Source of the DNA: an uncultured Candidatus Cloacimonadota bacterium
Lineage (GTDB): Bacteria > Cloacimonadota > Cloacimonadia > Cloacimonadales > TCS61
Assembly (NCBI GenBank): GCA_964441785.1
Contig: CAYYLA010000001.1
Span: 9,565-37,559 of the forward strand
DNA length: 27,995 nucleotides
Direction of reading: 5' to 3'
Part shown: positions 1-27,995 of the stretch, piece by piece
Position numbering within the stretch: position 1 is the stretch's first letter
Layout of the letters: each line of letters opens with the position of its first letter
Made by a program: the position numbers and the translations under genes
The notes under the pieces: model-generated
Told to the model about the DNA's origin: nothing
What the model saw: the letters and a program-made list of their open reading frames with translations, nothing else
Database searches by the model: none

Positions 1-3000
1 GGTGGCATGATCCAATCTATCAGATTTTATCCTGAATATGATATTGATTGTATCGAAATTCCATTACAAGTTTGGATAGGAGAAACCGATCTGCAGATAT
101 TGGAAAATGCATCGATACCCGTAAGTGAACAACAGCTTGTTTATGATGACAATGTATCAGTCTACAGCGATTCTGATATCCTTGAAATCTACTTTGATCA
201 GCCATACTATTACACAGGTAAAAATTTGGTAGTTACGGTATTTCGTGATGATGATGAAATCTTTGGTAATTTTATCAATGCACCTTGTGTTTTTCGATAT
301 AATATTGATTTTGATGTGTTTAGGAGTACAAGCTTTTATGCTCATTACGAAAGTGATATAAATCCTGATGACTATCCTCAGGGTTGTATAAGCGAAGAGT
401 ATCCTCAAACAGAATTTATGATATATCGTAATAACAATGCTCAACTTTGTGGATCTATTTTGGATGATCAGGCTAATCCTATCCACGCTGCTTTGATCTC
501 TATCCCGGAACTAAATATTGAGGTGTTAAGTGATGAGAGTGGTTCCTACAATTTGCCATGGGTCTGGCAGGGTGAGTATGATATCGAAATCAGTAAAAAA
601 GGTTGGGAATCTACAACCGAAATTATTACAATTGAACCCGGCTCAAATGATTTTGATTATGTTCTTGAACCAATAACCTCTTTGGAAATTACAGGTTCCC
701 TTGTAGCTACAGATACCGGAGCAGATATAGCTAATGCAACTGTTTTGCTAACCAACGAAACGGGCTCTGACATCTGTTACTCCAATGACGAAGGTGATTT
801 TGCTTTTTCAGGGATTGTTCCTCAGTCATCATATGAGATAAAGATTGTAAGTCAGGGTTATCAACATTATGAAAATGAATTAAATATTGCAGATCAGAAT
901 CTTGACCTTGGTACAATTATGTTGAATGAACTTACCGCATCACCTGCTGATGTTGATGTCGATTATCAGGATGATGAAGCCGATATCTGTTGGTCTCAAT
1001 CAATTAATAATATTACAGAGACAATAACCGAAGGATTTGAATGTGATTCTATTCCTTATGGTTGGCAGCGTGTTATCACCAATTATGATTTACCAACCTT
1101 TCCTATGGGACCTACCTGGAATGCTACAGCCTATTCCAACGATAATTTCGAGCCTTTTGACAATAAACATATGGGACTATGGTGGTCTGATTTCCATCAG
1201 GATGAATGGTTGATTTCTCCACGATTCCAATGTGGAATGAACACCCTGCTACAGTTCTGGTCAGTTGTCTACGAGGGTTCTGATTATGATGATCATTTCA
1301 AGGTTGAAGTGAGTTGTGATTATGGAAATAGTTGGACCACAGTATGGGATGCAACAGCTCTAGATGGTAATGGCTGGAATTTCTATGATTATCCCTATTT
1401 TGTTGATCTTGATCAATTTGCCGGTGAACATATAAATATTGCTTTCCATGCTCAAGAACCAGATGGTTTCCCGGTTACCCAACCTAATGGTGGATTGTTC
1501 CATATCTGGTTAATCGATAATATTTCAATATATTCTCAAGGTGAAGTGGTCAGATTTAATGATAATCCAACCAGCAATGAGATCCAACCGGAAATTCAAT
1601 CTTGGTCTTCAGTATCTATCACCAAAAATGATCCAATGTTGCCACAAATATCACGTTTTAGTAATAATACTCGAGAATTCTGCAGTTATAATCTATACCG
1701 ATTAAGAGCTGGTATGGAGGATGACCATAGTGATTGGGAATTGATAGGTAATACAGGAAATACCTCATGGGCTGATAATACCTGGGCTGCTGTAGATTTT
1801 GGTCTTTATCGCTATGCAGTAACAGGGGTTTATTCTAATGCATTAGAATCATTACCTGCATTTTCAGCGATTATAAATCATCATTATGATGGGGCTGTTT
1901 ATGGTGTTGTCACTGATGCAGAATCAGGTTATCCGATTGAAAATGTTAGCGTTAGATGTGGAGAATATTTCACAGAAACTAATGCAGGAGGTTATTACCA
2001 ACTTTGTGTTGAACCTTCTCAATACAATCTGGAATTGTATCACCCCGATTATTTTCACTCTCTGGATAACTTTTTCTCAATCGAATCGAATAGTAGTTTG
2101 GAACTCAACTATAGTTTAAATGAAGCAGAGATGGCCTTTTTTGATGATTTTGAAAGCTATAATGCTTTCAGCTTGGATTTTGAGCCCTGGATAAATTGCG
2201 ATTATGATTATGATGATACTATCGGCTTAATAGAGATTTACTTTGAACATAATGGTTCACCGATGTCCTTTATGGTTTTTGATCCTTCGATGACAGAACC
2301 TGCTATTGATGGAATATCGGGGGTTGAACCTCTTTCTGGAAATCAATATTTGCTCTGTTGGCAGGCAATGTACACCGAAATTAACAACAACTGGTTGATA
2401 TCTCCAACAATTGAAATAGATGATAATTGCTATGTCGAATTTTGGGCTCGTACACTGCTGTATTGCGACAATGCTGCCCAGTTCCGTGTTGGTGTCTCTA
2501 CAGATGGTCGATTACCAGAAGATTTCACTTTCTATGATGATGGCCAATATCAGTCTGTTGAAGGTGAATGGATCAGGATGCATTATGATTTATCTCAATA
2601 CATTGGACAGGAGATTTCGATTGCAATTCAGTCAAATTATCAAGGTCATCGTGCTTTAATGTTGGATGATTTTGCGATAATTAAAAAGGCTGAAATCAGT
2701 GCTAGTAATAATGAAATGATTCCGGAGAAGATGGCGATAGCAGGTAATTATCCAAACCCATTCAATCCAGAAACTAGAATCGATTTTTATAACTCAAATG
2801 ATAATAAAAATGTGATGTTGGACATCTACAATATTAAGGGTCAGAAAGTAAAAACCTTAATAAATGGCAAAATGGCAGCAGGCTATCACTCGGTAATCTG
2901 GGATGGTAAAGATGATGCTGGTAATATAGTCAGCTCCGGTGTTTATTTCTGTCGAATCGAATCGACTGGCGAAATCGGAACAAGAAAAATGATGCTTCTG

Positions 3001-3006
3001 AAATAG
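1..3006 (+). CDS. Large secreted multidomain protein, 5'-partial: carboxypeptidase-regulatory-like Ig repeats, two cleaved-adhesin/choice-of-anchor-J-like domains, FN3-like segment, C-terminal FlgD-Ig/Por-type sorting domain
   Basis: Frame is open from base 1 (GGT GGC ATG) to TAG 3004-3006. No signal peptide at the ATG at 7, so the start is probably upstream of the window. Adhesin-like motifs DEWLISP and NNWLISP...FWAR; C-terminus 'GNYPNPFNPET...IYNIKGQKVKTL...WDGKDDAG...SSGVYF...KMMLLK'. Confidence 0.8.
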   Translation, partial: GGMIQSIRFYPEYDIDCIEIPLQVWIGETDLQILENASIPVSEQQLVYDDNVSVYSDSDILEIYFDQPYYYTGKNLVVTVFRDDDEIFGNFINAPCVFRYNIDFDVFRSTSFYAHYESDINPDDYPQGCISEEYPQTEFMIYRNNNAQLCGSILDDQANPIHAALISIPELNIEVLSDESGSYNLPWVWQGEYDIEISKKGWESTTEIITIEPGSNDFDYVLEPITSLEITGSLVATDTGADIANATVLLTNETGSDICYSNDEGDFAFSGIVPQSSYEIKIVSQGYQHYENELNIADQNLDLGTIMLNELTASPADVDVDYQDDEADICWSQSINNITETITEGFECDSIPYGWQRVITNYDLPTFPMGPTWNATAYSNDNFEPFDNKHMGLWWSDFHQDEWLISPRFQCGMNTLLQFWSVVYEGSDYDDHFKVEVSCDYGNSWTTVWDATALDGNGWNFYDYPYFVDLDQFAGEHINIAFHAQEPDGFPVTQPNGGLFHIWLIDNISIYSQGEVVRFNDNPTSNEIQPEIQSWSSVSITKNDPMLPQISRFSNNTREFCSYNLYRLRAGMEDDHSDWELIGNTGNTSWADNTWAAVDFGLYRYAVTGVYSNALESLPAFSAIINHHYDGAVYGVVTDAESGYPIENVSVRCGEYFTETNAGGYYQLCVEPSQYNLELYHPDYFHSLDNFFSIESNSSLELNYSLNEAEMAFFDDFESYNAFSLDFEPWINCDYDYDDTIGLIEIYFEHNGSPMSFMVFDPSMTEPAIDGISGVEPLSGNQYLLCWQAMYTEINNNWLISPTIEIDDNCYVEFWARTLLYCDNAAQFRVGVSTDGRLPEDFTFYDDGQYQSVEGEWIRMHYDLSQYIGQEISIAIQSNYQGHRALMLDDFAIIKKAEISASNNEMIPEKMAIAGNYPNPFNPETRIDFYNSNDNKNVMLDIYNIKGQKVKTLINGKMAAGYHSVIWDGKDDAGNIVSSGVYFCRIESTGEIGTRKMMLLK

Positions 3007-3020
3007 GAGGATTTATATTG

Positions 3021-3084
3021 GGAATTGCTATCCTGCCTTAATACATTATGATTGGATTAATGTACAGAAGGGGATAGCAATTCC
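3021..3084. other. Long imperfect inverted repeat between gene 1 and the receiver gene (possible terminator or RNA-processing stem)
   Basis: GGAATTGCTATCC (3021-3033) is the exact reverse complement of GGATAGCAATTCC (3072-3084); an inner TACATTA/TAATGTA pair extends the stem. Confidence 0.55.
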
Positions 3085-3095
3085 TGAAATTTATT

Positions 3096-3458
3096 ATGGA
3101 TAGTAAAATAATACTTATCATAGAGGATGAAATTCTCATTGCTTTCGATATTCAAGAATCCTTGAAGATGTCTGGATTTAAGCATATATTTATATTAACA
3201 AACTCAGTAGATGCAATCAGAATAGCTTCGGAGATCAAACCAGATATCATTATATCCGATATCAATATTGATGGTGATCTGGATGGTATTGATACGATCA
3301 GGTGTATCAGAGAACATGTAGATTCACATGTGATTTTTATGACAGCTAACAATTGTGATGATTGTCGTAGAAGAGCATCGGAGCAAGGGATGTTGGGCTA
3401 TTTCTTAAAACCACTGCATGTTCCGGAACTTTGCAATTTTGTATTGGGTTTATTTTGA
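3096..3458 (+). CDS. Single-domain response regulator (CheY-like receiver)
   Basis: IIEDE acidic pocket, IIISDINI phosphoacceptor strand, MTA and KP motifs; 120 aa with no output domain. Confidence 0.88.
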   Translation: MDSKIILIIEDEILIAFDIQESLKMSGFKHIFILTNSVDAIRIASEIKPDIIISDINIDGDLDGIDTIRCIREHVDSHVIFMTANNCDDCRRRASEQGMLGYFLKPLHVPELCNFVLGLF

Positions 3459-3646
3459 TCTTACTTCACCAGTATATCCGCAGGTTGAAAATTATTTTAT
3501 CACAATATAATAAATGTCTAACCTTTGATATTTAAAGCGAATCTAAGCTATTATAGACAGTTTAACTTCTACTGAAAGACTCTTGTTGATTATTCAAATT
3601 ATAATCGCTCAATTCAGGTTAAAAGTCTCCTGTAAAAATCTGATTC

Positions 3647-4693
3647 TTAATTGTTCAACGTTTGTTTTAGTTTTTGGATAGCCGTTGCTTTATCAAATTT
3701 AAGGATTTCGGAACGCATCCGATAATTTCTCTCTAGTTCTTCATCAGAAAAGAAGAGTTCGTCTCTTCTCGTACCACTTTCTCGAACATTTATGGCAGGG
3801 AAGATTCGTTCATCTGCCAAATCACGATCTAGTATGATTTCGCAATTACCCGTCCCCTTAAACTCTTGAAAAATCACATCATCCAATCGCGAACCTGTGT
3901 CCTTAAGTATGGTTGCTAATATTGAACAGGATCCACCTTCTTCGGTGTTTCGTGCTAATCCAAACAATTTCCGGGGAACACTCATTGCTTGTGCTCCTAA
4001 TCCACCTGACAGGGTTCTTCCTCTTGAATGGTTGTCGTTAAGGTTATAAGCTCGACTTAATCGGGTTAAACTATCAATCAGTATAACAATATCATTGCCG
4101 CATTCAACCTCGGTTTTTATGTGATTTATCAGTAAGCTGGACAGGATGATATGGGACTTTGTTCCCTTATCTAATGAACTGTGATATATCAAAGCATCTG
4201 TGCTTCGTTTAAAAGCGGTAACCTCTTCTGGTCGCTCATCTATCAGAAGAACAATTACTCTCAAATGGGGATCCAATTCTGCTAATCCATTGGCAATATC
4301 GGTTAATATCGTTGTTTTGCCAGATCGAGGAGGTGAAACAATTAAACCTCTGGTGCCTTTTCCAACCGGTGCAAATCTGTCAATTATGCGTAGTGAATCA
4401 CTTTGAGATTGTGAAAAATCAAATCGTGATTGAGGGTTGAGAGGCGTAAGTTTATCAAAATTATCTCTATTGGCAAATGCCTCAGGTTTTCTTCCTGCAA
4501 TGGATAAAATTGTCTCTATCGAGCCATTATTGATAGTGCATGTAATTCTTGTACCACTTACAAGCTTGTATCTTGAGATAAAACGCCTTGGTATGATTAT
4601 ATTGAAGGAATTTTTATCAAATGGGATTTCCCATAAGCGTGGTTCATGATTTCGGGCGATATTTATGATGCCAGTAACTTTATTTTTTTTCAT
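3647..4693 (-). CDS. rho: Transcription termination factor Rho, short form
   Basis: GKGTRGLIVSPPRSGKTT P-loop, LLIDERPEEVT, IDSLTRLSRAYN, TLSGG, IFQEFKGTGN, RIFPAINVRESGTRRDEL; 348 aa with a reduced N-terminus. Confidence 0.92.
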   Translation of the reverse strand: MKKNKVTGIINIARNHEPRLWEIPFDKNSFNIIIPRRFISRYKLVSGTRITCTINNGSIETILSIAGRKPEAFANRDNFDKLTPLNPQSRFDFSQSQSDSLRIIDRFAPVGKGTRGLIVSPPRSGKTTILTDIANGLAELDPHLRVIVLLIDERPEEVTAFKRSTDALIYHSSLDKGTKSHIILSSLLINHIKTEVECGNDIVILIDSLTRLSRAYNLNDNHSRGRTLSGGLGAQAMSVPRKLFGLARNTEEGGSCSILATILKDTGSRLDDVIFQEFKGTGNCEIILDRDLADERIFPAINVRESGTRRDELFFSDEELERNYRMRSEILKFDKATAIQKLKQTLNN

Positions 4694-4906
4694 ATCTCAA
4701 TAAATCCTTTTGCTTCTATTGCGTCAAGCATTCATACCATGTGATGTTGTAAAGAAATAAAGCGGAGGTGTAACTTAAATTACAACAAAATCGAAAGTGA
4801 AATGCCTGGGTTTGATATAAATAATTGTTCTGTATGTAAATAGCTCTTTACAGTAAAAGGGAATAAATTTTGCTTTACCAATAATAAAAGAAAAATTCAT
4901 CTGGAG

Positions 4907-6571
4907 ATGATGATGGATAAACGTATTCAAGAAATATGGGATAAGATCCCGGGATTATCTGATAAAGAGAGATTCAATGAGTTAGTAAACACTGCTAATT
5001 ATGCTTGGAGAATCAACGAACTTAAAAGTAGTGAGGAATTGCTGGCTGAAGCGAAGAAGACCGATTCGTTGCAAAACAATAAAGAAAACCTTGCTAAAAT
5101 TCTTGGGATTGAAGCAAAAATTGCTTACTCCAGAAATATGCTTGATCAGGCCTTGGAAAAATCCATTGAAGCTTTAAATATCTATGGTAATACTGGAAAT
5201 CCATTGGATGCTTCCAGAATTTTGAACAATATCGGTGTTTTTTATTCTGTTATAGAACTAAATGACAAAGCGTTGGAGTATTTTCTTGAGAGTAATAAAC
5301 GTAATCCTGACGATCCATTGCCTTTGAGTAATGCTGGAGAGATATATGAACGAAAGGGAAATTTTACCAGAGCATTGGATCTATTTTTGCAAGCGCTTGA
5401 TTTATCCAAAAAACAGGAAAATAAGTCATTAGGTACGATCTGTACTAATCTTGGTAGTGTATATTATGATCTCCAAGAGATAGAAAAGGGTCGGGAATTT
5501 TATAAGCTTGGATTGAAGGAGAATCTGGATAAAGGCTTAAAAACAGGAATTATCATGGCCTGGCTGGGTTTGGGTCGTTATCATTACTTTAACGATGATT
5601 ACGATAACACTCTTGAATTCTATAATAAGGCGATGACTCTGGCAGAAGAGGTTGATAATGATGAGTATACTGGTTTCTGTTTCAAACGCTATATAGAGTT
5701 ATATGAGAAACAGGAGGATTTTGAAAATCTAAGTATCTATCTTCGTAAACAGCTTGAATTAAGAGAAAAAGTTTTCTTTAGTAAAGTAACGCGTCGTTTT
5801 ATGGAGATTGAAACTGCGATCAAAAGTGAAAAGAAAGAGTTGGAAGCGAAACAGATGGTTGAGAAAAGTGCACGATTAGCCTCCATTGGGGTGATGGCAG
5901 CCGGGATAACACACGAAATTAATCAGCCTCTAAGTGCTATAAAGGTTTGTTCCGACAGTATGCAATTCTGGGATAAGCGCAATCCTGGTAATATACCGGA
6001 TCACTTCAAACTGGAACTTAAACAGATCTCCAGAGGTGTGGATAGGATCGATGAAATTATCAGACATATGAGATCCTTCTGGGTTACTCCTGATTTGCAG
6101 GTAACAGATTTACTTAATCTTAATGATATTATTACATACGCTCTCAGTCTTATTGAAAGACAGATACGTTCTCATGGAATTGAATTGCGCCTTAATCTGT
6201 GCAATGATATCCCTATGGTTCGAGTAAATCAAACCCATGCTGAACAAATTGTTATTAATCTGGTAACTAATTCTATGCATTCATTGGATGAAATTGATCG
6301 TGAGGAGAAATACATAACCTTGACGACTATTTGCAGGGATAATAAAATTTATTTTAATGTGGAAGATAATGGGAAGGGTATTCCCCAGGAGTATATCAGC
6401 CAGATTTTTGATCCTTTTTACTCAACCCGAAAACCGGGTAAGGGTATGGGCTTGGGACTTGCAATTGTCAAACAGTACCTGGATGAGATGAATGGTAAGA
6501 TAGAGGTTATAAATCGTGAAAAAGGGGTCGTGTTTAAAATGACACTTCCACCAGCAGGAATTAGAGAATGA
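4907..6571 (+). CDS. Soluble TPR-repeat sensor histidine kinase (NtrB-like HisKA + HATPase)
   Basis: N-terminal TPRs (LNNIGVFY, CTNLGSVY); H-box AAGITHEINQPL, N-box QIVINLVTNS, EDNGKGI, F-box FDPFYSTR, GMGLGL; no transmembrane helix; stop overlaps the next start (ATGA). Confidence 0.93.
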   Translation: MMMDKRIQEIWDKIPGLSDKERFNELVNTANYAWRINELKSSEELLAEAKKTDSLQNNKENLAKILGIEAKIAYSRNMLDQALEKSIEALNIYGNTGNPLDASRILNNIGVFYSVIELNDKALEYFLESNKRNPDDPLPLSNAGEIYERKGNFTRALDLFLQALDLSKKQENKSLGTICTNLGSVYYDLQEIEKGREFYKLGLKENLDKGLKTGIIMAWLGLGRYHYFNDDYDNTLEFYNKAMTLAEEVDNDEYTGFCFKRYIELYEKQEDFENLSIYLRKQLELREKVFFSKVTRRFMEIETAIKSEKKELEAKQMVEKSARLASIGVMAAGITHEINQPLSAIKVCSDSMQFWDKRNPGNIPDHFKLELKQISRGVDRIDEIIRHMRSFWVTPDLQVTDLLNLNDIITYALSLIERQIRSHGIELRLNLCNDIPMVRVNQTHAEQIVINLVTNSMHSLDEIDREEKYITLTTICRDNKIYFNVEDNGKGIPQEYISQIFDPFYSTRKPGKGMGLGLAIVKQYLDEMNGKIEVINREKGVVFKMTLPPAGIRE

Positions 6572-8013
6572 GAATATTATTAGTAGATGATGATCCCCTC
6601 AGCAGGGAATCGATTTCAAGTTTTTTACAGAATTATCTTAATCATGATGTTGTAGAAGCAGAGAATAGCAAAATAGGTTATGAGTATTATGAGAAGTCGT
6701 TCTTTCCCATCATTATTTCGGATATAAGAATGCCGGGTATGTCTGGTATCGGGTTATTGGAAAAGATTAAAGAACATCCCAGGGGTAGTAGTACCGAAAT
6801 GGTTATGATTACAGGTTTTGGAGATGTGAAAACCAGTATTCAGGCATTACGTAAGGGCGCTTTTGATTATATGCTCAAACCCATTGATGTTGAAGAACTT
6901 TCGCTGATCATTGATAAAATTTCTGAAAAACAACGACTCGTTGCCGAAAATGACGATCTTAAAAAGGATCTCGATAATAAGATCAAGGAATCGACTAAAG
7001 AATTGGAGCATAAACTGAAACAATATCAATCTGCTTATTCCGAAGTAATGGGACTGGGTCCGGTAGGTATTTTCTCGGACCAGATTAAGCGGATTGAATC
7101 ATTATGTGAGAAATTTCATAAGGATCGTGATATTCCTGTATTGATTGAAGGAGAAACAGGAACAGGGAAAGAAGTTTTCAGCCATATGATTCACTATTTT
7201 AAGAATCGGGATCAAGAGCAGGGGCCATTGATAACATTGAATTGTTCTGCTATTTCACCTACATTATTCGAAAGTGAATTATTCGGTTATGATGAAGGTG
7301 CATTTACTGGTGCGAGAAAAAAAGGTGCACCGGGAAAATTGGAACTTGCTCAGGGGGGCACACTGTTTCTGGATGAAATCGGTGATCTGCCTTTGAGTAT
7401 GCAACCAAAGCTTTTGCGTGTGCTTCAAGATAAAACCATGTACCGTATCAGTGGAACAAAACCTGTTAATCTGGATGTGAGATTTATTTTTGCTACGAAT
7501 CATGACCTACAGAAGAAGATAAAAGAAGGTACCTTCAGAAAAGACTTATATTACAGGATTAATACCGGATCAATCTATCTCCCTCCTCTGAGGAAACGCA
7601 GGGATGATATTATCCCTCTTGCCAATATGTTCCTGTCTCATTTTACTAAAATTAAAGGTAGTAAACCCCGAATCCTTTCTAAAGATGCTGTAACATATCT
7701 GGAAGAATATAACTGGCCTGGAAATGTAAGAGAATTAAAAAATGCAATTGAACGACTGATATTGCTGACGGATGATTCACATATTAATAAGGATCACCTG
7801 AAATTCCTATCCAATAATGAGGAACTGGACGATATAGATGAACGAAGCCTGGTTTTACATTTCCCTCATGATGGGCTGGATTTTAAAGAAATAGAACTGG
7901 CTGTTTTTAGAAAAGTTCTTTATTTAGTGGGAGATAATAAATCCAAGGCAGCGCAATTTCTGAATATCTCGCGAAACACCATCTATAACAAATTGAAGGA
8001 AGAGGATAATTGA
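6568..8013 (+). CDS. Sigma54-dependent NtrC/AtoC-family response regulator (REC-AAA+-Fis HTH)
   Basis: REC domain (VDDD, SDIRMP); VLIEGETGTGKE, FESELFGYDEGAFTGA, GGTLFLDEIG, YNWPGNVRELKN; C-terminal NKSKAAQFLNISRNTIYNKL. Confidence 0.96.
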   Translation: MRILLVDDDPLSRESISSFLQNYLNHDVVEAENSKIGYEYYEKSFFPIIISDIRMPGMSGIGLLEKIKEHPRGSSTEMVMITGFGDVKTSIQALRKGAFDYMLKPIDVEELSLIIDKISEKQRLVAENDDLKKDLDNKIKESTKELEHKLKQYQSAYSEVMGLGPVGIFSDQIKRIESLCEKFHKDRDIPVLIEGETGTGKEVFSHMIHYFKNRDQEQGPLITLNCSAISPTLFESELFGYDEGAFTGARKKGAPGKLELAQGGTLFLDEIGDLPLSMQPKLLRVLQDKTMYRISGTKPVNLDVRFIFATNHDLQKKIKEGTFRKDLYYRINTGSIYLPPLRKRRDDIIPLANMFLSHFTKIKGSKPRILSKDAVTYLEEYNWPGNVRELKNAIERLILLTDDSHINKDHLKFLSNNEELDDIDERSLVLHFPHDGLDFKEIELAVFRKVLYLVGDNKSKAAQFLNISRNTIYNKLKEEDN

Positions 8014-8027
8014 TCAAATTTTGGGCA
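8011..8027 (+). promoter_or_regulatory. Candidate enhancer (UAS) motif TGATCAAATTTTGGGCA
   Basis: 17-mer pseudo-palindrome starting 136 nt before the -24 GG at 8147; 14/17 identical to 13758-13774 and 13/17 to 10260-10276. Confidence 0.45.
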
Positions 8028-8145
8028 TGATATTCATTTATTAGACAAAATAAATAATTTTGTCACATCTGAGATTTTTTGAAACATGATGTAACTCTTT
8101 TAATGGCAAATAGATGTCTTTGAATTAATATTTTCTTTTATCACT

Positions 8146-8161
8146 TGGAACAAGTCTTGTT
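8146..8161 (+). promoter_or_regulatory. Sigma54-type promoter (-24/-12)
   Basis: TGGAACAAGTCTTGTT: GG at 8147-48 with GT (variant of GC) exactly 12 nt later; upstream of the receiver and kinase 2 genes. Confidence 0.55.
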
Positions 8162-8184
8162 TATAAATTATCATGAGGGATGTT

Positions 8185-8535
8185 ATGAAAACAAAAATCA
8201 TGATAGTAGATGATAATATTTTAAGCTTAGACAGTATCTATCTGTCGCTAAAAAGCCATGGCTTTGTCGTAAGCACATTTTCATCACCATTAAAAGCATT
8301 AAGTGCTTTTGCCAATGAGCGTTTTGATGCGGTATTGAGTGATTACTACATGCCGGAGATGCGCGGAGATGAGCTGTTAAACAAGATCAAGAGTATCGAT
8401 CCAGATGTGAAGACATTCCTTTTTTCCGGTTATATTTCATCCAGCATTATGGAAAATCTGGATCTCGAGATAGCTGGAACTTTCCTGAAAAAACCCCTTG
8501 ATATAACACAAATTATCATGGCTCTGGAAGATTGA
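8185..8535 (+). CDS. Single-domain response regulator (CheY-like receiver)
   Basis: IVDDN, VLSDYYMP, FSG and KKP motifs. ATG 8185 preferred over 8173 because GAGGGA (8175-80) lies between the two. Confidence 0.88.
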   Translation: MKTKIMIVDDNILSLDSIYLSLKSHGFVVSTFSSPLKALSAFANERFDAVLSDYYMPEMRGDELLNKIKSIDPDVKTFLFSGYISSSIMENLDLEIAGTFLKKPLDITQIIMALED

Positions 8536-8586
8536 TTCTCTTGCTTCCATAAATTCAATTGTCAAAACCTGATCCAAAAGTAAAAT

Positions 8587-10257
8587 ATGTCTGAGGTTAA
8601 TATGCAAACAAAGGATAGTGATTTAGTTAGAAAATTAGCAGAAACGTCAGGTAGAGAGCGTATAGATGTTTTGCTGGAATTATCACATCATAACTGGGAA
8701 ACAGGTAAATTGATCCAGGCTTGGGATTATGTACAGGAAGCGCAATTTCTTTCGGAAGAATCAGGATATGAGATGGGGGTTGGTCAGGCACATGGGTGTA
8801 AGGCGAAGATCCATTATTCAGGGAACAAGATTGATCAGGCTTTAGAAGAGGGGTTTATTGCCCTCAGTATTTTCAGGAAAATCAATGATAAAATCGGTTT
8901 ATCAACTGTTATGAATAACCTCGGTGTTTTTCATTCTGCTATGGGTATGAAAAAAAGGTCCTTGGATTATTATCATCAAAGTAATGAGCTGGATCCTGAT
9001 AATGTGTTTGCAATTAATAATATAGGCGAGATTCTTGAAGAAGATGGTAAGGTTGACGAAGCTCTTGCTTATTATTTGAAAACAAGAGATATGGCAGAAA
9101 ATATGAAATCAAACCGAGTTTTATGTCTCGTTCATCACAATCTCGGTCGGATTTATACGGTTTTCGAGGATTACGAAAAAGCATTGAAAATGTTTGATAT
9201 CGCTTTGAAATGGAGTATTGAACTTAATCTTAATTATGATTTTATTAACACGAATATCGGTATAGGTGAGATTCATCGTATTTATGGGGATTTTGATAAA
9301 GCACAGGAGTTCCTGCTGATAGCATTGAAAAAAGCAGATACAATAGATAATGATGAATATCGTAGCTTCTGTTATACCAGCCTCATTAAACTCTACAAAG
9401 CATCAAAAAATGTTAATGAACAGAATAAATATCTTGAACTTCAACTTGAGGTTAACAAACGATTATATTCGGGTAAAGTAACCGATAAACTTGTTCAATT
9501 GGAGGCTGCTTATAATCTGGAGAAGAAGGATCTTGAATCCAGAAAACTGATAGAACAGAGTGCAAAACTCGCCTCAATCGGTGTAATGGCAGCCGGGATT
9601 ACCCATGAGATTAATCAACCACTTAATGCTATCAAAGTAAGTGCTGATAGTATTCTCTTCTGGGATAAACGTAATAAGGGCGTTATCCCCGATCTTTTTA
9701 TCAAAGAATTGAACAATATATCAAAAGGTGCGCTTCGTATCGATGAAATCATTCAACACATGCGATCATTCTGGATTACGCCAGACTTTCATGTAGAATC
9801 TGTTATTGACGTTAATGATGCTGTTGAAAGTGGCCTTTCTCTCTTAAAAAGACAGATAAGTGCCCATGGGATAAATCTGCGTAAATATCTTGCACAGGAA
9901 AAATTATTGATTAAAGCTGATATGATCTATCTTGAACAGATTGTTATAAATCTGGTTACTAATTCTATTACTGCCTTGGATAAAACCGGGAAATCTGATA
10001 AATATGTGGCAATCTTAACATCTCTTGTTAATAATAATGTTCATATCGTTTTCAGGGATAATGGAACCGGAATTTCTACTGAAAAATTGGAGCAACTATA
10101 TGATCCTTTTTATTCAACCAGTGCGCCGGGAAATGGCATGGGCCTGGGTTTAGCTATTGTTAAATACTATCTGGATAGATGTTCGGGCAGGATTGTGGCT
10201 GAAAATAATGAAGAGGGCGGCGCTACTTTTAAATTGATTTTTCCCTTAACTAACTGA
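8587..10257 (+). CDS. Second soluble TPR-repeat sensor histidine kinase, paralog of 4907-6571
   Basis: TPRs (MNNLGVFH, HHNLGRIY); shares ASIGVMAAGITHEINQPL, FWDKRN, HMRSFWxTPD and GMGLGLAIVK with kinase 1; no transmembrane helix. Confidence 0.93.
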   Translation: MSEVNMQTKDSDLVRKLAETSGRERIDVLLELSHHNWETGKLIQAWDYVQEAQFLSEESGYEMGVGQAHGCKAKIHYSGNKIDQALEEGFIALSIFRKINDKIGLSTVMNNLGVFHSAMGMKKRSLDYYHQSNELDPDNVFAINNIGEILEEDGKVDEALAYYLKTRDMAENMKSNRVLCLVHHNLGRIYTVFEDYEKALKMFDIALKWSIELNLNYDFINTNIGIGEIHRIYGDFDKAQEFLLIALKKADTIDNDEYRSFCYTSLIKLYKASKNVNEQNKYLELQLEVNKRLYSGKVTDKLVQLEAAYNLEKKDLESRKLIEQSAKLASIGVMAAGITHEINQPLNAIKVSADSILFWDKRNKGVIPDLFIKELNNISKGALRIDEIIQHMRSFWITPDFHVESVIDVNDAVESGLSLLKRQISAHGINLRKYLAQEKLLIKADMIYLEQIVINLVTNSITALDKTGKSDKYVAILTSLVNNNVHIVFRDNGTGISTEKLEQLYDPFYSTSAPGNGMGLGLAIVKYYLDRCSGRIVAENNEEGGATFKLIFPLTN

Positions 10258-10259
10258 TT

Positions 10260-10308
10260 TGTTGAAATTTGAGGCATAATTTTTTTTTACTGCAAATAAT
10301 TTGAGCAA
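10260..10308 (+). promoter_or_regulatory. Candidate paired enhancer (UAS) sites
   Basis: TGTTGAAATTTGAGGCA (10260-76) and a weaker GCAAATAATTTTGAGCA (10292-308), 169 and 137 nt before the -24 GG at 10429. Confidence 0.4.
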
Positions 10309-10427
10309 TAATAATTTTGTAATATTTTTGTCGGTATCAACAATCATGAGGTTATTATAGCTAACCTGATATAATCAAGGTAAATAACTGATATCCATTA
10401 AGCGAACAAATAATTATTTTATTATAG

Positions 10428-10443
10428 TGGAACTGAATCTGCA
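10428..10443 (+). promoter_or_regulatory. Sigma54-type promoter (-24/-12)
   Basis: TGGAACTGAATCTGCA: GG 10429-30 and GC 10441-42, canonical spacing; upstream of the 10566 gene. Confidence 0.65.
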
Positions 10444-10565
10444 ATAATATTGTTAGATTTTGATATTGCTAATCCCTATTGCAGCATGAATCTTAAGTAA
10501 AATGTCTATTATGACGAAATTAATAAATATGTGTTTTAAAGAGAGAGGAAATTAAAGGAGGATTT

Positions 10566-13364
10566 ATGAAGTTGAGAATGTTTTTGTTACTTCTCATTTT
10601 ATCTTTTTCAATCGCAATCTGGGGTAATCTGATGGTGATGGAAGAAGATTTTGAGGATGGTATTCCTGAGGGTTGGACACAGGAATATGTAAGTGGAACC
10701 GTCGATTGGATAACAAGTTATGGAGGTCATCAGGCAAATCCTGAAGCACCTCATTCAGGAAATAACAACCTGTTTTTCTTTAATGAAGACACAACACCCA
10801 ATACCACACGAATACTAACACCTGCATTTGATTTAAATCCAGAATCAATCACCGTGATGAGTTTCTGGTATACCGCAGATGCCTGGGTTGGATATCAGGA
10901 TGAATTGAGGGTTTATTATCGAATTGGTGATGGTGAATGGCAAGTTCTGGGCGAATATCTGGATGATGTATCTGATTGGACACAGGTCTCTTACACTCTT
11001 CCGGAAGCAGGTGATGATATGCAGTTCTGTTTTGAAGGAACTGCGGTTTGGGGTTATGGATTATGCCTTGATGATGTTGTTGTAATGGATGATGTTCTAA
11101 GAATTTTTGTGTGGAATAATGATAATTACTCGCACTACACCGACCTTGATAATGGTGGTGAGCAGAATTGTGAAGTTGGGATAACAAATCAATTGGATGC
11201 GTTAGGATTAGATTACACCCTGGGAACAAGTTTACCATCGGATCTAAGCAATAATTTTGATATAGTATTTGTAGAGCTTGGTCTCTACTGTGTAGGTTGA
11301 GGTACTACCCCTCCAGGCTCCGTTGGAGCTTCTCAACAGGATGAATTAATTGCGTTTATGGATAATGGTGGTGCTGTTTACATGGAAGGTGCTAATGTTG
11401 CATCGGATGTTGATGGAACAGATTTTATTGAATATTTTGGTGCTGTAGCTACAAGTGCAGGTGCTGGAGCTGGTGTTATGGATGTTTTAGGGATGGATGG
11501 TACGTTTGCTGCTAATACAGCATTTGATTATCCCTATGGTACAGATACCGATTACAATCTTGATGAATTAGCAGCTGATACTGGAACGGAATTCCTCACA
11601 TGCCAGAATGAAACTCCTAGAGCTGTTTATTACAACAGTGGATCTCATCGTGCCATAATTTCATCTGTTGTTATTGGTGGCTTTAAAGATGGTGAAGGAT
11701 CAAATACAAAAGCTTCACTCATGACTCGTTATATTAACTATCTTACTGGTATTGAGGCTGCTGATATTAATATAGCTAATGAAGAAATTGATTTTGGTGT
11801 ACAATATGTGAATTATGCTTTTGATTTTGAGTTGGCTATTCAGAATTTTGGCTTGGCTGATTTGGAGATAACCTCTGTTGAGGTTGTTGGTAACGGTTTC
11901 TCAAGTACAGTAACAGGACCTTTCACACTGGAAATTGGTGAAGAATTCTTGATCCCGGTAACCTTCGAGCAATCAGCATCAGGCAATTATACTGGAACAT
12001 TAACAATTGTATCTAATGATCCTGATGAAAGTGAACTGGTTATCCCTCTCTATGCAGAATGTTTGATGCCTCCTGTATGCCAGTTACCAGGTGATACAAT
12101 TGAAGGTTATGCTCAAGAAGGTGAATCTTCTATGATGGCTTATACAATTACCAATGCCGGTGATAGTGATCTTACCTTTATGCTCAATATTGACGAAGTC
12201 GAAGAAGTTGCTCAAGTATTTACTCCTGTTTATGAAAATGTTCAACTGGGCAAGGATGAAATTGATTGGAGAGAAGGTTATATTAACACTCGTGGCTCAG
12301 GTGGACCAGATAATTTCGGGTATAAATGGAAGGATAGTAATGAAGATTGTGGTCCGGTCTATGAATGGTTTGATATATCCGATATAGGCGAAAACAGTAA
12401 CCTTACGGGAGATGACTCATCTGTTTCATTGGACTTACCATTTGAATTTGATTTCTATGGTGAACCAAAAACTTCAGTTCTGGTTTCTGATAATGGCTAT
12501 CTTACCTTTGGAGGTTCTGCAGCAGTATGGATGAATACTGAGTTGTTAGATCCAAATCCTCCAAATGACATAATATGTCCTTTCTGGGATGACTTAAATC
12601 CACAAAATGGAGGTGTTAATTATAACTATTATGATCAGGATAATGGTCGATTTATTATCCAATATGATGAATGGGCTTACTATTCTGGTGGAAGTCCTCA
12701 AACCTTCCAGGTACAACTCTATATGAACGGCAAAATCAGATTCCTCTACGAATCAATGGATGGTGGAGGAACCCCAACTATCGGTATTGAAAACTCTGTC
12801 GGTGATGATGGATTACAGATTACGTTCAATGAACCTTATGTCGAAAATGGTATGGTAATTGAGTTCTCTTGTGGCCCTGATTGGATAGATACCGATATTT
12901 CCAGTGGAACTATTGCTGCTGGTGAAAGTCAAGATATTATGTTTACATTTGATGCAATCAATTTCCACGATGGAGATTATGAGGCTGTTGCTTATCTTTC
13001 AACAAACGATCCTGCTAATCCGGAATATGTGTTACCCATTATTCTACATGTGGGAAATGTTGATGCAGATGATGATTTTATACCGACCAGAACAGCATTG
13101 TTTGATAATTATCCAAACCCATTTAACCCAGAAACAAAAATCAGTTATTCCCTCAAGAACGAGTGTGATGTAGATCTGATCGTCTATAACGTTAGAGGTC
13201 AGAAAATTAAAACACTACACCAGGGCAACCAGACTGCAGGTGCCTATGAACTGATCTGGAACGGAATGGATGATAATGATAGACCTGTTTCTTCGGGTAT
13301 CTATTACTACAGGTTGGATACTAACGATTATAGTAGTACAAAGAAGATGTTGTTATTGAAATAA
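10566..13364 (+). CDS. Secreted multidomain selenoprotein A (932 aa with Sec245 at TGA 11298-11300): signal peptide, MAM/adhesin-like domain, CxxU alpha/beta domain, choice-of-anchor-D-like Ig domains, NIDO-like domain, FlgD-Ig sorting domain
   Basis: ORFs 10566-11300 and 11358-13364 are in frame with 19 sense codons between them: ELGLYCVG-TGA-GTTPPGSVGASQQDELIAFMDNGG. Signal peptide only on the first part, sorting domain only on the second. SECIS-like hairpin follows; two paralogs have TGA at the same position. Confidence 0.9.
11315..11331 (+). other. Putative bacterial SECIS element for TGA 11298
   Basis: A-GGCTC-[CGTTG]-GAGCT-T; the 5-bp core stem starts at +16 and the loop G is at +22 from the TGA. 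Confidence 0.8.
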
Positions 13365-13446
13365 TAACACTCTATAAAGGATCTTTATTTCTAAGCTCCT
13401 GTATGGTTATCTCTCTTCATCCTAAAGATTGATAATCAACTCCGTA

Positions 13447-13480
13447 AACAACAGCAGCCTTCGGGTTGCTGTTGTTGTTT
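13447..13480 (+). terminator. Intrinsic terminator-like hairpin
   Basis: AACAACAGCAGCC-TTCG-GGTTGCTGTTGTT, a 13-bp stem with a UUCG loop and T-rich 3' side, about 80 nt after the selenoprotein A stop. Confidence 0.75.
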
Positions 13481-13757
13481 ATTGATCATTATAATCATAG
13501 CTAAATGACCTCAAACAATTTCTCCATCTCATTTTTTTTCTGTAACCTGAGATAGGTCGTCCCTAATCAGGTTGAAAAATAAATTATATGGATTTCTAAC
13601 TTTAATCTGATAAGCACCTTAGCGAATAGTTCAATTATGATCGCTTAATTTCTGGTTTAAAATTGCACTTAATTGTTGCCTGATTATGATTCCTGGTATC
13701 ATGATATTTAAAGTGTTTACAATGTATATGTTTTCTTCTAAAGTCTCTTGTTTAAAG

Positions 13758-13774
13758 TGATCAAAAAATGGGCA
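13758..13774 (+). promoter_or_regulatory. Candidate enhancer (UAS) motif TGATCAAAAAATGGGCA
   Basis: 149 nt before the -24 GG at 13907; near-copy of 8011-8027. Confidence 0.45.
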
Positions 13775-13905
13775 ATTTGTCAGTTTAGGACTAATTAGTT
13801 AATATTGAGTGGTAGTGTTAGAAAATAGCTTGATGTTCGTAAGTAGCTATATGGCTATACTATAAGGTGTGTTGTTACCTGCGGTGTGAAAATAATTATG
13901 TTATT

Positions 13906-13921
13906 TGGCACGAAAGTTGTT
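13906..13921 (+). promoter_or_regulatory. Sigma54-type promoter (-24/-12)
   Basis: TGGCACGAAAGTTGTT: perfect TGGCACG -24 box, with TTGT (variant of TTGC) at the correct spacing; upstream of the 13965 gene. Confidence 0.7.
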
Positions 13922-13964
13922 TAATATTTATTAAATAAAATGTGTTAATAATAAGGAGGAGTCA

Positions 13965-16250
13965 ATGATTCCCGGAAAAAAGATAATTTTAATCATAACG
14001 ATTTTGATTGCGATGGCTGGTTTAAGTGCACAAACAGTCCTTGTATGGAATAATGAGATCGCTTCATTTCATTTTACCGATCCCGAAACCGAAAATCAGG
14101 TTGGTGGAGAATATGGTATTACACAAGCGTTAGAAGTAAACAATGTTAACTATCAGATGGAGGACACATTACCTCAGGATTTATCAGGGTTTGATGCGAT
14201 TATCGTACTCTGTGGATCCTGGTGCGTTTCCTGAGGGTGGACAGCGCCAGGCACCGTGAGTGCTGCTGATCAAAACCTCTTGGTAGATTTTATTAATTCT
14301 GGAAAAGGTGTTTATTGGGAAGGTACAAATATTGCCTCTGATCATGAATCCACAACCCTGTGGAATATGTTTGGAGCATCCAATGTAGGTACAGGCCCCG
14401 ATAACGGTGATGTTGTAAACTTAATTGGTAATGCTAACACCTTTGCCGATGGCTTAACATTTGGATATTCACCCTATGGTGAGTATTCCAATGCCAGGGT
14501 GAATCGGCTCAATGTAACAGATGGTACTGCTTTATTGGATTCTGATAACAGTTTCACCAGGGTAGTTTATAACGATACCGGAGCGGGTAGGGTTATTGCT
14601 TCAACTATCATTTTTGGCGGAATTTATAACGAAGATGTTGTAAGTACAAGAAGTAATCTTATGGCATCCTATCTTTCCTATCTTCTTAATATTGATATTC
14701 CAGTTGCCTGGACTTCTGAGGAGATGATTGATTTTGAAACACTATTGCCTGGTACTGAGACAATGCAAACACTTTATCTGAGAAACCTTGGTATGGAGAT
14801 GCTTGAATTGTCTGATATTCAGCTTAGTGGTTCAAATTTTGTCTATCAGGGTGAAGAGAGTTACAGTTTAGATTTTGGACACTATGTTGAGTTACCGGTT
14901 ATTTTTCCCTGTGATGTAGAGGGAGAATTTTCCGAAATACTTTCCATTAACACAAATGATCCTGATAATCCGTTGATAAATGTTTCGGTTACTGGTAGTT
15001 GTTATAGTGCTCCTCAGATCTCTGTTGATGCCAGTGATTTCAACGTGTCAGTTGGGATGGGCAATAGTATGGAGACATCTCTAACCATATCAAATACAGG
15101 TGGTGGTTATCTCGATTATTATATAGAAACCCTCAATGTTACACGGGGAAGCGGTGGTCCCGATAACTTTGGATATACCTGGATCGATAGTAATGATCCT
15201 GAAGGCCCGGTTTATGAATGGTTTGATATCTCAACCATTGGCATTGATGGCGAATTATCTGGTGTTGATGATTATATTACAGTAGAACTACCAATACCAT
15301 TTCCTTTCTATGGAGAAATGCGTAGTGAGATCAAGATATCAACAAACGGATATCTGACCTTTGGCAATGATCCGGTAGATCACTCTAATGATCCTATCCC
15401 ATTTGCCATGGACCCTAACGATTATATTGCTGCTATCTGGGATGATCTTCGTACAGGCGGTGAAAGTATGCTCTACACCTATTTTGATGAAGATAGCAAC
15501 CGCTTTGTTATCCAATATCAGGATTGGAAATTCTACACTGGTGGCGGTACTGGTGACCTTGATTTCCAGATACAACTTTATCCAAATGGAGATATTTTCT
15601 ATTACTACGATAATCTGGAAGGTAGCCTTACCAGCGCTACTGTTGGTATCGAAAATCAAGATGCCAGCGATGGACTCCAGATTGTTTATAATAATGAGTA
15701 TCTGGAAAATCAGTTGGCTGTTAAAATCTCACCCAATCCAACCTGGATGGAACTCGATAATTATTCCGGATCTGTATTTCAGGATGAACCCGTCACTATC
15801 GGTATAAATGTTGATGCATCCAACCTGAATGAGGGTGTTTATAATGCCTTAATTAAAATTCATAATTCCGATGAAGATAATGATTTGATCGAGATACCAG
15901 TAGAATTAACAGTAACTGCTACAGCTTCTGAGGATGAAATTATCCCCCATATACCTGCATTAAATCAAAATTATCCCAACCCTTTCAACCTCACAGCTGC
16001 CGGTCGTGGACCAGTTACAACGATTGATTTCTTTATCCCTGATGATGGGATCTCTGCTGATATCGTGGTTTATAATATGAAGGGGCAGGCGATAGTGACA
16101 TTGGCTCGTAATCAGTATGAAAGAGGTTACTATAGTGTTCACTGGGATGGTAAAGATAGCACTGGAAATGAAGTCAGCGCTGGAATATATTTCTATAAAT
16201 TAACAACAGACAGACATAGCCAGACTAAGAAAATGATTCTAATGAAGTAA
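13965..16250 (+). CDS. Secreted multidomain selenoprotein B (761 aa with Sec90 at TGA 14232-14234): signal peptide, CxxU alpha/beta domain, Ig-like domains, NIDO-like domain, FlgD-Ig sorting domain
   Basis: ORFs 13965-14234 and 14256-16250 are in frame with 7 sense codons between them: VLCGSWCVS-TGA-GWTAPGTVSAADQNLLVDFINSGKG. AGGAG RBS before 13965 and none before 14256; SECIS-like hairpin; paralog of A (shared TRGSGGPDNFGYxWxDSN...GPVYEWFDIS). Confidence 0.9.
14250..14264 (+). other. Putative bacterial SECIS element for TGA 14232
   Basis: GGCAC-[CGTGA]-GTGCT; stem at +16, loop G at +22; compensatory A-T pair where A and C have T-A. Confidence 0.8.
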
Positions 16251-16292
16251 ATAAGGTTCCTTATGAAAATGGTTTGGAAGCAGGGAGTAGAA

Positions 16293-16607
16293 ATGAATCT
16301 GATAGAAGATCTTGCTCAGATAGGATTAACGCTTAATGAATCCAAGGTTTATCTGTCTCTACTGAAAGGTGAACAGTTTTCGGCTGCTCAGTTGGCTAAA
16401 GAGTCAAAGATAAATAGAACAAAAATCTACTGTGTTCTTGGGAATTTGATGAAGCGGGGATTTTGTGAAGAAGTACCAGGAAGGGTAAGGATGTTTCGTG
16501 CGATGGATCCAAAAATCGCAATGAATAAATTAATAAGTTTACATGAAAATAATCTGAAAACAGCGGTTCGGGTAACCGAGATTTTAGCGAGAAGTTTTCA
16601 GACTTAA
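16293..16607 (+). CDS. TrmB-family winged-helix regulator, DNA-binding domain only
   Basis: LAQIGLTLNESKVYLSLL...AAQLAKESKINRTKIYCVLGNLMKRGF...FRAMDP; GGGAG RBS favours ATG 16293 over 16263. Confidence 0.8.
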   Translation: MNLIEDLAQIGLTLNESKVYLSLLKGEQFSAAQLAKESKINRTKIYCVLGNLMKRGFCEEVPGRVRMFRAMDPKIAMNKLISLHENNLKTAVRVTEILARSFQT

Positions 16608-16621
16608 GGAAAGGAGCAGAA

Positions 16622-17074
16622 GTGAAACGAACAATTAATCTATTAGTGTTGGTAGTAATGCTGGTAATTTCTCAACTTTTACTGGCAGATGGGATGGAAC
16701 CGGAAGCGTTAAAGAAAGATGAGGTAAAAATTGTAACGTTATCTGTTGAAAATGGCATATTGCAGGCTCATTACATGATCCCTGAAGATATGCATCAGAC
16801 ATTACAGGAAGACTACTTTTATCTTGATGTTGAACATGGTGATGGTGTAGTTTTTGAAGAAACTGTCTATCCCGAAGGTCATGTAGATGAAGATGGATAC
16901 ATAAATTTTGAAAAGGAAGTTACCTTAACTAAGTCCTTTAAATTATTAGATAATGCTAAACCGGAAGATGTTAAAATTACTGTGTATGCTGGCTATCAAT
17001 ACTGTTACGAAACATATTGTGAACCTCCTGTTGAGGTTGAATTTGAGATAAATCTTACTGAGGGCAAAAAATAG
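16622..17074 (+). CDS. Exported protein resembling the DsbD N-terminal Ig-like domain
   Basis: Signal peptide; beta-rich body with IPEDMHQ; terminal YQYCYETYCEPP cysteine pair positioned like the nDsbD QGC...CYPP motif. Confidence 0.65.
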   Translation: MKRTINLLVLVVMLVISQLLLADGMEPEALKKDEVKIVTLSVENGILQAHYMIPEDMHQTLQEDYFYLDVEHGDGVVFEETVYPEGHVDEDGYINFEKEVTLTKSFKLLDNAKPEDVKITVYAGYQYCYETYCEPPVEVEFEINLTEGKK

Positions 17075-17083
17075 GGGATAACT

Positions 17084-17236
17084 ATGAAGCTTAAGAAATT
17101 TCTCACATTTTGGATGCCATTGATCATCATCGTACTGGCAATCAATTTTATTCTTATGGGTATTGGAGTGGAAGAGTTTCCCGAAATGGCAAGCAAGGCA
17201 ATTAATCTTTGCCTGGGCTGAATCGGGTTAGGGTAG
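17084..17236 (+). CDS. Small membrane selenoprotein (50 aa with Sec46 at TGA 17219-17221), CD1871A-like CxxC family with CxxU; absent from the ORF track
   Basis: MKLKKFLTFWMPLIIIVLAINFILMGIGVEEFPEMASKAINLCLG-TGA-IGLG-TAG. GGGGA RBS before 17084. The C-terminus matches the family pattern KAxxxCxxCIGxG and the gene sits directly before a 4Fe-4S binding protein; hairpin downstream of the TGA. Confidence 0.85.
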
Positions 17237-17247
17237 GTGGAACCTAT
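17233..17247 (+). other. Putative SECIS element for TGA 17219, overlapping the TAG stop and the next start region
   Basis: GTAGGT-[GGA]-ACCTAT, 6 bp including one G-T pair; first loop G at +18. Confidence 0.6.
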
Positions 17248-18115
17248 GAAGAAAAAAATCAACCTTTTCAGTAGAAACAAGATCAGACTGTTTGTCCTGT
17301 TTCTGGCACTTTTTGTTATCAATGGTCATTTCTATGTAAAATATTACGAAGGAGTGATGGAGATTCTTAAGCATATTCCATTGCCTGTGTTAAATTGTTA
17401 CTCTTCTCCGTCAACTGTCTGGGCTTGTCCTATTGGTTTGTTGCAACACTTCATTGTTATTGGATCTTTTTCCTTTGCAACTCTGGGCATTTTACTGTTG
17501 ATTGGAGCCTTTATCGGGCGATGGGCTTGTGGGTGGCTCTGTCCTTTTGGTTTTCTGCAGGAAGCATTATATCATATTCCAACCAGAAAATTTAAATTAC
17601 CTATGTGGACGAAATATATCAAATACGTTATCTTTGTGGCAGGTGTGATAATCTTACCGATGTTTTTAAAGAATGAGATAGGTATGACGGAGACCTGGTT
17701 CTGCAATTTCTGTCCGGCCGGTTGTCTCGAAGCGGGTATCCCTGTTCCTATTATGGATCCCAGTCTGAGATATCTCATCGGGACAATGTATTGGATAAAA
17801 ATTGCAATATTGATTTTGGTTGTGATTATCCCAAGTATTTTTATAAAACGACCTTTCTGCTCGATTATCTGCCCGCTTGGAACTTTGATGGGGGTCTGTA
17901 ATTCATTCAGTTTCTTGAAGCTTCGTTTTGACAGGAGTAAGTGTGTCGATTGCGGATTATGTTCTACCGATTGCCCCATGGGTTTAAATCCAACTACAGA
18001 TTATGGCTCTCCTGAATGCATCCTTTGCATGAACTGTACTAAAGAGTTTTGCAGTGCCATAAAACCAGAATTTAATAATAAATTTGTTGAAAGAAAAAAA
18101 GAGATAAAGGAGTAA
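17246..18115 (+). CDS. NapH/MauN/RdxA-like polytopic membrane 4Fe-4S binding protein
   Basis: Hydrophobic helices; WACPIG, RWACGWLCPFG, FCNFCPAG, PFCSIICPLG; ferredoxin motifs CVDCGLCSTDCP and CILCMNCTKEFC. Start is ATG 17246 or GTG 17237. Confidence 0.88.
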   Translation: MKKKINLFSRNKIRLFVLFLALFVINGHFYVKYYEGVMEILKHIPLPVLNCYSSPSTVWACPIGLLQHFIVIGSFSFATLGILLLIGAFIGRWACGWLCPFGFLQEALYHIPTRKFKLPMWTKYIKYVIFVAGVIILPMFLKNEIGMTETWFCNFCPAGCLEAGIPVPIMDPSLRYLIGTMYWIKIAILILVVIIPSIFIKRPFCSIICPLGTLMGVCNSFSFLKLRFDRSKCVDCGLCSTDCPMGLNPTTDYGSPECILCMNCTKEFCSAIKPEFNNKFVERKKEIKE

Positions 18116-18658
18116 ATGATGAGAAAACTACTGATGTTAATGTCGATAATGATTCTGATGACAGGGTTGCTCTCTGCAAGTGAATCGGAAATGAAGGTGA
18201 TACCTGATTTTTCTCTTAATGATATTGATGGTAATGAGGTAAACCTCTATACTATTTTAGATGAAGGTAAATATGTTGTGATAGATTTTTGGGCTACCTG
18301 GTGTGTGCCCTGCTGTAAAGCCCTACCTCATTTAAATACATTCCACGAAAAATATGATGATGTTGTTGTTATCGCTATATCCGAAGATAGCAAACGCATG
18401 GCGAAAAAAGCATCAGCTTATATCAAGGGATTGGATTACTCTTTTATTACCTTACTGGATCCAAAGGGTGAAGTTAAGAAACTTCTTGATGTTGATGTAC
18501 TTCCTGAAACATTTTATGTAAGACCTGATAAATCAGTAGCCTGGAGACATTTTGGATACAAGAAGGGCGAAGAGATAAGTATGGAAGAAGAATTGGTTAA
18601 AATGCTTGAAGAAAATAAAATTCCTGCTCAAAGTTCCGAAGCAGATGTTCAAAAATAG
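18116..18658 (+). CDS. Exported TlpA-family thiol-disulfide oxidoreductase
   Basis: Signal peptide; PDFSLNDIDG, VIDFWATWCVPCCKALP, VLPETFYV (cis-Pro loop). Confidence 0.92.
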   Translation: MMRKLLMLMSIMILMTGLLSASESEMKVIPDFSLNDIDGNEVNLYTILDEGKYVVIDFWATWCVPCCKALPHLNTFHEKYDDVVVIAISEDSKRMAKKASAYIKGLDYSFITLLDPKGEVKKLLDVDVLPETFYVRPDKSVAWRHFGYKKGEEISMEEELVKMLEENKIPAQSSEADVQK

Positions 18659-18669
18659 TGGAGTTGGAA

Positions 18670-19761
18670 ATGAAGAAAATTTTTATGTTAATACCTGTCA
18701 TTATTATGCTGATGGTTGGATGCGAATTACTGGATCATGATCCTTTTAACGATCAGAAAATTGAGGAAATGTTTGATGAATTCTCGGCTGCATTCTCTAC
18801 GATTTCTGCTGATGATGTGTCTGATGTAATGGTATTCTATGATCAGGATTACTTTCATGATTTACAGGATGTTTACGGTAGAGAAGAATTTTATCTCTCT
18901 CTGTTTCAAAGCTATGGTGAAGATATTACCTTTGAATGCTATCTGACAGATTATAAAGAGAACCTGGAAATTGAGTGGGTTCTTGGTGTAAACTATGAGG
19001 TAGACGGTATTCAAATGGTAGAAAACTTTGAATTTGTTGAGTATCTAAAAGATAACAACGGTGAGTACTATTTCTATGGAAATCAGGTAAATCCTCCAGC
19101 TTTGGATCCAGATAAACCAATCGTTTTTGTTGAATATGGTACAGCAGAAAATTGTGGTAATTGTCCTCCAGCATCATCCGAATTGCATCACATGCAATTG
19201 GAACATGGTGCTCAGTTTATTTATGTAACCTATTGCGCTGGTGAACCAATGAGTACCTATATCGATTTTGCCACTTATTATAACGAAACAGCTCAACCTG
19301 TTACAATTTTCGGCGGTCAATATAAGATTGTTGGTGCTTCAGAAGACGATTTAGCAGAGTTTGATCAACGCTATAATCAAGTATTATCAGGGACACCTGA
19401 AGCATTCCTGTCCAATATTACCTGGAGTGATGATGGAGAGATGATTGATGGTACTGTTGATGTCGATTTGCAGGGTGTATCTACGGCTAATCTTGTTTTG
19501 ATGGCTGCACTTGTTGATGAACGACCCGAACTATATTACGATAATGGTGGCAACAGAATCTACAATGTGCTTTTTGCTGTTGGTGAGGAACAGGTAGGTG
19601 GCTCAGGAACTGCAGAATTCAGAATTGAATATGATCTGCCAAGCTATTCTGATACAATGCCTGCTACAACAAAATTAATTGTCTGGCTGCAAACTAAGGA
19701 TGCCAATTATAATCCTGATACCTGTAAAATCCATACAGCAGCTGAAATAGATCTATTTTAA
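18670..19761 (+). CDS. Lipoprotein with an N-terminal NTF2/SnoaL-like segment and an Omp28-like thioredoxin domain (CGNC)
   Basis: Lipobox LMVGC; VFVEYGTAENCGNCPP; QPVTIFGG; C-terminal Ig-like region ending LIVWLQ. GGAG RBS favours ATG 18670. Confidence 0.72.
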   Translation: MKKIFMLIPVIIMLMVGCELLDHDPFNDQKIEEMFDEFSAAFSTISADDVSDVMVFYDQDYFHDLQDVYGREEFYLSLFQSYGEDITFECYLTDYKENLEIEWVLGVNYEVDGIQMVENFEFVEYLKDNNGEYYFYGNQVNPPALDPDKPIVFVEYGTAENCGNCPPASSELHHMQLEHGAQFIYVTYCAGEPMSTYIDFATYYNETAQPVTIFGGQYKIVGASEDDLAEFDQRYNQVLSGTPEAFLSNITWSDDGEMIDGTVDVDLQGVSTANLVLMAALVDERPELYYDNGGNRIYNVLFAVGEEQVGGSGTAEFRIEYDLPSYSDTMPATTKLIVWLQTKDANYNPDTCKIHTAAEIDLF

Positions 19762-19770
19762 GGAGTAACG

Positions 19771-20364
19771 ATGAAGAAGTTAGTAATAATTTTAACCCTT
19801 ACAATAATTTCAATAATGTTGAGTGCGGTTGAATTGGGTACTGCTCCCGATTTTCAATTGGAAAATGAACGTGGTGATCAGGTTAAGCTATCTGATTTCA
19901 ATGATAAACTTGTACTATTAGATTTCTGGGCTACCTGGTGCGTTCCCTGCTGTAAAGAATTGCCCCATTTATCCAAACTGCAGGAAAAATATGGTGATGA
20001 TATTCAAGTGCTTGCAATAACAATAGATAAGGCTAGACAGGTTTCCAAGGCTAAAGCTTACGTTAAATCAAATCGTTTCAAATTCATGACGCTTTTCGAT
20101 CCAAAGCAAGAGGTTGCTGCTCTCTACAACATGGTAAATCCTCCTCGTACTCTTCTTATCGATCCCTCTGGTAAAATAATCTTCCAACATGATGGTTATA
20201 AACGCGGAGATGAAGTGCATATTGAAGAAGAAATTGTAAAATGGATTGAAGCAAAATCTATCAAAACTCCTGTTGAAAATGCTGTTGGTGATGGTGATAT
20301 AAAACAACCGGAAACTCCAAAATTTGAGATGAAAAAAATGGAACAAACAAAGGGTGAGAAATAA
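19771..20364 (+). CDS. Second exported TlpA-family thiol-disulfide oxidoreductase
   Basis: Signal peptide; APDFQLENERG, LLDFWATWCVPCCKELP, NPPRTLLID. Confidence 0.92.
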   Translation: MKKLVIILTLTIISIMLSAVELGTAPDFQLENERGDQVKLSDFNDKLVLLDFWATWCVPCCKELPHLSKLQEKYGDDIQVLAITIDKARQVSKAKAYVKSNRFKFMTLFDPKQEVAALYNMVNPPRTLLIDPSGKIIFQHDGYKRGDEVHIEEEIVKWIEAKSIKTPVENAVGDGDIKQPETPKFEMKKMEQTKGEK

Positions 20365-21830
20365 TGAAAAAGATAATATTAATTACACTCTTGTTAATTG
20401 TTGGATCTATTTTGCTGGCTGATGACTTTTCTATCAGTGGTATCAATGAAGCACACTATGTCTATAAAAGCGCTGAAGATTCACTTAATCAATATTTCCA
20501 GGATAAATTTAAATTCTTACTGCAATATAATGATTTTCGCTTTGGTATGACCTATGTAGGCGAATTCCCAAAATATCGTAAATTTGAACCATTGGCAGAA
20601 TTGGATCCATCCAACCTGCATAATGAGTGGGAAGAACGTTATGTGGAATTTAACACAGGCGAATATATGGTTAAAGCAGGTAATTTCGATGCCCTTATTG
20701 GATCAGGTATGATATTGCATGCCTACTATAACGAAGATCTTGATGAGGATTATCGACTCGATGGTTTCTATGGACGGGTTGTTAAAGATGCCTGGTCGCT
20801 ACAGGCTTTTCATGGTATTTTGCCAACCGAAGATGCCTCTTTTGAAGCAGATGATGTTATCAATGGTGCCGATCTGGAGATAACGCCTATCGCTCCATTA
20901 ACTCTTGGATTTGCCGCTCTCTCTAATCAGGAATATCAAGGGGCTGATAATTATAATTACAGCATTAGAGAAGTGATATCCGGGCGAATGGGATTCTATC
21001 ATGACTATTTTGAAGTAAATGCCGAATATGCTGAAAGTAAACAGTATCATAATGAATTCGGTGGTACAAAATACGGCAACGCTTTCTACTCTGATTTGAA
21101 TGTTTATGCTGGTATGTTTACAGTTACAGGTGCTTATAAAAACTATGATAAATTTGTGCATCGTCTTAATGAACTTCCAACCGTAAATCACAGTGAAGAA
21201 CCATTGGTGGATTATGGATATGATGTAGGTTCAGGTGAAGAAGGTTATATGGCTGTGGTTAGATTCGTGCCAAATTTCGAGAATGAACTGGTTGTTAATT
21301 TTGCCAACGGTTGGTCTAAAGATGATACCATTGAACAGATTGATATTCATGCCGAATATCGTAGAGATTTTGAATCCTTTACGCTTATCACAGAATATAG
21401 CCATCTGGAAAACACCTGGGAGATAGATAATGTAAACTATTGGGCACAGGAAATGACTCCAAAAATCAGTGTGGATTTCTTATTAGGCGATATGCCAACT
21501 ATGCTTAAAGCTGAATATAAGATAGAAAAACATGAGGAATATACCCATATCAGTGAAGAGACCATAAAGTACGAACCAACACTTCAGGCTGATATCGGTA
21601 TCAAGCAATACGCAATATCTCTGTTGGCAAGTTATCACTATCTTGATGGTGAAGATATCAATGCGAATACTCCTAAAATCGGGGTTGAATTTGTAGCTCC
21701 TTTATGGAATCATACTGAACTTAAACTCTTTGCCGGTAGCGAAAAGGGTGGTCTTGTCTGCCGTAACGGTGTTTGTAATTATCAGGCTCCTTTCGAGGGT
21801 GCACGAATAGATCTTACTACAAGATTTTAA
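20364..21830 (+). CDS. Outer-membrane beta-barrel protein, DUF6029-like, with a C-terminal cysteine pair
   Basis: Signal peptide; alternating amphipathic strands; GNFDALIGSGMIL; terminal KGGLVCRNGVCNYQAPFEGARIDLTTRF ending in an aromatic residue. Confidence 0.7.
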   Translation: MKKIILITLLLIVGSILLADDFSISGINEAHYVYKSAEDSLNQYFQDKFKFLLQYNDFRFGMTYVGEFPKYRKFEPLAELDPSNLHNEWEERYVEFNTGEYMVKAGNFDALIGSGMILHAYYNEDLDEDYRLDGFYGRVVKDAWSLQAFHGILPTEDASFEADDVINGADLEITPIAPLTLGFAALSNQEYQGADNYNYSIREVISGRMGFYHDYFEVNAEYAESKQYHNEFGGTKYGNAFYSDLNVYAGMFTVTGAYKNYDKFVHRLNELPTVNHSEEPLVDYGYDVGSGEEGYMAVVRFVPNFENELVVNFANGWSKDDTIEQIDIHAEYRRDFESFTLITEYSHLENTWEIDNVNYWAQEMTPKISVDFLLGDMPTMLKAEYKIEKHEEYTHISEETIKYEPTLQADIGIKQYAISLLASYHYLDGEDINANTPKIGVEFVAPLWNHTELKLFAGSEKGGLVCRNGVCNYQAPFEGARIDLTTRF

Positions 21831-21850
21831 ATATAATTAATGAGGTTAAA

Positions 21851-22900
21851 ATGAAGAAAATTTTCTTAACTTTAATTGTGCTTGCATTTGCTCTTTTATC
21901 TGCAACACAGCTAAATGTTATCAGTGAACTGTTTACTGTTATTCCCGATTGTTGATGTATTGATGACTACGCTCGTGTAGCGTTGGACGACTATGCTTTA
22001 CAAGCTCCCCATGCTATACCGTTGTGGTGGAGTATGGAGTCCGAAATGCCATCACCAATGGCTGAAGAACGTTTTACTCTCTATCAGGGTGAGAATACTC
22101 CGCACGCATTTTTTGGTCGTATCGAAGAGGTTGACGCATGGAATTGTATGGATTATGTTAACTTCTGTAGTGCCTATGATGCTGTCGCCAGTAATACAGC
22201 TTATGCTGAGATTGATCTCGATTTTTATTCTACTTCTGCTGGCCAATATTCGGTTGCTGCAGAGGTAAATCTTGTAGAAGATGTTATAACGACAAACAAC
22301 AAAATATTCTTTGTAATAGTTGGAAAACTAACTGGAGAATCTCGTGACCCGGGATATTGGAATAATCGCGTTATCGCTGCCTCTGAATCTCAGGATTTCT
22401 CACTTTTAACAAGCGGTGAAACAGCCTCTTTTTCAGCAGATTTTGCCCTCGACCTTTCTGACTATGCTGACCATGGAGCTTATGAAGAGGAATACCTGCA
22501 CGCTGTTGCTATTATCCAATCCTATGATAATCTGATGATTCTTCAAAGTGAGATTGTACAGTTCGGTCTGTCTGATTCGCCTGACTCTGACATTGTTCCA
22601 GCTAATGTTTCTTTGAAACAGAACTGGCCTAATCCCTTTAATCCAGCACAAACAGGTCGTGGCCCTGCAACAACGATAGAATTTACAACCAGAAAAGCTG
22701 CATCAACAGAACTCTCTATCTATAACCTGAAAGGACAAAAAGTGATAACATTGGTTAATCAAAATCTTGAAGCTGGGGATTATTCATATTCATGGTCTGG
22801 TAGTGATGATAATGGACATGAGGTTAGCTCGGGTGTTTATTACTATATCTTAAAATCAGCCGAATCCGTCGAAACCAGAAAAATGCTTTTAATGAAATAA
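21851..22900 (+). CDS. Secreted Omp28-like thioredoxin-fold selenoprotein (349 aa with Sec35 at TGA 21953-21955, Cys-Sec-Cys motif) with FlgD-Ig sorting domain
   Basis: GAGG RBS then MKKIFLTLIVLAFALLSATQLNVISELFTVIPDC-TGA-CIDDYARVAL, in frame with ORF 21983-22900. TPHAFFG cis-Pro loop; C-terminal NWPNPFNP...RKMLLMK; hairpin follows the TGA. Confidence 0.85.
21969..21983 (+). other. Putative SECIS element for TGA 21953
   Basis: ACGCT-[CGTGT]-AGCGT, perfect 5 bp; loop G at +20. Confidence 0.72.
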
Positions 22901-22911
22901 AATGAAAGGAA

Positions 22912-22945
22912 TCAGCCATCGCTGGCTTCTTCCAGTGATGGCTGA
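22912..22945. other. Strong hairpin between the Omp28-like gene and arsR (terminator-like or operator)
   Basis: TCAGCCATCGCTGG-CTTCTT-CCAGTGATGGCTGA, 14 bp with one G-T pair; no U-tract. Confidence 0.6.
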
Positions 22946-22953
22946 CATTGATT

Positions 22954-23253
22954 ATGAATATTGAAGATAAAAAAAGATTCTCTAAGATGGCTGAAATCAG
23001 TAAAGCTCTGGCTCATTCCTCCAGATTGTTTATTCTACATAAACTTGATGCTCAGGAACTTTGTGTTAAAGAGCTTGCTCAATTGATTGGATCAGATATC
23101 TCTACTGTATCAAAACACCTTGCTCAATTGAAAAATGTTGGTTTAGTTACAGATGAAAAACGCGGTAATTGCGTCTATTACCATCTGCAATGTAGGTGTG
23201 TATTGAATATTTTCAGTTGTGTAGAGAATGTAATATCAGCCACTCGGGAATAA
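22954..23253 (+). CDS. ArsR/SmtB-family transcriptional regulator
   Basis: KALAHSSRLFIL...ELCVKELAQLIGSDISTVSKHLAQLKNVGLV...RGNCVYYHL; Cys-rich tail CRCVLNIFSC. Start is ATG 22954 or TTG 22948. Confidence 0.93.
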   Translation: MNIEDKKRFSKMAEISKALAHSSRLFILHKLDAQELCVKELAQLIGSDISTVSKHLAQLKNVGLVTDEKRGNCVYYHLQCRCVLNIFSCVENVISATRE

Positions 23254-23270
23254 AAAAAATTTAAAGAACG

Positions 23271-23296
23271 TTTGGCTATTTGCGCAATAAGCCAAA
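23271..23296. promoter_or_regulatory. 26-bp near-perfect palindrome upstream of ccdA (candidate operator)
   Basis: TTTGGCTATTTGCGCAATAAGCCAAA matches its reverse complement at 22 of 26 positions and ends just before the GAGGTG RBS. Confidence 0.5.
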
Positions 23297-23309
23297 TAGA
23301 TGAGGTGTT

Positions 23310-24017
23310 ATGTTAACGTTATTTGAAGAACTTACTTTGGCCCTTTATGGAAACCCTGGTGTTGCTTTGGCCGCTTCACTTCTTTGGGGCATTCTCAGTA
23401 TTCTTATCAGCCCTTGCCACCTTGCTGCAATCCCCCTGGTCGTCGCTTTTATCAATGATCAGAAGGAGATAACAACCGGTAAGGCATTCAGGATTTCCTT
23501 TATGTTTTCTCTGGGAATCTTGATAACCCTGGTTGCTGTTGGTCTGATAACGTCTCTCACAGGCCTGATTCTTGGAAGTACCGATATGATAATGCGCATC
23601 GTTATCAGCATCGTGTTACTATTTGTCGGTTTATACTTTCTTGGAGTGGTCCCATTACCCGATTTTGGTGGTGTATCCAATAAACGAATGTCCAGGAATC
23701 CCTATGTTAGTGGGTTAATCCTGGGTCTATTTTTTGGGATTGCTCTTGGACCTTGTGCCTTCGCATTTATGGCACCAATTCTGGGGATTGTGATGCAGAA
23801 TATTGAAACGGGATTTCTATTTTCTATAGCTCTTCTGGTCATGTTTCTGATTGGACATTGTGGTGTTTTGATATTGGCTGGAACCTTTACAAGATTGGTG
23901 AAGCAATTTCTCGCTTGGGATGCTGCCGCAAAGGGCACACTCATTATCAGAAAAATCTGTGGAATTCTAATTATTATCGGAGCAGTTTACACCTTTGTTA
24001 AAGCTGTTCATTTTTAG
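23310..24017 (+). CDS. ccdA: CcdA/DsbD transmembrane electron transporter
   Basis: Six hydrophobic segments; ISPCHLAAIP and ALGPCAFAF, the two conserved PC motifs. Confidence 0.9.
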   Translation: MLTLFEELTLALYGNPGVALAASLLWGILSILISPCHLAAIPLVVAFINDQKEITTGKAFRISFMFSLGILITLVAVGLITSLTGLILGSTDMIMRIVISIVLLFVGLYFLGVVPLPDFGGVSNKRMSRNPYVSGLILGLFFGIALGPCAFAFMAPILGIVMQNIETGFLFSIALLVMFLIGHCGVLILAGTFTRLVKQFLAWDAAAKGTLIIRKICGILIIIGAVYTFVKAVHF

Positions 24018-24033
24018 AAGACAAAAGAAAAGA

Positions 24034-24103
24034 GAAAAAAGAAAAAAGAAAAAAGAATAAAGAATAAAGAATAAAGAATAAAGAATAAAGAATAAAGAAT
24101 AAA
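24034..24103 (+). repeat. Intergenic heptamer tandem repeat (GAAAAAA)3(GAATAAA)7
   Basis: Counted directly: three GAAAAAA units at 24034-54 followed by seven GAATAAA units at 24055-103. Confidence 0.95.
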
Positions 24104-24142
24104 GGTTAAGCCTTGTATGTTTAGAAGTAAAAGGAGAAAATA

Positions 24143-24382
24143 ATGGATATAAAAATTCTAGGAACCGGATGTCCAAAATGCAATAAGCTTGAGAAAAATG
24201 TCAGGAAAGCTGTGGAAGAAATTGGATTAGATGCAGAGATTACAAAGATTTCTGATCTGGAAGAGATAATGAGTTTTGGTGTAATGATGACGCCTGGTTT
24301 GGTAGTAGATGGAGAACTGAAATCTTCGGGAAAATTATTAAAACCGAAAGATATAACAAAATTATTGAAGGATAAATTATAA
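24143..24382 (+). CDS. Small cytoplasmic thioredoxin-like protein (MTH895-type redox-active disulfide protein)
   Basis: MDIKILGTGCPKC...GVMMTPGLVVDG; AAGGAG RBS. Confidence 0.92.
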   Translation: MDIKILGTGCPKCNKLEKNVRKAVEEIGLDAEITKISDLEEIMSFGVMMTPGLVVDGELKSSGKLLKPKDITKLLKDKL

Positions 24383-24777
24383 TGAAAAAGATCATAATTA
24401 CAGTGTTTCTCGCTGTCTTTGCTTTTCTCTTGTTTGGATCGGAAACCATGGTTGGAAAAGCTGATACCACTTCTGTTTCAACAACAATCACGTTTATAGA
24501 ACTTGGATCAATAACCTGTGTACCCTGTAAGCAGATGGAAAAAGTGTTAGAAGCAACGGAAGAGAAATATGGCGATCAGATTGAAGTAATATTCTATGAT
24601 ATCATGAAAGATCGATCAAAATCTAAAGAGTACAATGTTAGGATAATGCCGACCCAGGTTTTTCTTAATAGTGATGGAAAAGAGATTCATCGTCATATTG
24701 GATACTATCCACAGAAGCAATTAGATGAATTTCTGCAGAAACAGGGATTAATTCCTCTGGAGAATAATGATGAATAA
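24382..24777 (+). CDS. Exported thioredoxin-family protein
   Basis: Signal or anchor peptide; FIELGSITCVPCKQM; VRIMPTQVF; HIGY. Confidence 0.9.
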   Translation: MKKIIITVFLAVFAFLLFGSETMVGKADTTSVSTTITFIELGSITCVPCKQMEKVLEATEEKYGDQIEVIFYDIMKDRSKSKEYNVRIMPTQVFLNSDGKEIHRHIGYYPQKQLDEFLQKQGLIPLENNDE

Positions 24778-25678
24778 ACTGATTGCGGTTGTGTTAGTTT
24801 TTCTTGCGATCAGTTGCATGTTAGATGCGCACGAAATAGCTCTGCACTATGCTCTTGAAGGAACCGAAACCTATGGTGGTGATGAGATAAGGGGATGGGA
24901 AGTAGATTTTTTAACCCTGGATTGGGGTGATAATGATTTCTCTGATTATGGTGTAACTGTTAAATTTACATTCAGTAAATCAGATGTCTCAAAAATTGTC
25001 TTAACCAAAGGTTGGAAACGATTTGATTTAGGAAAAAACTGGAATCTTACTGTGGGTAAACAACAATATGGTTTCGGATTATTCAGTGGCTCCGGTTGTG
25101 GATGAGGTGGTTCGGGATCCGTGGGATCCGGCTGCGTGAGTTATTATTCATTTAAACAGTTGATTGCAGATGCTGATTTTAACCTTAAAGTGGATAAACA
25201 GATTGGTGATCTCAATGGTCAGATTTATATTGGACATACCCTGAAAGAGGAAGCTGCTGTCGGTTCCAGAATTTCCTGGGATTTTAACAATCTTGAATTA
25301 GGTGTTGCAGCACTTTGGCTCGATTATCAGGATGAAGAACAACAGCTGACAAACTATGAATTTGATCTGCAATATACCTTGCCAAAATACATAAATGTGA
25401 AAACTCAAATTGGTAATATCGATGATGGTAATAATGATACAGATGACTTAAACTTTTTTTGTCTGATTCAAAAGGATGAACCATTTTACATCCCATTTGT
25501 AAAAGAGATCATTCCCTATGCTGGTATCTCCACAAGAGATGAAATGAAAGAAAATAGTGTAATAATGGGACTGAACTTTTCACCTGTAACTGATGCGTAT
25601 ATCAAAATAGAACATGTGCTGGATTCCAGCGAAGATGTCGATCCCAGGAGCGATATTCAGGTCGGTTACACGTTCTAA
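24770..25678 (+). CDS. Outer-membrane beta-barrel selenoprotein (about 302 aa, Sec at TGA 25103-25105) with a Gly/Ser-rich C-G-U...C loop
   Basis: ORFs 24767-25105 and 25121-25678 are in frame with 5 sense codons between them: GKQQYGFGLFSGSGCG-TGA-GGSGSVGSGCVSYYSFK. Signal peptide only on part 1; terminal beta-signal DIQVGYTF only on part 2; hairpin follows the TGA. Confidence 0.85.
25115..25129 (+). other. Putative SECIS element for TGA 25103
   Basis: GGATC-[CGTGG]-GATCC (6 bp if C-G closes a GTG loop); loop G at +16. Confidence 0.72.
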
Positions 25679-25705
25679 ATATATTTTGTTATAATCATGG
25701 CTTTC

Positions 25706-25745
25706 GTAACAGTAGGGACGAGATGTGTGTCGTCTCTACTGTTAC
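25706..25745. repeat. REP-like GTAG...CTAC inverted repeat at the end of the operon
   Basis: GTAACAGTAGGGACGA-GATGTGTG-TCGTCTCTACTGTTAC, a 16-bp stem with one G-T pair; the core GTAGGGACG...CGTCTCTAC resembles GTAG-type REP elements. Confidence 0.65.
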
Positions 25746-25820
25746 ACAATAATTTTACTTGCATATAACCTGATACTGAATAAGAAATTGTCTATCAATT
25801 ATTATGTATGAGGAGGTTTT

Positions 25821-27995
25821 ATGCGAGTTAGGATTTTTTTGTGTTTGTTATTGATCTTATCAGTGTTAACCCTTTGGGGAGAAGCAATAGTCTGGGAAGC
25901 TGATTTTGCCAGTCAGGAAACGGAATGGCAACTGGATGAAAACTGGATGAATGCCGGTGATTATCTTGTACTGAACTGGTCTCCTGCAATTATCGATTAT
26001 GATTTATCTGCTATATCGCCAGAGATCGAACTACCTGAAGATACAAATGAGTTAACAGTCTCTCAATGGATTTCCGAATATATGACCAATGAAGGTGAGT
26101 ATGCCGAAATCAATATATTGTCCGATGGGAATTCCACAAATATCTGGTCATTGGAGTTAGATGGAACTGACTGGGGTGTTATGGACGGTGAAGAATTAGC
26201 ATTGGATATTAGTGCTTTTTCCAACACAACAATTCAGATTGAATTCAGAAGCTTTGGATCATCAACCTTTAACTTCAATTATTGGTATCTATATGGGATG
26301 CAGATAGAAGCCTTTCTCGATCATGATGTCAGTGCTGTCTCAATCTCAGGAACCTCATCAATGTTTGTTAACGAAGAGGGTAACTGGACCGTTACTGGTA
26401 TGAATTCCGGTTTATTTGAAGAGAATGATGTTCAGGTTTCGTTGATGAATGGTGATACAGAGATTTCTACAATTGCTGTGGAAGGTCCGCTGGCGGTTGG
26501 TGAAGAGTTCAATCTCGATTTCACCTGGACTCCAACTGAGGATCAGGTTGCGTTGCTGCGAGGAGTAATAACTATGCCGGGGGATGAATATCTATCCAAT
26601 AATGAGACAGAGCCATTTCTGGTAAATATCTATCCAGAGGATGCGATTGTCGCTTTGATCTGGGATAATGATAATGGTTCTTATGTGGGAGCTACAGGTA
26701 CAGAGGAATATCTGGAACAGGTTTTAGATGAAGCTAATATTATCTATGAAACATCTCTAAGTTTGCCACAGGATCTTTCATCCTACGATGCGATTTTTAT
26801 TGCCCTTGGCGTTTATTGCGTGGGCTGAGGTGTAACCCCTCCCGGCTCTGTAGGAGCTCAAGAACAAATCCGTTTAATTGATTTCGTAAATAGTGGTAAA
26901 GGTCTCTATATAGAAGGTTCTGATTTTGCTGCTTCCCATCAGGGAACTGATTTTTTCAACCTTTTTGGATGTGATTTGACTAATAATGAGACAGGAGATG
27001 TCGGCACATTACAAGGTCAGATTGGTACAATGGTTGATGGTATGAACTTTGACTTCTCAAACGGGATGGATGAAAACTATTCGGTTGATGGATTATCGGC
27101 AAATGATGGGACGATGCTGTTTACTTCAGGTCTCTACGGCAGAGTTGTAATGAATTCTGCTCAGGGTGGACGAACCATCTGCTCTACTCCTGTGTTGGGA
27201 GGATACATAGAAAATGGTGATAATTCCCATCTGAATCTTTTCCAGCAATATCTGACCTATCTAGTTGATCCTGAAGCATCTGCCATGATTCCATCCAACT
27301 TTGCTGCCGAGTTGATCAGCGATGATGTCTACATGGATTGGATGGCACCGGATAATTTGACTGGTCTGCTGGGGTATAATGTCTACAAAAATGGGATGTT
27401 ACTAAACAGTGAAGTAGTTGAGGAAGCCGAATATGTCGAAGAAAATATTGATTATGGAGTACATTCTTATTGGGTTACTGCAATCTATGAAGGTGATGTA
27501 GAAAGTAACTCTTCGAATCATGCAACTATCGTTTATTCCGATCCCACCAGTGGCTATGCTCTCGACTTTGATGGGATTACCTCCGAGGTTGTTGTTACCG
27601 ATGCTCCAGATTTAAATCCAACCGAACAGATTTCGGTAGAAGCATGGGTTAAATTAGCTGGAATCACAAGCCTTCCTTCCATTGTCAGTAAAGAGGATTG
27701 GAGTACAGGTGAAACGGGGTATGTATTAAGAATTGATGATTTTGTTAATACAAATACGCCCCAATTTCAAATAGGGACAGCGCAGGGTTGGATAGCAGCC
27801 AGTGCTCCGCTGGGGTCTATACCTTTTGATACCTGGACGCATGTAGCAGGAACCTATGATGGATCCAATATTAAAATCTATATTGATGGTGAACTGGAAG
27901 GGACCCAACCTTGCTCCGAAACAATTAACATCTCTCCTATAGATTTAAGAATCGGTGGGCATATGGAAGGATCTAACAGGTACTGGAATGGTGTG
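25821..27995 (+). CDS. Secreted multidomain selenoprotein C, 3'-partial (Sec336 at TGA 26826-26828): signal peptide, adhesin-like domain, CARDB-like Ig, CxxU alpha/beta domain, FN3-like, LamG/concanavalin-like domain
   Basis: IALGVYCVG-TGA-GVTPPGSVGAQEQIRLIDFVNSGKGLYIEG; by my translation the frame stays open from 26829 to the window end (…MDWMAP…GYNVY…YWVTAIY…; YALDFDG…ISVEAWVK…WTHVAGTYDGSNIKIYIDG). The ORF track does not list this part. Confidence 0.9.
26844..26858 (+). other. Putative SECIS element for TGA 26826
   Basis: GGCTC-[TGTAG]-GAGCT; stem at +16, loop G at +22. Confidence 0.8.

What the first reader, a model, noticed from the sequence alone, without database searches (positions are those of the whole stretch)
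11298..26858. A lineage-specific minimal SECIS consensus can be read from the window, with a compensatory base pair
Seen: A GGCTC-CGTTG-GAGCT, C GGCTC-TGTAG-GAGCT and B GGCAC-CGTGA-GTGCT all start exactly 16 nt after the TGA. B swaps T-A for A-T on both arms, changing the encoded peptide from PGSVGA to PGTVSA while keeping the pairing. Unrelated genes converge on the same loop: ACGCT-CGTGT-AGCGT (Omp28-like) and GGATC-CGTGG-GATCC (barrel), giving a YGTNN loop on a 5-bp stem. The peptide gene has a GGA loop instead. Established: bacterial SECIS loops carry a G near the 5' side of the apical loop a short distance after the UGA. Inference: selection acts on RNA structure here, and the consensus could be used to mine the rest of the genome.
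Basis: partly seen in the sequence, partly recalled or inferred. Interest (0 to 1): 0.72.

Follow-up and report, generated by a model that had tools for sequence, protein, structure and literature searches.

The report
Selenocysteine insertion hairpins, canonical type
The short RNA hairpins after six in-frame TGA codons in this window are real selenocysteine-insertion signals kept by natural selection, but their shape is the already published general bacterial one, not a signature of this lineage.

Summary
All quoted hairpins exist at the stated coordinates, and A, B and C start 16 nt after their TGA. The window holds six Cys-adjacent in-frame TGAs: three paralogues (A, B, C), a small CLGU peptide, an "omp" protein and a barrel protein.

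Homologues from about 70 genomes, mainly Cloacimonadota, show strong covariation. In 66 Sec-form relatives of A/B/C, three stem pairs use four to six pair types. The third base of a Gly codon tracks the first base of the codon four positions later. The omp and peptide hairpins also covary. The barrel hairpin is only conserved.

A 5-bp stem with an NGUNN loop follows 74% of family Sec codons. It follows 2% of true TGA stops and 0.24% of in-frame sense codons.

So selection on RNA structure is supported. "Lineage-specific" is not. The loop equals the published bacterial SECIS pattern N1-G-[G|U]-N-N2 with 16-37 nt spacing. It is also not uniform: the peptide and most omp homologues use GGA, AGG or GGU loops. 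Bacteroidales relatives of A/B/C use a longer stem.

A hairpin-only covariance model finds four of the six window sites with few false positives. These are new members of a known kind of element.

The parts
10566..13364 (+). Gene A: exported multidomain selenoprotein (MAM-like, GATase1-like CxxU domain, Ig-like domains, T9SS C-terminal domain)
   Evidence: One frame is open across a single TGA. Pfam domains.
11298..11300 (+). Sec codon of A (LYCVG-U-GTTPPG)
   Evidence: In-frame TGA in a CxxU motif. It aligns with TGA in 66 homologues and TGC in 5.
11315..11331 (+). SECIS hairpin of A: AGGCUCC-GUU-GGAGCUU
   Evidence: RNAfold hairpin, -8.1 kcal/mol alone. Covariation. CM hit of 20.9 bits.
13965..16250 (+). 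Gene B: paralogue of A (CVS-U-GWTAPG)
14232..14234 (+). Sec codon of B
14250..14264 (+). SECIS hairpin of B: GGCAC-CGUGA-GUGCU. RNAfold adds a lower stem, 14242-14245 with 14265-14268.
   Evidence: CM hit of 19.8 bits. Carries the A-U for U-A compensatory pair relative to A and C.
17084..17236 (+). Small membrane peptide gene, CD1871A family, ending CLG-U-IGLG-stop
   Evidence: Sequence. NCBIfam NF040920, E 2.4e-8. Conserved with its TGA in L196, L211, L214, L215, L220 and L224.
17219..17221 (+). Sec codon of the peptide gene
   Evidence: The family is a CXXC family.
17233..17247 (+). SECIS hairpin of the peptide gene: GUAGGU-GGA-ACCUAU. It spans the gene's own stop codon (17234-17236) and the AU of the next gene's ATG (17246).
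   Evidence: Six homologues carry a hairpin at the same place with unrelated stem sequences and GGA, AGG, GGU or AGGU loops.
21851..22900 (+). 'omp' gene: exported protein with a C-U-C motif and a T9SS C-terminal domain
   Evidence: Homologues L196 and L202-L207 all keep the TGA next to Cys.
21953..21955 (+). Sec codon of omp (IPDC-U-CIDDY)
21969..21983 (+). SECIS hairpin of omp: ACGCU-CGUGU-AGCGU
   Evidence: Covariation at third codon positions in 8 homologues: pair 21-33 is UA5 CG2 AU1, pair 24-30 is AU4 GC2 UA2, with 0/500 shuffles reaching the covariation score.
24767..25678 (+). 'barrel' gene: predicted beta-barrel or porin-like protein with a GSGCG-U-GGSGSVGSGC loop
   Evidence: weak Porin_O_P match. 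The orthologue in L196 keeps the TGA.
25103..25105 (+). Sec codon of barrel
25115..25129 (+). SECIS hairpin of barrel: GGAUCC-GUG-GGAUCC
   Evidence: RNAfold. Best hit in the window of the family-derived CM, 21.7 bits, E 3.8e-4. The L196 orthologue GGAUCU-GUA-GGAUCC keeps pairing through a C-to-U wobble.
25821..27995 (+). Gene C: third paralogue (VYCVG-U-GVTPPG); runs off the window end
26826..26828 (+). Sec codon of C
   Evidence: Conserved in the L196 orthologue.
26844..26858 (+). SECIS hairpin of C: GGCUCU-GUA-GGAGCU
   Evidence: CM hit of 15.7 bits.

Best explanation
The six hairpins are bacterial SECIS elements, in six selenoprotein genes of a Cloacimonadota-like bacterium.

**Proposed mechanism.** Each is a 5-7 bp stem with a 3-5 nt apical loop. 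The loop exposes G-U (A, B, C, omp, barrel) or G-G (peptide) and begins 15-21 nt after the UGA. When the ribosome places the UGA in the A site, the hairpin lies just outside the mRNA entrance. The C-terminal winged-helix domain of SelB binds the loop and delivers Sec-tRNA(Sec), so UGA is read as selenocysteine rather than as stop.

**Shown here.** The UGAs are in frame, next to Cys, and conserved. The hairpins are conserved as structure through compensatory changes, including at synonymous sites. They are very rare after true stops.

**Inferred.** SelB binding and actual Sec insertion.

**Consequence for the protein.** Because the element lies inside the reading frame, its constraints shape the protein. 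In the A/B/C family they give PPG-x-V-G-[A/T/S/P], where Val is GUN (the loop) and the last residue is NCY pairing with GGN of Gly. The consensus is the known general bacterial one, not a lineage signature.
For: 1. **TGA is recoded, not reassigned.** Five other window genes end in TGA. In-frame TGAs occur only at CxxU, CU or CGU motifs.
2. **Sec/Cys alignment.** The TGA aligns with TGC in five Cys-form homologues and with further Cys forms P0008, P0011, P0020, P0106 and P0087. The peptide belongs to a CXXC family.
3. **A/B/C family covariation.** In 66 distinct Sec forms in an ungapped alignment, pair 30-40 is UA24 AU16 CG10 GC4 UG3 GU2; pair 31-39 is GC28 UA13 AU12; pair 32-38 is CG36 UA13 UG10 AU1. 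The covariation score is 0.338 against 0.140 shuffled (0/500), and slid registers reach at most 0.159. Mutual information is 1.04 and 0.92 bits for true partners and 0-0.3 off register. RNAalifold predicts only this helix in 72 nt.
4. **The hairpin moves when the loop codon is lost.** Where the Val codon is replaced by Ile in Sec forms, a new GGCUC-GGUC-GAGCU hairpin appears 9 nt downstream.
5. **Cys forms.** The two most divergent Cys forms have lost both the hairpin and the GUN codon.
6. **omp and peptide.** omp has covariation at third codon positions. Peptide homologues have six unrelated stems at the same place in non-coding sequence.
7. **Controls.** The descriptor hits 49/66 Sec sites against 1/48 TGA stops, 1/160 TAA, 0/90 TAG and 4/1680 sense codons. 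The single TGA-stop hit is an intrinsic terminator. All 52 descriptor hits among 465 open-frame TGAs in 538 kb are Cys-adjacent Sec sites.
8. **Covariance model.** The hairpin-only CM ranks the unrelated barrel site first in the window. It gives 2 false positives among 57 hits in 1.07 Mb.
9. **Fit to the published model.** See PMC13188914 and PMC8659212. Cloacimonetes are reported to carry a tRNA(Sec) (PMC5330540).
Against: - There is no experimental evidence of Sec insertion or SelB binding.
- No selA, selB, selD or tRNA(Sec) lies in the window.
- The hairpins are weak on their own, -3.9 to -8.1 kcal/mol. Single-sequence z-scores are not significant.
- The minimum-energy fold of the omp segment does not contain the proposed hairpin.
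- Three of five Cys-form lineages still carry a hairpin, so the hairpin is not exclusive to Sec forms. Recent Sec-to-Cys conversion would explain this.
- The barrel loop starts 14-15 nt after UGA, just under the published 16-37 range. Its hairpin has only one informative homologue.
- Sequences in the covariation tests are phylogenetically related, so the shuffle statistics overstate independence.
- No Rfam family matched.
Confidence: 0.9

Rival explanations
1. The minimal hairpin is a SECIS class specific to Cloacimonadota and its allies. It has a 5-7 bp stem, a 3-5 nt G[U/G] loop, no bulged U and no lower stem. It co-evolved with this lineage's SelB and its unusual 7+5 tRNA(Sec).
For: All four unrelated selenoprotein families in the window and their Cloacimonadota homologues use short stems and small loops. 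Within the same A/B/C family, Bacteroidales copies use a different 9-10 bp stem, CCUGGU...ACCAGG, with a 7-nt loop. A Cloacimonetes-type tRNA(Sec) is described (PMC5330540).
Against: The loop pattern and spacing fall inside the published general consensus (PMC13188914). The same minimal hairpin occurs in Zixibacteria, Ignavibacteria and Armatimonadota copies. Only four gene families were examined, and none of the classical ones (FdhA, GrdA/B, SelD). No SelB sequence was examined.
Confidence: 0.2
2. The self-complementarity is a by-product of a conserved peptide (G-x-V-G-small residue) and has no RNA function.
For: The hairpin coincides with the most conserved peptide of the domain. A GAVGV peptide without any TGA gives the same hairpin in L134. 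Some Cys forms keep the hairpin.
Against: The synonymous third base of the Gly codon covaries with the first base of the A/T/S/P codon through all four Watson-Crick pairs. omp covariation lies at third codon positions. The peptide-gene hairpins lie in non-coding DNA. The hairpin relocates by 9 nt when Val becomes Ile. The encoded segment is a lower-confidence surface loop in the predicted fold.
Confidence: 0.04
3. The in-frame TGAs are not selenocysteine. They are a reassigned sense codon (code 4 or 25), pseudogene lesions or sequencing errors, and the hairpins are unrelated.
For: One public protein of the family (P0033) is translated with W at the TGA.
Against: Five window genes terminate at TGA. 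48 long ORFs in related loci end at TGA with a closed frame behind. The TGA is conserved at one Cys-adjacent position across about 70 genomes and aligns with Cys. Both halves of each gene stay under purifying selection.
Confidence: 0.02
4. The hairpins act as pause, attenuation or terminator signals rather than as SelB-binding sites. For the peptide gene, the hairpin could occlude the start codon of the next gene.
For: The peptide-gene hairpin covers its own stop codon and the start codon of the NapH-like gene. The one true-stop hit of the descriptor is a terminator.
Against: No U-run follows the window hairpins. Five of the six lie inside long reading frames. The fixed spacing from UGA and the G[U/G] loop are unexplained by this reading. 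A second regulatory role for the peptide-gene hairpin is not excluded and would be additional, not alternative.
Confidence: 0.03

Closest known systems
General bacterial SECIS consensus (bSECISearch model of Zhang and Gladyshev, as restated in PMC13188914, Fig. 2)
   Same: The element is a stem-loop directly 3' of the Sec UGA. It has a 3-9 nt apical loop on a 4-16 bp stem, with G in the first two loop positions. The preferred loop pattern N1-G-[G|U]-N-N2, with N1 and N2 pairing, is exactly the NGUNN/GUN form seen here. Spacing is 16-37 nt.
   Different: The stems here sit at the short end of the range (5-7 bp) and have no conserved lower stem. The barrel loop starts 14-15 nt after UGA. Hairpin-alone energies are mostly weaker than -7.5 kcal/mol.
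E. coli fdhF SECIS (minimal 17-nt upper stem-loop 11 nt after UGA; G23, U24 and bulged U17; PMC8659212)
   Same: A minimal apical hairpin of 15-17 nt is placed 9-15 nt after UGA. It has G-U in the loop, at nt 25-26 from the U of UGA in A, B and C, against 23-24 in fdhF. Some family members carry the same GGUC tetraloop.
   Different: There is no bulged U in the 5' arm. There is no 40-nt extended helix that includes the UGA. In A and C only a 4-bp GAGG/CCUC mini-helix touches the UGA.
SECIS placed after the stop codon for C-terminal Sec (as used to express C-terminal-Sec proteins in E. coli; own knowledge)
   Same: The Sec of the peptide gene lies four codons before the stop. Its SECIS lies over and beyond the stop codon, in the intergenic spacer.
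   Different: Here the arrangement is natural. It also overlaps the start codon of the downstream NapH-like gene.
CD1871A family CXXC motif-containing protein (NCBIfam NF040920)
   Same: The window peptide matches the family model over residues 13-50, E 2.4e-8 and 33.7 bits against a cutoff of 32.
   Different: The second Cys of the CXXC is encoded by TGA (CLG-U) in the window and in six homologues.

Membership tests
Bacterial SECIS element (published consensus model, PMC13188914) | Stem-loop immediately 3' of an in-frame UGA within a continuous reading frame | tested here: met
   Six sites meet this. For the peptide gene the element extends past the stop codon because Sec is four codons from the end.
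Bacterial SECIS element (published consensus model, PMC13188914) | Apical loop of 3-9 nt on an upper stem of 4-16 bp | tested here: met
   Loops are 3-5 nt and stems 5-7 bp at all six sites.
Bacterial SECIS element (published consensus model, PMC13188914) | G in one of the first two loop positions, usually G[G|U] | tested here: met
   Loops are GUU/CGUUG, CGUGA, GUA/UGUAG, CGUGU, GUG and GGA. In the family, 59/66 sequences have GU in a 3-5 nt loop.
Bacterial SECIS element (published consensus model, PMC13188914) | 16-37 nt between the UGA and the apical loop | tested here: inconclusive
   A, B and C have 20-21 nt, omp 18 and the peptide 17, so these meet the range. The barrel has 14-15 nt, just outside it. 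Family homologues have 20, 21 or 29 nt.
Bacterial SECIS element (published consensus model, PMC13188914) | Minimum free energy of -7.5 kcal/mol or lower | tested here: inconclusive
   For 48-nt segments the values are A -12.2, B -16.3, C -9.9, barrel -14.4, omp -7.9 and peptide -6.8. Hairpins alone give -3.9 to -8.1. The result depends on the segment folded.
Bacterial SECIS element (published consensus model, PMC13188914) | Structure conserved through compensatory changes among homologues (the general criterion for a functional RNA helix) | tested here: met
   Met for the A/B/C family, omp and the peptide. The barrel has only one homologue, with one wobble-compatible change.
Selenoprotein gene (Sec/Cys criterion used in PMC1088965 and PMC12013277) | The UGA aligns with Cys in homologues and is conserved in other Sec-using organisms | tested here: met
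   A/B/C family: 67 TGA and 5 TGC, plus other Cys forms. Peptide: a CXXC family. For omp and barrel only TGA-containing homologues were found.
Bacterial SECIS element | Bound by SelB, and UGA decoded as Sec | not testable with these tools
   This needs reporter, binding or proteomic experiments.
Bacterial SECIS element | The genome encodes selA, selB, selD and tRNA(Sec) | not tested
   None of these lies in the window. Whole genomes could not be scanned. The literature reports a Cloacimonetes-type tRNA(Sec) (PMC5330540).
E. coli fdhF-type SECIS | Bulged U in the 5' arm of the upper stem (U17) and a long lower helix that includes the UGA | tested here: not met
   The stems are continuous, with no conserved bulge or lower helix. 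These elements work like fdhF-type SECIS but are not members of that subtype.
Rfam RNA families | Match to a curated covariance model | tested here: not met
   No relevant hit at E up to 10 in the whole window.

The most novel reading that the evidence does not exclude
Cloacimonadota and allied uncultured phyla may use an unusually compact SECIS: 5-7 bp, a G[U/G] loop, no bulge and no lower stem. It would be matched to their divergent SelB and 7+5 tRNA(Sec). Being only five codons long (G-x-V-G-x), it could behave as a portable 'Sec plus SECIS' cassette that is dropped into surface loops of unrelated exported proteins. The barrel loop U-GGSGSVGS and the family loop U-GxTPPGSVG[AST] share the same GGAUC...GAUCC cassette. 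This would explain a 16-kb island with six secreted selenoproteins and a family in which Sec forms far outnumber Cys forms.
Probability: 0.2. Interest if true: 0.65.

Novelty: new member of a known kind. Interest (0 to 1): 0.42.

Why it matters
Bacterial SECIS elements are hard to model, and selenoprotein genes are routinely split by gene callers. Every protein of these families in the public protein sets is truncated at the TGA.

This window and its relatives give a rare, clean covariation data set: 66 distinct sequences in an ungapped alignment for a minimal in-frame SECIS. It shows directly how RNA pairing dictates the amino acids of the encoded loop.

It also flags four apparently undescribed or under-annotated selenoprotein families. 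These are a GATase1-like CxxU domain on T9SS cargo, a C-U-C T9SS protein, a barrel protein and the Sec form of CD1871A peptides. They sit inside an extracytoplasmic thiol-redox gene cluster.

For the finding as stated, the value is confirmatory. The consensus is the known one. On its own it finds only part of the local selenoproteome.

Tried and rejected
- **Rfam scan of the window** at E up to 10: only chance snoRNA-like hits.
- **tRNA scan:** none found.
- **Single-sequence thermodynamics:** z-scores are not significant, so energy alone cannot validate the hairpins.
- **First collection pattern** (TGYNNNNNNTGAGGNNNNACNCCNCCNGG): too loose. It was replaced by a pattern anchored on the downstream YxEG motif.
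- **Word-indexed protein search:** two hits each for barrel, omp and the A domain, because the database entries are truncated at the TGA.
- **tblastn of omp, barrel and peptide against the fetched family loci:** nothing beyond L196.
- **Metagenome scan for barrel homologues:** none found.
- **Search for further Sec candidates lacking the descriptor in 538 kb:** too noisy to interpret.
- **Structure prediction with U replaced by C:** A Cys-form homologue domain was modelled instead.
- **Code reassignment, pseudogenes, peptide by-product and terminator readings:** considered and rejected for the reasons given under the rival explanations.

Full report
**Observation**

The five quoted 15-mers each occur once on the + strand at the stated places. 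In A (TGA 11298-11300), B (14232-14234) and C (26826-26828), exactly 15 nt separate the TGA from the stem, so the stem starts at +16. In omp (TGA 21953-21955) the gap is 13 nt. In barrel (25103-25105) it is 9 nt.

The reading frames are open on both sides of each TGA, and every TGA is next to Cys. The contexts are LYCVG-U-G, SWCVS-U-G, VYCVG-U-G, IPDC-U-C and GSGCG-U-GG.

The 'peptide gene' with the GGA loop is 17084-17236. It encodes a 50-residue membrane peptide ending CLG-U-IGLG. Its hairpin GUAGGU-GGA-ACCUAU lies at 17233-17247. The T-A to A-T swap in B and the PGSVGA to PGTVSA change are as described.

Two refinements apply.
- RNAfold prefers 6-7 bp with a GUU or GUA triloop for A and C, and does not choose the quoted hairpin for omp.
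- None of the segments folds better than shuffles (z -0.1 to -0.9). The hairpins alone are weak, -3.9 to -8.1 kcal/mol.

**Context**

TGA is an ordinary stop in this genome. Five other window genes end in TGA, so a reassigned code is excluded.

A, B and omp carry type IX secretion C-terminal domains. The genes between them are thiol-disulfide redox genes:
- a DsbD_N-like gene;
- a NapH-like ferredoxin;
- two TlpA/AhpC-like genes;
- DsbD_TM;
- two thioredoxins;
- ArsR.

The Sec-bearing domain of A, B and C has no Pfam or NCBIfam model. An AlphaFold model of a Cys-form homologue (pLDDT 91) is a class-I glutamine-amidotransferase-like or ThuA-like fold. The CxxC/U motif lies in the loop after a central strand. 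The SECIS-encoded peptide lies in the least confident part of that loop.

Relatives are almost all uncultured Cloacimonadota, with a few Zixibacteria, Ignavibacteria, Armatimonadota and Bacteroidales. A syntenic orthologous locus, L196, keeps the TGA of omp, barrel, C and the peptide.

**Covariation in the A/B/C family**

The collection pattern was anchored on U-G-x-T-P-P-G and a YxEG motif 61 nt downstream. Neither includes the 3' arm. It returned 67 TGA and 5 TGC copies in species-representative genomes.

The 66 distinct Sec sequences align without gaps. For the helix at columns 27-33 and 37-43:

| Pair | Pair types |
|---|---|
| 30-40 | UA24 AU16 CG10 GC4 UG3 GU2 (7 unpaired) |
| 31-39 | GC28 UA13 AU12 |
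| 32-38 | CG36 UA13 UG10 AU1 |

The covariation score is 0.338 against 0.140 for shuffles (0/500 reach it). Every slid register scores 0.159 or less.

Column 30 is the synonymous third base of a Gly codon. Column 40 is the first base of the codon that then reads Ala, Thr, Ser or Pro. Their mutual information is 1.04 bits, against about 0 for neighbouring registers. RNAalifold, run without any hint, predicts this helix and nothing else in 72 nt.

Sec forms in which the loop Val (GUN) is replaced by Ile carry a new GGCUC-GGUC-GAGCU hairpin 9 nt further downstream.

The Cys-form lineages differ.
- Two keep a hairpin.
- One keeps a weak hairpin.
- The two most divergent (PPGYISP and PPSTINP) have lost both the pairing and the GUN codon.

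This is what a SECIS under selection in Sec forms, decaying after conversion to Cys, would look like. A peptide-level constraint cannot explain it.

**The unrelated genes**

- **omp.** Six further Cloacimonadota homologues at 30-38% identity all keep a Cys-adjacent TGA. The hairpin sits on the A-R-x-A codons. The two variable pairs lie at third codon positions and are never broken: UA5 CG2 AU1 and AU4 GC2 UA2. The covariation score is 0.44 against 0.13, with 0/500 shuffles reaching it. Loops are CGUGU or CGUGC in four sequences and GGA in four.
- **Peptide.** Five metagenomic homologues plus L196 keep CLG-U-IGLG-stop. Each has a hairpin just after the stop with unrelated stems: UAGGU/ACCUA, AUAGGG/CCCUAU, AUAGGC/GCCUGU, UCAGUU/AACUGA, GAGUAA/UUACUC and GAAGUAA/UUACUUC. 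Loops are GGA, AGG, GGU or AGGU and begin 17-24 nt after UGA.
- **Barrel.** Only one homologue exists in the collections. It keeps the hairpin through a C-to-U wobble, and the RNAfold lower stem is not conserved. However, a covariance model built only from the family hairpins ranks the barrel hairpin first in the whole window, at 21.7 bits and E 3.8e-4.

The descriptor is a 5-bp stem (at most one G-U) with an NGUNN loop, starting 8-26 nt downstream.

| Context | Hits |
|---|---|
| Family Sec codons | 49/66 |
| True TGA stops | 1/48 |
| TAA stops | 1/160 |
| TAG stops | 0/90 |
| In-frame sense codons | 4/1680 |

The one TGA-stop hit is an intrinsic terminator.

Among 465 TGAs with open frames on both sides in 538 kb, all 52 distinct descriptor hits are Cys-adjacent Sec sites. 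The CM gives 57 hits at E up to 1 in 1.07 Mb. Two of these are false; one is a GAVGV-coding stretch without a TGA. Equivalent hairpins are therefore not common after true stops.

**Comparison with what is known**

The published bacterial SECIS model requires:
- a 3-9 nt loop;
- a 4-16 bp stem;
- G in the first two loop positions, mostly as N1-G-[G|U]-N-N2 with N1 and N2 pairing;
- 16-37 nt spacing;
- an MFE of -7.5 kcal/mol or lower (PMC13188914).

The E. coli minimal element is a 17-nt stem-loop 11 nt after UGA, with G23 and U24 in the loop and a bulged U17 (PMC8659212).

The window hairpins fit the general model feature by feature. The exceptions are the barrel spacing of 14-15 nt and the energy criterion, which depends on the segment folded. 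They lack the fdhF bulge and lower helix.

Hence 'YGTNN on a 5-bp stem' is the known consensus, not a lineage-specific one. It is also not the only form in this lineage, given the GGUC, GGA, AGG and GGU loops.

One result does speak for some lineage dependence. The seven Bacteroidales members of the same family use a longer CCUGGU...ACCAGG stem with a 7-nt loop. I could not test classical selenoprotein genes or SelB of Cloacimonadota, so the strong lineage-specific reading stays open at low probability.

**Verdict**

- The inference of selection on RNA structure is strongly supported.
- The 'lineage-specific consensus' and 'genome mining' claims are only partly supported.
- The elements are new members of a known kind.
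- The most interesting by-products are the clean covariation set and the island of six exported selenoproteins.

Noticed in passing
window 10566-27995: This stretch is a selenoprotein island. Six Cys-adjacent in-frame TGAs lie within 16 kb, all in proteins with signal peptides. Three of those proteins have T9SS C-terminal domains. They are interleaved with extracytoplasmic thiol-disulfide genes: DsbD_N-like, NapH-like, two TlpA/AhpC-like, DsbD_TM, two thioredoxins and ArsR. The synteny is kept in L196.
   Followed up: partly
window 11088-11750 (and the equivalent parts of B and C): The Sec-bearing domain has no Pfam or NCBIfam model. It is predicted to be a class-I glutamine-amidotransferase-like or ThuA-like fold, with CxxU at the nucleophile-elbow loop. 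In this subfamily Sec forms far outnumber Cys forms (67 TGA against 5 TGC among species representatives), which is unusual.
   Followed up: partly
window 17233-17248: The SECIS of the small CLGU peptide gene includes the gene's own UAG stop codon and the AU of the ATG of the downstream NapH-like ferredoxin gene. Homologues show the same arrangement. Selenium or SelB binding might therefore couple to translation of the next gene.
   Followed up: partly
window 11299-11313 and 26827-26841: A 4-bp mini-helix, GAGG/CCUC, pairs the G and A of the UGA with the Pro-Pro codons in A and C. The only variable position, the third base of the first Pro codon, is U in 40 of 66 homologues. It is unclear whether this helps shield the UGA or just reflects codon use.
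   Followed up: partly
L014, L063, L106, L151, L155, L158, L166 (Bacteroidales MAGs): Members of the same selenoprotein family in Bacteroidales replace the minimal hairpin with a 9-10 bp interrupted stem (CCUGGU...ACCAGG) and a 7-nt loop. This suggests the SECIS architecture follows the host lineage.
   Followed up: partly
window 25103-25129 versus L003 632-680: The barrel Sec loop (U-GGSGSVGS; GGAUCC-GUG-GGAUCC) and a family member (U-GETPPGSVGS; GGAUC-AGUUG-GAUCC) share the same SECIS cassette. This is possible evidence for a portable 'Sec plus SECIS' module, or for convergence.
   Followed up: no
L134, L141, L163, L194, L167: Cys-form (TGC) copies of the family still carry intact SECIS-like hairpins: GGUGC-GGUCG-GCACC, or the shifted GCUC-GGUC-GAGC. 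They are probably fossil SECIS elements after recent Sec-to-Cys conversion.
   Followed up: partly
public protein sets (P0001-P0156): All database proteins of these families are split or N-terminally truncated at the TGA. One entry (P0033) is translated with Trp at the TGA, so the families are systematically mis-annotated.
   Followed up: partly
window 3096-10257: Upstream of the island lies a duplicated regulatory module: TPR histidine kinases at 4907-6571 and 8587-10257, single-domain response regulators at 3096-3458 and 8173-8535, and a sigma-54 activator at 6568-8013. It may control the island.
   Followed up: no
   Followed up: no

What the first reader, a model, noticed from the sequence alone, without database searches (positions are those of the whole stretch)
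16293..25678. Complete trans-envelope electron relay in parts: split DsbD plus Fe-S membrane protein, TlpAs, Omp28-like proteins and Cys/Sec barrels
Seen: nearly every gene in this 9.4-kb, tightly packed run carries a redox motif: nDsbD-like CYETYC, CxxU peptide, 4Fe-4S protein, two WCVPCC TlpAs, CGNC lipoprotein, barrel CRNGVC, CUC, CcdA PC/PC, cytoplasmic CPKC, exported CVPC and barrel CGU. Established: CcdA/DsbD moves electrons from cytoplasmic thioredoxin to periplasmic TlpA/Trx proteins. Inference: a chain from cytoplasm through inner membrane, periplasm and outer membrane to the surface that reduces the flanking secreted CxxU proteins. No cytochrome c or ccm/ccs genes are present here, so cytochrome maturation is not the obvious purpose.
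Basis: partly seen in the sequence, partly recalled or inferred. Interest (0 to 1): 0.72.

Follow-up and report, generated by a model that had tools for sequence, protein, structure and literature searches.

The report
Two envelope thiol/selenol reductase operons
This stretch of a Cloacimonadota genome holds two separate operons that appear to carry reducing power from the cytoplasm to thioredoxin-like proteins in the periplasm; each ends at an outer-membrane barrel with a conserved cysteine/selenocysteine motif, and one uses an uncharacterised iron-sulfur membrane protein plus a tiny selenopeptide where relatives use DsbD.

Summary
Four in-frame TGA codons in the region align with Cys, or with Sec at the neighbouring redox position, in homologues.

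The run is two units, not one chain. A 14-bp terminator-like hairpin (22912-22945) separates them.

**Unit A (16263-22900).** Gene order: TrmB, stand-alone nDsbD, 50-aa CLGU peptide, Fer4_5 membrane 4Fe-4S protein, TlpA, Omp28-like thioredoxin-fold lipoprotein, TlpA, DUF6029 barrel, Omp28-like T9SS selenoprotein.
- The core (reductant importer, Omp28-like lipoprotein, TlpA, DUF6029, secreted partners) is conserved in about 80 Cloacimonadota species, and largely in WOR-3 and TA06-like genomes.
- In 47 of 51 informative loci a canonical DsbD sits where peptide, Fer4_5 and TlpA sit here.
- TlpA is fused to DUF6029 in about 10 homologues.
- The barrel's CxxxxC hairpin is invariant.

**Unit B (22948-25678).** Gene order: ArsR, CcdA, MTH895-type thioredoxin, exported thioredoxin, 16-strand porin with Sec in the L3-position loop. 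It is never next to unit A elsewhere (0 of 80 loci). The thioredoxin-porin pair recurs.

The flanking CxxU proteins are not conserved neighbours (3 of 80 loci). Electron transfer across the outer membrane is plausible but untested. I rate this a new variant of DsbD/CcdA-TlpA pathways.

The parts
16263..16607 (+). TrmB-family HTH regulator. It is truncated to the DNA-binding domain (114 aa; homologues are 269-274 aa).
   Evidence: Pfam TrmB 65.8 bits. A full-length TrmB opens the operon in L001, L002, L091 and L092. The TrmB C-terminal query matched 12 of 80 loci.
16622..17074 (+). Stand-alone, exported nDsbD-like domain with the Cys pair CYETYC.
   Evidence: Pfam DsbD_N 25.7 bits, cut-off 25. 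It resembles, by eye, the N-domain of the fused DsbD at the same operon position in L002 and others.
17084..17236 (+). 50-aa single-pass membrane selenopeptide ending CLGUIGLG. Sec is encoded by TGA 17219-17221. Predicted topology is N-in, C-out.
   Evidence: NCBIfam NF040920 (CD1871A family CXXC) 33.7 bits, cut-off 32. Homologues end CLGU (L001, L004), CLGC (L005), ULSC (L007, L008, L079) or CLxC (Clostridium, Proteobacteria, Desulfurobacterium, WOR-3, TA06-like). A hairpin with a GGA or GGU triloop follows the UGA and is not evident in the Cys form. Hydropathy and charge analysis.
17237..18115 (+). Four-TM polyferredoxin (Fer4_5, NapH-like architecture). It has two CX3CP motifs and two 4Fe-4S motifs on the predicted cytoplasmic side, and five Cys in predicted outside loops.
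   Evidence: Pfam Fer4_5 52.3 bits. It scores far below the NapH cut-offs. There are 772 homologues across phyla at about 40-45% identity. Topology.
18116..18658 (+). Exported TlpA/ResA-like thioredoxin no. 1 (WCVPCC). It travels with the peptide/Fer4_5 module.
   Evidence: Pfam AhpC-TSA, Redoxin and Thioredoxin_8. The trio of peptide, Fer4_5 and TlpA-like redoxin also occurs in a Clostridium and a proteobacterial MAG.
18658..19761 (+). Lipoprotein with an Omp28-like thioredoxin-fold domain (CGNC).
   Evidence: Weak NF033782 Omp28 hit, 20 bits. A profile of the domain hits PDB thioredoxins (1fo5, E=1.4e-10), with invariant CxxC and cis-Pro. It is present in 50 of 51 loci. It is a selenoprotein (WUVSC) in L013.
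19771..20364 (+). Exported TlpA-like thioredoxin no. 2 (WCVPCC). Its stop codon overlaps the start of DUF6029.
   Evidence: Pfam. It lies immediately upstream of DUF6029 in 51 of 51 loci. It is fused to DUF6029 in about 10 homologues.
20364..21830 (+). DUF6029 outer-membrane beta-barrel of about 24 strands. The invariant VCRNGVC motif sits at the tip of the last long beta-hairpin, on the side that carries the long loops.
   Evidence: Pfam DUF6029 64.1 bits. C466 and C471 are invariant. AlphaFold2 model of the natural fusion P0010 has pLDDT 89.8. Foldseek gives weak matches to 24-strand ushers.
21848..22900 (+). Secreted Omp28-like thioredoxin-fold selenoprotein with a T9SS type A C-terminal domain. 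Its active site is the variant CUC (TGA 21953-21955).
   Evidence: TIGR04183 32.1 bits, cut-off 23; weak NF045500 hit. MAFFT aligns its U with the U/C of the family's W[U/C]xxC motif, and the usual resolving Cys is Asp here. The signal peptide lies upstream of the TGA.
22912..22945 (+). Terminator-like hairpin (14 bp, 8 GC pairs) that separates the two units.
   Evidence: The T tract after the stem is weak.
22948..23253 (+). ArsR/SmtB-family regulator with a C-terminal Cys cluster.
   Evidence: NF033788 80.6 bits, cut-off 55.
23310..24017 (+). CcdA-type (DsbD_TM) membrane thiol-disulfide transporter with SPC and GPC motifs.
   Evidence: Pfam DsbD_TM 32.7 bits, cut-off 27.1. A CcdA homologue lies upstream of the thioredoxin-porin pair in L095.
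24143..24382 (+). Cytoplasmic MTH895/ArsE-type thioredoxin-like protein (CPKC) with no signal peptide.
   Evidence: TIGR00412 108.5 bits, cut-off 62.
24382..24777 (+). Exported thioredoxin (CVPC).
   Evidence: Pfam Thioredoxin and Thioredoxin_2. A homologue lies directly upstream of the porin homologue in L089, L090 and L093-L095.
24767..25678 (+). 16-strand general-porin-like barrel with Sec (TGA 25103-25105) in a Gly-rich insert (GSGCGUGGSGSVGSGC) of the loop between strands 5 and 6, the L3 position.
   Evidence: 34 homologues. The site reads SCUG in L089 and L093-95 and ACCG in P0323/L090; distant homologues lack the insert. AlphaFold2 model of P0323 has pLDDT 83.3 with the insert disordered. 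Foldseek matches OmpC, OmpF and the Rhodopseudomonas blastica porin at TM about 0.6.

Best explanation
The region holds two independent operons. Each is a reductive thiol/selenol pathway that starts in the cytoplasm and ends at an outer-membrane barrel carrying a conserved Cys/Sec motif.

**Unit A (16263-22900)**
1. Cytoplasmic low-potential electrons reach the two 4Fe-4S clusters of the Fer4_5 membrane protein. In one TA06-like relative a GltD-like flavoprotein gene follows Fer4_5, which hints at the donor.
2. The electrons are used to reduce the CxxU pair of the 50-aa peptide on the outer face of the inner membrane.
3. The peptide reduces TlpA no. 1 and the stand-alone nDsbD. Together these four genes do the job that a fused DsbD does in most relatives.
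4. TlpA no. 2, which is fused to the barrel in some species, docks on the DUF6029 barrel.
5. The final recipients are the Omp28-like thioredoxin-fold proteins. One is a lipoprotein (CxxC). One or more are T9SS-exported (UxxC, here CUC). The barrel's invariant CxxxxC hairpin takes part in the hand-over.

**Unit B (22948-25678)**
Under an ArsR-type regulator, a cytoplasmic MTH895-type thioredoxin feeds CcdA. CcdA reduces an exported thioredoxin. That thioredoxin's partner is a porin whose L3-position loop carries a Cys/Sec redox motif.

**What is shown**
- The family assignments.
- Sec/Cys equivalence at the motifs.
- Conservation of gene order.
- The DsbD-for-Fer4_5 replacement.
- The TlpA::barrel fusions.
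- The barrel folds and the positions of the motifs within them.

**What is inferred**
- The direction of electron flow. It rests on the replacement by DsbD and on TlpA/ResA precedent.
- Who reduces whom.
- The topology of the peptide and Fer4_5.
- Any redox role of the barrels.

**My estimates for the separate claims**

| Claim | Probability |
|---|---|
| Two separate reductive envelope pathways | about 0.85 |
| Peptide plus Fer4_5 is a functional analogue of the DsbD membrane domain | about 0.65 |
| The barrels are direct redox partners of the thioredoxins | about 0.45 |
| Electrons actually leave the cell through them | about 0.25 |
For: - **Family assignments:**
- **Conserved core of unit A.** In 80 Cloacimonadota loci, among 51 with at least 4.5 kb upstream: TlpA 51 of 51, Omp28-like lipoprotein 50 of 51, DsbD 47 of 51, Fer4_5 in the others, one or the other in 51 of 51. 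Among 56 with at least 3 kb downstream, 49 have a secreted Omp28-like protein and/or the small T9SS protein.
- **Same combination in other phyla.** TlpA, DUF6029, peptide and Fer4_5, with Omp28-like and T9SS proteins, occur together in WOR-3 and a TA06-like genome. The latter has SelA inside the cluster and a GltD-like flavoprotein gene after Fer4_5.
- **Peptide, Fer4_5 and TlpA-like redoxin as a trio** also occur in a Clostridium and a proteobacterial MAG, without DUF6029.
- **The peptide's redox pair** varies as CxxU, CxxC or UxxC.
- **TlpA::DUF6029 fusions:**
- **Invariant Cys pair in DUF6029:**. The high-confidence fusion model places it at the tip of the last hairpin, on the long-loop side.
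- **Omp28-like domain is a thioredoxin fold** with invariant CxxC and cis-Pro. U and C alternate at the nucleophile position.
- **Precedent for a T9SS-exported surface thioredoxin:** HBP35 (PMC4674972).
- **Unit B:** the thioredoxin-porin pair recurs in L089, L090 and L093-95 with CU, CC or CGU at the site, and with CcdA upstream in L095. The model is a 16-strand porin with the insert at the L3 position.
- **Unit boundary:** hairpin at 22912-22945.
Against: - There is no experimental evidence of any kind, and no paper was found on these associations.
The distance between the TlpA CxxC and the barrel hairpin in the fusion model is therefore unknown.
- By OMP topology rules the hairpin is on the extracellular side and TlpA is periplasmic. 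Direct contact would need TlpA, or a partner, to enter the lumen.
- A cross-strand disulfide at a hairpin tip can be purely structural.
- The Gly-rich Sec insert of the porin is predicted disordered, and most of the porin family lacks it.
- The localisation of the Omp28-like lipoprotein (surface or periplasmic face) cannot be decided. It has Glu or Asp right after the lipidated Cys.
- The SECIS-like hairpin downstream of U in the Omp28-like genes is also present in Cys homologues, so it does not discriminate.
Confidence: 0.55

Rival explanations
1. Maturation in the periplasm only. DsbD or Fer4_5, then TlpA, keep the Sec/Cys active sites of the Omp28-like proteins (and the barrel's own cysteines) reduced or correctly paired while they fold in the periplasm, before T9SS export or membrane insertion. 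The barrels are clients, anchors or channels. No reducing equivalents cross the outer membrane, and the CxxxxC hairpin is structural.
For: - This is how every characterised DsbD/CcdA-TlpA/ResA/CcmG pathway works (established knowledge).
- T9SS exports proteins from the periplasm, so cargo passes TlpA's compartment.
- The Cys pair sits at a tight NG beta-turn, typical of a stabilising cross-strand disulfide.
- TlpA and the hairpin are on opposite sides of the membrane by topology.
Against: - A dedicated TlpA is encoded next to the barrel in 51 of 51 loci and is covalently fused to it in about 10 lineages. That argues for a lasting physical partnership, not a transient folding step.
- The hairpin residues (V-C-R-N-G-V-C) are the most conserved stretch of the family, across phyla.
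- A second, unrelated barrel in the same window is also paired with its own thioredoxin and carries Sec. Sec is rarely structural.
Confidence: 0.3
2. Reductive capture or uptake. The barrels are import channels for oxidised sulfur, selenium or metalloid species, or for disulfide-bonded substrates. Surface thioredoxin-fold proteins bind the substrate. The periplasmic TlpA or thioredoxin at the channel mouth, and the Sec in the porin's constriction loop, reduce it on the way in. Unit B would respond to the substrate through ArsR.
For: - ArsR/SmtB regulators sense metalloids or persulfides, and the MTH895/ArsE-type thioredoxin family is named from ars operons.
- SelA lies inside the TA06-like cluster.
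- Sec sits at the L3 position, the loop that in general porins lines the pore (plus established porin knowledge).
- DUF6029 is a wide barrel of about 24 strands.
Against: - No transporter, reductase or metabolic gene for such a substrate is conserved in the 80 loci.
- Unit A is under TrmB, not a metalloid sensor.
- No direct evidence.
Confidence: 0.12
3. One reading: one continuous relay (split DsbD with CcdA, the Fe-S protein, the TlpAs and the barrels) whose purpose is to reduce the flanking large secreted CxxU proteins.
For: - In this window everything is adjacent and on one strand, and three CxxU proteins flank the run.
- By my reading of the translations (not aligned), the WOR-3 cluster includes T9SS proteins with the same domain types as those flanking proteins.
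Against: - Unit B genes occur in 0 of 80 related loci, and the CxxU domain in 3 of 80.
- Relatives whose Fer4_5 is 68-76% identical lack unit B next to unit A.
- A terminator-like hairpin and a second regulator lie between the units.
- Most operons carry a complete DsbD, so nothing is 'split' across the two units.
Confidence: 0.08
4. Classical role of TlpA, ResA or CcmG: cytochrome c or copper-centre (Sco/CoxB) maturation.
For: The TlpA proteins score best against ResA, TlpA and DsbE models. The fusion's thioredoxin domain superposes on ResA, DsbE and TlpA structures.
Against: - All those scores are far below the equivalog cut-offs.
- No CxxCH motif occurs in any window gene, and no ORF with two or more CxxCH occurs in 1.13 Mb around 80 loci.
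- No ccm, ccs or ctaC-type families were found in the genes scanned.
Confidence: 0.03

Closest known systems
DsbD / CcdA with TlpA / ResA / CcmG reductive pathways of the bacterial envelope
   Same: A membrane thiol-disulfide transporter feeds exported thioredoxin-fold reductases. Unit B has CcdA, a cytoplasmic thioredoxin and an exported thioredoxin. Most orthologues of unit A carry a fused nDsbD-TM-cDsbD. nDsbD and the TlpA domains are recognisable here.
   Different: The clients are not cytochromes, Sco or Msr proteins. They are outer-membrane barrels and Omp28-like secreted thioredoxin-fold proteins. In the window the DsbD membrane and C-terminal parts of unit A are replaced by a selenopeptide, an Fe-S membrane protein and TlpA.
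NapH / MauN / NosR-type Fer4_5 membrane polyferredoxins, and NCBIfam NF040920 'CD1871A family CXXC motif-containing protein'
   Same: Four TM helices, two CX3CP motifs and two C-terminal 4Fe-4S motifs. The peptide passes the NF040920 cut-off.
   Different: Scores against the NapH and NosR equivalogs are about 35 bits, against cut-offs of 213-1000. There is no NapG, NapC or nos context. The protein always has the small CxxC/CxxU peptide, and across phyla a TlpA-like redoxin. I found no paper describing a function for the pair. Using Fe-S clusters to reduce a disulfide resembles ferredoxin:thioredoxin reductase or heterodisulfide reductase in principle only (my own knowledge, not tested).
HBP35 of Porphyromonas gingivalis (a T9SS cargo with thioredoxin activity); Omp28 and the NCBIfam 'Omp28-related selenoprotein' NF045500
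   Same: Thioredoxin-fold proteins that are exported by T9SS or lipid-anchored in FCB-group bacteria. The domain profile hits HBP35 (5y1a, E=4.6e-5). Homologues hit NF045500 and NF033782 at E=1e-12 to 1e-18 (PMC4674972).
   Different: The window proteins score 20 bits against cut-offs of 150 and 200, so they are relatives, not members. The window's secreted copy has a CUC site in place of UxxC. No dedicated reductant-supply operon is described for HBP35 or Omp28 in what I could read.
CcdA-Etrx-MsrAB2 of Streptococcus pneumoniae (surface-exposed thioredoxin lipoproteins fed by CcdA)
   Same: In concept: membrane CcdA supplies surface thioredoxin-fold lipoproteins. Etrx2 is among the structural matches of the TlpA domain.
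   Different: That is a Gram-positive system with no outer membrane to cross, no barrels and no selenocysteine.
General 16-strand porins (OmpF / OmpC type) and Wzi / usher-like large barrels
   Same: Fold. The unit B barrel matches OmpC, OmpF and the Rhodopseudomonas blastica porin at TM about 0.6. DUF6029 is a large barrel, reported to resemble the Wzi barrel by HHpred (PMC9603273), and it weakly matches 24-strand ushers.
   Different: I know of no characterised porin with Sec or a redox motif in L3, or with an operon-linked thioredoxin. DUF6029 has no assigned function, and the polysaccharide-export suggestion in the literature has no support in these neighbourhoods.

Membership tests
DsbD N-terminal domain (Pfam PF11412) | Profile match at or above the gathering score | tested here: met
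   25.7 bits against a cut-off of 25, covering 114 of 119 profile positions. This is borderline.
DsbD N-terminal domain (Pfam PF11412) | Homology to the N-domain of a bona fide fused DsbD, with the Cys pair at the same place | tested here: met
   The tblastn nDsbD query hits the N-terminus of the fused DsbD in most loci. The Cys pair is at the same place by eye. The spacing is C-x4-C here and C-x5-C in the fused forms.
CD1871A family CXXC peptide (NCBIfam NF040920) | Score at or above the curated cut-off; an N-terminal TM segment and a C-terminal CxxC | tested here: met
   33.7 bits against 32, with U entered as C. The Clostridium homologue scores 63.7 bits. Here the second Cys is Sec.
NapH/MauN quinol dehydrogenase subunit (TIGR02163, NF007013) | Score at or above the curated cut-off | tested here: not met
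   36.5 against 213 bits, and 31.8 against 234 bits. It shares the architecture but is not a member.
Fer4_5 membrane polyferredoxin (Pfam PF12801) | Profile match, plus two CX3CP motifs and two 4Fe-4S motifs | tested here: met
   52.3 bits against 22. The motifs are read directly from the sequence.
TlpA / ResA / DsbE thiol-disulfide oxidoreductases | Exported thioredoxin fold with WCxxC | tested here: met
   Pfam AhpC-TSA, Redoxin and Thioredoxin_8 above their cut-offs for both proteins. The thioredoxin domain of the fusion superposes on ResA, DsbE and TlpA at TM 0.85-0.88.
TlpA / ResA / DsbE thiol-disulfide oxidoreductases | Equivalog-level identity with ResA, TlpA or DsbE (cytochrome c or Cu maturation) | tested here: not met
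   The best scores are 74.6-91.5 bits against a cut-off of 170. There is no cytochrome c context.
Omp28 lipoprotein (NF033782) / Omp28-related selenoprotein (NF045500) | Score at or above the curated cut-off | tested here: not met
   The window proteins score 20.1 bits against 150 and 200. Homologues from L002 and L088 score 28-65 bits. They are distant relatives only.
Thioredoxin-fold oxidoreductase (for the Omp28-like domain) | CxxC (or UxxC) after strand 1, a conserved cis-Pro, and a profile match to solved thioredoxins | tested here: met
   C19, C22 and P67 are invariant in alignment A5. Matches: 1fo5 E=1.4e-10, 2ypm E=1.4e-7, DUF1223 2axo E=8.8e-7.
DUF6029 (Pfam PF19494) | Profile match at or above the gathering score | tested here: met
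   64.1 bits against 27. All 61 homologues carry PF19494.
T9SS type A C-terminal sorting domain (TIGR04183) | Score at or above the cut-off at the C-terminus | tested here: met
   The CUC protein scores 32.1 bits against 23. The flanking proteins score 35.9-41.9 bits.
CcdA / DsbD_TM (Pfam PF02683) | Profile match and two membrane-embedded Pro-Cys motifs | tested here: met
   32.7 bits against 27.1. SPC and GPC are read from the sequence.
MTH895/ArsE thioredoxin-like (TIGR00412) | Score at or above the cut-off | tested here: met
   108.5 bits against 62.
General (16-strand) porin | 16-strand barrel with a long loop between strands 5 and 6 | tested here: met
   The AlphaFold2 model of homologue P0323 has 16 strands and a loop at residues 98-135. 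Foldseek best matches are OmpC, OmpF and related porins. The Pfam Porin_O_P hit is below its cut-off (16 against 20.9 bits).
Bacterial selenoprotein | In-frame UGA aligned with Cys (or a shifted Sec) in homologues, with the coding frame continuing | tested here: met
   Peptide; Omp28-like proteins; porin.
Bacterial selenoprotein | SECIS hairpin just downstream of the UGA | tested here: inconclusive
   Hairpins with G-containing loops are present 12-20 nt after each UGA. In the Omp28-like genes the same hairpin is also found in Cys homologues. Rfam gave no match.
Bacterial selenoprotein | selA, selB, selC and selD in the genome | not testable with these tools
   None of them is in the window. 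SelA lies inside the related TA06-like cluster L088.
Cytochrome c maturation system | Apocytochromes (CxxCH) or ccm/ccs genes in the neighbourhood | tested here: not met
   No CxxCH motif in any window gene. Across the window plus the 80 loci, 10 of 2352 long ORFs have one CxxCH and none has two.

The most novel reading that the evidence does not exclude
Two things would be new.

1. **Outer-membrane barrels as redox-active conduits, an 'outer-membrane DsbD'.** The TlpA-docked DUF6029 barrel, with its invariant CxxxxC hairpin on the cell-surface side, would pass reducing equivalents from the periplasm to thioredoxin-fold seleno/cysteine proteins displayed on the surface by T9SS or by a lipid anchor. 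The Sec-bearing L3 loop of the porin would do the same independently. The result would be a continuously recharged extracellular disulfide reductase in an anaerobe.
2. **A 50-aa CxxC/CxxU peptide plus a Fer4_5 polyferredoxin as a previously unrecognised, Fe-S-driven way to move reducing power across the inner membrane.** It would be interchangeable with DsbD and present in several phyla.
Probability: 0.25. Interest if true: 0.9.

Novelty: new variant of a known kind. Interest (0 to 1): 0.72.

Why it matters
All known routes that bring reducing power into the bacterial envelope use DsbD/CcdA-type transporters and stop in the periplasm.

This locus, with its roughly 80 relatives, offers two testable extensions.
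- **An Fe-S protein plus a mini (seleno)peptide that takes DsbD's place in orthologous operons.** The same pair is also found with a TlpA-like redoxin in Clostridia, Proteobacteria, WOR-3 and TA06-like genomes.
- **Outer-membrane barrels that are genetically, and sometimes covalently, tied to periplasmic thioredoxins.** These barrels carry invariant Cys/Sec motifs.

It also assigns a first context to three previously unexplained items: DUF6029, the CD1871A peptide family, and the Omp28-like (seleno)proteins of T9SS-bearing bacteria. It further suggests how anaerobic protein and amino-acid fermenters might handle extracellular disulfides or oxidants.

If the barrels prove to be passive, the result is still a well-defined, phylum-wide envelope reductase regulon with several new selenoproteins.

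Tried and rejected
- **Rfam scan of the window:** no match, so no curated SECIS or other RNA family.
- **Single-sequence folding after each UGA:** z-scores near 0, uninformative on their own.
- **SECIS test, Sec against Cys homologues of the Omp28-like genes:** no difference in hairpin stability (mean -8.2 against -8.7 kcal/mol, p=0.78). I dropped the hairpin as evidence there.
- **Sequence search of the Omp28-like lipoprotein against PDB:** nothing. The domain profile was needed.
- **The flanking CxxU domain:** no Pfam or PDB match, so it is left unassigned.
- **First metagenome scan with the porin as a single protein:** no relatives.
A three-sequence alignment then found four loci.
- **Model coordinates are not exposed**. 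The TlpA-to-hairpin distance in the fusion model could not be measured, and the side of the membrane was deduced from the alternation of short turns and long loops.
- **Literature searches returned nothing relevant** for Omp28 + selenoprotein, CD1871A, NapH-like + thiol-disulfide oxidoreductase, Cloacimonadota or Cloacimonas + selenoprotein or selenocysteine, and polyferredoxin + TlpA. DUF6029 appears in one paper only, as an HHpred look-alike of the Wzi barrel.
- **Rejected: cytochrome c maturation**.
- **Rejected: a polysaccharide-export role for DUF6029 in this context.** No OPX, Wzx or Wzy genes appear in the neighbourhoods seen.

Full report
**1. What is in the sequence**

The 9.4-kb run is a row of 14 same-strand genes. 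Gaps are -11 to +17 nt up to 22900, and 47-125 nt around the ArsR and CcdA genes.

Treating TGA as a possible sense codon joins split ORFs at four places in the region:
- 17219: the peptide, ending ...CLGUIGLG
- 21953: signal peptide ...ELFTVIPDCUC...
- 25103: ...GSGCGUGGSGSVGSGC...
- The three large flanking T9SS proteins (LYCVGUG, WCVSUG and VYCVGUG, at 11298, 14232 and 26826) lie outside the finding's coordinates.

None of the five upstream + strand genes has a CxxC-type motif.

**2. Family assignments**

| Coordinates | Assignment | Score or note |
|---|---|---|
| 16263-16607 | TrmB HTH | 114 aa only |
| 16622-17074 | DsbD_N | 25.7 bits, cut-off 25 |
| 17084-17236 | NF040920, CD1871A family CXXC peptide | 33.7 bits, cut-off 32 |
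| 17237-18115 | Fer4_5 polyferredoxin | NapH-like architecture, far below NapH cut-offs |
| 18116-18658 and 19771-20364 | TlpA/ResA-like | |
| 18658-19761 | lipoprotein | faint Omp28 and DUF1223 hits |
| 20364-21830 | DUF6029 | |
| 21848-22900 | T9SS type A tail | faint 'Omp28-related selenoprotein' hit |
| 22948-23253 | ArsR/SmtB | |
| 23310-24017 | DsbD_TM (CcdA) | |
| 24143-24382 | MTH895/ArsE thioredoxin-like | |
| 24382-24777 | exported thioredoxin | |
| 24767-25678 | no family | |

Rfam finds nothing.

**3. The run is two units, not one**

A 14-bp, GC-rich terminator-like hairpin (22912-22945) follows the CUC gene and precedes the ArsR gene.

I used the DUF6029 alignment to fetch 80 loci from species-representative genomes. 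All that are named are Cloacimonadota. I mapped 21 query proteins onto them with tblastn.

| Test | Result |
|---|---|
| Loci with at least 4.5 kb upstream of DUF6029 | 51 |
| TlpA directly upstream | 51 of 51 |
| Omp28-like lipoprotein | 50 of 51 |
| Fused DsbD (nDsbD-TM-thioredoxin) | 47 of 51 |
| Fer4_5 module | the remainder (DsbD or Fer4_5 in 51 of 51) |
| Loci with at least 3 kb downstream | 56 |
| Small T9SS protein and/or secreted Omp28-like protein downstream | 49 of 56 |
| CcdA, thioredoxin_3, exported thioredoxin, porin | 0 of 80 |
| ArsR (opposite strand) | 2 of 80 |
| Flanking CxxU domain | 3 of 80 |

Relatives whose Fer4_5 protein is 76% and 68% identical (L091, L092) have unit A without unit B. 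In another MAG (GCA_046482725.1) the two units lie on different contigs.

**4. Unit A: the inner-membrane step**

In the window, and in L001/L006, L004, L005, L007, L008, L079, L091 and L092, the operon carries a stand-alone nDsbD, the 40-55-aa peptide, Fer4_5 and an extra TlpA.

Elsewhere the same position is held by a fused DsbD, whose N-domain resembles the window's nDsbD. This is non-homologous replacement within orthologous operons. It is my main argument that peptide plus Fer4_5 (with TlpA1 standing in for cDsbD) imports reducing power.

Independent support:
- The trio of peptide, Fer4_5 and TlpA-like redoxin occurs in a Clostridium genome and a proteobacterial MAG, without any DUF6029.
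- TlpA, DUF6029, peptide and Fer4_5 occur together in WOR-3 and a TA06-like genome. The latter has a GltD-like NAD(P)H/FAD/Fe-S protein gene directly after Fer4_5.
- An uncalled peptide gene precedes Fer4_5 in Desulfurobacterium.

The peptide's C-terminus varies as follows:

| C-terminus | Found in |
|---|---|
| CLGUIGLG | window, L001, L004 |
| CLGCIGLG | L005 |
| ULSCIGIG | L007, L008, L079 |
| CLECIGIG, CLSCIGIG, CLSCIGIK, CLSCMGLQQ, CLSCMGIE | other phyla |

Sec therefore alternates with Cys and even swaps position within the pair. That is the behaviour expected of a redox-active dithiol/selenolthiol.

A short hairpin with a GGA or GGU triloop follows the UGA. It shows one compensatory pair between the window and L004, and it is not evident in the Cys form.

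Hydropathy and charge bias give these predicted topologies (inference, in line with published NapH topology as I recall it):
- The peptide is N-in, C-out.
- Fer4_5 has four TM helices.
- Its ferredoxin domain and both CX3CP motifs are inside.
- Five conserved Cys lie in the two outside loops.

**5. Unit A: the outer-membrane end**

*DUF6029 and TlpA*
- DUF6029 has 61 close homologues. About ten are TlpA::DUF6029 fusions of 641-651 aa (L001, L091, L092).
- C466 and C471 (VCRNGVC) are invariant in 32 of 32 sequences, and the motif is the best-conserved stretch. The WOR-3 and TA06-like proteins have ICSGGVC.

*Model of the natural fusion P0010* (pLDDT 89.8, pTM 0.85)
- It shows a thioredoxin domain, a 23-residue helix and a barrel of about 24 strands.
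- Turns on one side are 2-5 residues long. Loops on the other side reach 29 residues.
- The two Cys face each other across an NG turn at the tip of the last long hairpin, on the long-loop side. By the usual OMP rule that is the extracellular side.
- Foldseek confirms the ResA/DsbE/TlpA domain, and matches the barrel only loosely to 24-strand ushers.

*The Omp28-like proteins*
- The lipoprotein and the secreted proteins downstream share one domain. A 20-sequence profile has invariant CxxC and an invariant Pro at the cis-Pro position. It hits solved thioredoxins (1fo5, 1.4e-10), a DUF1223 protein, and P. gingivalis HBP35.
- HBP35 is a T9SS cargo with thioredoxin activity (PMC4674972).
- The nucleophile is U in 13 genes from 10 loci and C in the others.
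- In the window's secreted copy, U aligns with that position. The usual resolving Cys is Asp, and Cys flank the Sec (CUC).
- These proteins are related to the NCBIfam models for Omp28 and the Omp28-related selenoprotein but score below their cut-offs.

**6. Unit B**

- The last gene has only 34 detectable homologues. The five closest are 163-174-aa fragments that begin just after the Sec site.
- DNA for the relatives shows SCUG in L089 and L093-95, and ACCG in P0323/L090. In L089 and L093-95 a further Cys follows about 12-13 residues later, as in the window.
- More distant full-length homologues lack the Gly-rich insert.
- An exported thioredoxin gene lies directly upstream in every case where upstream DNA is present. 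In L095, CcdA and another exported CxxC protein precede it.
- The model of P0323 (pLDDT 83.3) is a 16-strand barrel. The insert lies in a disordered 38-residue loop between strands 5 and 6.
- Foldseek's best matches are general porins (OmpC, OmpF, Rhodopseudomonas blastica porin, OmpM1; TM about 0.6). In those porins the loop at that position (L3) lines the pore (established knowledge).

**7. Interpretation**

*Shown:* two conserved gene sets, each running from a membrane reductant importer through exported thioredoxins to an outer-membrane barrel with a conserved Cys/Sec motif, plus thioredoxin-fold Sec/Cys proteins that are secreted or lipid-anchored (unit A).

*Inferred:*
- The direction of flow is reductive. 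DsbD can replace the Fer4_5 module, and TlpA/ResA-type proteins are reductants.
- The order of hand-over.
- The barrels are redox partners.

The fusion and the strict adjacency argue that TlpA works at the barrel. The position of the hairpin argues that, if it is redox-active, it faces the cell surface, where the T9SS-exported thioredoxin-fold proteins are. A wide barrel could admit a domain or a tether. None of this is demonstrated.

The sober alternative also fits and gets 0.3: periplasmic maturation of Sec/Cys cargo, with a structural disulfide in the barrel.

Cytochrome c maturation is excluded as far as sequence can exclude it.

**8.

Its general idea, an envelope-spanning reductive system with redox-tagged barrels and not for cytochromes, holds up and gains comparative support.

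Its specifics do not:
- It is not one relay.
- CcdA is not the partner of the stand-alone nDsbD.
- The flanking CxxU proteins are not the conserved clients. One caveat: in WOR-3 locus L087, the T9SS proteins next to the cluster appear, by my reading of the translations, to share domain types with those flanking proteins, without Sec (not aligned).

**9. Novelty**

I found no paper on any of these associations. NCBIfam already names the peptide family and an Omp28-related selenoprotein family. The inner-membrane and periplasmic logic is that of DsbD/CcdA-TlpA.

I therefore rate it a new variant of a known kind, with two possibly new mechanisms inside it: an Fe-S/selenopeptide importer, and redox-active outer-membrane barrels.

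Interest 0.72.

Noticed in passing
window 10566-13364, 13965-16250, 25821-27995 (runs off the end): Three large T9SS-tailed proteins, each with an in-frame TGA in a shared motif: ...LG(L/V)YCVGUG(T/V)TPPGSVG... or ...GSWCVSUGWTAPGTV... A 6-7-bp hairpin with a G-first triloop lies about 17 nt downstream. The roughly 220-aa domain around the Sec has no Pfam or PDB match. By eye, WOR-3 locus L087 has a similar domain with CVGIY and no Sec.
   Followed up: partly
window 16263-16607: The TrmB regulator is only 114 aa (HTH domain). Orthologues at the head of the operon are 269-274 aa with a C-terminal domain. The next gene starts 14 nt later, so the sensor part is truly missing here.
   Followed up: partly
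L088 2957-4384 (TA06-like contig Ga0209636_10004993): A selenocysteine synthase gene (SelA) sits inside the Omp28-like / TlpA / DUF6029 / peptide / Fer4_5 cluster. A GltD-like Pyr_redox_2/Fer4_20 gene directly follows Fer4_5.
   Followed up: no
L004 3858-5500 and L091 6796-8445: Some Cloacimonadota carry both a complete DsbD, upstream of TrmB, and the nDsbD, peptide and Fer4_5 module in the same locus. The two importers can therefore coexist.
   Followed up: no
L087 1609-3510 and 3732-5693; L088 4665-5582: Pairs of called genes lie in the same frame across a TGA that follows ...CSGU, ...ISCU or ...DSGU. These may be further split selenoproteins of T9SS type in WOR-3 and TA06-like genomes. I did not check the stretch between the ORFs for other stop codons.
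   Followed up: no
L088 1692-2414; L001 12060-12782; L002 11515-12252: The small T9SS protein that follows DUF6029 in 34 of 56 loci has its own conserved Cys pair (C-x4-C in L001, C-x9-C in L002). The TA06-like genome has C-x4-U (WCIGGSUSPPG).
   Followed up: no
L014, L018, L025, L031, L045, L081 (Omp28-like genes with Cys): Cys-containing homologues keep the same 6-7-bp hairpin that follows the UGA in Sec-containing homologues. Either it is a relic of recent Sec-to-Cys change, or it is a by-product of the conserved ...A(R/Q)xGL... coding sequence.
   Followed up: yes
window 4907-10257: Upstream block of signalling genes: a TPR histidine kinase, a sigma-54-dependent response regulator, a single-domain response regulator and a second histidine kinase. 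It is not found next to the related clusters examined.
   Followed up: no
window 18116-18658 and 19771-20364: Both TlpA proteins of the window have a third Cys right after the CxxC (WCVPCC). Orthologues in L001 and L002 have WCVPCL or WCSPCK, so the extra Cys is lineage-specific.
   Followed up: partly

What the first reader, a model, noticed from the sequence alone, without database searches (positions are those of the whole stretch)
17084..17236. Unannotated 50-aa membrane microprotein with C-terminal CxxU-IGLG
Seen: one transmembrane helix then KAINLCLG-U-IGLG-stop, directly upstream of a NapH-like 4Fe-4S protein. From recall, small CD1871A-type proteins end in KA...CxxCIGIG and precede 4Fe-4S binding proteins. 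Here the second Cys is a TGA, which gives independent Cys-homolog support for Sec decoding. Inference: it acts as a redox subunit of the membrane Fe-S protein.
Basis: partly seen in the sequence, partly recalled or inferred. Interest (0 to 1): 0.62.

Follow-up and report, generated by a model that had tools for sequence, protein, structure and literature searches.

The report
Tiny membrane selenoprotein beside Fe-S protein
A 50-residue membrane-anchored protein of a Cloacimonadota bacterium almost certainly carries selenocysteine in a C-terminal Cys-x-x-Sec motif; it appears to be an unlisted selenoprotein form of the uncharacterised CD1871A family, always paired with a NapH-like iron-sulfur membrane protein and here embedded in a periplasmic thiol-redox operon.

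Summary
ORF 17084-17236 reads M..KAINLCLG-TGA-IGLG-TAG. With U read as C it matches NCBIfam NF040920 (CD1871A family) end to end, 33.7 bits against a cutoff of 32. Truncated at the TGA it scores only 24 bits.

I found 13 distinct DNA versions from other metagenomes and Cloacimonadota MAGs. All keep TGA-Ile-Gly-Leu-Gly-stop. At least 10 substitutions fall in those four codons and all are synonymous. The 12 nt after the stop carry at least 23 changes.

Two in-clade relatives and thousands of Firmicutes-type relatives have Cys (TGT/TGC) at that position.

A short hairpin with a GG-containing loop lies 11-16 nt after the UGA in 12 of 12 checked TGA versions and in 0 of 5 Cys loci. Its stem sequences differ between lineages. 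It sits past the stop codon and overlaps the ribosome-binding site and start codon of the next gene.

The microprotein gene abuts or overlaps a ~290-aa Fer4_5 (NapH-like) gene in every lineage examined. In Cloacimonadota both sit in a conserved 8-gene operon with DsbD_N-like and TlpA/ResA-like exported proteins.

Sec decoding is well supported. The redox-relay function is inferred. The family is absent from the 2022 and 2026 published selenoprotein lists that I checked.

The parts
17084..17236 (+). Gene for the 50-aa micro-selenoprotein. It has an N-terminal Lys-rich stub, one transmembrane helix (~res 6-28), an acidic linker EEFPEM, and the C-terminal motif KAINLC43-L-G-U46-IGLG-COOH.
   Evidence: Orthologues.
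17219..17221 (+). In-frame TGA, read as selenocysteine (residue 46). It aligns with the second Cys of the family's CxxC motif.
17222..17236 (+). Four post-UGA codons (Ile-Gly-Leu-Gly) and the true stop TAG. Among 13 versions these codons vary only synonymously.
   Evidence: minimum changes by codon position 1/0/9, all synonymous. One search lists the codons.
17233..17247 (+). SECIS-like hairpin GUAGGU-GGA-ACCUAU (6 bp, GGA loop) starting 11 nt after the UGA. Its 5' arm contains the TAG stop. Loop and stem carry the AGGUGGA Shine-Dalgarno sequence, and the 3' arm reaches the ATG of the next gene.
   Evidence: Present in 12 of 12 checked TGA versions with at least 4 different stem sequences, absent from 5 of 5 Cys loci.
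17246..18115 (+). Partner gene for a 289-aa NapH-like membrane protein. It has 4 TM helices, two cytoplasmic-side CX3CP motifs (C95/C99, C205/C209), outward-loop Cys (C51, C61, C153, C156, C160) and a C-terminal 2x[4Fe-4S] ferredoxin domain.
16622..17074 (+). Exported DsbD_N-like protein (signal peptide, motif YQYCYETYCEPP), immediately upstream in the same operon.
   Evidence: PF11412, 25.7 bits against cutoff 25. Conserved.
16263..16607 (+). TrmB-family HTH regulator, first gene of the conserved cluster.
18116..18658 (+). Exported TlpA/ResA-like redoxin 1 (WCVPC).
18658..19761 (+). Lipoprotein of unknown function with a CGNC motif. Orthologues give a faint DUF1223 hit.
19771..20364 (+). Exported TlpA/ResA-like redoxin 2 (WCVPC).
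20364..21830 (+). DUF6029 protein with a signal peptide, probably an outer-membrane protein. Last conserved gene of the cluster.

Best explanation
The ORF encodes a 50-residue, single-pass membrane selenoprotein. It is the Sec form of the CD1871A family.

Decoding (well supported). The UGA at 17219 is decoded as selenocysteine by SelB and tRNA-Sec. These are recruited by a short hairpin that begins 11 nt downstream. Because only four codons follow the Sec, the hairpin lies beyond the stop codon, in the 9-nt intergenic spacer and the first two bases of the next gene's start codon.

Topology (inferred from charge). The N-terminus is cytoplasmic. The C-terminal C-L-G-U-I-G-L-G tail sits at the outer face of the membrane.

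Function (inferred from context). The microprotein is a subunit of the NapH-like Fe-S membrane protein encoded immediately downstream. Its Cys43/Sec46 pair cycles between selenosulfide and thiol/selenol. It acts as the outward-facing two-electron exit site of that complex. Electrons would enter at the cytoplasmic 2x[4Fe-4S] domain and cross via the Cys-rich four-helix membrane domain. They would then be handed by thiol/selenol-disulfide exchange to the co-encoded exported DsbD_N-like and TlpA/ResA-like proteins. On this reading the pair does the job that the DsbD/CcdA membrane domain does elsewhere, but is fed by Fe-S chemistry.
For: Sec decoding.
- The family HMM is matched end to end only with read-through.
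- 13 distinct TGA versions all continue I-G-L-G-stop. They show at least 10 substitutions, all synonymous, against at least 23 changes in the next 12 nt.
- Cys sits at the same column in two in-clade relatives (L008, L026) and in 109 of the 120 best family hits.
- A hairpin of at least 4-7 bp with a GG loop lies 11-16 nt after the UGA in 12 of 12 checked TGA versions and 0 of 5 Cys loci. Stems include UAGGU/ACCUA, UAGGC/GCCUG, UCAGUU/AACUGA, GAGUAA/UUACUC and GAAGUAA/UUACUUC. The background rate is 1.1-2.7% per position.
- TGA is an ordinary stop for at least three domain-complete genes in the window, so the code is not reassigned.
- Four other long ORFs in the window carry one in-frame TGA each, three in a CxxU context and one in CGU, each with a hairpin downstream.
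- Loci with a taxonomic label are Cloacimonadota. That lineage has a described tRNA-Sec type (PMC5330540).

Partnership.
- The microprotein gene is followed within 0-35 nt by, or overlaps by 8 nt, a ~285-308 aa Fer4_5 gene in every context examined. These include NCBI-named CD1871A members.

Redox-relay role.
- The 8-gene operon TrmB, DsbD_N, micro, NapH-like, redoxin, lipoprotein, redoxin, DUF6029 is conserved in Sec and Cys lineages.
- All non-membrane partners have signal or lipoprotein peptides.
- The redoxins resemble ResA/TlpA/StoA/DsbE.
- A lipoprotein redoxin also abuts the pair in an unrelated lineage, L027.
- Charge distribution puts the CxxU tail and the conserved loop cysteines of the partner on the outer face.
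- NapH-like proteins have already been proposed as modular transmembrane electron conduits (PMC8238504).
Against: - There is no direct evidence for selenium incorporation, for a complex between the two proteins, or for the direction of electron flow.
- The hairpin is short (-5 to -7 kcal/mol). Taken alone it does not fold better than shuffled sequence (z about 0). No Rfam family matches it.
- The hairpin search criteria were defined after seeing the data.
- The hairpin loop doubles as the Shine-Dalgarno sequence of the next gene, so it could serve translation initiation rather than, or as well as, SelB binding.
- sel genes and tRNA-Sec are not in the window and could not be checked in the source genome.
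- Three of five out-of-clade contexts have no redoxin nearby (L024, L031, L033). The thiol-relay output may therefore be specific to this operon rather than to the family.
- A CcdA-like protein plus a thioredoxin lie 1.5 kb downstream, so the cell is not obviously short of a conventional conduit.
- Topology rests on the positive-inside rule only.
Confidence: 0.6

Rival explanations
1. It is a selenoprotein and a subunit of the NapH-like protein, but Cys43/Sec46 are metal ligands rather than a redox-active pair. Together with the conserved outward-loop cysteines of the partner (C51, C61, C153, C156, C160) they would bind an Fe-S cluster or another metal at the outer face of the membrane.
For: The partner has five to six conserved cysteines in its two outward loops. 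In the wider family these read NCYSCP...ACP and WFCKxxCP. That is more than a simple disulfide relay needs. The family consensus tail C-L-E-C-I-G-I-G is invariant in spacing. Sec or Cys as a metal ligand is established in other selenoproteins (own knowledge). Published tables list predicted Fe-S and 2Fe-2S binding selenoproteins.
Against: CxxU/CxxC at a flexible C-terminal tail next to thioredoxin-fold and DsbD_N partners is the typical setting for thiol-disulfide exchange. An Fe-S cluster on the periplasmic face would need export or assembly machinery, for which there is no hint in the operon. The two roles are not mutually exclusive, because an FTR- or Hdr-like site has a cluster next to a redox-active pair.
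Confidence: 0.2
2. The same complex runs in the opposite direction. The selenosulfide oxidises exported thiols and passes the electrons inward to Fe-S clusters or quinone. This would make it a DsbB/VKOR-like disulfide generator for an anaerobe.
For: NapH is regarded as a quinol-interacting subunit, and NapH-like modules are proposed to work with both reductases and oxidases (PMC8238504). No DsbB or VKOR gene is present in the window. Neighbouring secreted proteins contain Cys/Sec pairs.
Against: DsbD_N-like and TlpA/ResA/DsbE-like partners belong to reducing pathways wherever they have been characterised (own knowledge; best NCBIfam similarities). No DsbA-like protein is in the operon.
Confidence: 0.1
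3. The TGA is a genuine stop. The product is a 45-residue peptide with one Cys, and the conserved sequence after it is a regulatory or ribosome-binding region for the next gene.
For: Gene callers and NCBI annotate these genes as 40-55-aa truncated products, for example P0052 'hypothetical protein'. The region does contain the next gene's Shine-Dalgarno sequence. The hairpin alone is thermodynamically unremarkable.
Against: The 12 nt after the TGA change only at synonymous sites in the microprotein's frame, while the following 12 nt change freely. They always encode the family's invariant I-G-L-G-COOH, followed by TAA or TAG in frame. The Cys forms are collinear to the last residue. The truncated peptide falls below the family cutoff.
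Confidence: 0.05
4. The UGA is read through, but as an amino acid other than Sec. This could be Cys, Trp or Gly inserted by a suppressor or a reassigned code.
For: Some uncultured lineages reassign UGA (own knowledge). No sel genes are visible in the window.
Against: UGA terminates several domain-complete genes here. In-frame UGAs occur only once per ORF, and always beside Cys in CxxU or CxU contexts with a hairpin downstream. The UGA co-occurs with the hairpin and alternates with Cys in relatives, which is the signature of Sec. Cloacimonetes have a tRNA-Sec.
Confidence: 0.03

Closest known systems
CD1871A family CXXC motif-containing protein (NCBIfam NF040920)
   Same: It is 45-60 aa with an N-terminal transmembrane helix, a K-A-x-x-x-C-x-x-C-[IV]-G-[ILV]-G C-terminus, and a gene directly upstream of or overlapping a ~290-aa Fer4_5 4Fe-4S membrane protein.
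   Different: The second Cys is encoded by TGA (Sec). The motif is CLGU rather than the dominant CLEC. A hairpin is inserted between the two genes. The pair sits in a Gram-negative-type periplasmic thiol-redox operon. Public annotation truncates these members, and the truncated peptide scores below the family cutoff (24 against 32 bits).
Small bacterial selenoproteins with Sec a few residues from the C-terminus (KCU-star NF033934 and UXX-star NF041114/NF041211 families, listed in PMC9312934 and PMC13188914)
   Same: Sec lies within a few residues of the stop codon. Any SECIS must therefore lie outside the coding region. These families were also recognised through apparent C-terminal truncation against Cys homologues.
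   Different: The sequence family is unrelated. This one is membrane-anchored, has a CxxU motif followed by four residues, and has an obligate Fe-S membrane partner. I did not compare sequences with those families directly.
DsbD/CcdA to TlpA/ResA/CcmG reducing pathway
   Same: The operon supplies the periplasmic pieces of such a pathway: a DsbD_N-like Ig-fold domain with a C..C pair and two TlpA/ResA-like redoxins.
   Different: The membrane component is not a DsbD_TM/CcdA protein. It is a NapH-like Fe-S protein plus a CxxU microprotein. The electron source would be Fe-S or ferredoxin-type rather than cytoplasmic thioredoxin. A separate CcdA-like gene exists at 23310-24017.
NapH / NosR / PceC-type 'NapH-like' transmembrane electron-transfer modules (Pfam PF12801; Meheust et al. 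2021, PMC8238504)
   Same: The partner has four TM helices, CX3CP motifs and a cytoplasmic 2x[4Fe-4S] domain. These modules are proposed to carry electrons between cytoplasm or membrane and an extracytosolic mediator.
   Different: The partner scores far below the NapH, NosR and MauN cutoffs. The extracytosolic mediator here would be a separately encoded CxxU/CxxC peptide plus thioredoxin-fold proteins, not an FMN-binding domain or NapG.
Ferredoxin:thioredoxin reductase and heterodisulfide reductase HdrB (Fe-S cluster adjacent to a redox-active disulfide; own knowledge)
   Same: They offer a chemical precedent for converting one-electron Fe-S transfer into two-electron disulfide reduction. Sec forms of FTR and HdrA are listed among selenoproteins.
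   Different: There is no sequence or fold relationship, and those enzymes are soluble and cytoplasmic. This is an analogy only.

Membership tests
CD1871A family (NCBIfam NF040920) | HMM score at or above the curated cutoff (32 bits) over the full model | tested here: met
   33.7 bits, E 2.4e-8, model 1-38 of 38 with U read as C. 24.0 bits if stopped at the TGA.
CD1871A family (NCBIfam NF040920) | Small protein (~45-60 aa) with one N-terminal hydrophobic helix and a C-terminal CxxC-[IV]-G-x-G-COOH | tested here: met
   50 aa, helix at ~6-28, tail C-L-G-U-I-G-L-G-COOH. 109 of the 120 best profile hits end in CxxC[IV]G.G. Sec replaces the second Cys.
   True in the window and in all fetched contexts, including NCBI-named members.
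Bacterial selenoprotein | In-frame UGA aligned with Cys in homologues | tested here: met
   TGA in 13 DNA versions. TGT/TGC in L008, L026, L021, L024 and L027, and in the wider family.
Bacterial selenoprotein | Protein-level conservation continues past the UGA | tested here: met
   I-G-L-G-stop is invariant, with at least 10 synonymous and 0 non-synonymous changes.
Bacterial selenoprotein | SECIS stem-loop about 11 nt or more downstream of the UGA with G in the apical loop | tested here: inconclusive
   A hairpin is present in 12 of 12 checked TGA versions and 0 of 5 Cys loci, with different stems and loops GGA/AGGU/GGU. It is only 4-7 bp, not more stable than shuffles, matches no Rfam model, and SelB binding is untested.
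Bacterial selenoprotein | Sec machinery (selA, selB, selC, selD) in the same genome | not testable with these tools
   Not in the 28-kb window. Indirect support: four other single-UGA ORFs in the window and a Cloacimonetes-type tRNA-Sec in the literature.
Bacterial selenoprotein | Selenium demonstrated in the polypeptide | not testable with these tools
   Needs 75Se labelling or mass spectrometry.
NapH / MauN (TIGR02163, NF007013), for the partner gene | HMM score above the family cutoff | tested here: not met
   36.6 bits against 213, and 32.3 against 234. Only the Fer4_5 domain (52.3 bits against 22) and ferredoxin motifs are met. The partner is therefore 'NapH-like', not NapH.
DsbD/CcdA reducing system | DsbD_TM (PF02683) membrane domain as the electron conduit | tested here: not met
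   Neither the microprotein nor its partner matches PF02683. A separate DsbD_TM gene lies at 23310-24017.
DsbD/CcdA reducing system | Periplasmic DsbD_N-type and thioredoxin-fold acceptors | tested here: met
   PF11412 at 25.7 bits against cutoff 25 for 16622-17074. AhpC-TSA/Redoxin/Thioredoxin_8 for 18116-18658 and 19771-20364. Signal peptides are visible in the sequences.

The most novel reading that the evidence does not exclude
The CD1871A microprotein and its NapH-like partner form a previously unrecognised, widespread two-gene transmembrane reductase. It would use Fe-S clusters instead of a DsbD/CcdA cysteine relay to deliver reducing power to the cell exterior. Cloacimonadota would have upgraded its outward-facing CxxC to CxxU. 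In addition, the SECIS hairpin occludes the stop codon, the Shine-Dalgarno sequence and the start codon of the partner gene. Synthesis of the Fe-S subunit may therefore be translationally coupled to successful Sec insertion.
Probability: 0.25. Interest if true: 0.8.

Novelty: new member of a known kind. Interest (0 to 1): 0.6.

Why it matters
- It would add a selenoprotein family that I could not find in the 2022 or May-2026 published tables, or in the text of the BSepDB paper.
- At 50 residues it would be a very short, membrane-anchored selenoprotein.
- It shows concretely how standard annotation loses such genes. The truncated peptide falls below its own family's HMM cutoff and is labelled hypothetical or not called at all.
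- It gives the first functional handle on the CD1871A/Fer4_5 gene pair. The pair is common: at least 3,866 protein clusters at 90% identity, including Blautia and Clostridium-type members. No paper in the searchable library mentions it.
- The Cloacimonadota operon places the pair among DsbD_N-like and TlpA/ResA-like exported proteins. This makes a testable prediction of an Fe-S-fed alternative to DsbD/CcdA.
- Use of Sec at the second position of the motif suggests which residue may be the reactive one.

Tried and rejected
- Rfam at gathering threshold on the whole window and at permissive E-values around the site gave nothing relevant.
- Single-sequence folding of the post-UGA region was no more stable than shuffles. 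The same held for the four other UGA sites. Thermodynamics alone cannot call the SECIS, so only the comparison between lineages is informative.
- A MAFFT alignment of the hairpins was not structure-consistent, so I did not use the count of structure pairs. Stems were compared with a script instead.
- The first word-index protein search with the single peptide found only 4 relatives. The exhaustive representative search with the Cys form found 6. The family only opened up with a 13-sequence profile.
- The genome-contig scan with the partner protein returned only 4 loci, all Cloacimonadota.
- The AlphaFold model of the partner is confident (pLDDT 89.7).
- No natural fusion of microprotein and partner was found among 120 partner homologues.
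- Literature searches for 'CD1871A' and for the NCBI product names returned no papers.
- I considered a reassigned genetic code and rejected it, because TGA ends domain-complete genes in the window.
- The flanking secreted selenoprotein candidates are not conserved neighbours of the operon, so I did not build them into the model.
Full report
**1. What is there**

Window 17084-17236 (+) translates to MKLKKFLTFWMPLIIIVLAINFILMGIGVEEFPEMASKAINLCLG-TGA-IGLG-TAG. The peptide has three parts:
- a Lys-rich N-terminal stub;
- one strongly hydrophobic helix at about residues 6-28;
- an acidic linker and a hydrophobic C-terminal tail that carries Cys43 and the TGA codon at position 46.

Nine bases after the TAG, at 17246, begins a 289-aa protein. 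The ATG at 17246 is taken as the start because orthologues begin MK(K/N/F)... at that point. This protein has Pfam Fer4_5 (E 5e-14, three stretches) and a C-terminal two-cluster ferredoxin motif. It scores far below the NapH, NosR and MauN cutoffs, so it is NapH-like and not NapH.

**2. Family**

With U replaced by C, the 50-mer hits NCBIfam NF040920 (CD1871A family CXXC motif-containing protein). The score is 33.7 bits (cutoff 32), E 2.4e-8, covering all 38 model positions. Cut at the TGA it scores 24.0 bits and fails the cutoff. Pfam has nothing for it.

A 13-sequence profile of the clade plus its first distant hits retrieves 3,866 protein clusters at E<=1. These include proteins that NCBI names CD1871A family in Blautia, Oscillospiraceae and Clostridium.
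- Of the best 120, 109 end in CxxC[IV]G.G-COOH. 81 of these end in CLECIGIG.
- Eight stop right after C-L-G. All eight belong to the window's own sequence clade (KAI[NT]LCLG).

**3. Is the TGA decoded?**

I collected loci in four ways:
- exact-protein look-ups of the truncated hits;
- a scan of species-representative genomes with the partner protein;
- a scan of JGI metagenomes with a degenerate DNA pattern that allowed any TGN at the critical codon, so as not to bias toward Cys or TGA;
- exact-protein look-ups of the Cys-form relatives.

This gave 13 distinct DNA versions with TGA. Every one continues Ile-Gly-Leu-Gly and then TAA or TAG.

The four post-TGA codons use ATC/ATT/ATA, all four GGN, TTA/TTG/CTA/CTG, and all four GGN.
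- This requires at least 10 substitutions, distributed 1/0/9 over codon positions, and none changes the amino acid.
- The 12 nt after the stop need at least 23 changes, spread over all positions.
- A random substitution in these codons has roughly a 0.28 chance of being synonymous (my estimate). Ten out of ten is therefore of order 1e-6 or less.

Two relatives with the same operon have Cys at this position:
- L008/L009/L014, from a Candidatus Cloacimonetes MAG, with TGT and tail CLGCIGLG;
- L026, with TGC and tail CLSCIGIG.

Three more distant relatives also have Cys (L021, L024, L027). All are collinear to the last residue.

TGA is not reassigned in this organism. It terminates response-regulator, sigma-54 activator and histidine-kinase genes whose domain matches run to the end of the protein. 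Contigs from three sequencing runs of a marine sediment metagenome cover the codon without variation. That study may be the window's own source.

**4. The hairpin**

In all 12 TGA versions checked (the thirteenth, L018, matches L012 over this stretch), a hairpin starts 11-16 nt after the UGA. It has a stem of 4-7 bp and a 3-4-nt loop reading GGA, GGU or AGGU. At least four unrelated stem sequences occur:
- UAGGU/ACCUA
- UAGGC/GCCUG
- UCAGUU/AACUGA
- GAGUAA/UUACUC and GAAGUAA/UUACUUC

None of the five Cys loci has such a hairpin. There the intergenic spacer shrinks to 0-6 nt, or the genes overlap, except in L024 where it is 21 nt. Such a hairpin occurs at 1.1% (>=5 bp) to 2.7% (>=4 bp) of arbitrary positions in the window.

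Position and a G-containing loop fit the loose bacterial SECIS consensus (own knowledge of fdhF-type SECIS and of the bSECISearch criteria).

Caveats:
- The criteria were set after seeing the data.
- The lineages are not independent.
- The hairpin is weak (-5 to -7 kcal/mol, z about 0 against shuffles).
- Rfam has no match.

In the window, the 5' arm contains the TAG stop. Stem and loop spell AGGUGGA, which is the Shine-Dalgarno sequence of the partner gene. The 3' arm runs into its ATG. The element may therefore serve both SelB recruitment and translational coupling. That second role is speculation.

**5. Capacity for Sec**

No tRNA or sel gene lies in the window. However, four other long ORFs each contain exactly one in-frame TGA next to a Cys, and each has a hairpin with a GU-containing loop downstream:
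- 10566-13364: ...YCVGUGTTPPGSVGA
- 13965-16250: ...WCVSUGWTAPGTVSA
- 24767-25678: ...GCGUGGSGSVGSGC
- 25821 to the window end: ...YCVGUGVTPPGSVGA

All taxonomically labelled relatives are Cloacimonadota. A 'Cloacimonetes type' tRNA-Sec is described in the literature (PMC5330540).

Taken together, I put Sec decoding at about 0.9.

**6. Partner and operon**

The microprotein gene is followed within 0-35 nt by, or overlaps by 8 nt, a 284-308-aa Fer4_5 gene in every context examined. This covers the Cloacimonadota loci and five otherwise unrelated neighbourhoods, including the NCBI-named Blautia-type and Clostridium members. No natural fusion was seen.

Features of the partner:
- It has four long helices (AlphaFold pLDDT 89.7).
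- The charge distribution is +5/0/+4/-2/+5 for N-terminus, loop 1, loop 2, loop 3 and post-TM4. This places both CX3CP motifs (C95/C99, C205/C209) and the 2x[4Fe-4S] domain in the cytoplasm.
- It places loops 30-68 and 142-182 outside.
- Those outward loops carry conserved cysteines, C51, C61 and C156, in at least 119 of 120 homologues.
- The wider family also has C54. The Cloacimonadota clade lacks C54 and many of its members carry C160 instead.
- No solved structure covers the membrane part.

The microprotein's charge (+3 before the helix, net -2 after it) predicts N-in, C-out. This puts CxxU on the same face as those loops.

In Cloacimonadota the pair sits in a conserved eight-gene cluster:
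1. TrmB-type regulator
2. exported DsbD_N-like protein
3. microprotein
4. NapH-like protein
5. exported TlpA/ResA-like redoxin
6. lipoprotein with a CGNC motif
7. second redoxin
8. DUF6029 protein

Outside the clade, a redoxin accompanies the pair in two of five contexts. In L027 it is an abutting lipoprotein redoxin, and in L021 it lies two genes upstream. The other three contexts have none.

**7. Most likely mechanism**

*Shown:* family membership; Sec/Cys alternation; coding constraint past the UGA; a UGA-linked hairpin; invariant pairing with the Fer4_5 gene; and the thiol-redox content of the operon.

*Inferred:* the microprotein is a subunit of the NapH-like protein. Its outward-facing Cys43/Sec46 forms a redox-active selenosulfide. 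The complex carries electrons from its cytoplasmic Fe-S domain to this site and on to the DsbD_N-like and TlpA/ResA-like proteins. This would make it functionally analogous to the DsbD/CcdA membrane domain, but Fe-S fed.

NapH-like proteins have been proposed as modular transmembrane electron conduits with a variable extracytosolic mediator (PMC8238504). Here the mediator would be a CxxU peptide. FTR and HdrB provide chemical precedent for an Fe-S cluster reducing a neighbouring disulfide (own knowledge).

Rivals:
- The pair ligates a metal or an outer-face cluster (0.2).
- The complex runs in the oxidising direction (0.1).
- The TGA is a true stop (0.05).
- The UGA is read as another amino acid (0.03).

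**8. Comparison and novelty**

The gene is a member of the CD1871A family, with all testable criteria met. It is also a typical Cys-to-Sec selenoprotein candidate.

The 2022 'complete list' of prokaryotic selenoprotein families (PMC9312934) does not contain this family. Neither does the May-2026 review table that uses NCBIfam accessions (PMC13188914). The text of the BSepDB paper does not mention it (PMC13326102). No paper in the searchable library mentions CD1871A.

Sec a few residues from the stop, which forces the SECIS outside the ORF, has precedent in the 'KCU-star' and 'UXX-star' families listed in those tables.

I therefore rate it a new member of a known kind, namely a new selenoprotein family that is the Sec form of a known but uncharacterised Cys family. 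It is attached to an uncharacterised and widespread two-gene module whose function is the more interesting open question.

**9. Verdict**

- Observation: confirmed.
- Interest: 0.6.

Noticed in passing
window 10566-13364 (TGA at 11298-11300), 13965-16250 (TGA at 14232-14234), 25821 to window end (TGA at 26826-26828): Three large secreted proteins each have a single in-frame TGA in a shared module ...LG(L/V)YCVGUG(T/V)TPPGSVGA... (variant: LCGSWCVSUGWTAPGTVSA). All have signal peptides. The two complete ones have Ig-like and NIDO-like domains and a type IX secretion C-terminal sorting domain. Each TGA has a hairpin with a GUN-type loop about 14 nt downstream. They look like a family of extracellular or surface CxxU selenoproteins.
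   Followed up: partly
window 23310-25678: A second thiol/selenol cluster lies here. It holds a CcdA/DsbD_TM protein (23310-24017), an exported thioredoxin (24382-24777) and an ORF 24767-25678 with an in-frame TGA at 25103-25105 (GSGCGUGGSGSVGSGC), followed by a GGAUCC-GUG-GGAUCC hairpin. The thioredoxin has weak hits to NCBIfam selenoprotein-system models TsoX, SaoT and TsoB.
   Followed up: partly
window 17233-17248: The putative SECIS hairpin contains the microprotein's TAG stop in its 5' arm, the partner gene's Shine-Dalgarno sequence (AGGUGGA) in stem and loop, and reaches its ATG in the 3' arm. In Cys-form relatives the hairpin is missing, and in four of five the two genes are 0-6 nt apart or overlap (21 nt in L024). 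This may couple partner translation to complete read-through.
   Followed up: partly
window 17246-18115 (residues 51-61 and 153-160 of the partner): The wider partner family has outward-loop motifs NCYSCP...ACP and WFCKxxCP. The Cloacimonadota clade has lost the second Cys of the first motif (S/T/V at position 54). It has shortened the second motif to CxxCP, and in the window and part of the clade (9 of 120 aligned sequences) there is an extra Cys (CPAGC, position 160). This holds in both Sec and Cys lineages, so it is not tied to the Cys-to-Sec change.
   Followed up: partly
L013 (JAWOEN010000178.1), protein P0052; L012 (JAGGWK010000063.1), protein P0053: In public records the Sec-form genes are annotated as truncated peptides. 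An example is the 55-aa 'hypothetical protein R6U84_09145', which ends at ...CLG. Another is a 40-aa product called from an internal Met. The Cys form in GCA_023136225.1 is also only 'hypothetical protein'.
   Followed up: yes
L033 4001-7241; L031 2742-5015: In Firmicutes-type contexts the CD1871A/Fer4_5 pair sits in different surroundings. In L033 it lies next to desulfoferrodoxin and a hybrid-cluster (prismane) protein. In L031 it lies after a HAMP histidine kinase. This hints at an oxidative-stress or redox-sensing setting rather than a fixed pathway.
   Followed up: no
window 1-3006, 21983-22900: Further type IX secretion cargo proteins (CarboxypepD_reg, FlgD_ig and Por_Secre_tail domains) lie here. 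Two TPR histidine kinase, response regulator and sigma-54 activator sets lie at 3096-10257. The region is dense in secreted-protein and regulatory genes.
   Followed up: no

What the first reader, a model, noticed from the sequence alone, without database searches (positions are those of the whole stretch)
24770..25678. Outer-membrane beta-barrel with selenocysteine in a Gly/Ser-rich loop (C-G-U-x9-C)
Seen: signal peptide, amphipathic strands and terminal GYTF, interrupted mid-protein by SGSGCG-U-GGSGSVGSGC. The SECIS hairpin (GGATCC GTG GGATCC) itself encodes the GSVGS linker. Inference: a flexible loop carrying Cys, Sec and Cys in a porin-like protein could be a redox gate, a metal or metalloid (Hg, As, Cu) capture site, or a trans-outer-membrane electron or disulfide relay. 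It ends an ArsR-ccdA-thioredoxin run. I know of no characterised Sec-containing porin.
Basis: partly seen in the sequence, partly recalled or inferred. Interest (0 to 1): 0.85.

Follow-up and report, generated by a model that had tools for sequence, protein, structure and literature searches.

The report
Selenocysteine porin in arsenic-type operon
One gene, split by an apparent stop codon, encodes an outer-membrane pore protein of a Cloacimonadota bacterium whose main pore loop carries a cysteine-selenocysteine pair; it always follows exported-thioredoxin genes and often arsenic-resistance genes, which suggests a chemically reactive pore of a kind not described before.

Summary
ORFs 24767-25105 and 25121-25678 are one gene with an in-frame TGA at 25103-25105. 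The same TGA sits at the homologous position in about 10 diverged relatives (25-68% identity). One relative has Cys there (SGAC-C-G). Every TGA form has a G-loop hairpin 15-21 nt downstream with compensatory changes; the Cys form has none. TGA also ends ordinary genes in the window, so this is selenocysteine and not a variant code.

AlphaFold with a 34-sequence alignment gives a 16-stranded barrel (pLDDT 83). Foldseek matches it to general porins (OmpF/OmpC, OmpM1, DcaP; TM 0.55-0.66). Sec113 lies at the disordered tip of the 39-residue loop between strands 5 and 6 (L3, the constriction loop of classical porins).

The Sec/Cys-loop subfamily always follows an exported thioredoxin (or CcdA directly, in one locus) under ArsR. 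In relatives the operon also carries an ArsP-type permease, Acr3 or an ArsC-like gene. Loop-less paralogues lack this context.

No Pfam, NCBIfam or reviewed selenoprotein family covers it. The function is inferred: a thioredoxin-recycled selenol/thiol site for thiophilic metalloids in a pore.

The parts
24767..25678 (+). Complete gene for the Sec-containing porin-like outer-membrane protein (303 aa plus stop). ATG at 24767; a second ATG at 24770 is the alternative start.
   Evidence: One frame with a single internal TGA. Orthologues are collinear across the TGA. AF2 gives a 16-strand barrel, pLDDT 83. Foldseek matches porins.
24767..24829 (+). Signal peptide (residues 1-21), with predicted cleavage ...LDA|HE. 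The 'A-HE' junction is conserved across the family.
   Evidence: Read from the sequence. Modelled as helix 2-19. Family alignment.
24923..24949 (+). Subfamily-specific motif W-G-[DN]-N-D-F-S-D-Y, a 3-residue insertion in the turn between strands 2 and 3 (periplasmic side by porin convention). A candidate docking site for the exported thioredoxin; this is an inference.
   Evidence: Alignment A3. Strand layout. This motif was the DNA pattern that retrieved further members.
25061..25177 (+). Loop L3 (residues 99-137) between strands 5 and 6. It is the longest loop, Gly/Ser-rich, and carries the roughly 10-residue insertion with Cys111-Gly-Sec113.
   Evidence: DSSP of the AF2 model; residues 108-118 have pLDDT below 50. 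The insertion is seen relative to loop-less paralogues.
25097..25099 (+). Cys111 codon (TGT), the conserved partner of Sec (C-G-U here, C-U in most relatives).
25103..25105 (+). UGA decoded as selenocysteine (Sec113).
   Evidence: Conserved in-frame TGA in all 12 other TGA-bearing loci. It aligns with Cys in P0027.
25107..25135 (+). SECIS-like stem-loop: a 6-bp lower stem rich in G.U, a 2-nt bulge, the upper stem GGAUCC/GGAUCC (25115-25120 and 25124-25129) and the loop GUG (25121-25123). It encodes G-G-S-G-S-V-G-S-G-C.
   Evidence: Folding. Equivalent hairpins in all orthologues. Covariation. The hairpin is absent in the Cys form. The motif is unique to post-TGA sites.
25133..25135 (+). Cys123 codon (TGC), the distal Cys. 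It is present only in the window's clade and in L003 and is not conserved across the family.
25646..25675 (+). Last beta-strand, ending ...IQVGYTF. The terminal aromatic residue is typical of outer-membrane barrels.
   Evidence: Strand 294-302. G300 and F303 are nearly invariant.
25706..25745 (+). 16-bp hairpin (GTAACAGTAGGGACGA ... TCGTCTCTACTGTTAC) after the stop codon; the probable end of the operon.
   Evidence: Read directly. The consensus terminator scan did not call it because the T-run is weak.
24382..24777 (+). Exported thioredoxin (N-terminal hydrophobic segment, C-V-P-C). Its stop overlaps the porin start by 8-11 nt.
   Evidence: Pfam Thioredoxin / Thioredoxin_2. Orthologue alignment. 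It lies immediately upstream of the porin gene in every locus that shows the junction except L011.
24143..24382 (+). Cytoplasmic thioredoxin-like protein (C-P-K-C) of the MTH895/ArsE family.
   Evidence: TIGR00412, 108.5 bits against a cut-off of 62; PF13192.
23310..24017 (+). CcdA/DsbD-type membrane thiol-disulfide electron transporter (motifs SPCHL and GPCA).
   Evidence: PF02683, 32.7 bits against a cut-off of 27.1. Orthologues.
22948..23253 (+). ArsR/SmtB-family regulator with four Cys that are invariant among orthologues; first gene of the operon.
   Evidence: NF033788, 80.6 bits against a cut-off of 55. Alignment. A 14-bp terminator-like hairpin at 22912-22945 lies just upstream.

Best explanation
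SHOWN OR WELL SUPPORTED. Positions 24767-25678 are one gene of a Cloacimonadota bacterium. It encodes a secreted, 16-stranded, porin-like outer-membrane protein. UGA 25103-25105 is read as selenocysteine under the direction of the stem-loop at 25107-25135. Sec113 and its conserved partner Cys111 lie at the flexible, Gly/Ser-rich tip of loop L3. This is the long loop between strands 5 and 6, which forms the pore constriction in classical porins. The gene is the last, translationally coupled member of the operon arsR - ccdA - cytoplasmic Trx-like - exported Trx - porin.

INFERRED MECHANISM. Reducing equivalents pass from the cytoplasmic Trx-like protein through CcdA to the exported thioredoxin. 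The thioredoxin keeps the porin's Cys/Sec pair in the selenolate/thiolate state by reducing its selenenylsulfide. The reduced pair then acts as a thiophilic site inside, or at the mouth of, the channel. It would bind, filter or hand over soft metalloids as they cross the outer membrane, most probably trivalent arsenicals. On this reading it is the outer-membrane counterpart of the inner-membrane exporters (Acr3, ArsP-type permease) that sit in the same operon in relatives.

My confidence is about 0.9 that this is a Sec-containing porin-like protein tied to the CcdA/thioredoxin module, and about 0.35-0.4 for the metalloid mechanism. The single figure given is a compromise between the two.
For: Sec decoding:
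- A single in-frame TGA at the homologous column in the window and in all 12 other TGA-bearing loci recovered, about 10 distinct sequences (L001, L003, L004, L008/9, L010, L011, L016, L019/23, L024, L025), at 25-68% protein identity.
- The Cys form P0027 aligns C with U (SGAC-C-GPGGG against SGSC-U-GSGSG).
- A hairpin follows every TGA, with its loop 15-21 nt downstream and G in the first two loop positions. The background frequency of such a hairpin is about 0.095 per site.
- Covariation in the stem: 85% of cells paired and 3 of 8 pairs compensatory.
- The Cys form lacks the hairpin.
- TGA terminates five ordinary genes in the window.
- Four more Sec-like sites lie in the window. I checked two in L001 (at least 3 of the 4) and both are conserved there.
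- The lineage is Cloacimonadota, for which a distinct tRNA-Sec type is documented (PMC5330540).

Fold:
- AF2 with 34 sequences gives pLDDT 83.1, pTM 0.79 and 16 strands.
- Foldseek finds 144 PDB hits at E <= 0.001. The top hits are 16-stranded porins with TM 0.55-0.66.
- Weak sub-threshold sequence hits point only to porin families.

Link to the reducing pathway:
- The exported Trx lies immediately upstream in every locus that shows the junction, except L011, where CcdA abuts the porin gene. Start and stop codons overlap.
- Four loop-less paralogues have no such neighbours.

Metalloid link:
- L016: ArsR-ArsP-like-CcdA-Acr3-Trx3-Trx-porin, with Acr3 at 390 bits against a cut-off of 283.
- L010 and L023: ArsR-(CMD)-ArsP-like-CcdA-Trx3-Trx-porin.
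- L008: porin followed by an ArsC-like gene.
- CcdA + thioredoxin + redox-active disulfide protein 2 is a recognised recurrent ars-operon trio (PMC2963123).
- CU dipeptides are rare and have been argued to mark heavy-metal contact sites (bioRxiv 10.1101/2022.07.06.499078).
Against: - There is no experimental evidence of selenium incorporation, localisation, redox activity or arsenic response.
- The window and L001 carry no arsenic-specific gene next to the operon.
- ArsR/SmtB regulators and PF03773 permeases also serve Cu, Zn, Hg and sulfur-species systems. The permease's best NCBIfam hits are SO_0444 Cu/Zn efflux and SaoE, both below cut-off.
- Acr3 and the ArsC-like gene each occur in only one distinct context. 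The ArsC-like hit is below its cut-off (95 against 174 bits).
- The Sec motif itself has pLDDT below 50 and no coordinates were available. Whether the loop lies in the lumen, at the surface, or can reach the periplasm is unknown.
- By porin convention L3 starts on the cell-surface side, so access by a periplasmic thioredoxin is a real geometric problem.
- As(OH)3 is small and uncharged and should cross any porin, so a dedicated channel is not obviously needed.
- Individual hairpins are not more stable than shuffled sequence.
- The sel genes and tRNA-Sec were not seen; they are not in the window.
Confidence: 0.55

Rival explanations
1. It is a Sec-porin as described, but the Cys/Sec pair is an antioxidant or peroxidase-type centre. 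Sec is oxidised by peroxide or O2-derived species entering the pore of this strict anaerobe, resolves with the neighbouring Cys, and is recycled by the exported thioredoxin. The arsenic genes in some relatives would then be incidental operon neighbours.
For: - The CcdA -> exported Trx pathway classically feeds periplasmic reductases and peroxidases (established knowledge).
- Sec next to a resolving Cys is the usual design of Trx-dependent selenoperoxidases.
- The window and L001 lack arsenic-specific genes, and a large envelope thiol-redox cluster lies just upstream (TlpA/ResA-like, DsbD_N-like and NapH-like genes, 16263-21830).
- The regulator has four invariant Cys and could sense oxidants.
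Against: - The ArsP-type permease recurs in 4 loci (3 distinct contexts) that extend far enough upstream, and Acr3 and an ArsC-like gene appear in others.
- The Thioredoxin_3/CcdA/Trx trio is a known ars-operon module.
- No peroxiredoxin or GPx-like fold or motif is present.
- A vicinal C-U is atypical for peroxidases and has been linked to metal binding.
Confidence: 0.2
2. It is a Sec-porin as described, but it traffics chalcogen species (selenide/selenite, polysulfide or persulfide, thiosulfate) across the outer membrane. Transient Se-S or Se-Se bonds with the loop would carry the substrate, for example to supply selenium to a very selenoprotein-rich organism.
For: - The organism has at least five Sec-like sites in 28 kb, so selenium demand is high.
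- The regulator also resembles the sulfite/persulfide sensor BigR and TsoR, at sub-threshold scores.
- Selenol/thiol pairs readily form mixed chalcogenides (established chemistry).
Against: - No YedE/YedF, rhodanese, SelD or sulfur-transferase genes lie in any of the operons.
- The associated transporters are of the arsenic/metal efflux type.
- Making selenium uptake depend on a selenoprotein would be circular.
Confidence: 0.1
3. The TGA is a true stop: a pseudogene, or two separate small proteins (112 aa and about 185 aa).
For: - Gene callers split it everywhere.
- The hairpin alone is not significantly stable.
Against: - The stop is always TGA, always at the same column, in about 10 diverged sequences, with purifying selection on both sides.
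- The Cys form and the loop-less paralogues are uninterrupted.
- The second half has no signal peptide. In orthologues its called ATG/GTG starts lie at varying internal positions.
- Only the joined sequence gives a closed 16-strand barrel.
Confidence: 0.03
4. The organism uses a variant genetic code in which TGA is a sense codon (Gly as in code 25, or Trp as in code 4), so the residue is not Sec.
For: The TGA lies in a Gly-rich stretch, where Gly would fit.
Against: - TGA ends five ordinary genes in the window, including one with a typical ATGA stop/start overlap.
- Only five in-frame TGAs lie within real genes. Each is next to Cys (C-G-U, C-x-x-U or C-U-C) and is followed by a hairpin.
- The homologue has Cys, not Gly or Trp, at that column.
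- The lineage is Cloacimonadota, not Gracilibacteria or Mollicutes.
Confidence: 0.01

Closest known systems
Classical 16-stranded general porins (OmpF/OmpC/OmpK36, Rhodobacter porin, V. cholerae OmpT, A. baumannii DcaP, Veillonella OmpM1 barrel)
   Same: - Predicted fold: 16 antiparallel strands, a signal peptide and a C-terminal aromatic residue.
- The longest loop lies between strands 5 and 6 (L3).
- Foldseek probability 1.0, TM 0.55-0.66.
   Different: - No significant sequence similarity. The best hits are Pfam Porin_O_P at E 0.003-0.007, below cut-off, and PDB OprO at E 0.21.
- L3 carries a Gly/Ser-rich insertion with Cys-(Gly)-Sec.
- The gene is embedded in a regulated thiol-redox operon and is not a stand-alone housekeeping gene.
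- Trimer formation and inward folding of L3 were not tested.
ars-operon redox trio CcdA + thioredoxin + redox-active disulfide protein 2 (Castillo & Saier 2010, PMC2963123). From my memory and from NCBIfam names, these correspond to ArsG/ArsF/ArsE of Chen, Zhang & Rosen 2019.
   Same: - The same three gene families under an ArsR regulator.
- In relatives the same operon also carries Acr3, an ArsP-type permease or an ArsC-like gene.
   Different: - No outer-membrane component has been described for that module. Here a Sec-porin is appended and translationally coupled.
- The thioredoxin here is exported.
- The CcdA homologue scores far below the ArsG cut-off (41 against 200 bits in L016; no hit for the window copy).
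- The ArsEFG paper could not be read here.
C-terminal Gly-Cys-Sec-Gly redox arm of mammalian thioredoxin reductase (from general knowledge)
   Same: - A vicinal Cys-Sec flanked by Gly on a flexible segment ([GS]-[SA]-C-U-G in most subfamily members).
- Such a pair forms a selenenylsulfide, is recycled by a dithiol partner, and is a high-affinity target of arsenicals, gold and mercury.
   Different: - It is an internal loop of a beta-barrel, not a C-terminal tail of a flavoenzyme.
- The window's clade has C-G-U, not C-U.
- Electron flow would run from thioredoxin to the pair, which is the reverse of thioredoxin reductase.
- Nothing was tested biochemically.
Catalogued outer-membrane beta-barrel selenoproteins: GSU2204/MtrB-PioB family (NF041027) and TonB-dependent receptor of FCYXU-motif type (NF049945), listed in the 2026 review PMC13188914
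   Same: Sec in an outer-membrane barrel protein of an anaerobe; known only from sequence analysis.
   Different: - They are different families and folds (large barrels of the MtrB/PioB and TonB-dependent-receptor families).
- The query gives no hit to any NCBIfam model at E <= 1.
- They have a different motif (CxxU) and a different context.
CU-motif selenoproteins of the SAO system, HgcA and MerT-type transporters (Haft et al., bioRxiv 10.1101/2022.07.06.499078)
   Same: - The rare Cys-Sec dipeptide, with CC in the non-Sec homologues.
- Association with an ArsP-family (PF03773) permease.
- A proposed role in contacting a soft metal or metalloid atom during transport.
   Different: - The protein folds are unrelated.
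- The SAO system is mostly in Firmicutes, which lack an outer membrane.
- No SAO genes are present here.

Membership tests
Bacterial selenoprotein (UGA = Sec) | In-frame UGA conserved among orthologues, with coding conservation on both sides | tested here: met
   A single TGA at the same column in all 12 other TGA-bearing loci, about 10 distinct sequences at 25-68% identity.
Bacterial selenoprotein (UGA = Sec) | Homologue with Cys aligned to the Sec position | tested here: met
   P0027 (Candidatus Cloacimonadales MAG) has SGAC-C-GPGGG with codon TGT.
Bacterial selenoprotein (UGA = Sec) | SECIS stem-loop immediately downstream of the UGA | tested here: met
   - Hairpin of 5-10 bp at every site, with the loop starting 15-21 nt after the codon and G in the first two loop positions.
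- Covariation: 85% of cells paired, 3 of 8 pairs compensatory.
- Absent in the Cys form.
- Caveats: there is no Rfam match and single hairpins are not more stable than shuffles.
Bacterial selenoprotein (UGA = Sec) | Sec machinery (selA, selB, selC, selD) in the same genome | not testable with these tools
   It is not in the window and no tRNA was found. Indirect support: four other Sec-like sites in the window, a Cloacimonadota origin, and a documented Cloacimonetes-type tRNA-Sec (PMC5330540).
Bacterial selenoprotein (UGA = Sec) | Selenium detected in the protein | not testable with these tools
   Needs 75Se labelling or mass spectrometry.
16-stranded general porin fold | Signal peptide, closed barrel of 16 antiparallel strands, C-terminal aromatic residue | tested here: met
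   AF2 with pLDDT 83 and 16 strands; terminal F303. This is a prediction only.
16-stranded general porin fold | Structural similarity to solved porins | tested here: met
   Foldseek against the PDB: OmpT, DcaP, OmpM1, OmpF/C/K36 and Rhodobacter porin, E 1e-8 to 1e-6, TM 0.55-0.66.
16-stranded general porin fold | Loop L3 folds into the lumen and forms the constriction | tested here: inconclusive
   The loop between strands 5 and 6 is by far the longest (39 aa).
16-stranded general porin fold | Membership of a curated porin sequence family (Pfam or NCBIfam) | tested here: not met
   Porin_O_P at 16-17 bits against a cut-off of 20.9. Other members give sub-threshold hits to OMP_b-brl, Porin_4 and BBP2. 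NCBIfam gives nothing.
16-stranded general porin fold | Trimeric assembly and channel conductance | not tested
   Needs a multimer prediction or electrophysiology.
ars-type operon with the CcdA/Trx/Thioredoxin_3 module | ArsR/SmtB regulator, CcdA, Thioredoxin_3 (MTH895/ArsE family) and thioredoxin in one transcription unit | tested here: met
   All four are above curated cut-offs. There is a terminator-like hairpin before arsR and the genes overlap.
ars-type operon with the CcdA/Trx/Thioredoxin_3 module | Arsenic-specific genes (Acr3/ArsB, ArsC, ArsP) in the same unit | tested here: inconclusive
   - Absent from the window and L001.
- Present in relatives: Acr3 in L016 (390 bits against a cut-off of 283), a PF03773 permease in L010, L016, L019 and L023 (below the NCBIfam cut-offs), and an ArsC-like gene in L008 (95 against 174 bits).
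ars-type operon with the CcdA/Trx/Thioredoxin_3 module | Induction by arsenicals, or resistance to them | not testable with these tools
   Needs an experiment.
Known outer-membrane barrel selenoproteins (NF041027, NF049945) | Match to the family HMM | tested here: not met
   No NCBIfam family at E <= 1 for the joined protein.
Thioredoxin-reductase-like vicinal Cys-Sec redox centre | Adjacent Cys-Sec flanked by Gly | tested here: inconclusive
   Met in L003, L008 and L011 (C-U-G); L010 and L016 have C-U-A and L023 has C-U-N. The window, L001, L004, L024 and L025 have C-G-U-[GS]. Selenenylsulfide formation was not testable.

The most novel reading that the evidence does not exclude
This would be a chemically active porin. 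Its constriction loop is a flexible selenol/thiol arm that receives electrons from the cytoplasm through CcdA and an exported thioredoxin. The arm performs ligand-exchange or redox chemistry on arsenicals or other soft electrophiles while they cross the outer membrane. That would be the first redox-active outer-membrane channel, and the first case where the CcdA/DsbD reducing pathway ends in an outer-membrane protein.
Probability: 0.3. Interest if true: 0.9.

Novelty: new variant of a known kind. Interest (0 to 1): 0.77.

Why it matters
Porins are regarded as passive sieves, and bacterial selenoproteins as soluble or inner-membrane redox enzymes. A porin whose pore loop carries a Cys-Sec pair and whose gene is coupled to a CcdA/thioredoxin reducing pathway would join the two. 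If the reading is right, several things follow.

- Covalent chemistry could control passage across the outer membrane.
- The long-unexplained CcdA/Trx/Thioredoxin_3 trio of ars operons would gain a concrete terminal client.
- Arsenic or soft-metal handling in Cloacimonadota would gain an outer-membrane step. These bacteria are abundant in anaerobic digesters.
- Gene callers split this gene at the TGA in every data set I examined, so the family is currently invisible to annotation. This report provides a recognisable signature for it: the WG[DN]NDFSDY turn, the [GS][SA]C(G)U loop, and the G-loop hairpin.

Tried and rejected
- AF2 on the single sequence gave pLDDT 29 and was useless.
- Rfam at a permissive threshold found no SECIS family or any other credible RNA.
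- MAFFT/RNAalifold on the seven post-UGA regions misaligned the hairpins and gave no consensus. It was replaced by a codon-registered ungapped alignment of the C-U group.
- Hairpin free energies against shuffles are individually not significant, so I did not use them as evidence.
- The word-indexed protein search found only one non-self relative, and only 6 with a profile. The exhaustive HMMER search was what revealed the family.
- A genome scan with the two-sequence alignment found nothing. A hand-made degenerate DNA pattern for the WGxNDFSDY motif did find members. Three of its 5 genome hits and 6 of its 11 metagenome hits were unrelated chance matches.
- I tested whether the neighbouring T9SS protein with C-U-C belongs to the NCBIfam 'Omp28-related selenoprotein' family. 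It scored 20 bits against a cut-off of 200, so it is not a member.
- Lipoprotein reading of 'LAISC': rejected, because the Cys is not conserved and the family-wide cleavage junction is A|HE.
- The ArsEFG primary paper could not be retrieved. Statements about it rest on NCBIfam names and my memory.
Full report
**1. What is in the sequence**

On the + strand an ATG at 24767 (a second at 24770) opens a reading frame that runs to TAA at 25676-25678. It has exactly one internal stop, TGA at 25103-25105. ORF listing splits it into 24767-25105 (112 aa) and 25121-25678 (185 aa).

The peptide around the stop is FGLFSGSGCG-[TGA]-GGSGSVGSGCVSYYSF. The N-terminus is a typical signal peptide (MMNKLIAVVLVFLAISCMLDA|HE...) and the C-terminus is ...IQVGYTF.

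Nine nucleotides after the TGA codon lies the inverted repeat GGATCC-GTG-GGATCC (25115-25129). With a G.U-rich lower stem and a 2-nt bulge it forms a 12-bp element spanning 25107-25135.

**2. Is the TGA a selenocysteine codon?**

TGA is a normal terminator in this window. Five ordinary regulatory genes end in TGA, one of them with the usual ATGA stop/start overlap. A variant genetic code is therefore excluded.

Only five in-frame TGAs on the + strand join two long coding segments. All five lie next to Cys:
- 11298, YCVG-U-G
- 14232, WCVS-U-G
- 21953, PDC-U-C
- 25103, GCG-U-G
- 26826, YCVG-U-G

The word-indexed protein search found only one non-self relative of the porin gene. Its 37-kb contig (L001) is syntenic over about 20 kb. 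It carries the same gene with the same TGA and an identical loop, at 68% overall identity.

An exhaustive HMMER search with the C-terminal half found 32 cluster representatives. The roughly 165-178-aa hits that I traced turned out to be C-terminal halves of genes split in the same way. A degenerate DNA pattern for a subfamily motif retrieved more members.

In total 12 further loci, about 10 of them distinct sequences at 25-68% identity to the window protein, have exactly one internal stop. It is always TGA and always at the homologous column.

One member, P0027 from a Candidatus Cloacimonadales MAG, is uninterrupted and has Cys (TGT) at that column: SGAC-C-GPGGGF against SGSC-U-GSGSGF.

Every TGA form has a hairpin whose apical loop starts 15-21 nt after the codon and has G in the first two loop positions (GUG, GUA, GUUC, GGU, GGA, GGC, AGGU). 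Such a hairpin occurs at about 9.5% of random positions.

In the codon-registered alignment of six C-U-type sequences:
- 85% of stem cells pair, against 17-48% when partners are slid;
- 3 of 8 pairs show compensatory double changes;
- 12 of 500 shuffles reach the observed pairing.

The Cys form has no hairpin.

Weaknesses should be stated. Single hairpins are not more stable than shuffled sequence. Rfam has no matching SECIS model. The window contains no tRNA-Sec or sel genes.

The window's Rho protein and the named family members place it in Cloacimonadota, a phylum for which its own tRNA-Sec type has been described (PMC5330540). Two of the other Sec-like sites that I checked are conserved in L001.

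Taken together, Sec decoding is very likely. A pseudogene or two independent small proteins are very unlikely.

**3. What is the protein?**

It matches no NCBIfam model at E <= 1. In Pfam it gives only a sub-threshold Porin_O_P hit. Other family members give sub-threshold hits to OMP_b-brl, Porin_4 and BBP2, and the family profile's best PDB sequence hit is the porin OprO at E = 0.21.

AlphaFold on the single sequence failed (pLDDT 29). With a 34-sequence family alignment it gave pLDDT 83.1 and pTM 0.79. The model has a helix for the signal peptide and 16 beta-strands: 23-31, 44-53, 61-68, 76-89, 92-98, 138-146, 149-157, 163-173, 176-185, 194-205, 209-217, 228-236, 246-257, 262-272, 277-286 and 294-302.

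Foldseek against the PDB returned 144 hits at E <= 0.001. The best are all 16-stranded general porins: V. cholerae OmpT, DcaP, OmpM1, OmpF/OmpC/OmpK36 and the Rhodobacter porins, with TM 0.55-0.66.

Sec113 lies in the 39-residue connection between strands 5 and 6. With both termini periplasmic, as in all known porins (established knowledge), this is loop L3, the constriction loop of classical porins. It is by far the longest loop.

Residues 108-118 have pLDDT below 50, which fits a flexible Gly/Ser-rich tip. It also means the position of the Cys/Sec pair (lumen, surface, or reaching the periplasm) is not resolved.

**4. Family structure**

The wider family consists of proteins of about 300 aa from Cloacimonadota MAGs and metagenomes. 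They share the A|HE mature N-terminus and a G-[YF]-x-F C-terminus but have a shorter L3 without Cys.

The Sec/Cys subfamily differs in two places:
- a roughly 10-residue insertion in L3 that carries the motif;
- a 3-residue insertion that creates the strongly conserved motif W-G-[DN]-N-D-F-S-D-Y in the turn between strands 2 and 3, on the periplasmic side.

The conserved core of the loop is [GS]-[SA]-C-U in most members and G-C-G-U in the window's clade. It is absent in L008, L010, L011, L016, L023 and the Cys form.

**5. Genomic context**

In the window the gene ends a unit that starts after a 14-bp terminator-like hairpin at 22912-22945. The unit contains, in order:
- ArsR (NF033788, 80.6 bits)
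- a CcdA/DsbD_TM protein
- a cytoplasmic Thioredoxin_3 protein of the MTH895/ArsE family (TIGR00412, 108.5 bits)
- a thioredoxin with an N-terminal hydrophobic segment and C-V-P-C
- the porin gene

Stop and start codons overlap between the last three genes. A 16-bp hairpin follows the porin gene at 25706-25745.

The exported thioredoxin lies directly upstream of the porin gene in every locus that shows the junction (window, L001, L003, L004, L005, L010, L016, L019, L023, L024, L025). The one exception is L011, where CcdA abuts the porin gene. Start/stop overlaps recur in the loci I checked.

The longer contigs add the following:
- L016: ArsR - PF03773 (ArsP-type) permease - CcdA - Acr3 (TIGR00832, 390 bits against a cut-off of 283) - Trx3 - Trx - porin
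- L010: ArsR - CMD - permease - CcdA - Trx3 - Trx - porin
- L023 and L019: the same without CMD
- L008/L009: porin - LMWP-type ArsC-like gene (95 bits, below the 174 cut-off) - an unassigned ORF - CMD

Four loop-less family members sit in unrelated housekeeping contexts, two of them in tandem paralogue arrays. The link to the reducing module is therefore specific to the Cys/Sec-loop subfamily.

**6. How it most likely works**

CcdA proteins carry reducing equivalents from cytoplasmic thioredoxins to exported thioredoxin-like proteins, which reduce specific envelope clients (established knowledge). The CcdA + thioredoxin + 'redox-active disulfide protein 2' trio is a recognised but unexplained recurrent component of ars operons (PMC2963123). 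From NCBIfam names and my memory of Chen, Zhang & Rosen 2019, which I could not read here, it corresponds to ArsG/F/E.

The simplest reading of the coupled gene order is that the porin's Cys/Sec pair is the client of the exported thioredoxin. Oxidised, the pair forms a selenenylsulfide; reduced, it is a selenolate/thiolate.

A vicinal Cys-Sec flanked by Gly on a flexible segment is the design of the thioredoxin-reductase C-terminal arm, a known high-affinity target of arsenicals (general knowledge). CU dipeptides in bacterial selenoproteins are rare and have been argued to mark contact with soft metal atoms in transport proteins (bioRxiv 10.1101/2022.07.06.499078). From memory, ArsP itself uses a vicinal Cys pair for trivalent organoarsenicals.

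I therefore propose a thioredoxin-recycled thiophilic site in or at the pore. It would bind, filter or relay trivalent arsenicals, or similar soft species, at the outer membrane.

What is shown: one gene, a conserved TGA plus hairpin, a Cys homologue, a predicted porin fold, the position of the loop in the strand order, and the conserved operon.

What is inferred: Sec insertion, L3 in the lumen, electron flow to the loop, and the arsenical substrate.

Real difficulties remain. A periplasmic thioredoxin has no obvious access to an L3 loop. The window's own operon has no arsenic-specific gene. ArsR and PF03773 families are broad in specificity.

**7. Rivals**

- An antioxidant or peroxidase-like role for the pair, about 0.2.
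- Chalcogen (Se/S species) trafficking, about 0.1.
- A true stop codon, meaning a pseudogene or two proteins, about 0.03.
- A variant genetic code, about 0.01.

The evidence for and against each is given in the rival entries.

**8. Comparison with what is known, and novelty**

The fold is that of general porins, but the protein belongs to no curated porin sequence family.

The 2026 review of prokaryotic selenoproteomes lists two outer-membrane barrel selenoprotein families: the GSU2204/MtrB-PioB type (NF041027) and a TonB-dependent receptor with an FCYXU motif (NF049945). It lists no porin-like family (PMC13188914). The main texts of the two recent bacterial selenoprotein resources that I checked (deep-Sep and BSepDB) mention none either. 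A full-text search for selenocysteine together with porin found no described case.

I class it as a new variant of known kinds: a porin, and a Cys-to-Sec redox/metal-binding selenoprotein. It is unannotated because every gene caller splits it at the TGA.

**9. Verdict**

Interest is 0.77.

Noticed in passing
window 10566-13364 (TGA 11298-11300), about 13966-16250 (TGA 14232-14234), 25821 to beyond 27995 (TGA 26826-26828); L001 10825-13773: Three paralogous large proteins (the two complete copies end in T9SS sorting tails) each have an in-frame TGA in a C-V-[GS]-U-G (CxxU) motif after a beta-strand (...LGxYCVG-U-G[TV]TPPGSVGA). A hairpin of the same type follows each (GGCUCC-GUU-GGAGCU at 11316-11330; GGCUCU-GUA-GGAGCU at 26844-26858). 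The site is conserved in L001. They are probably cell-surface selenoproteins with a thioredoxin-like CxxU motif.
   Followed up: partly
window 21851-22900 (TGA 21953-21955); L001 about 7007-8035: A T9SS-tailed protein has an in-frame TGA in the motif IPDC-U-C near the N-terminus, conserved in L001. It resembles the NCBIfam 'Omp28-related selenoprotein' family only faintly (20 bits against a cut-off of 200), so it is not a member.
   Followed up: partly
window 16263-21830; syntenic in L001 1477-6990: Just upstream lies a conserved envelope thiol-redox cluster:
- a TrmB-type regulator
- a DsbD_N-like protein
- a NapH-like 4Fe-4S membrane protein
- two TlpA/ResA-like redoxins (WCVPC)
- an Omp28-like protein with CGNCPP
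- a DUF6029 outer-membrane barrel ending ...CRNGVCNY...TTRF
Together with the arsR-porin operon it forms a redox island of about 9 kb.
   Followed up: partly
window 4907-8013 and 8173-10257: Two similar signalling modules lie side by side: histidine kinases with TPR repeats (554 and 556 aa, clearly paralogous) together with a sigma-54-type response regulator and single-domain receivers. All end in TGA, which was useful as evidence that TGA is a normal stop here.
   Followed up: no
window 3647-4693 (- strand): The Rho homologue is short (348 aa). Like its Cloacimonadota relatives, it has only the ATPase domain (PF00006) among the precomputed Pfam hits, with no Rho RNA-binding domain listed. More distant hits do list that domain.
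   Followed up: no
L006 6922-10032; L031 3887-6984: Loop-less members of the porin family occur as tandem arrays of two or three paralogues between uvrD and acetate kinase genes in Cloacimonadota MAGs. They may be the general porins of the phylum.
   Followed up: partly
L010 4596-4919; L008 1507-1824: A small CMD/AhpD-like protein accompanies the operon in some relatives and weakly matches the NCBIfam 'GSU3128 family (seleno)protein'. It may be another redox partner.
   Followed up: no
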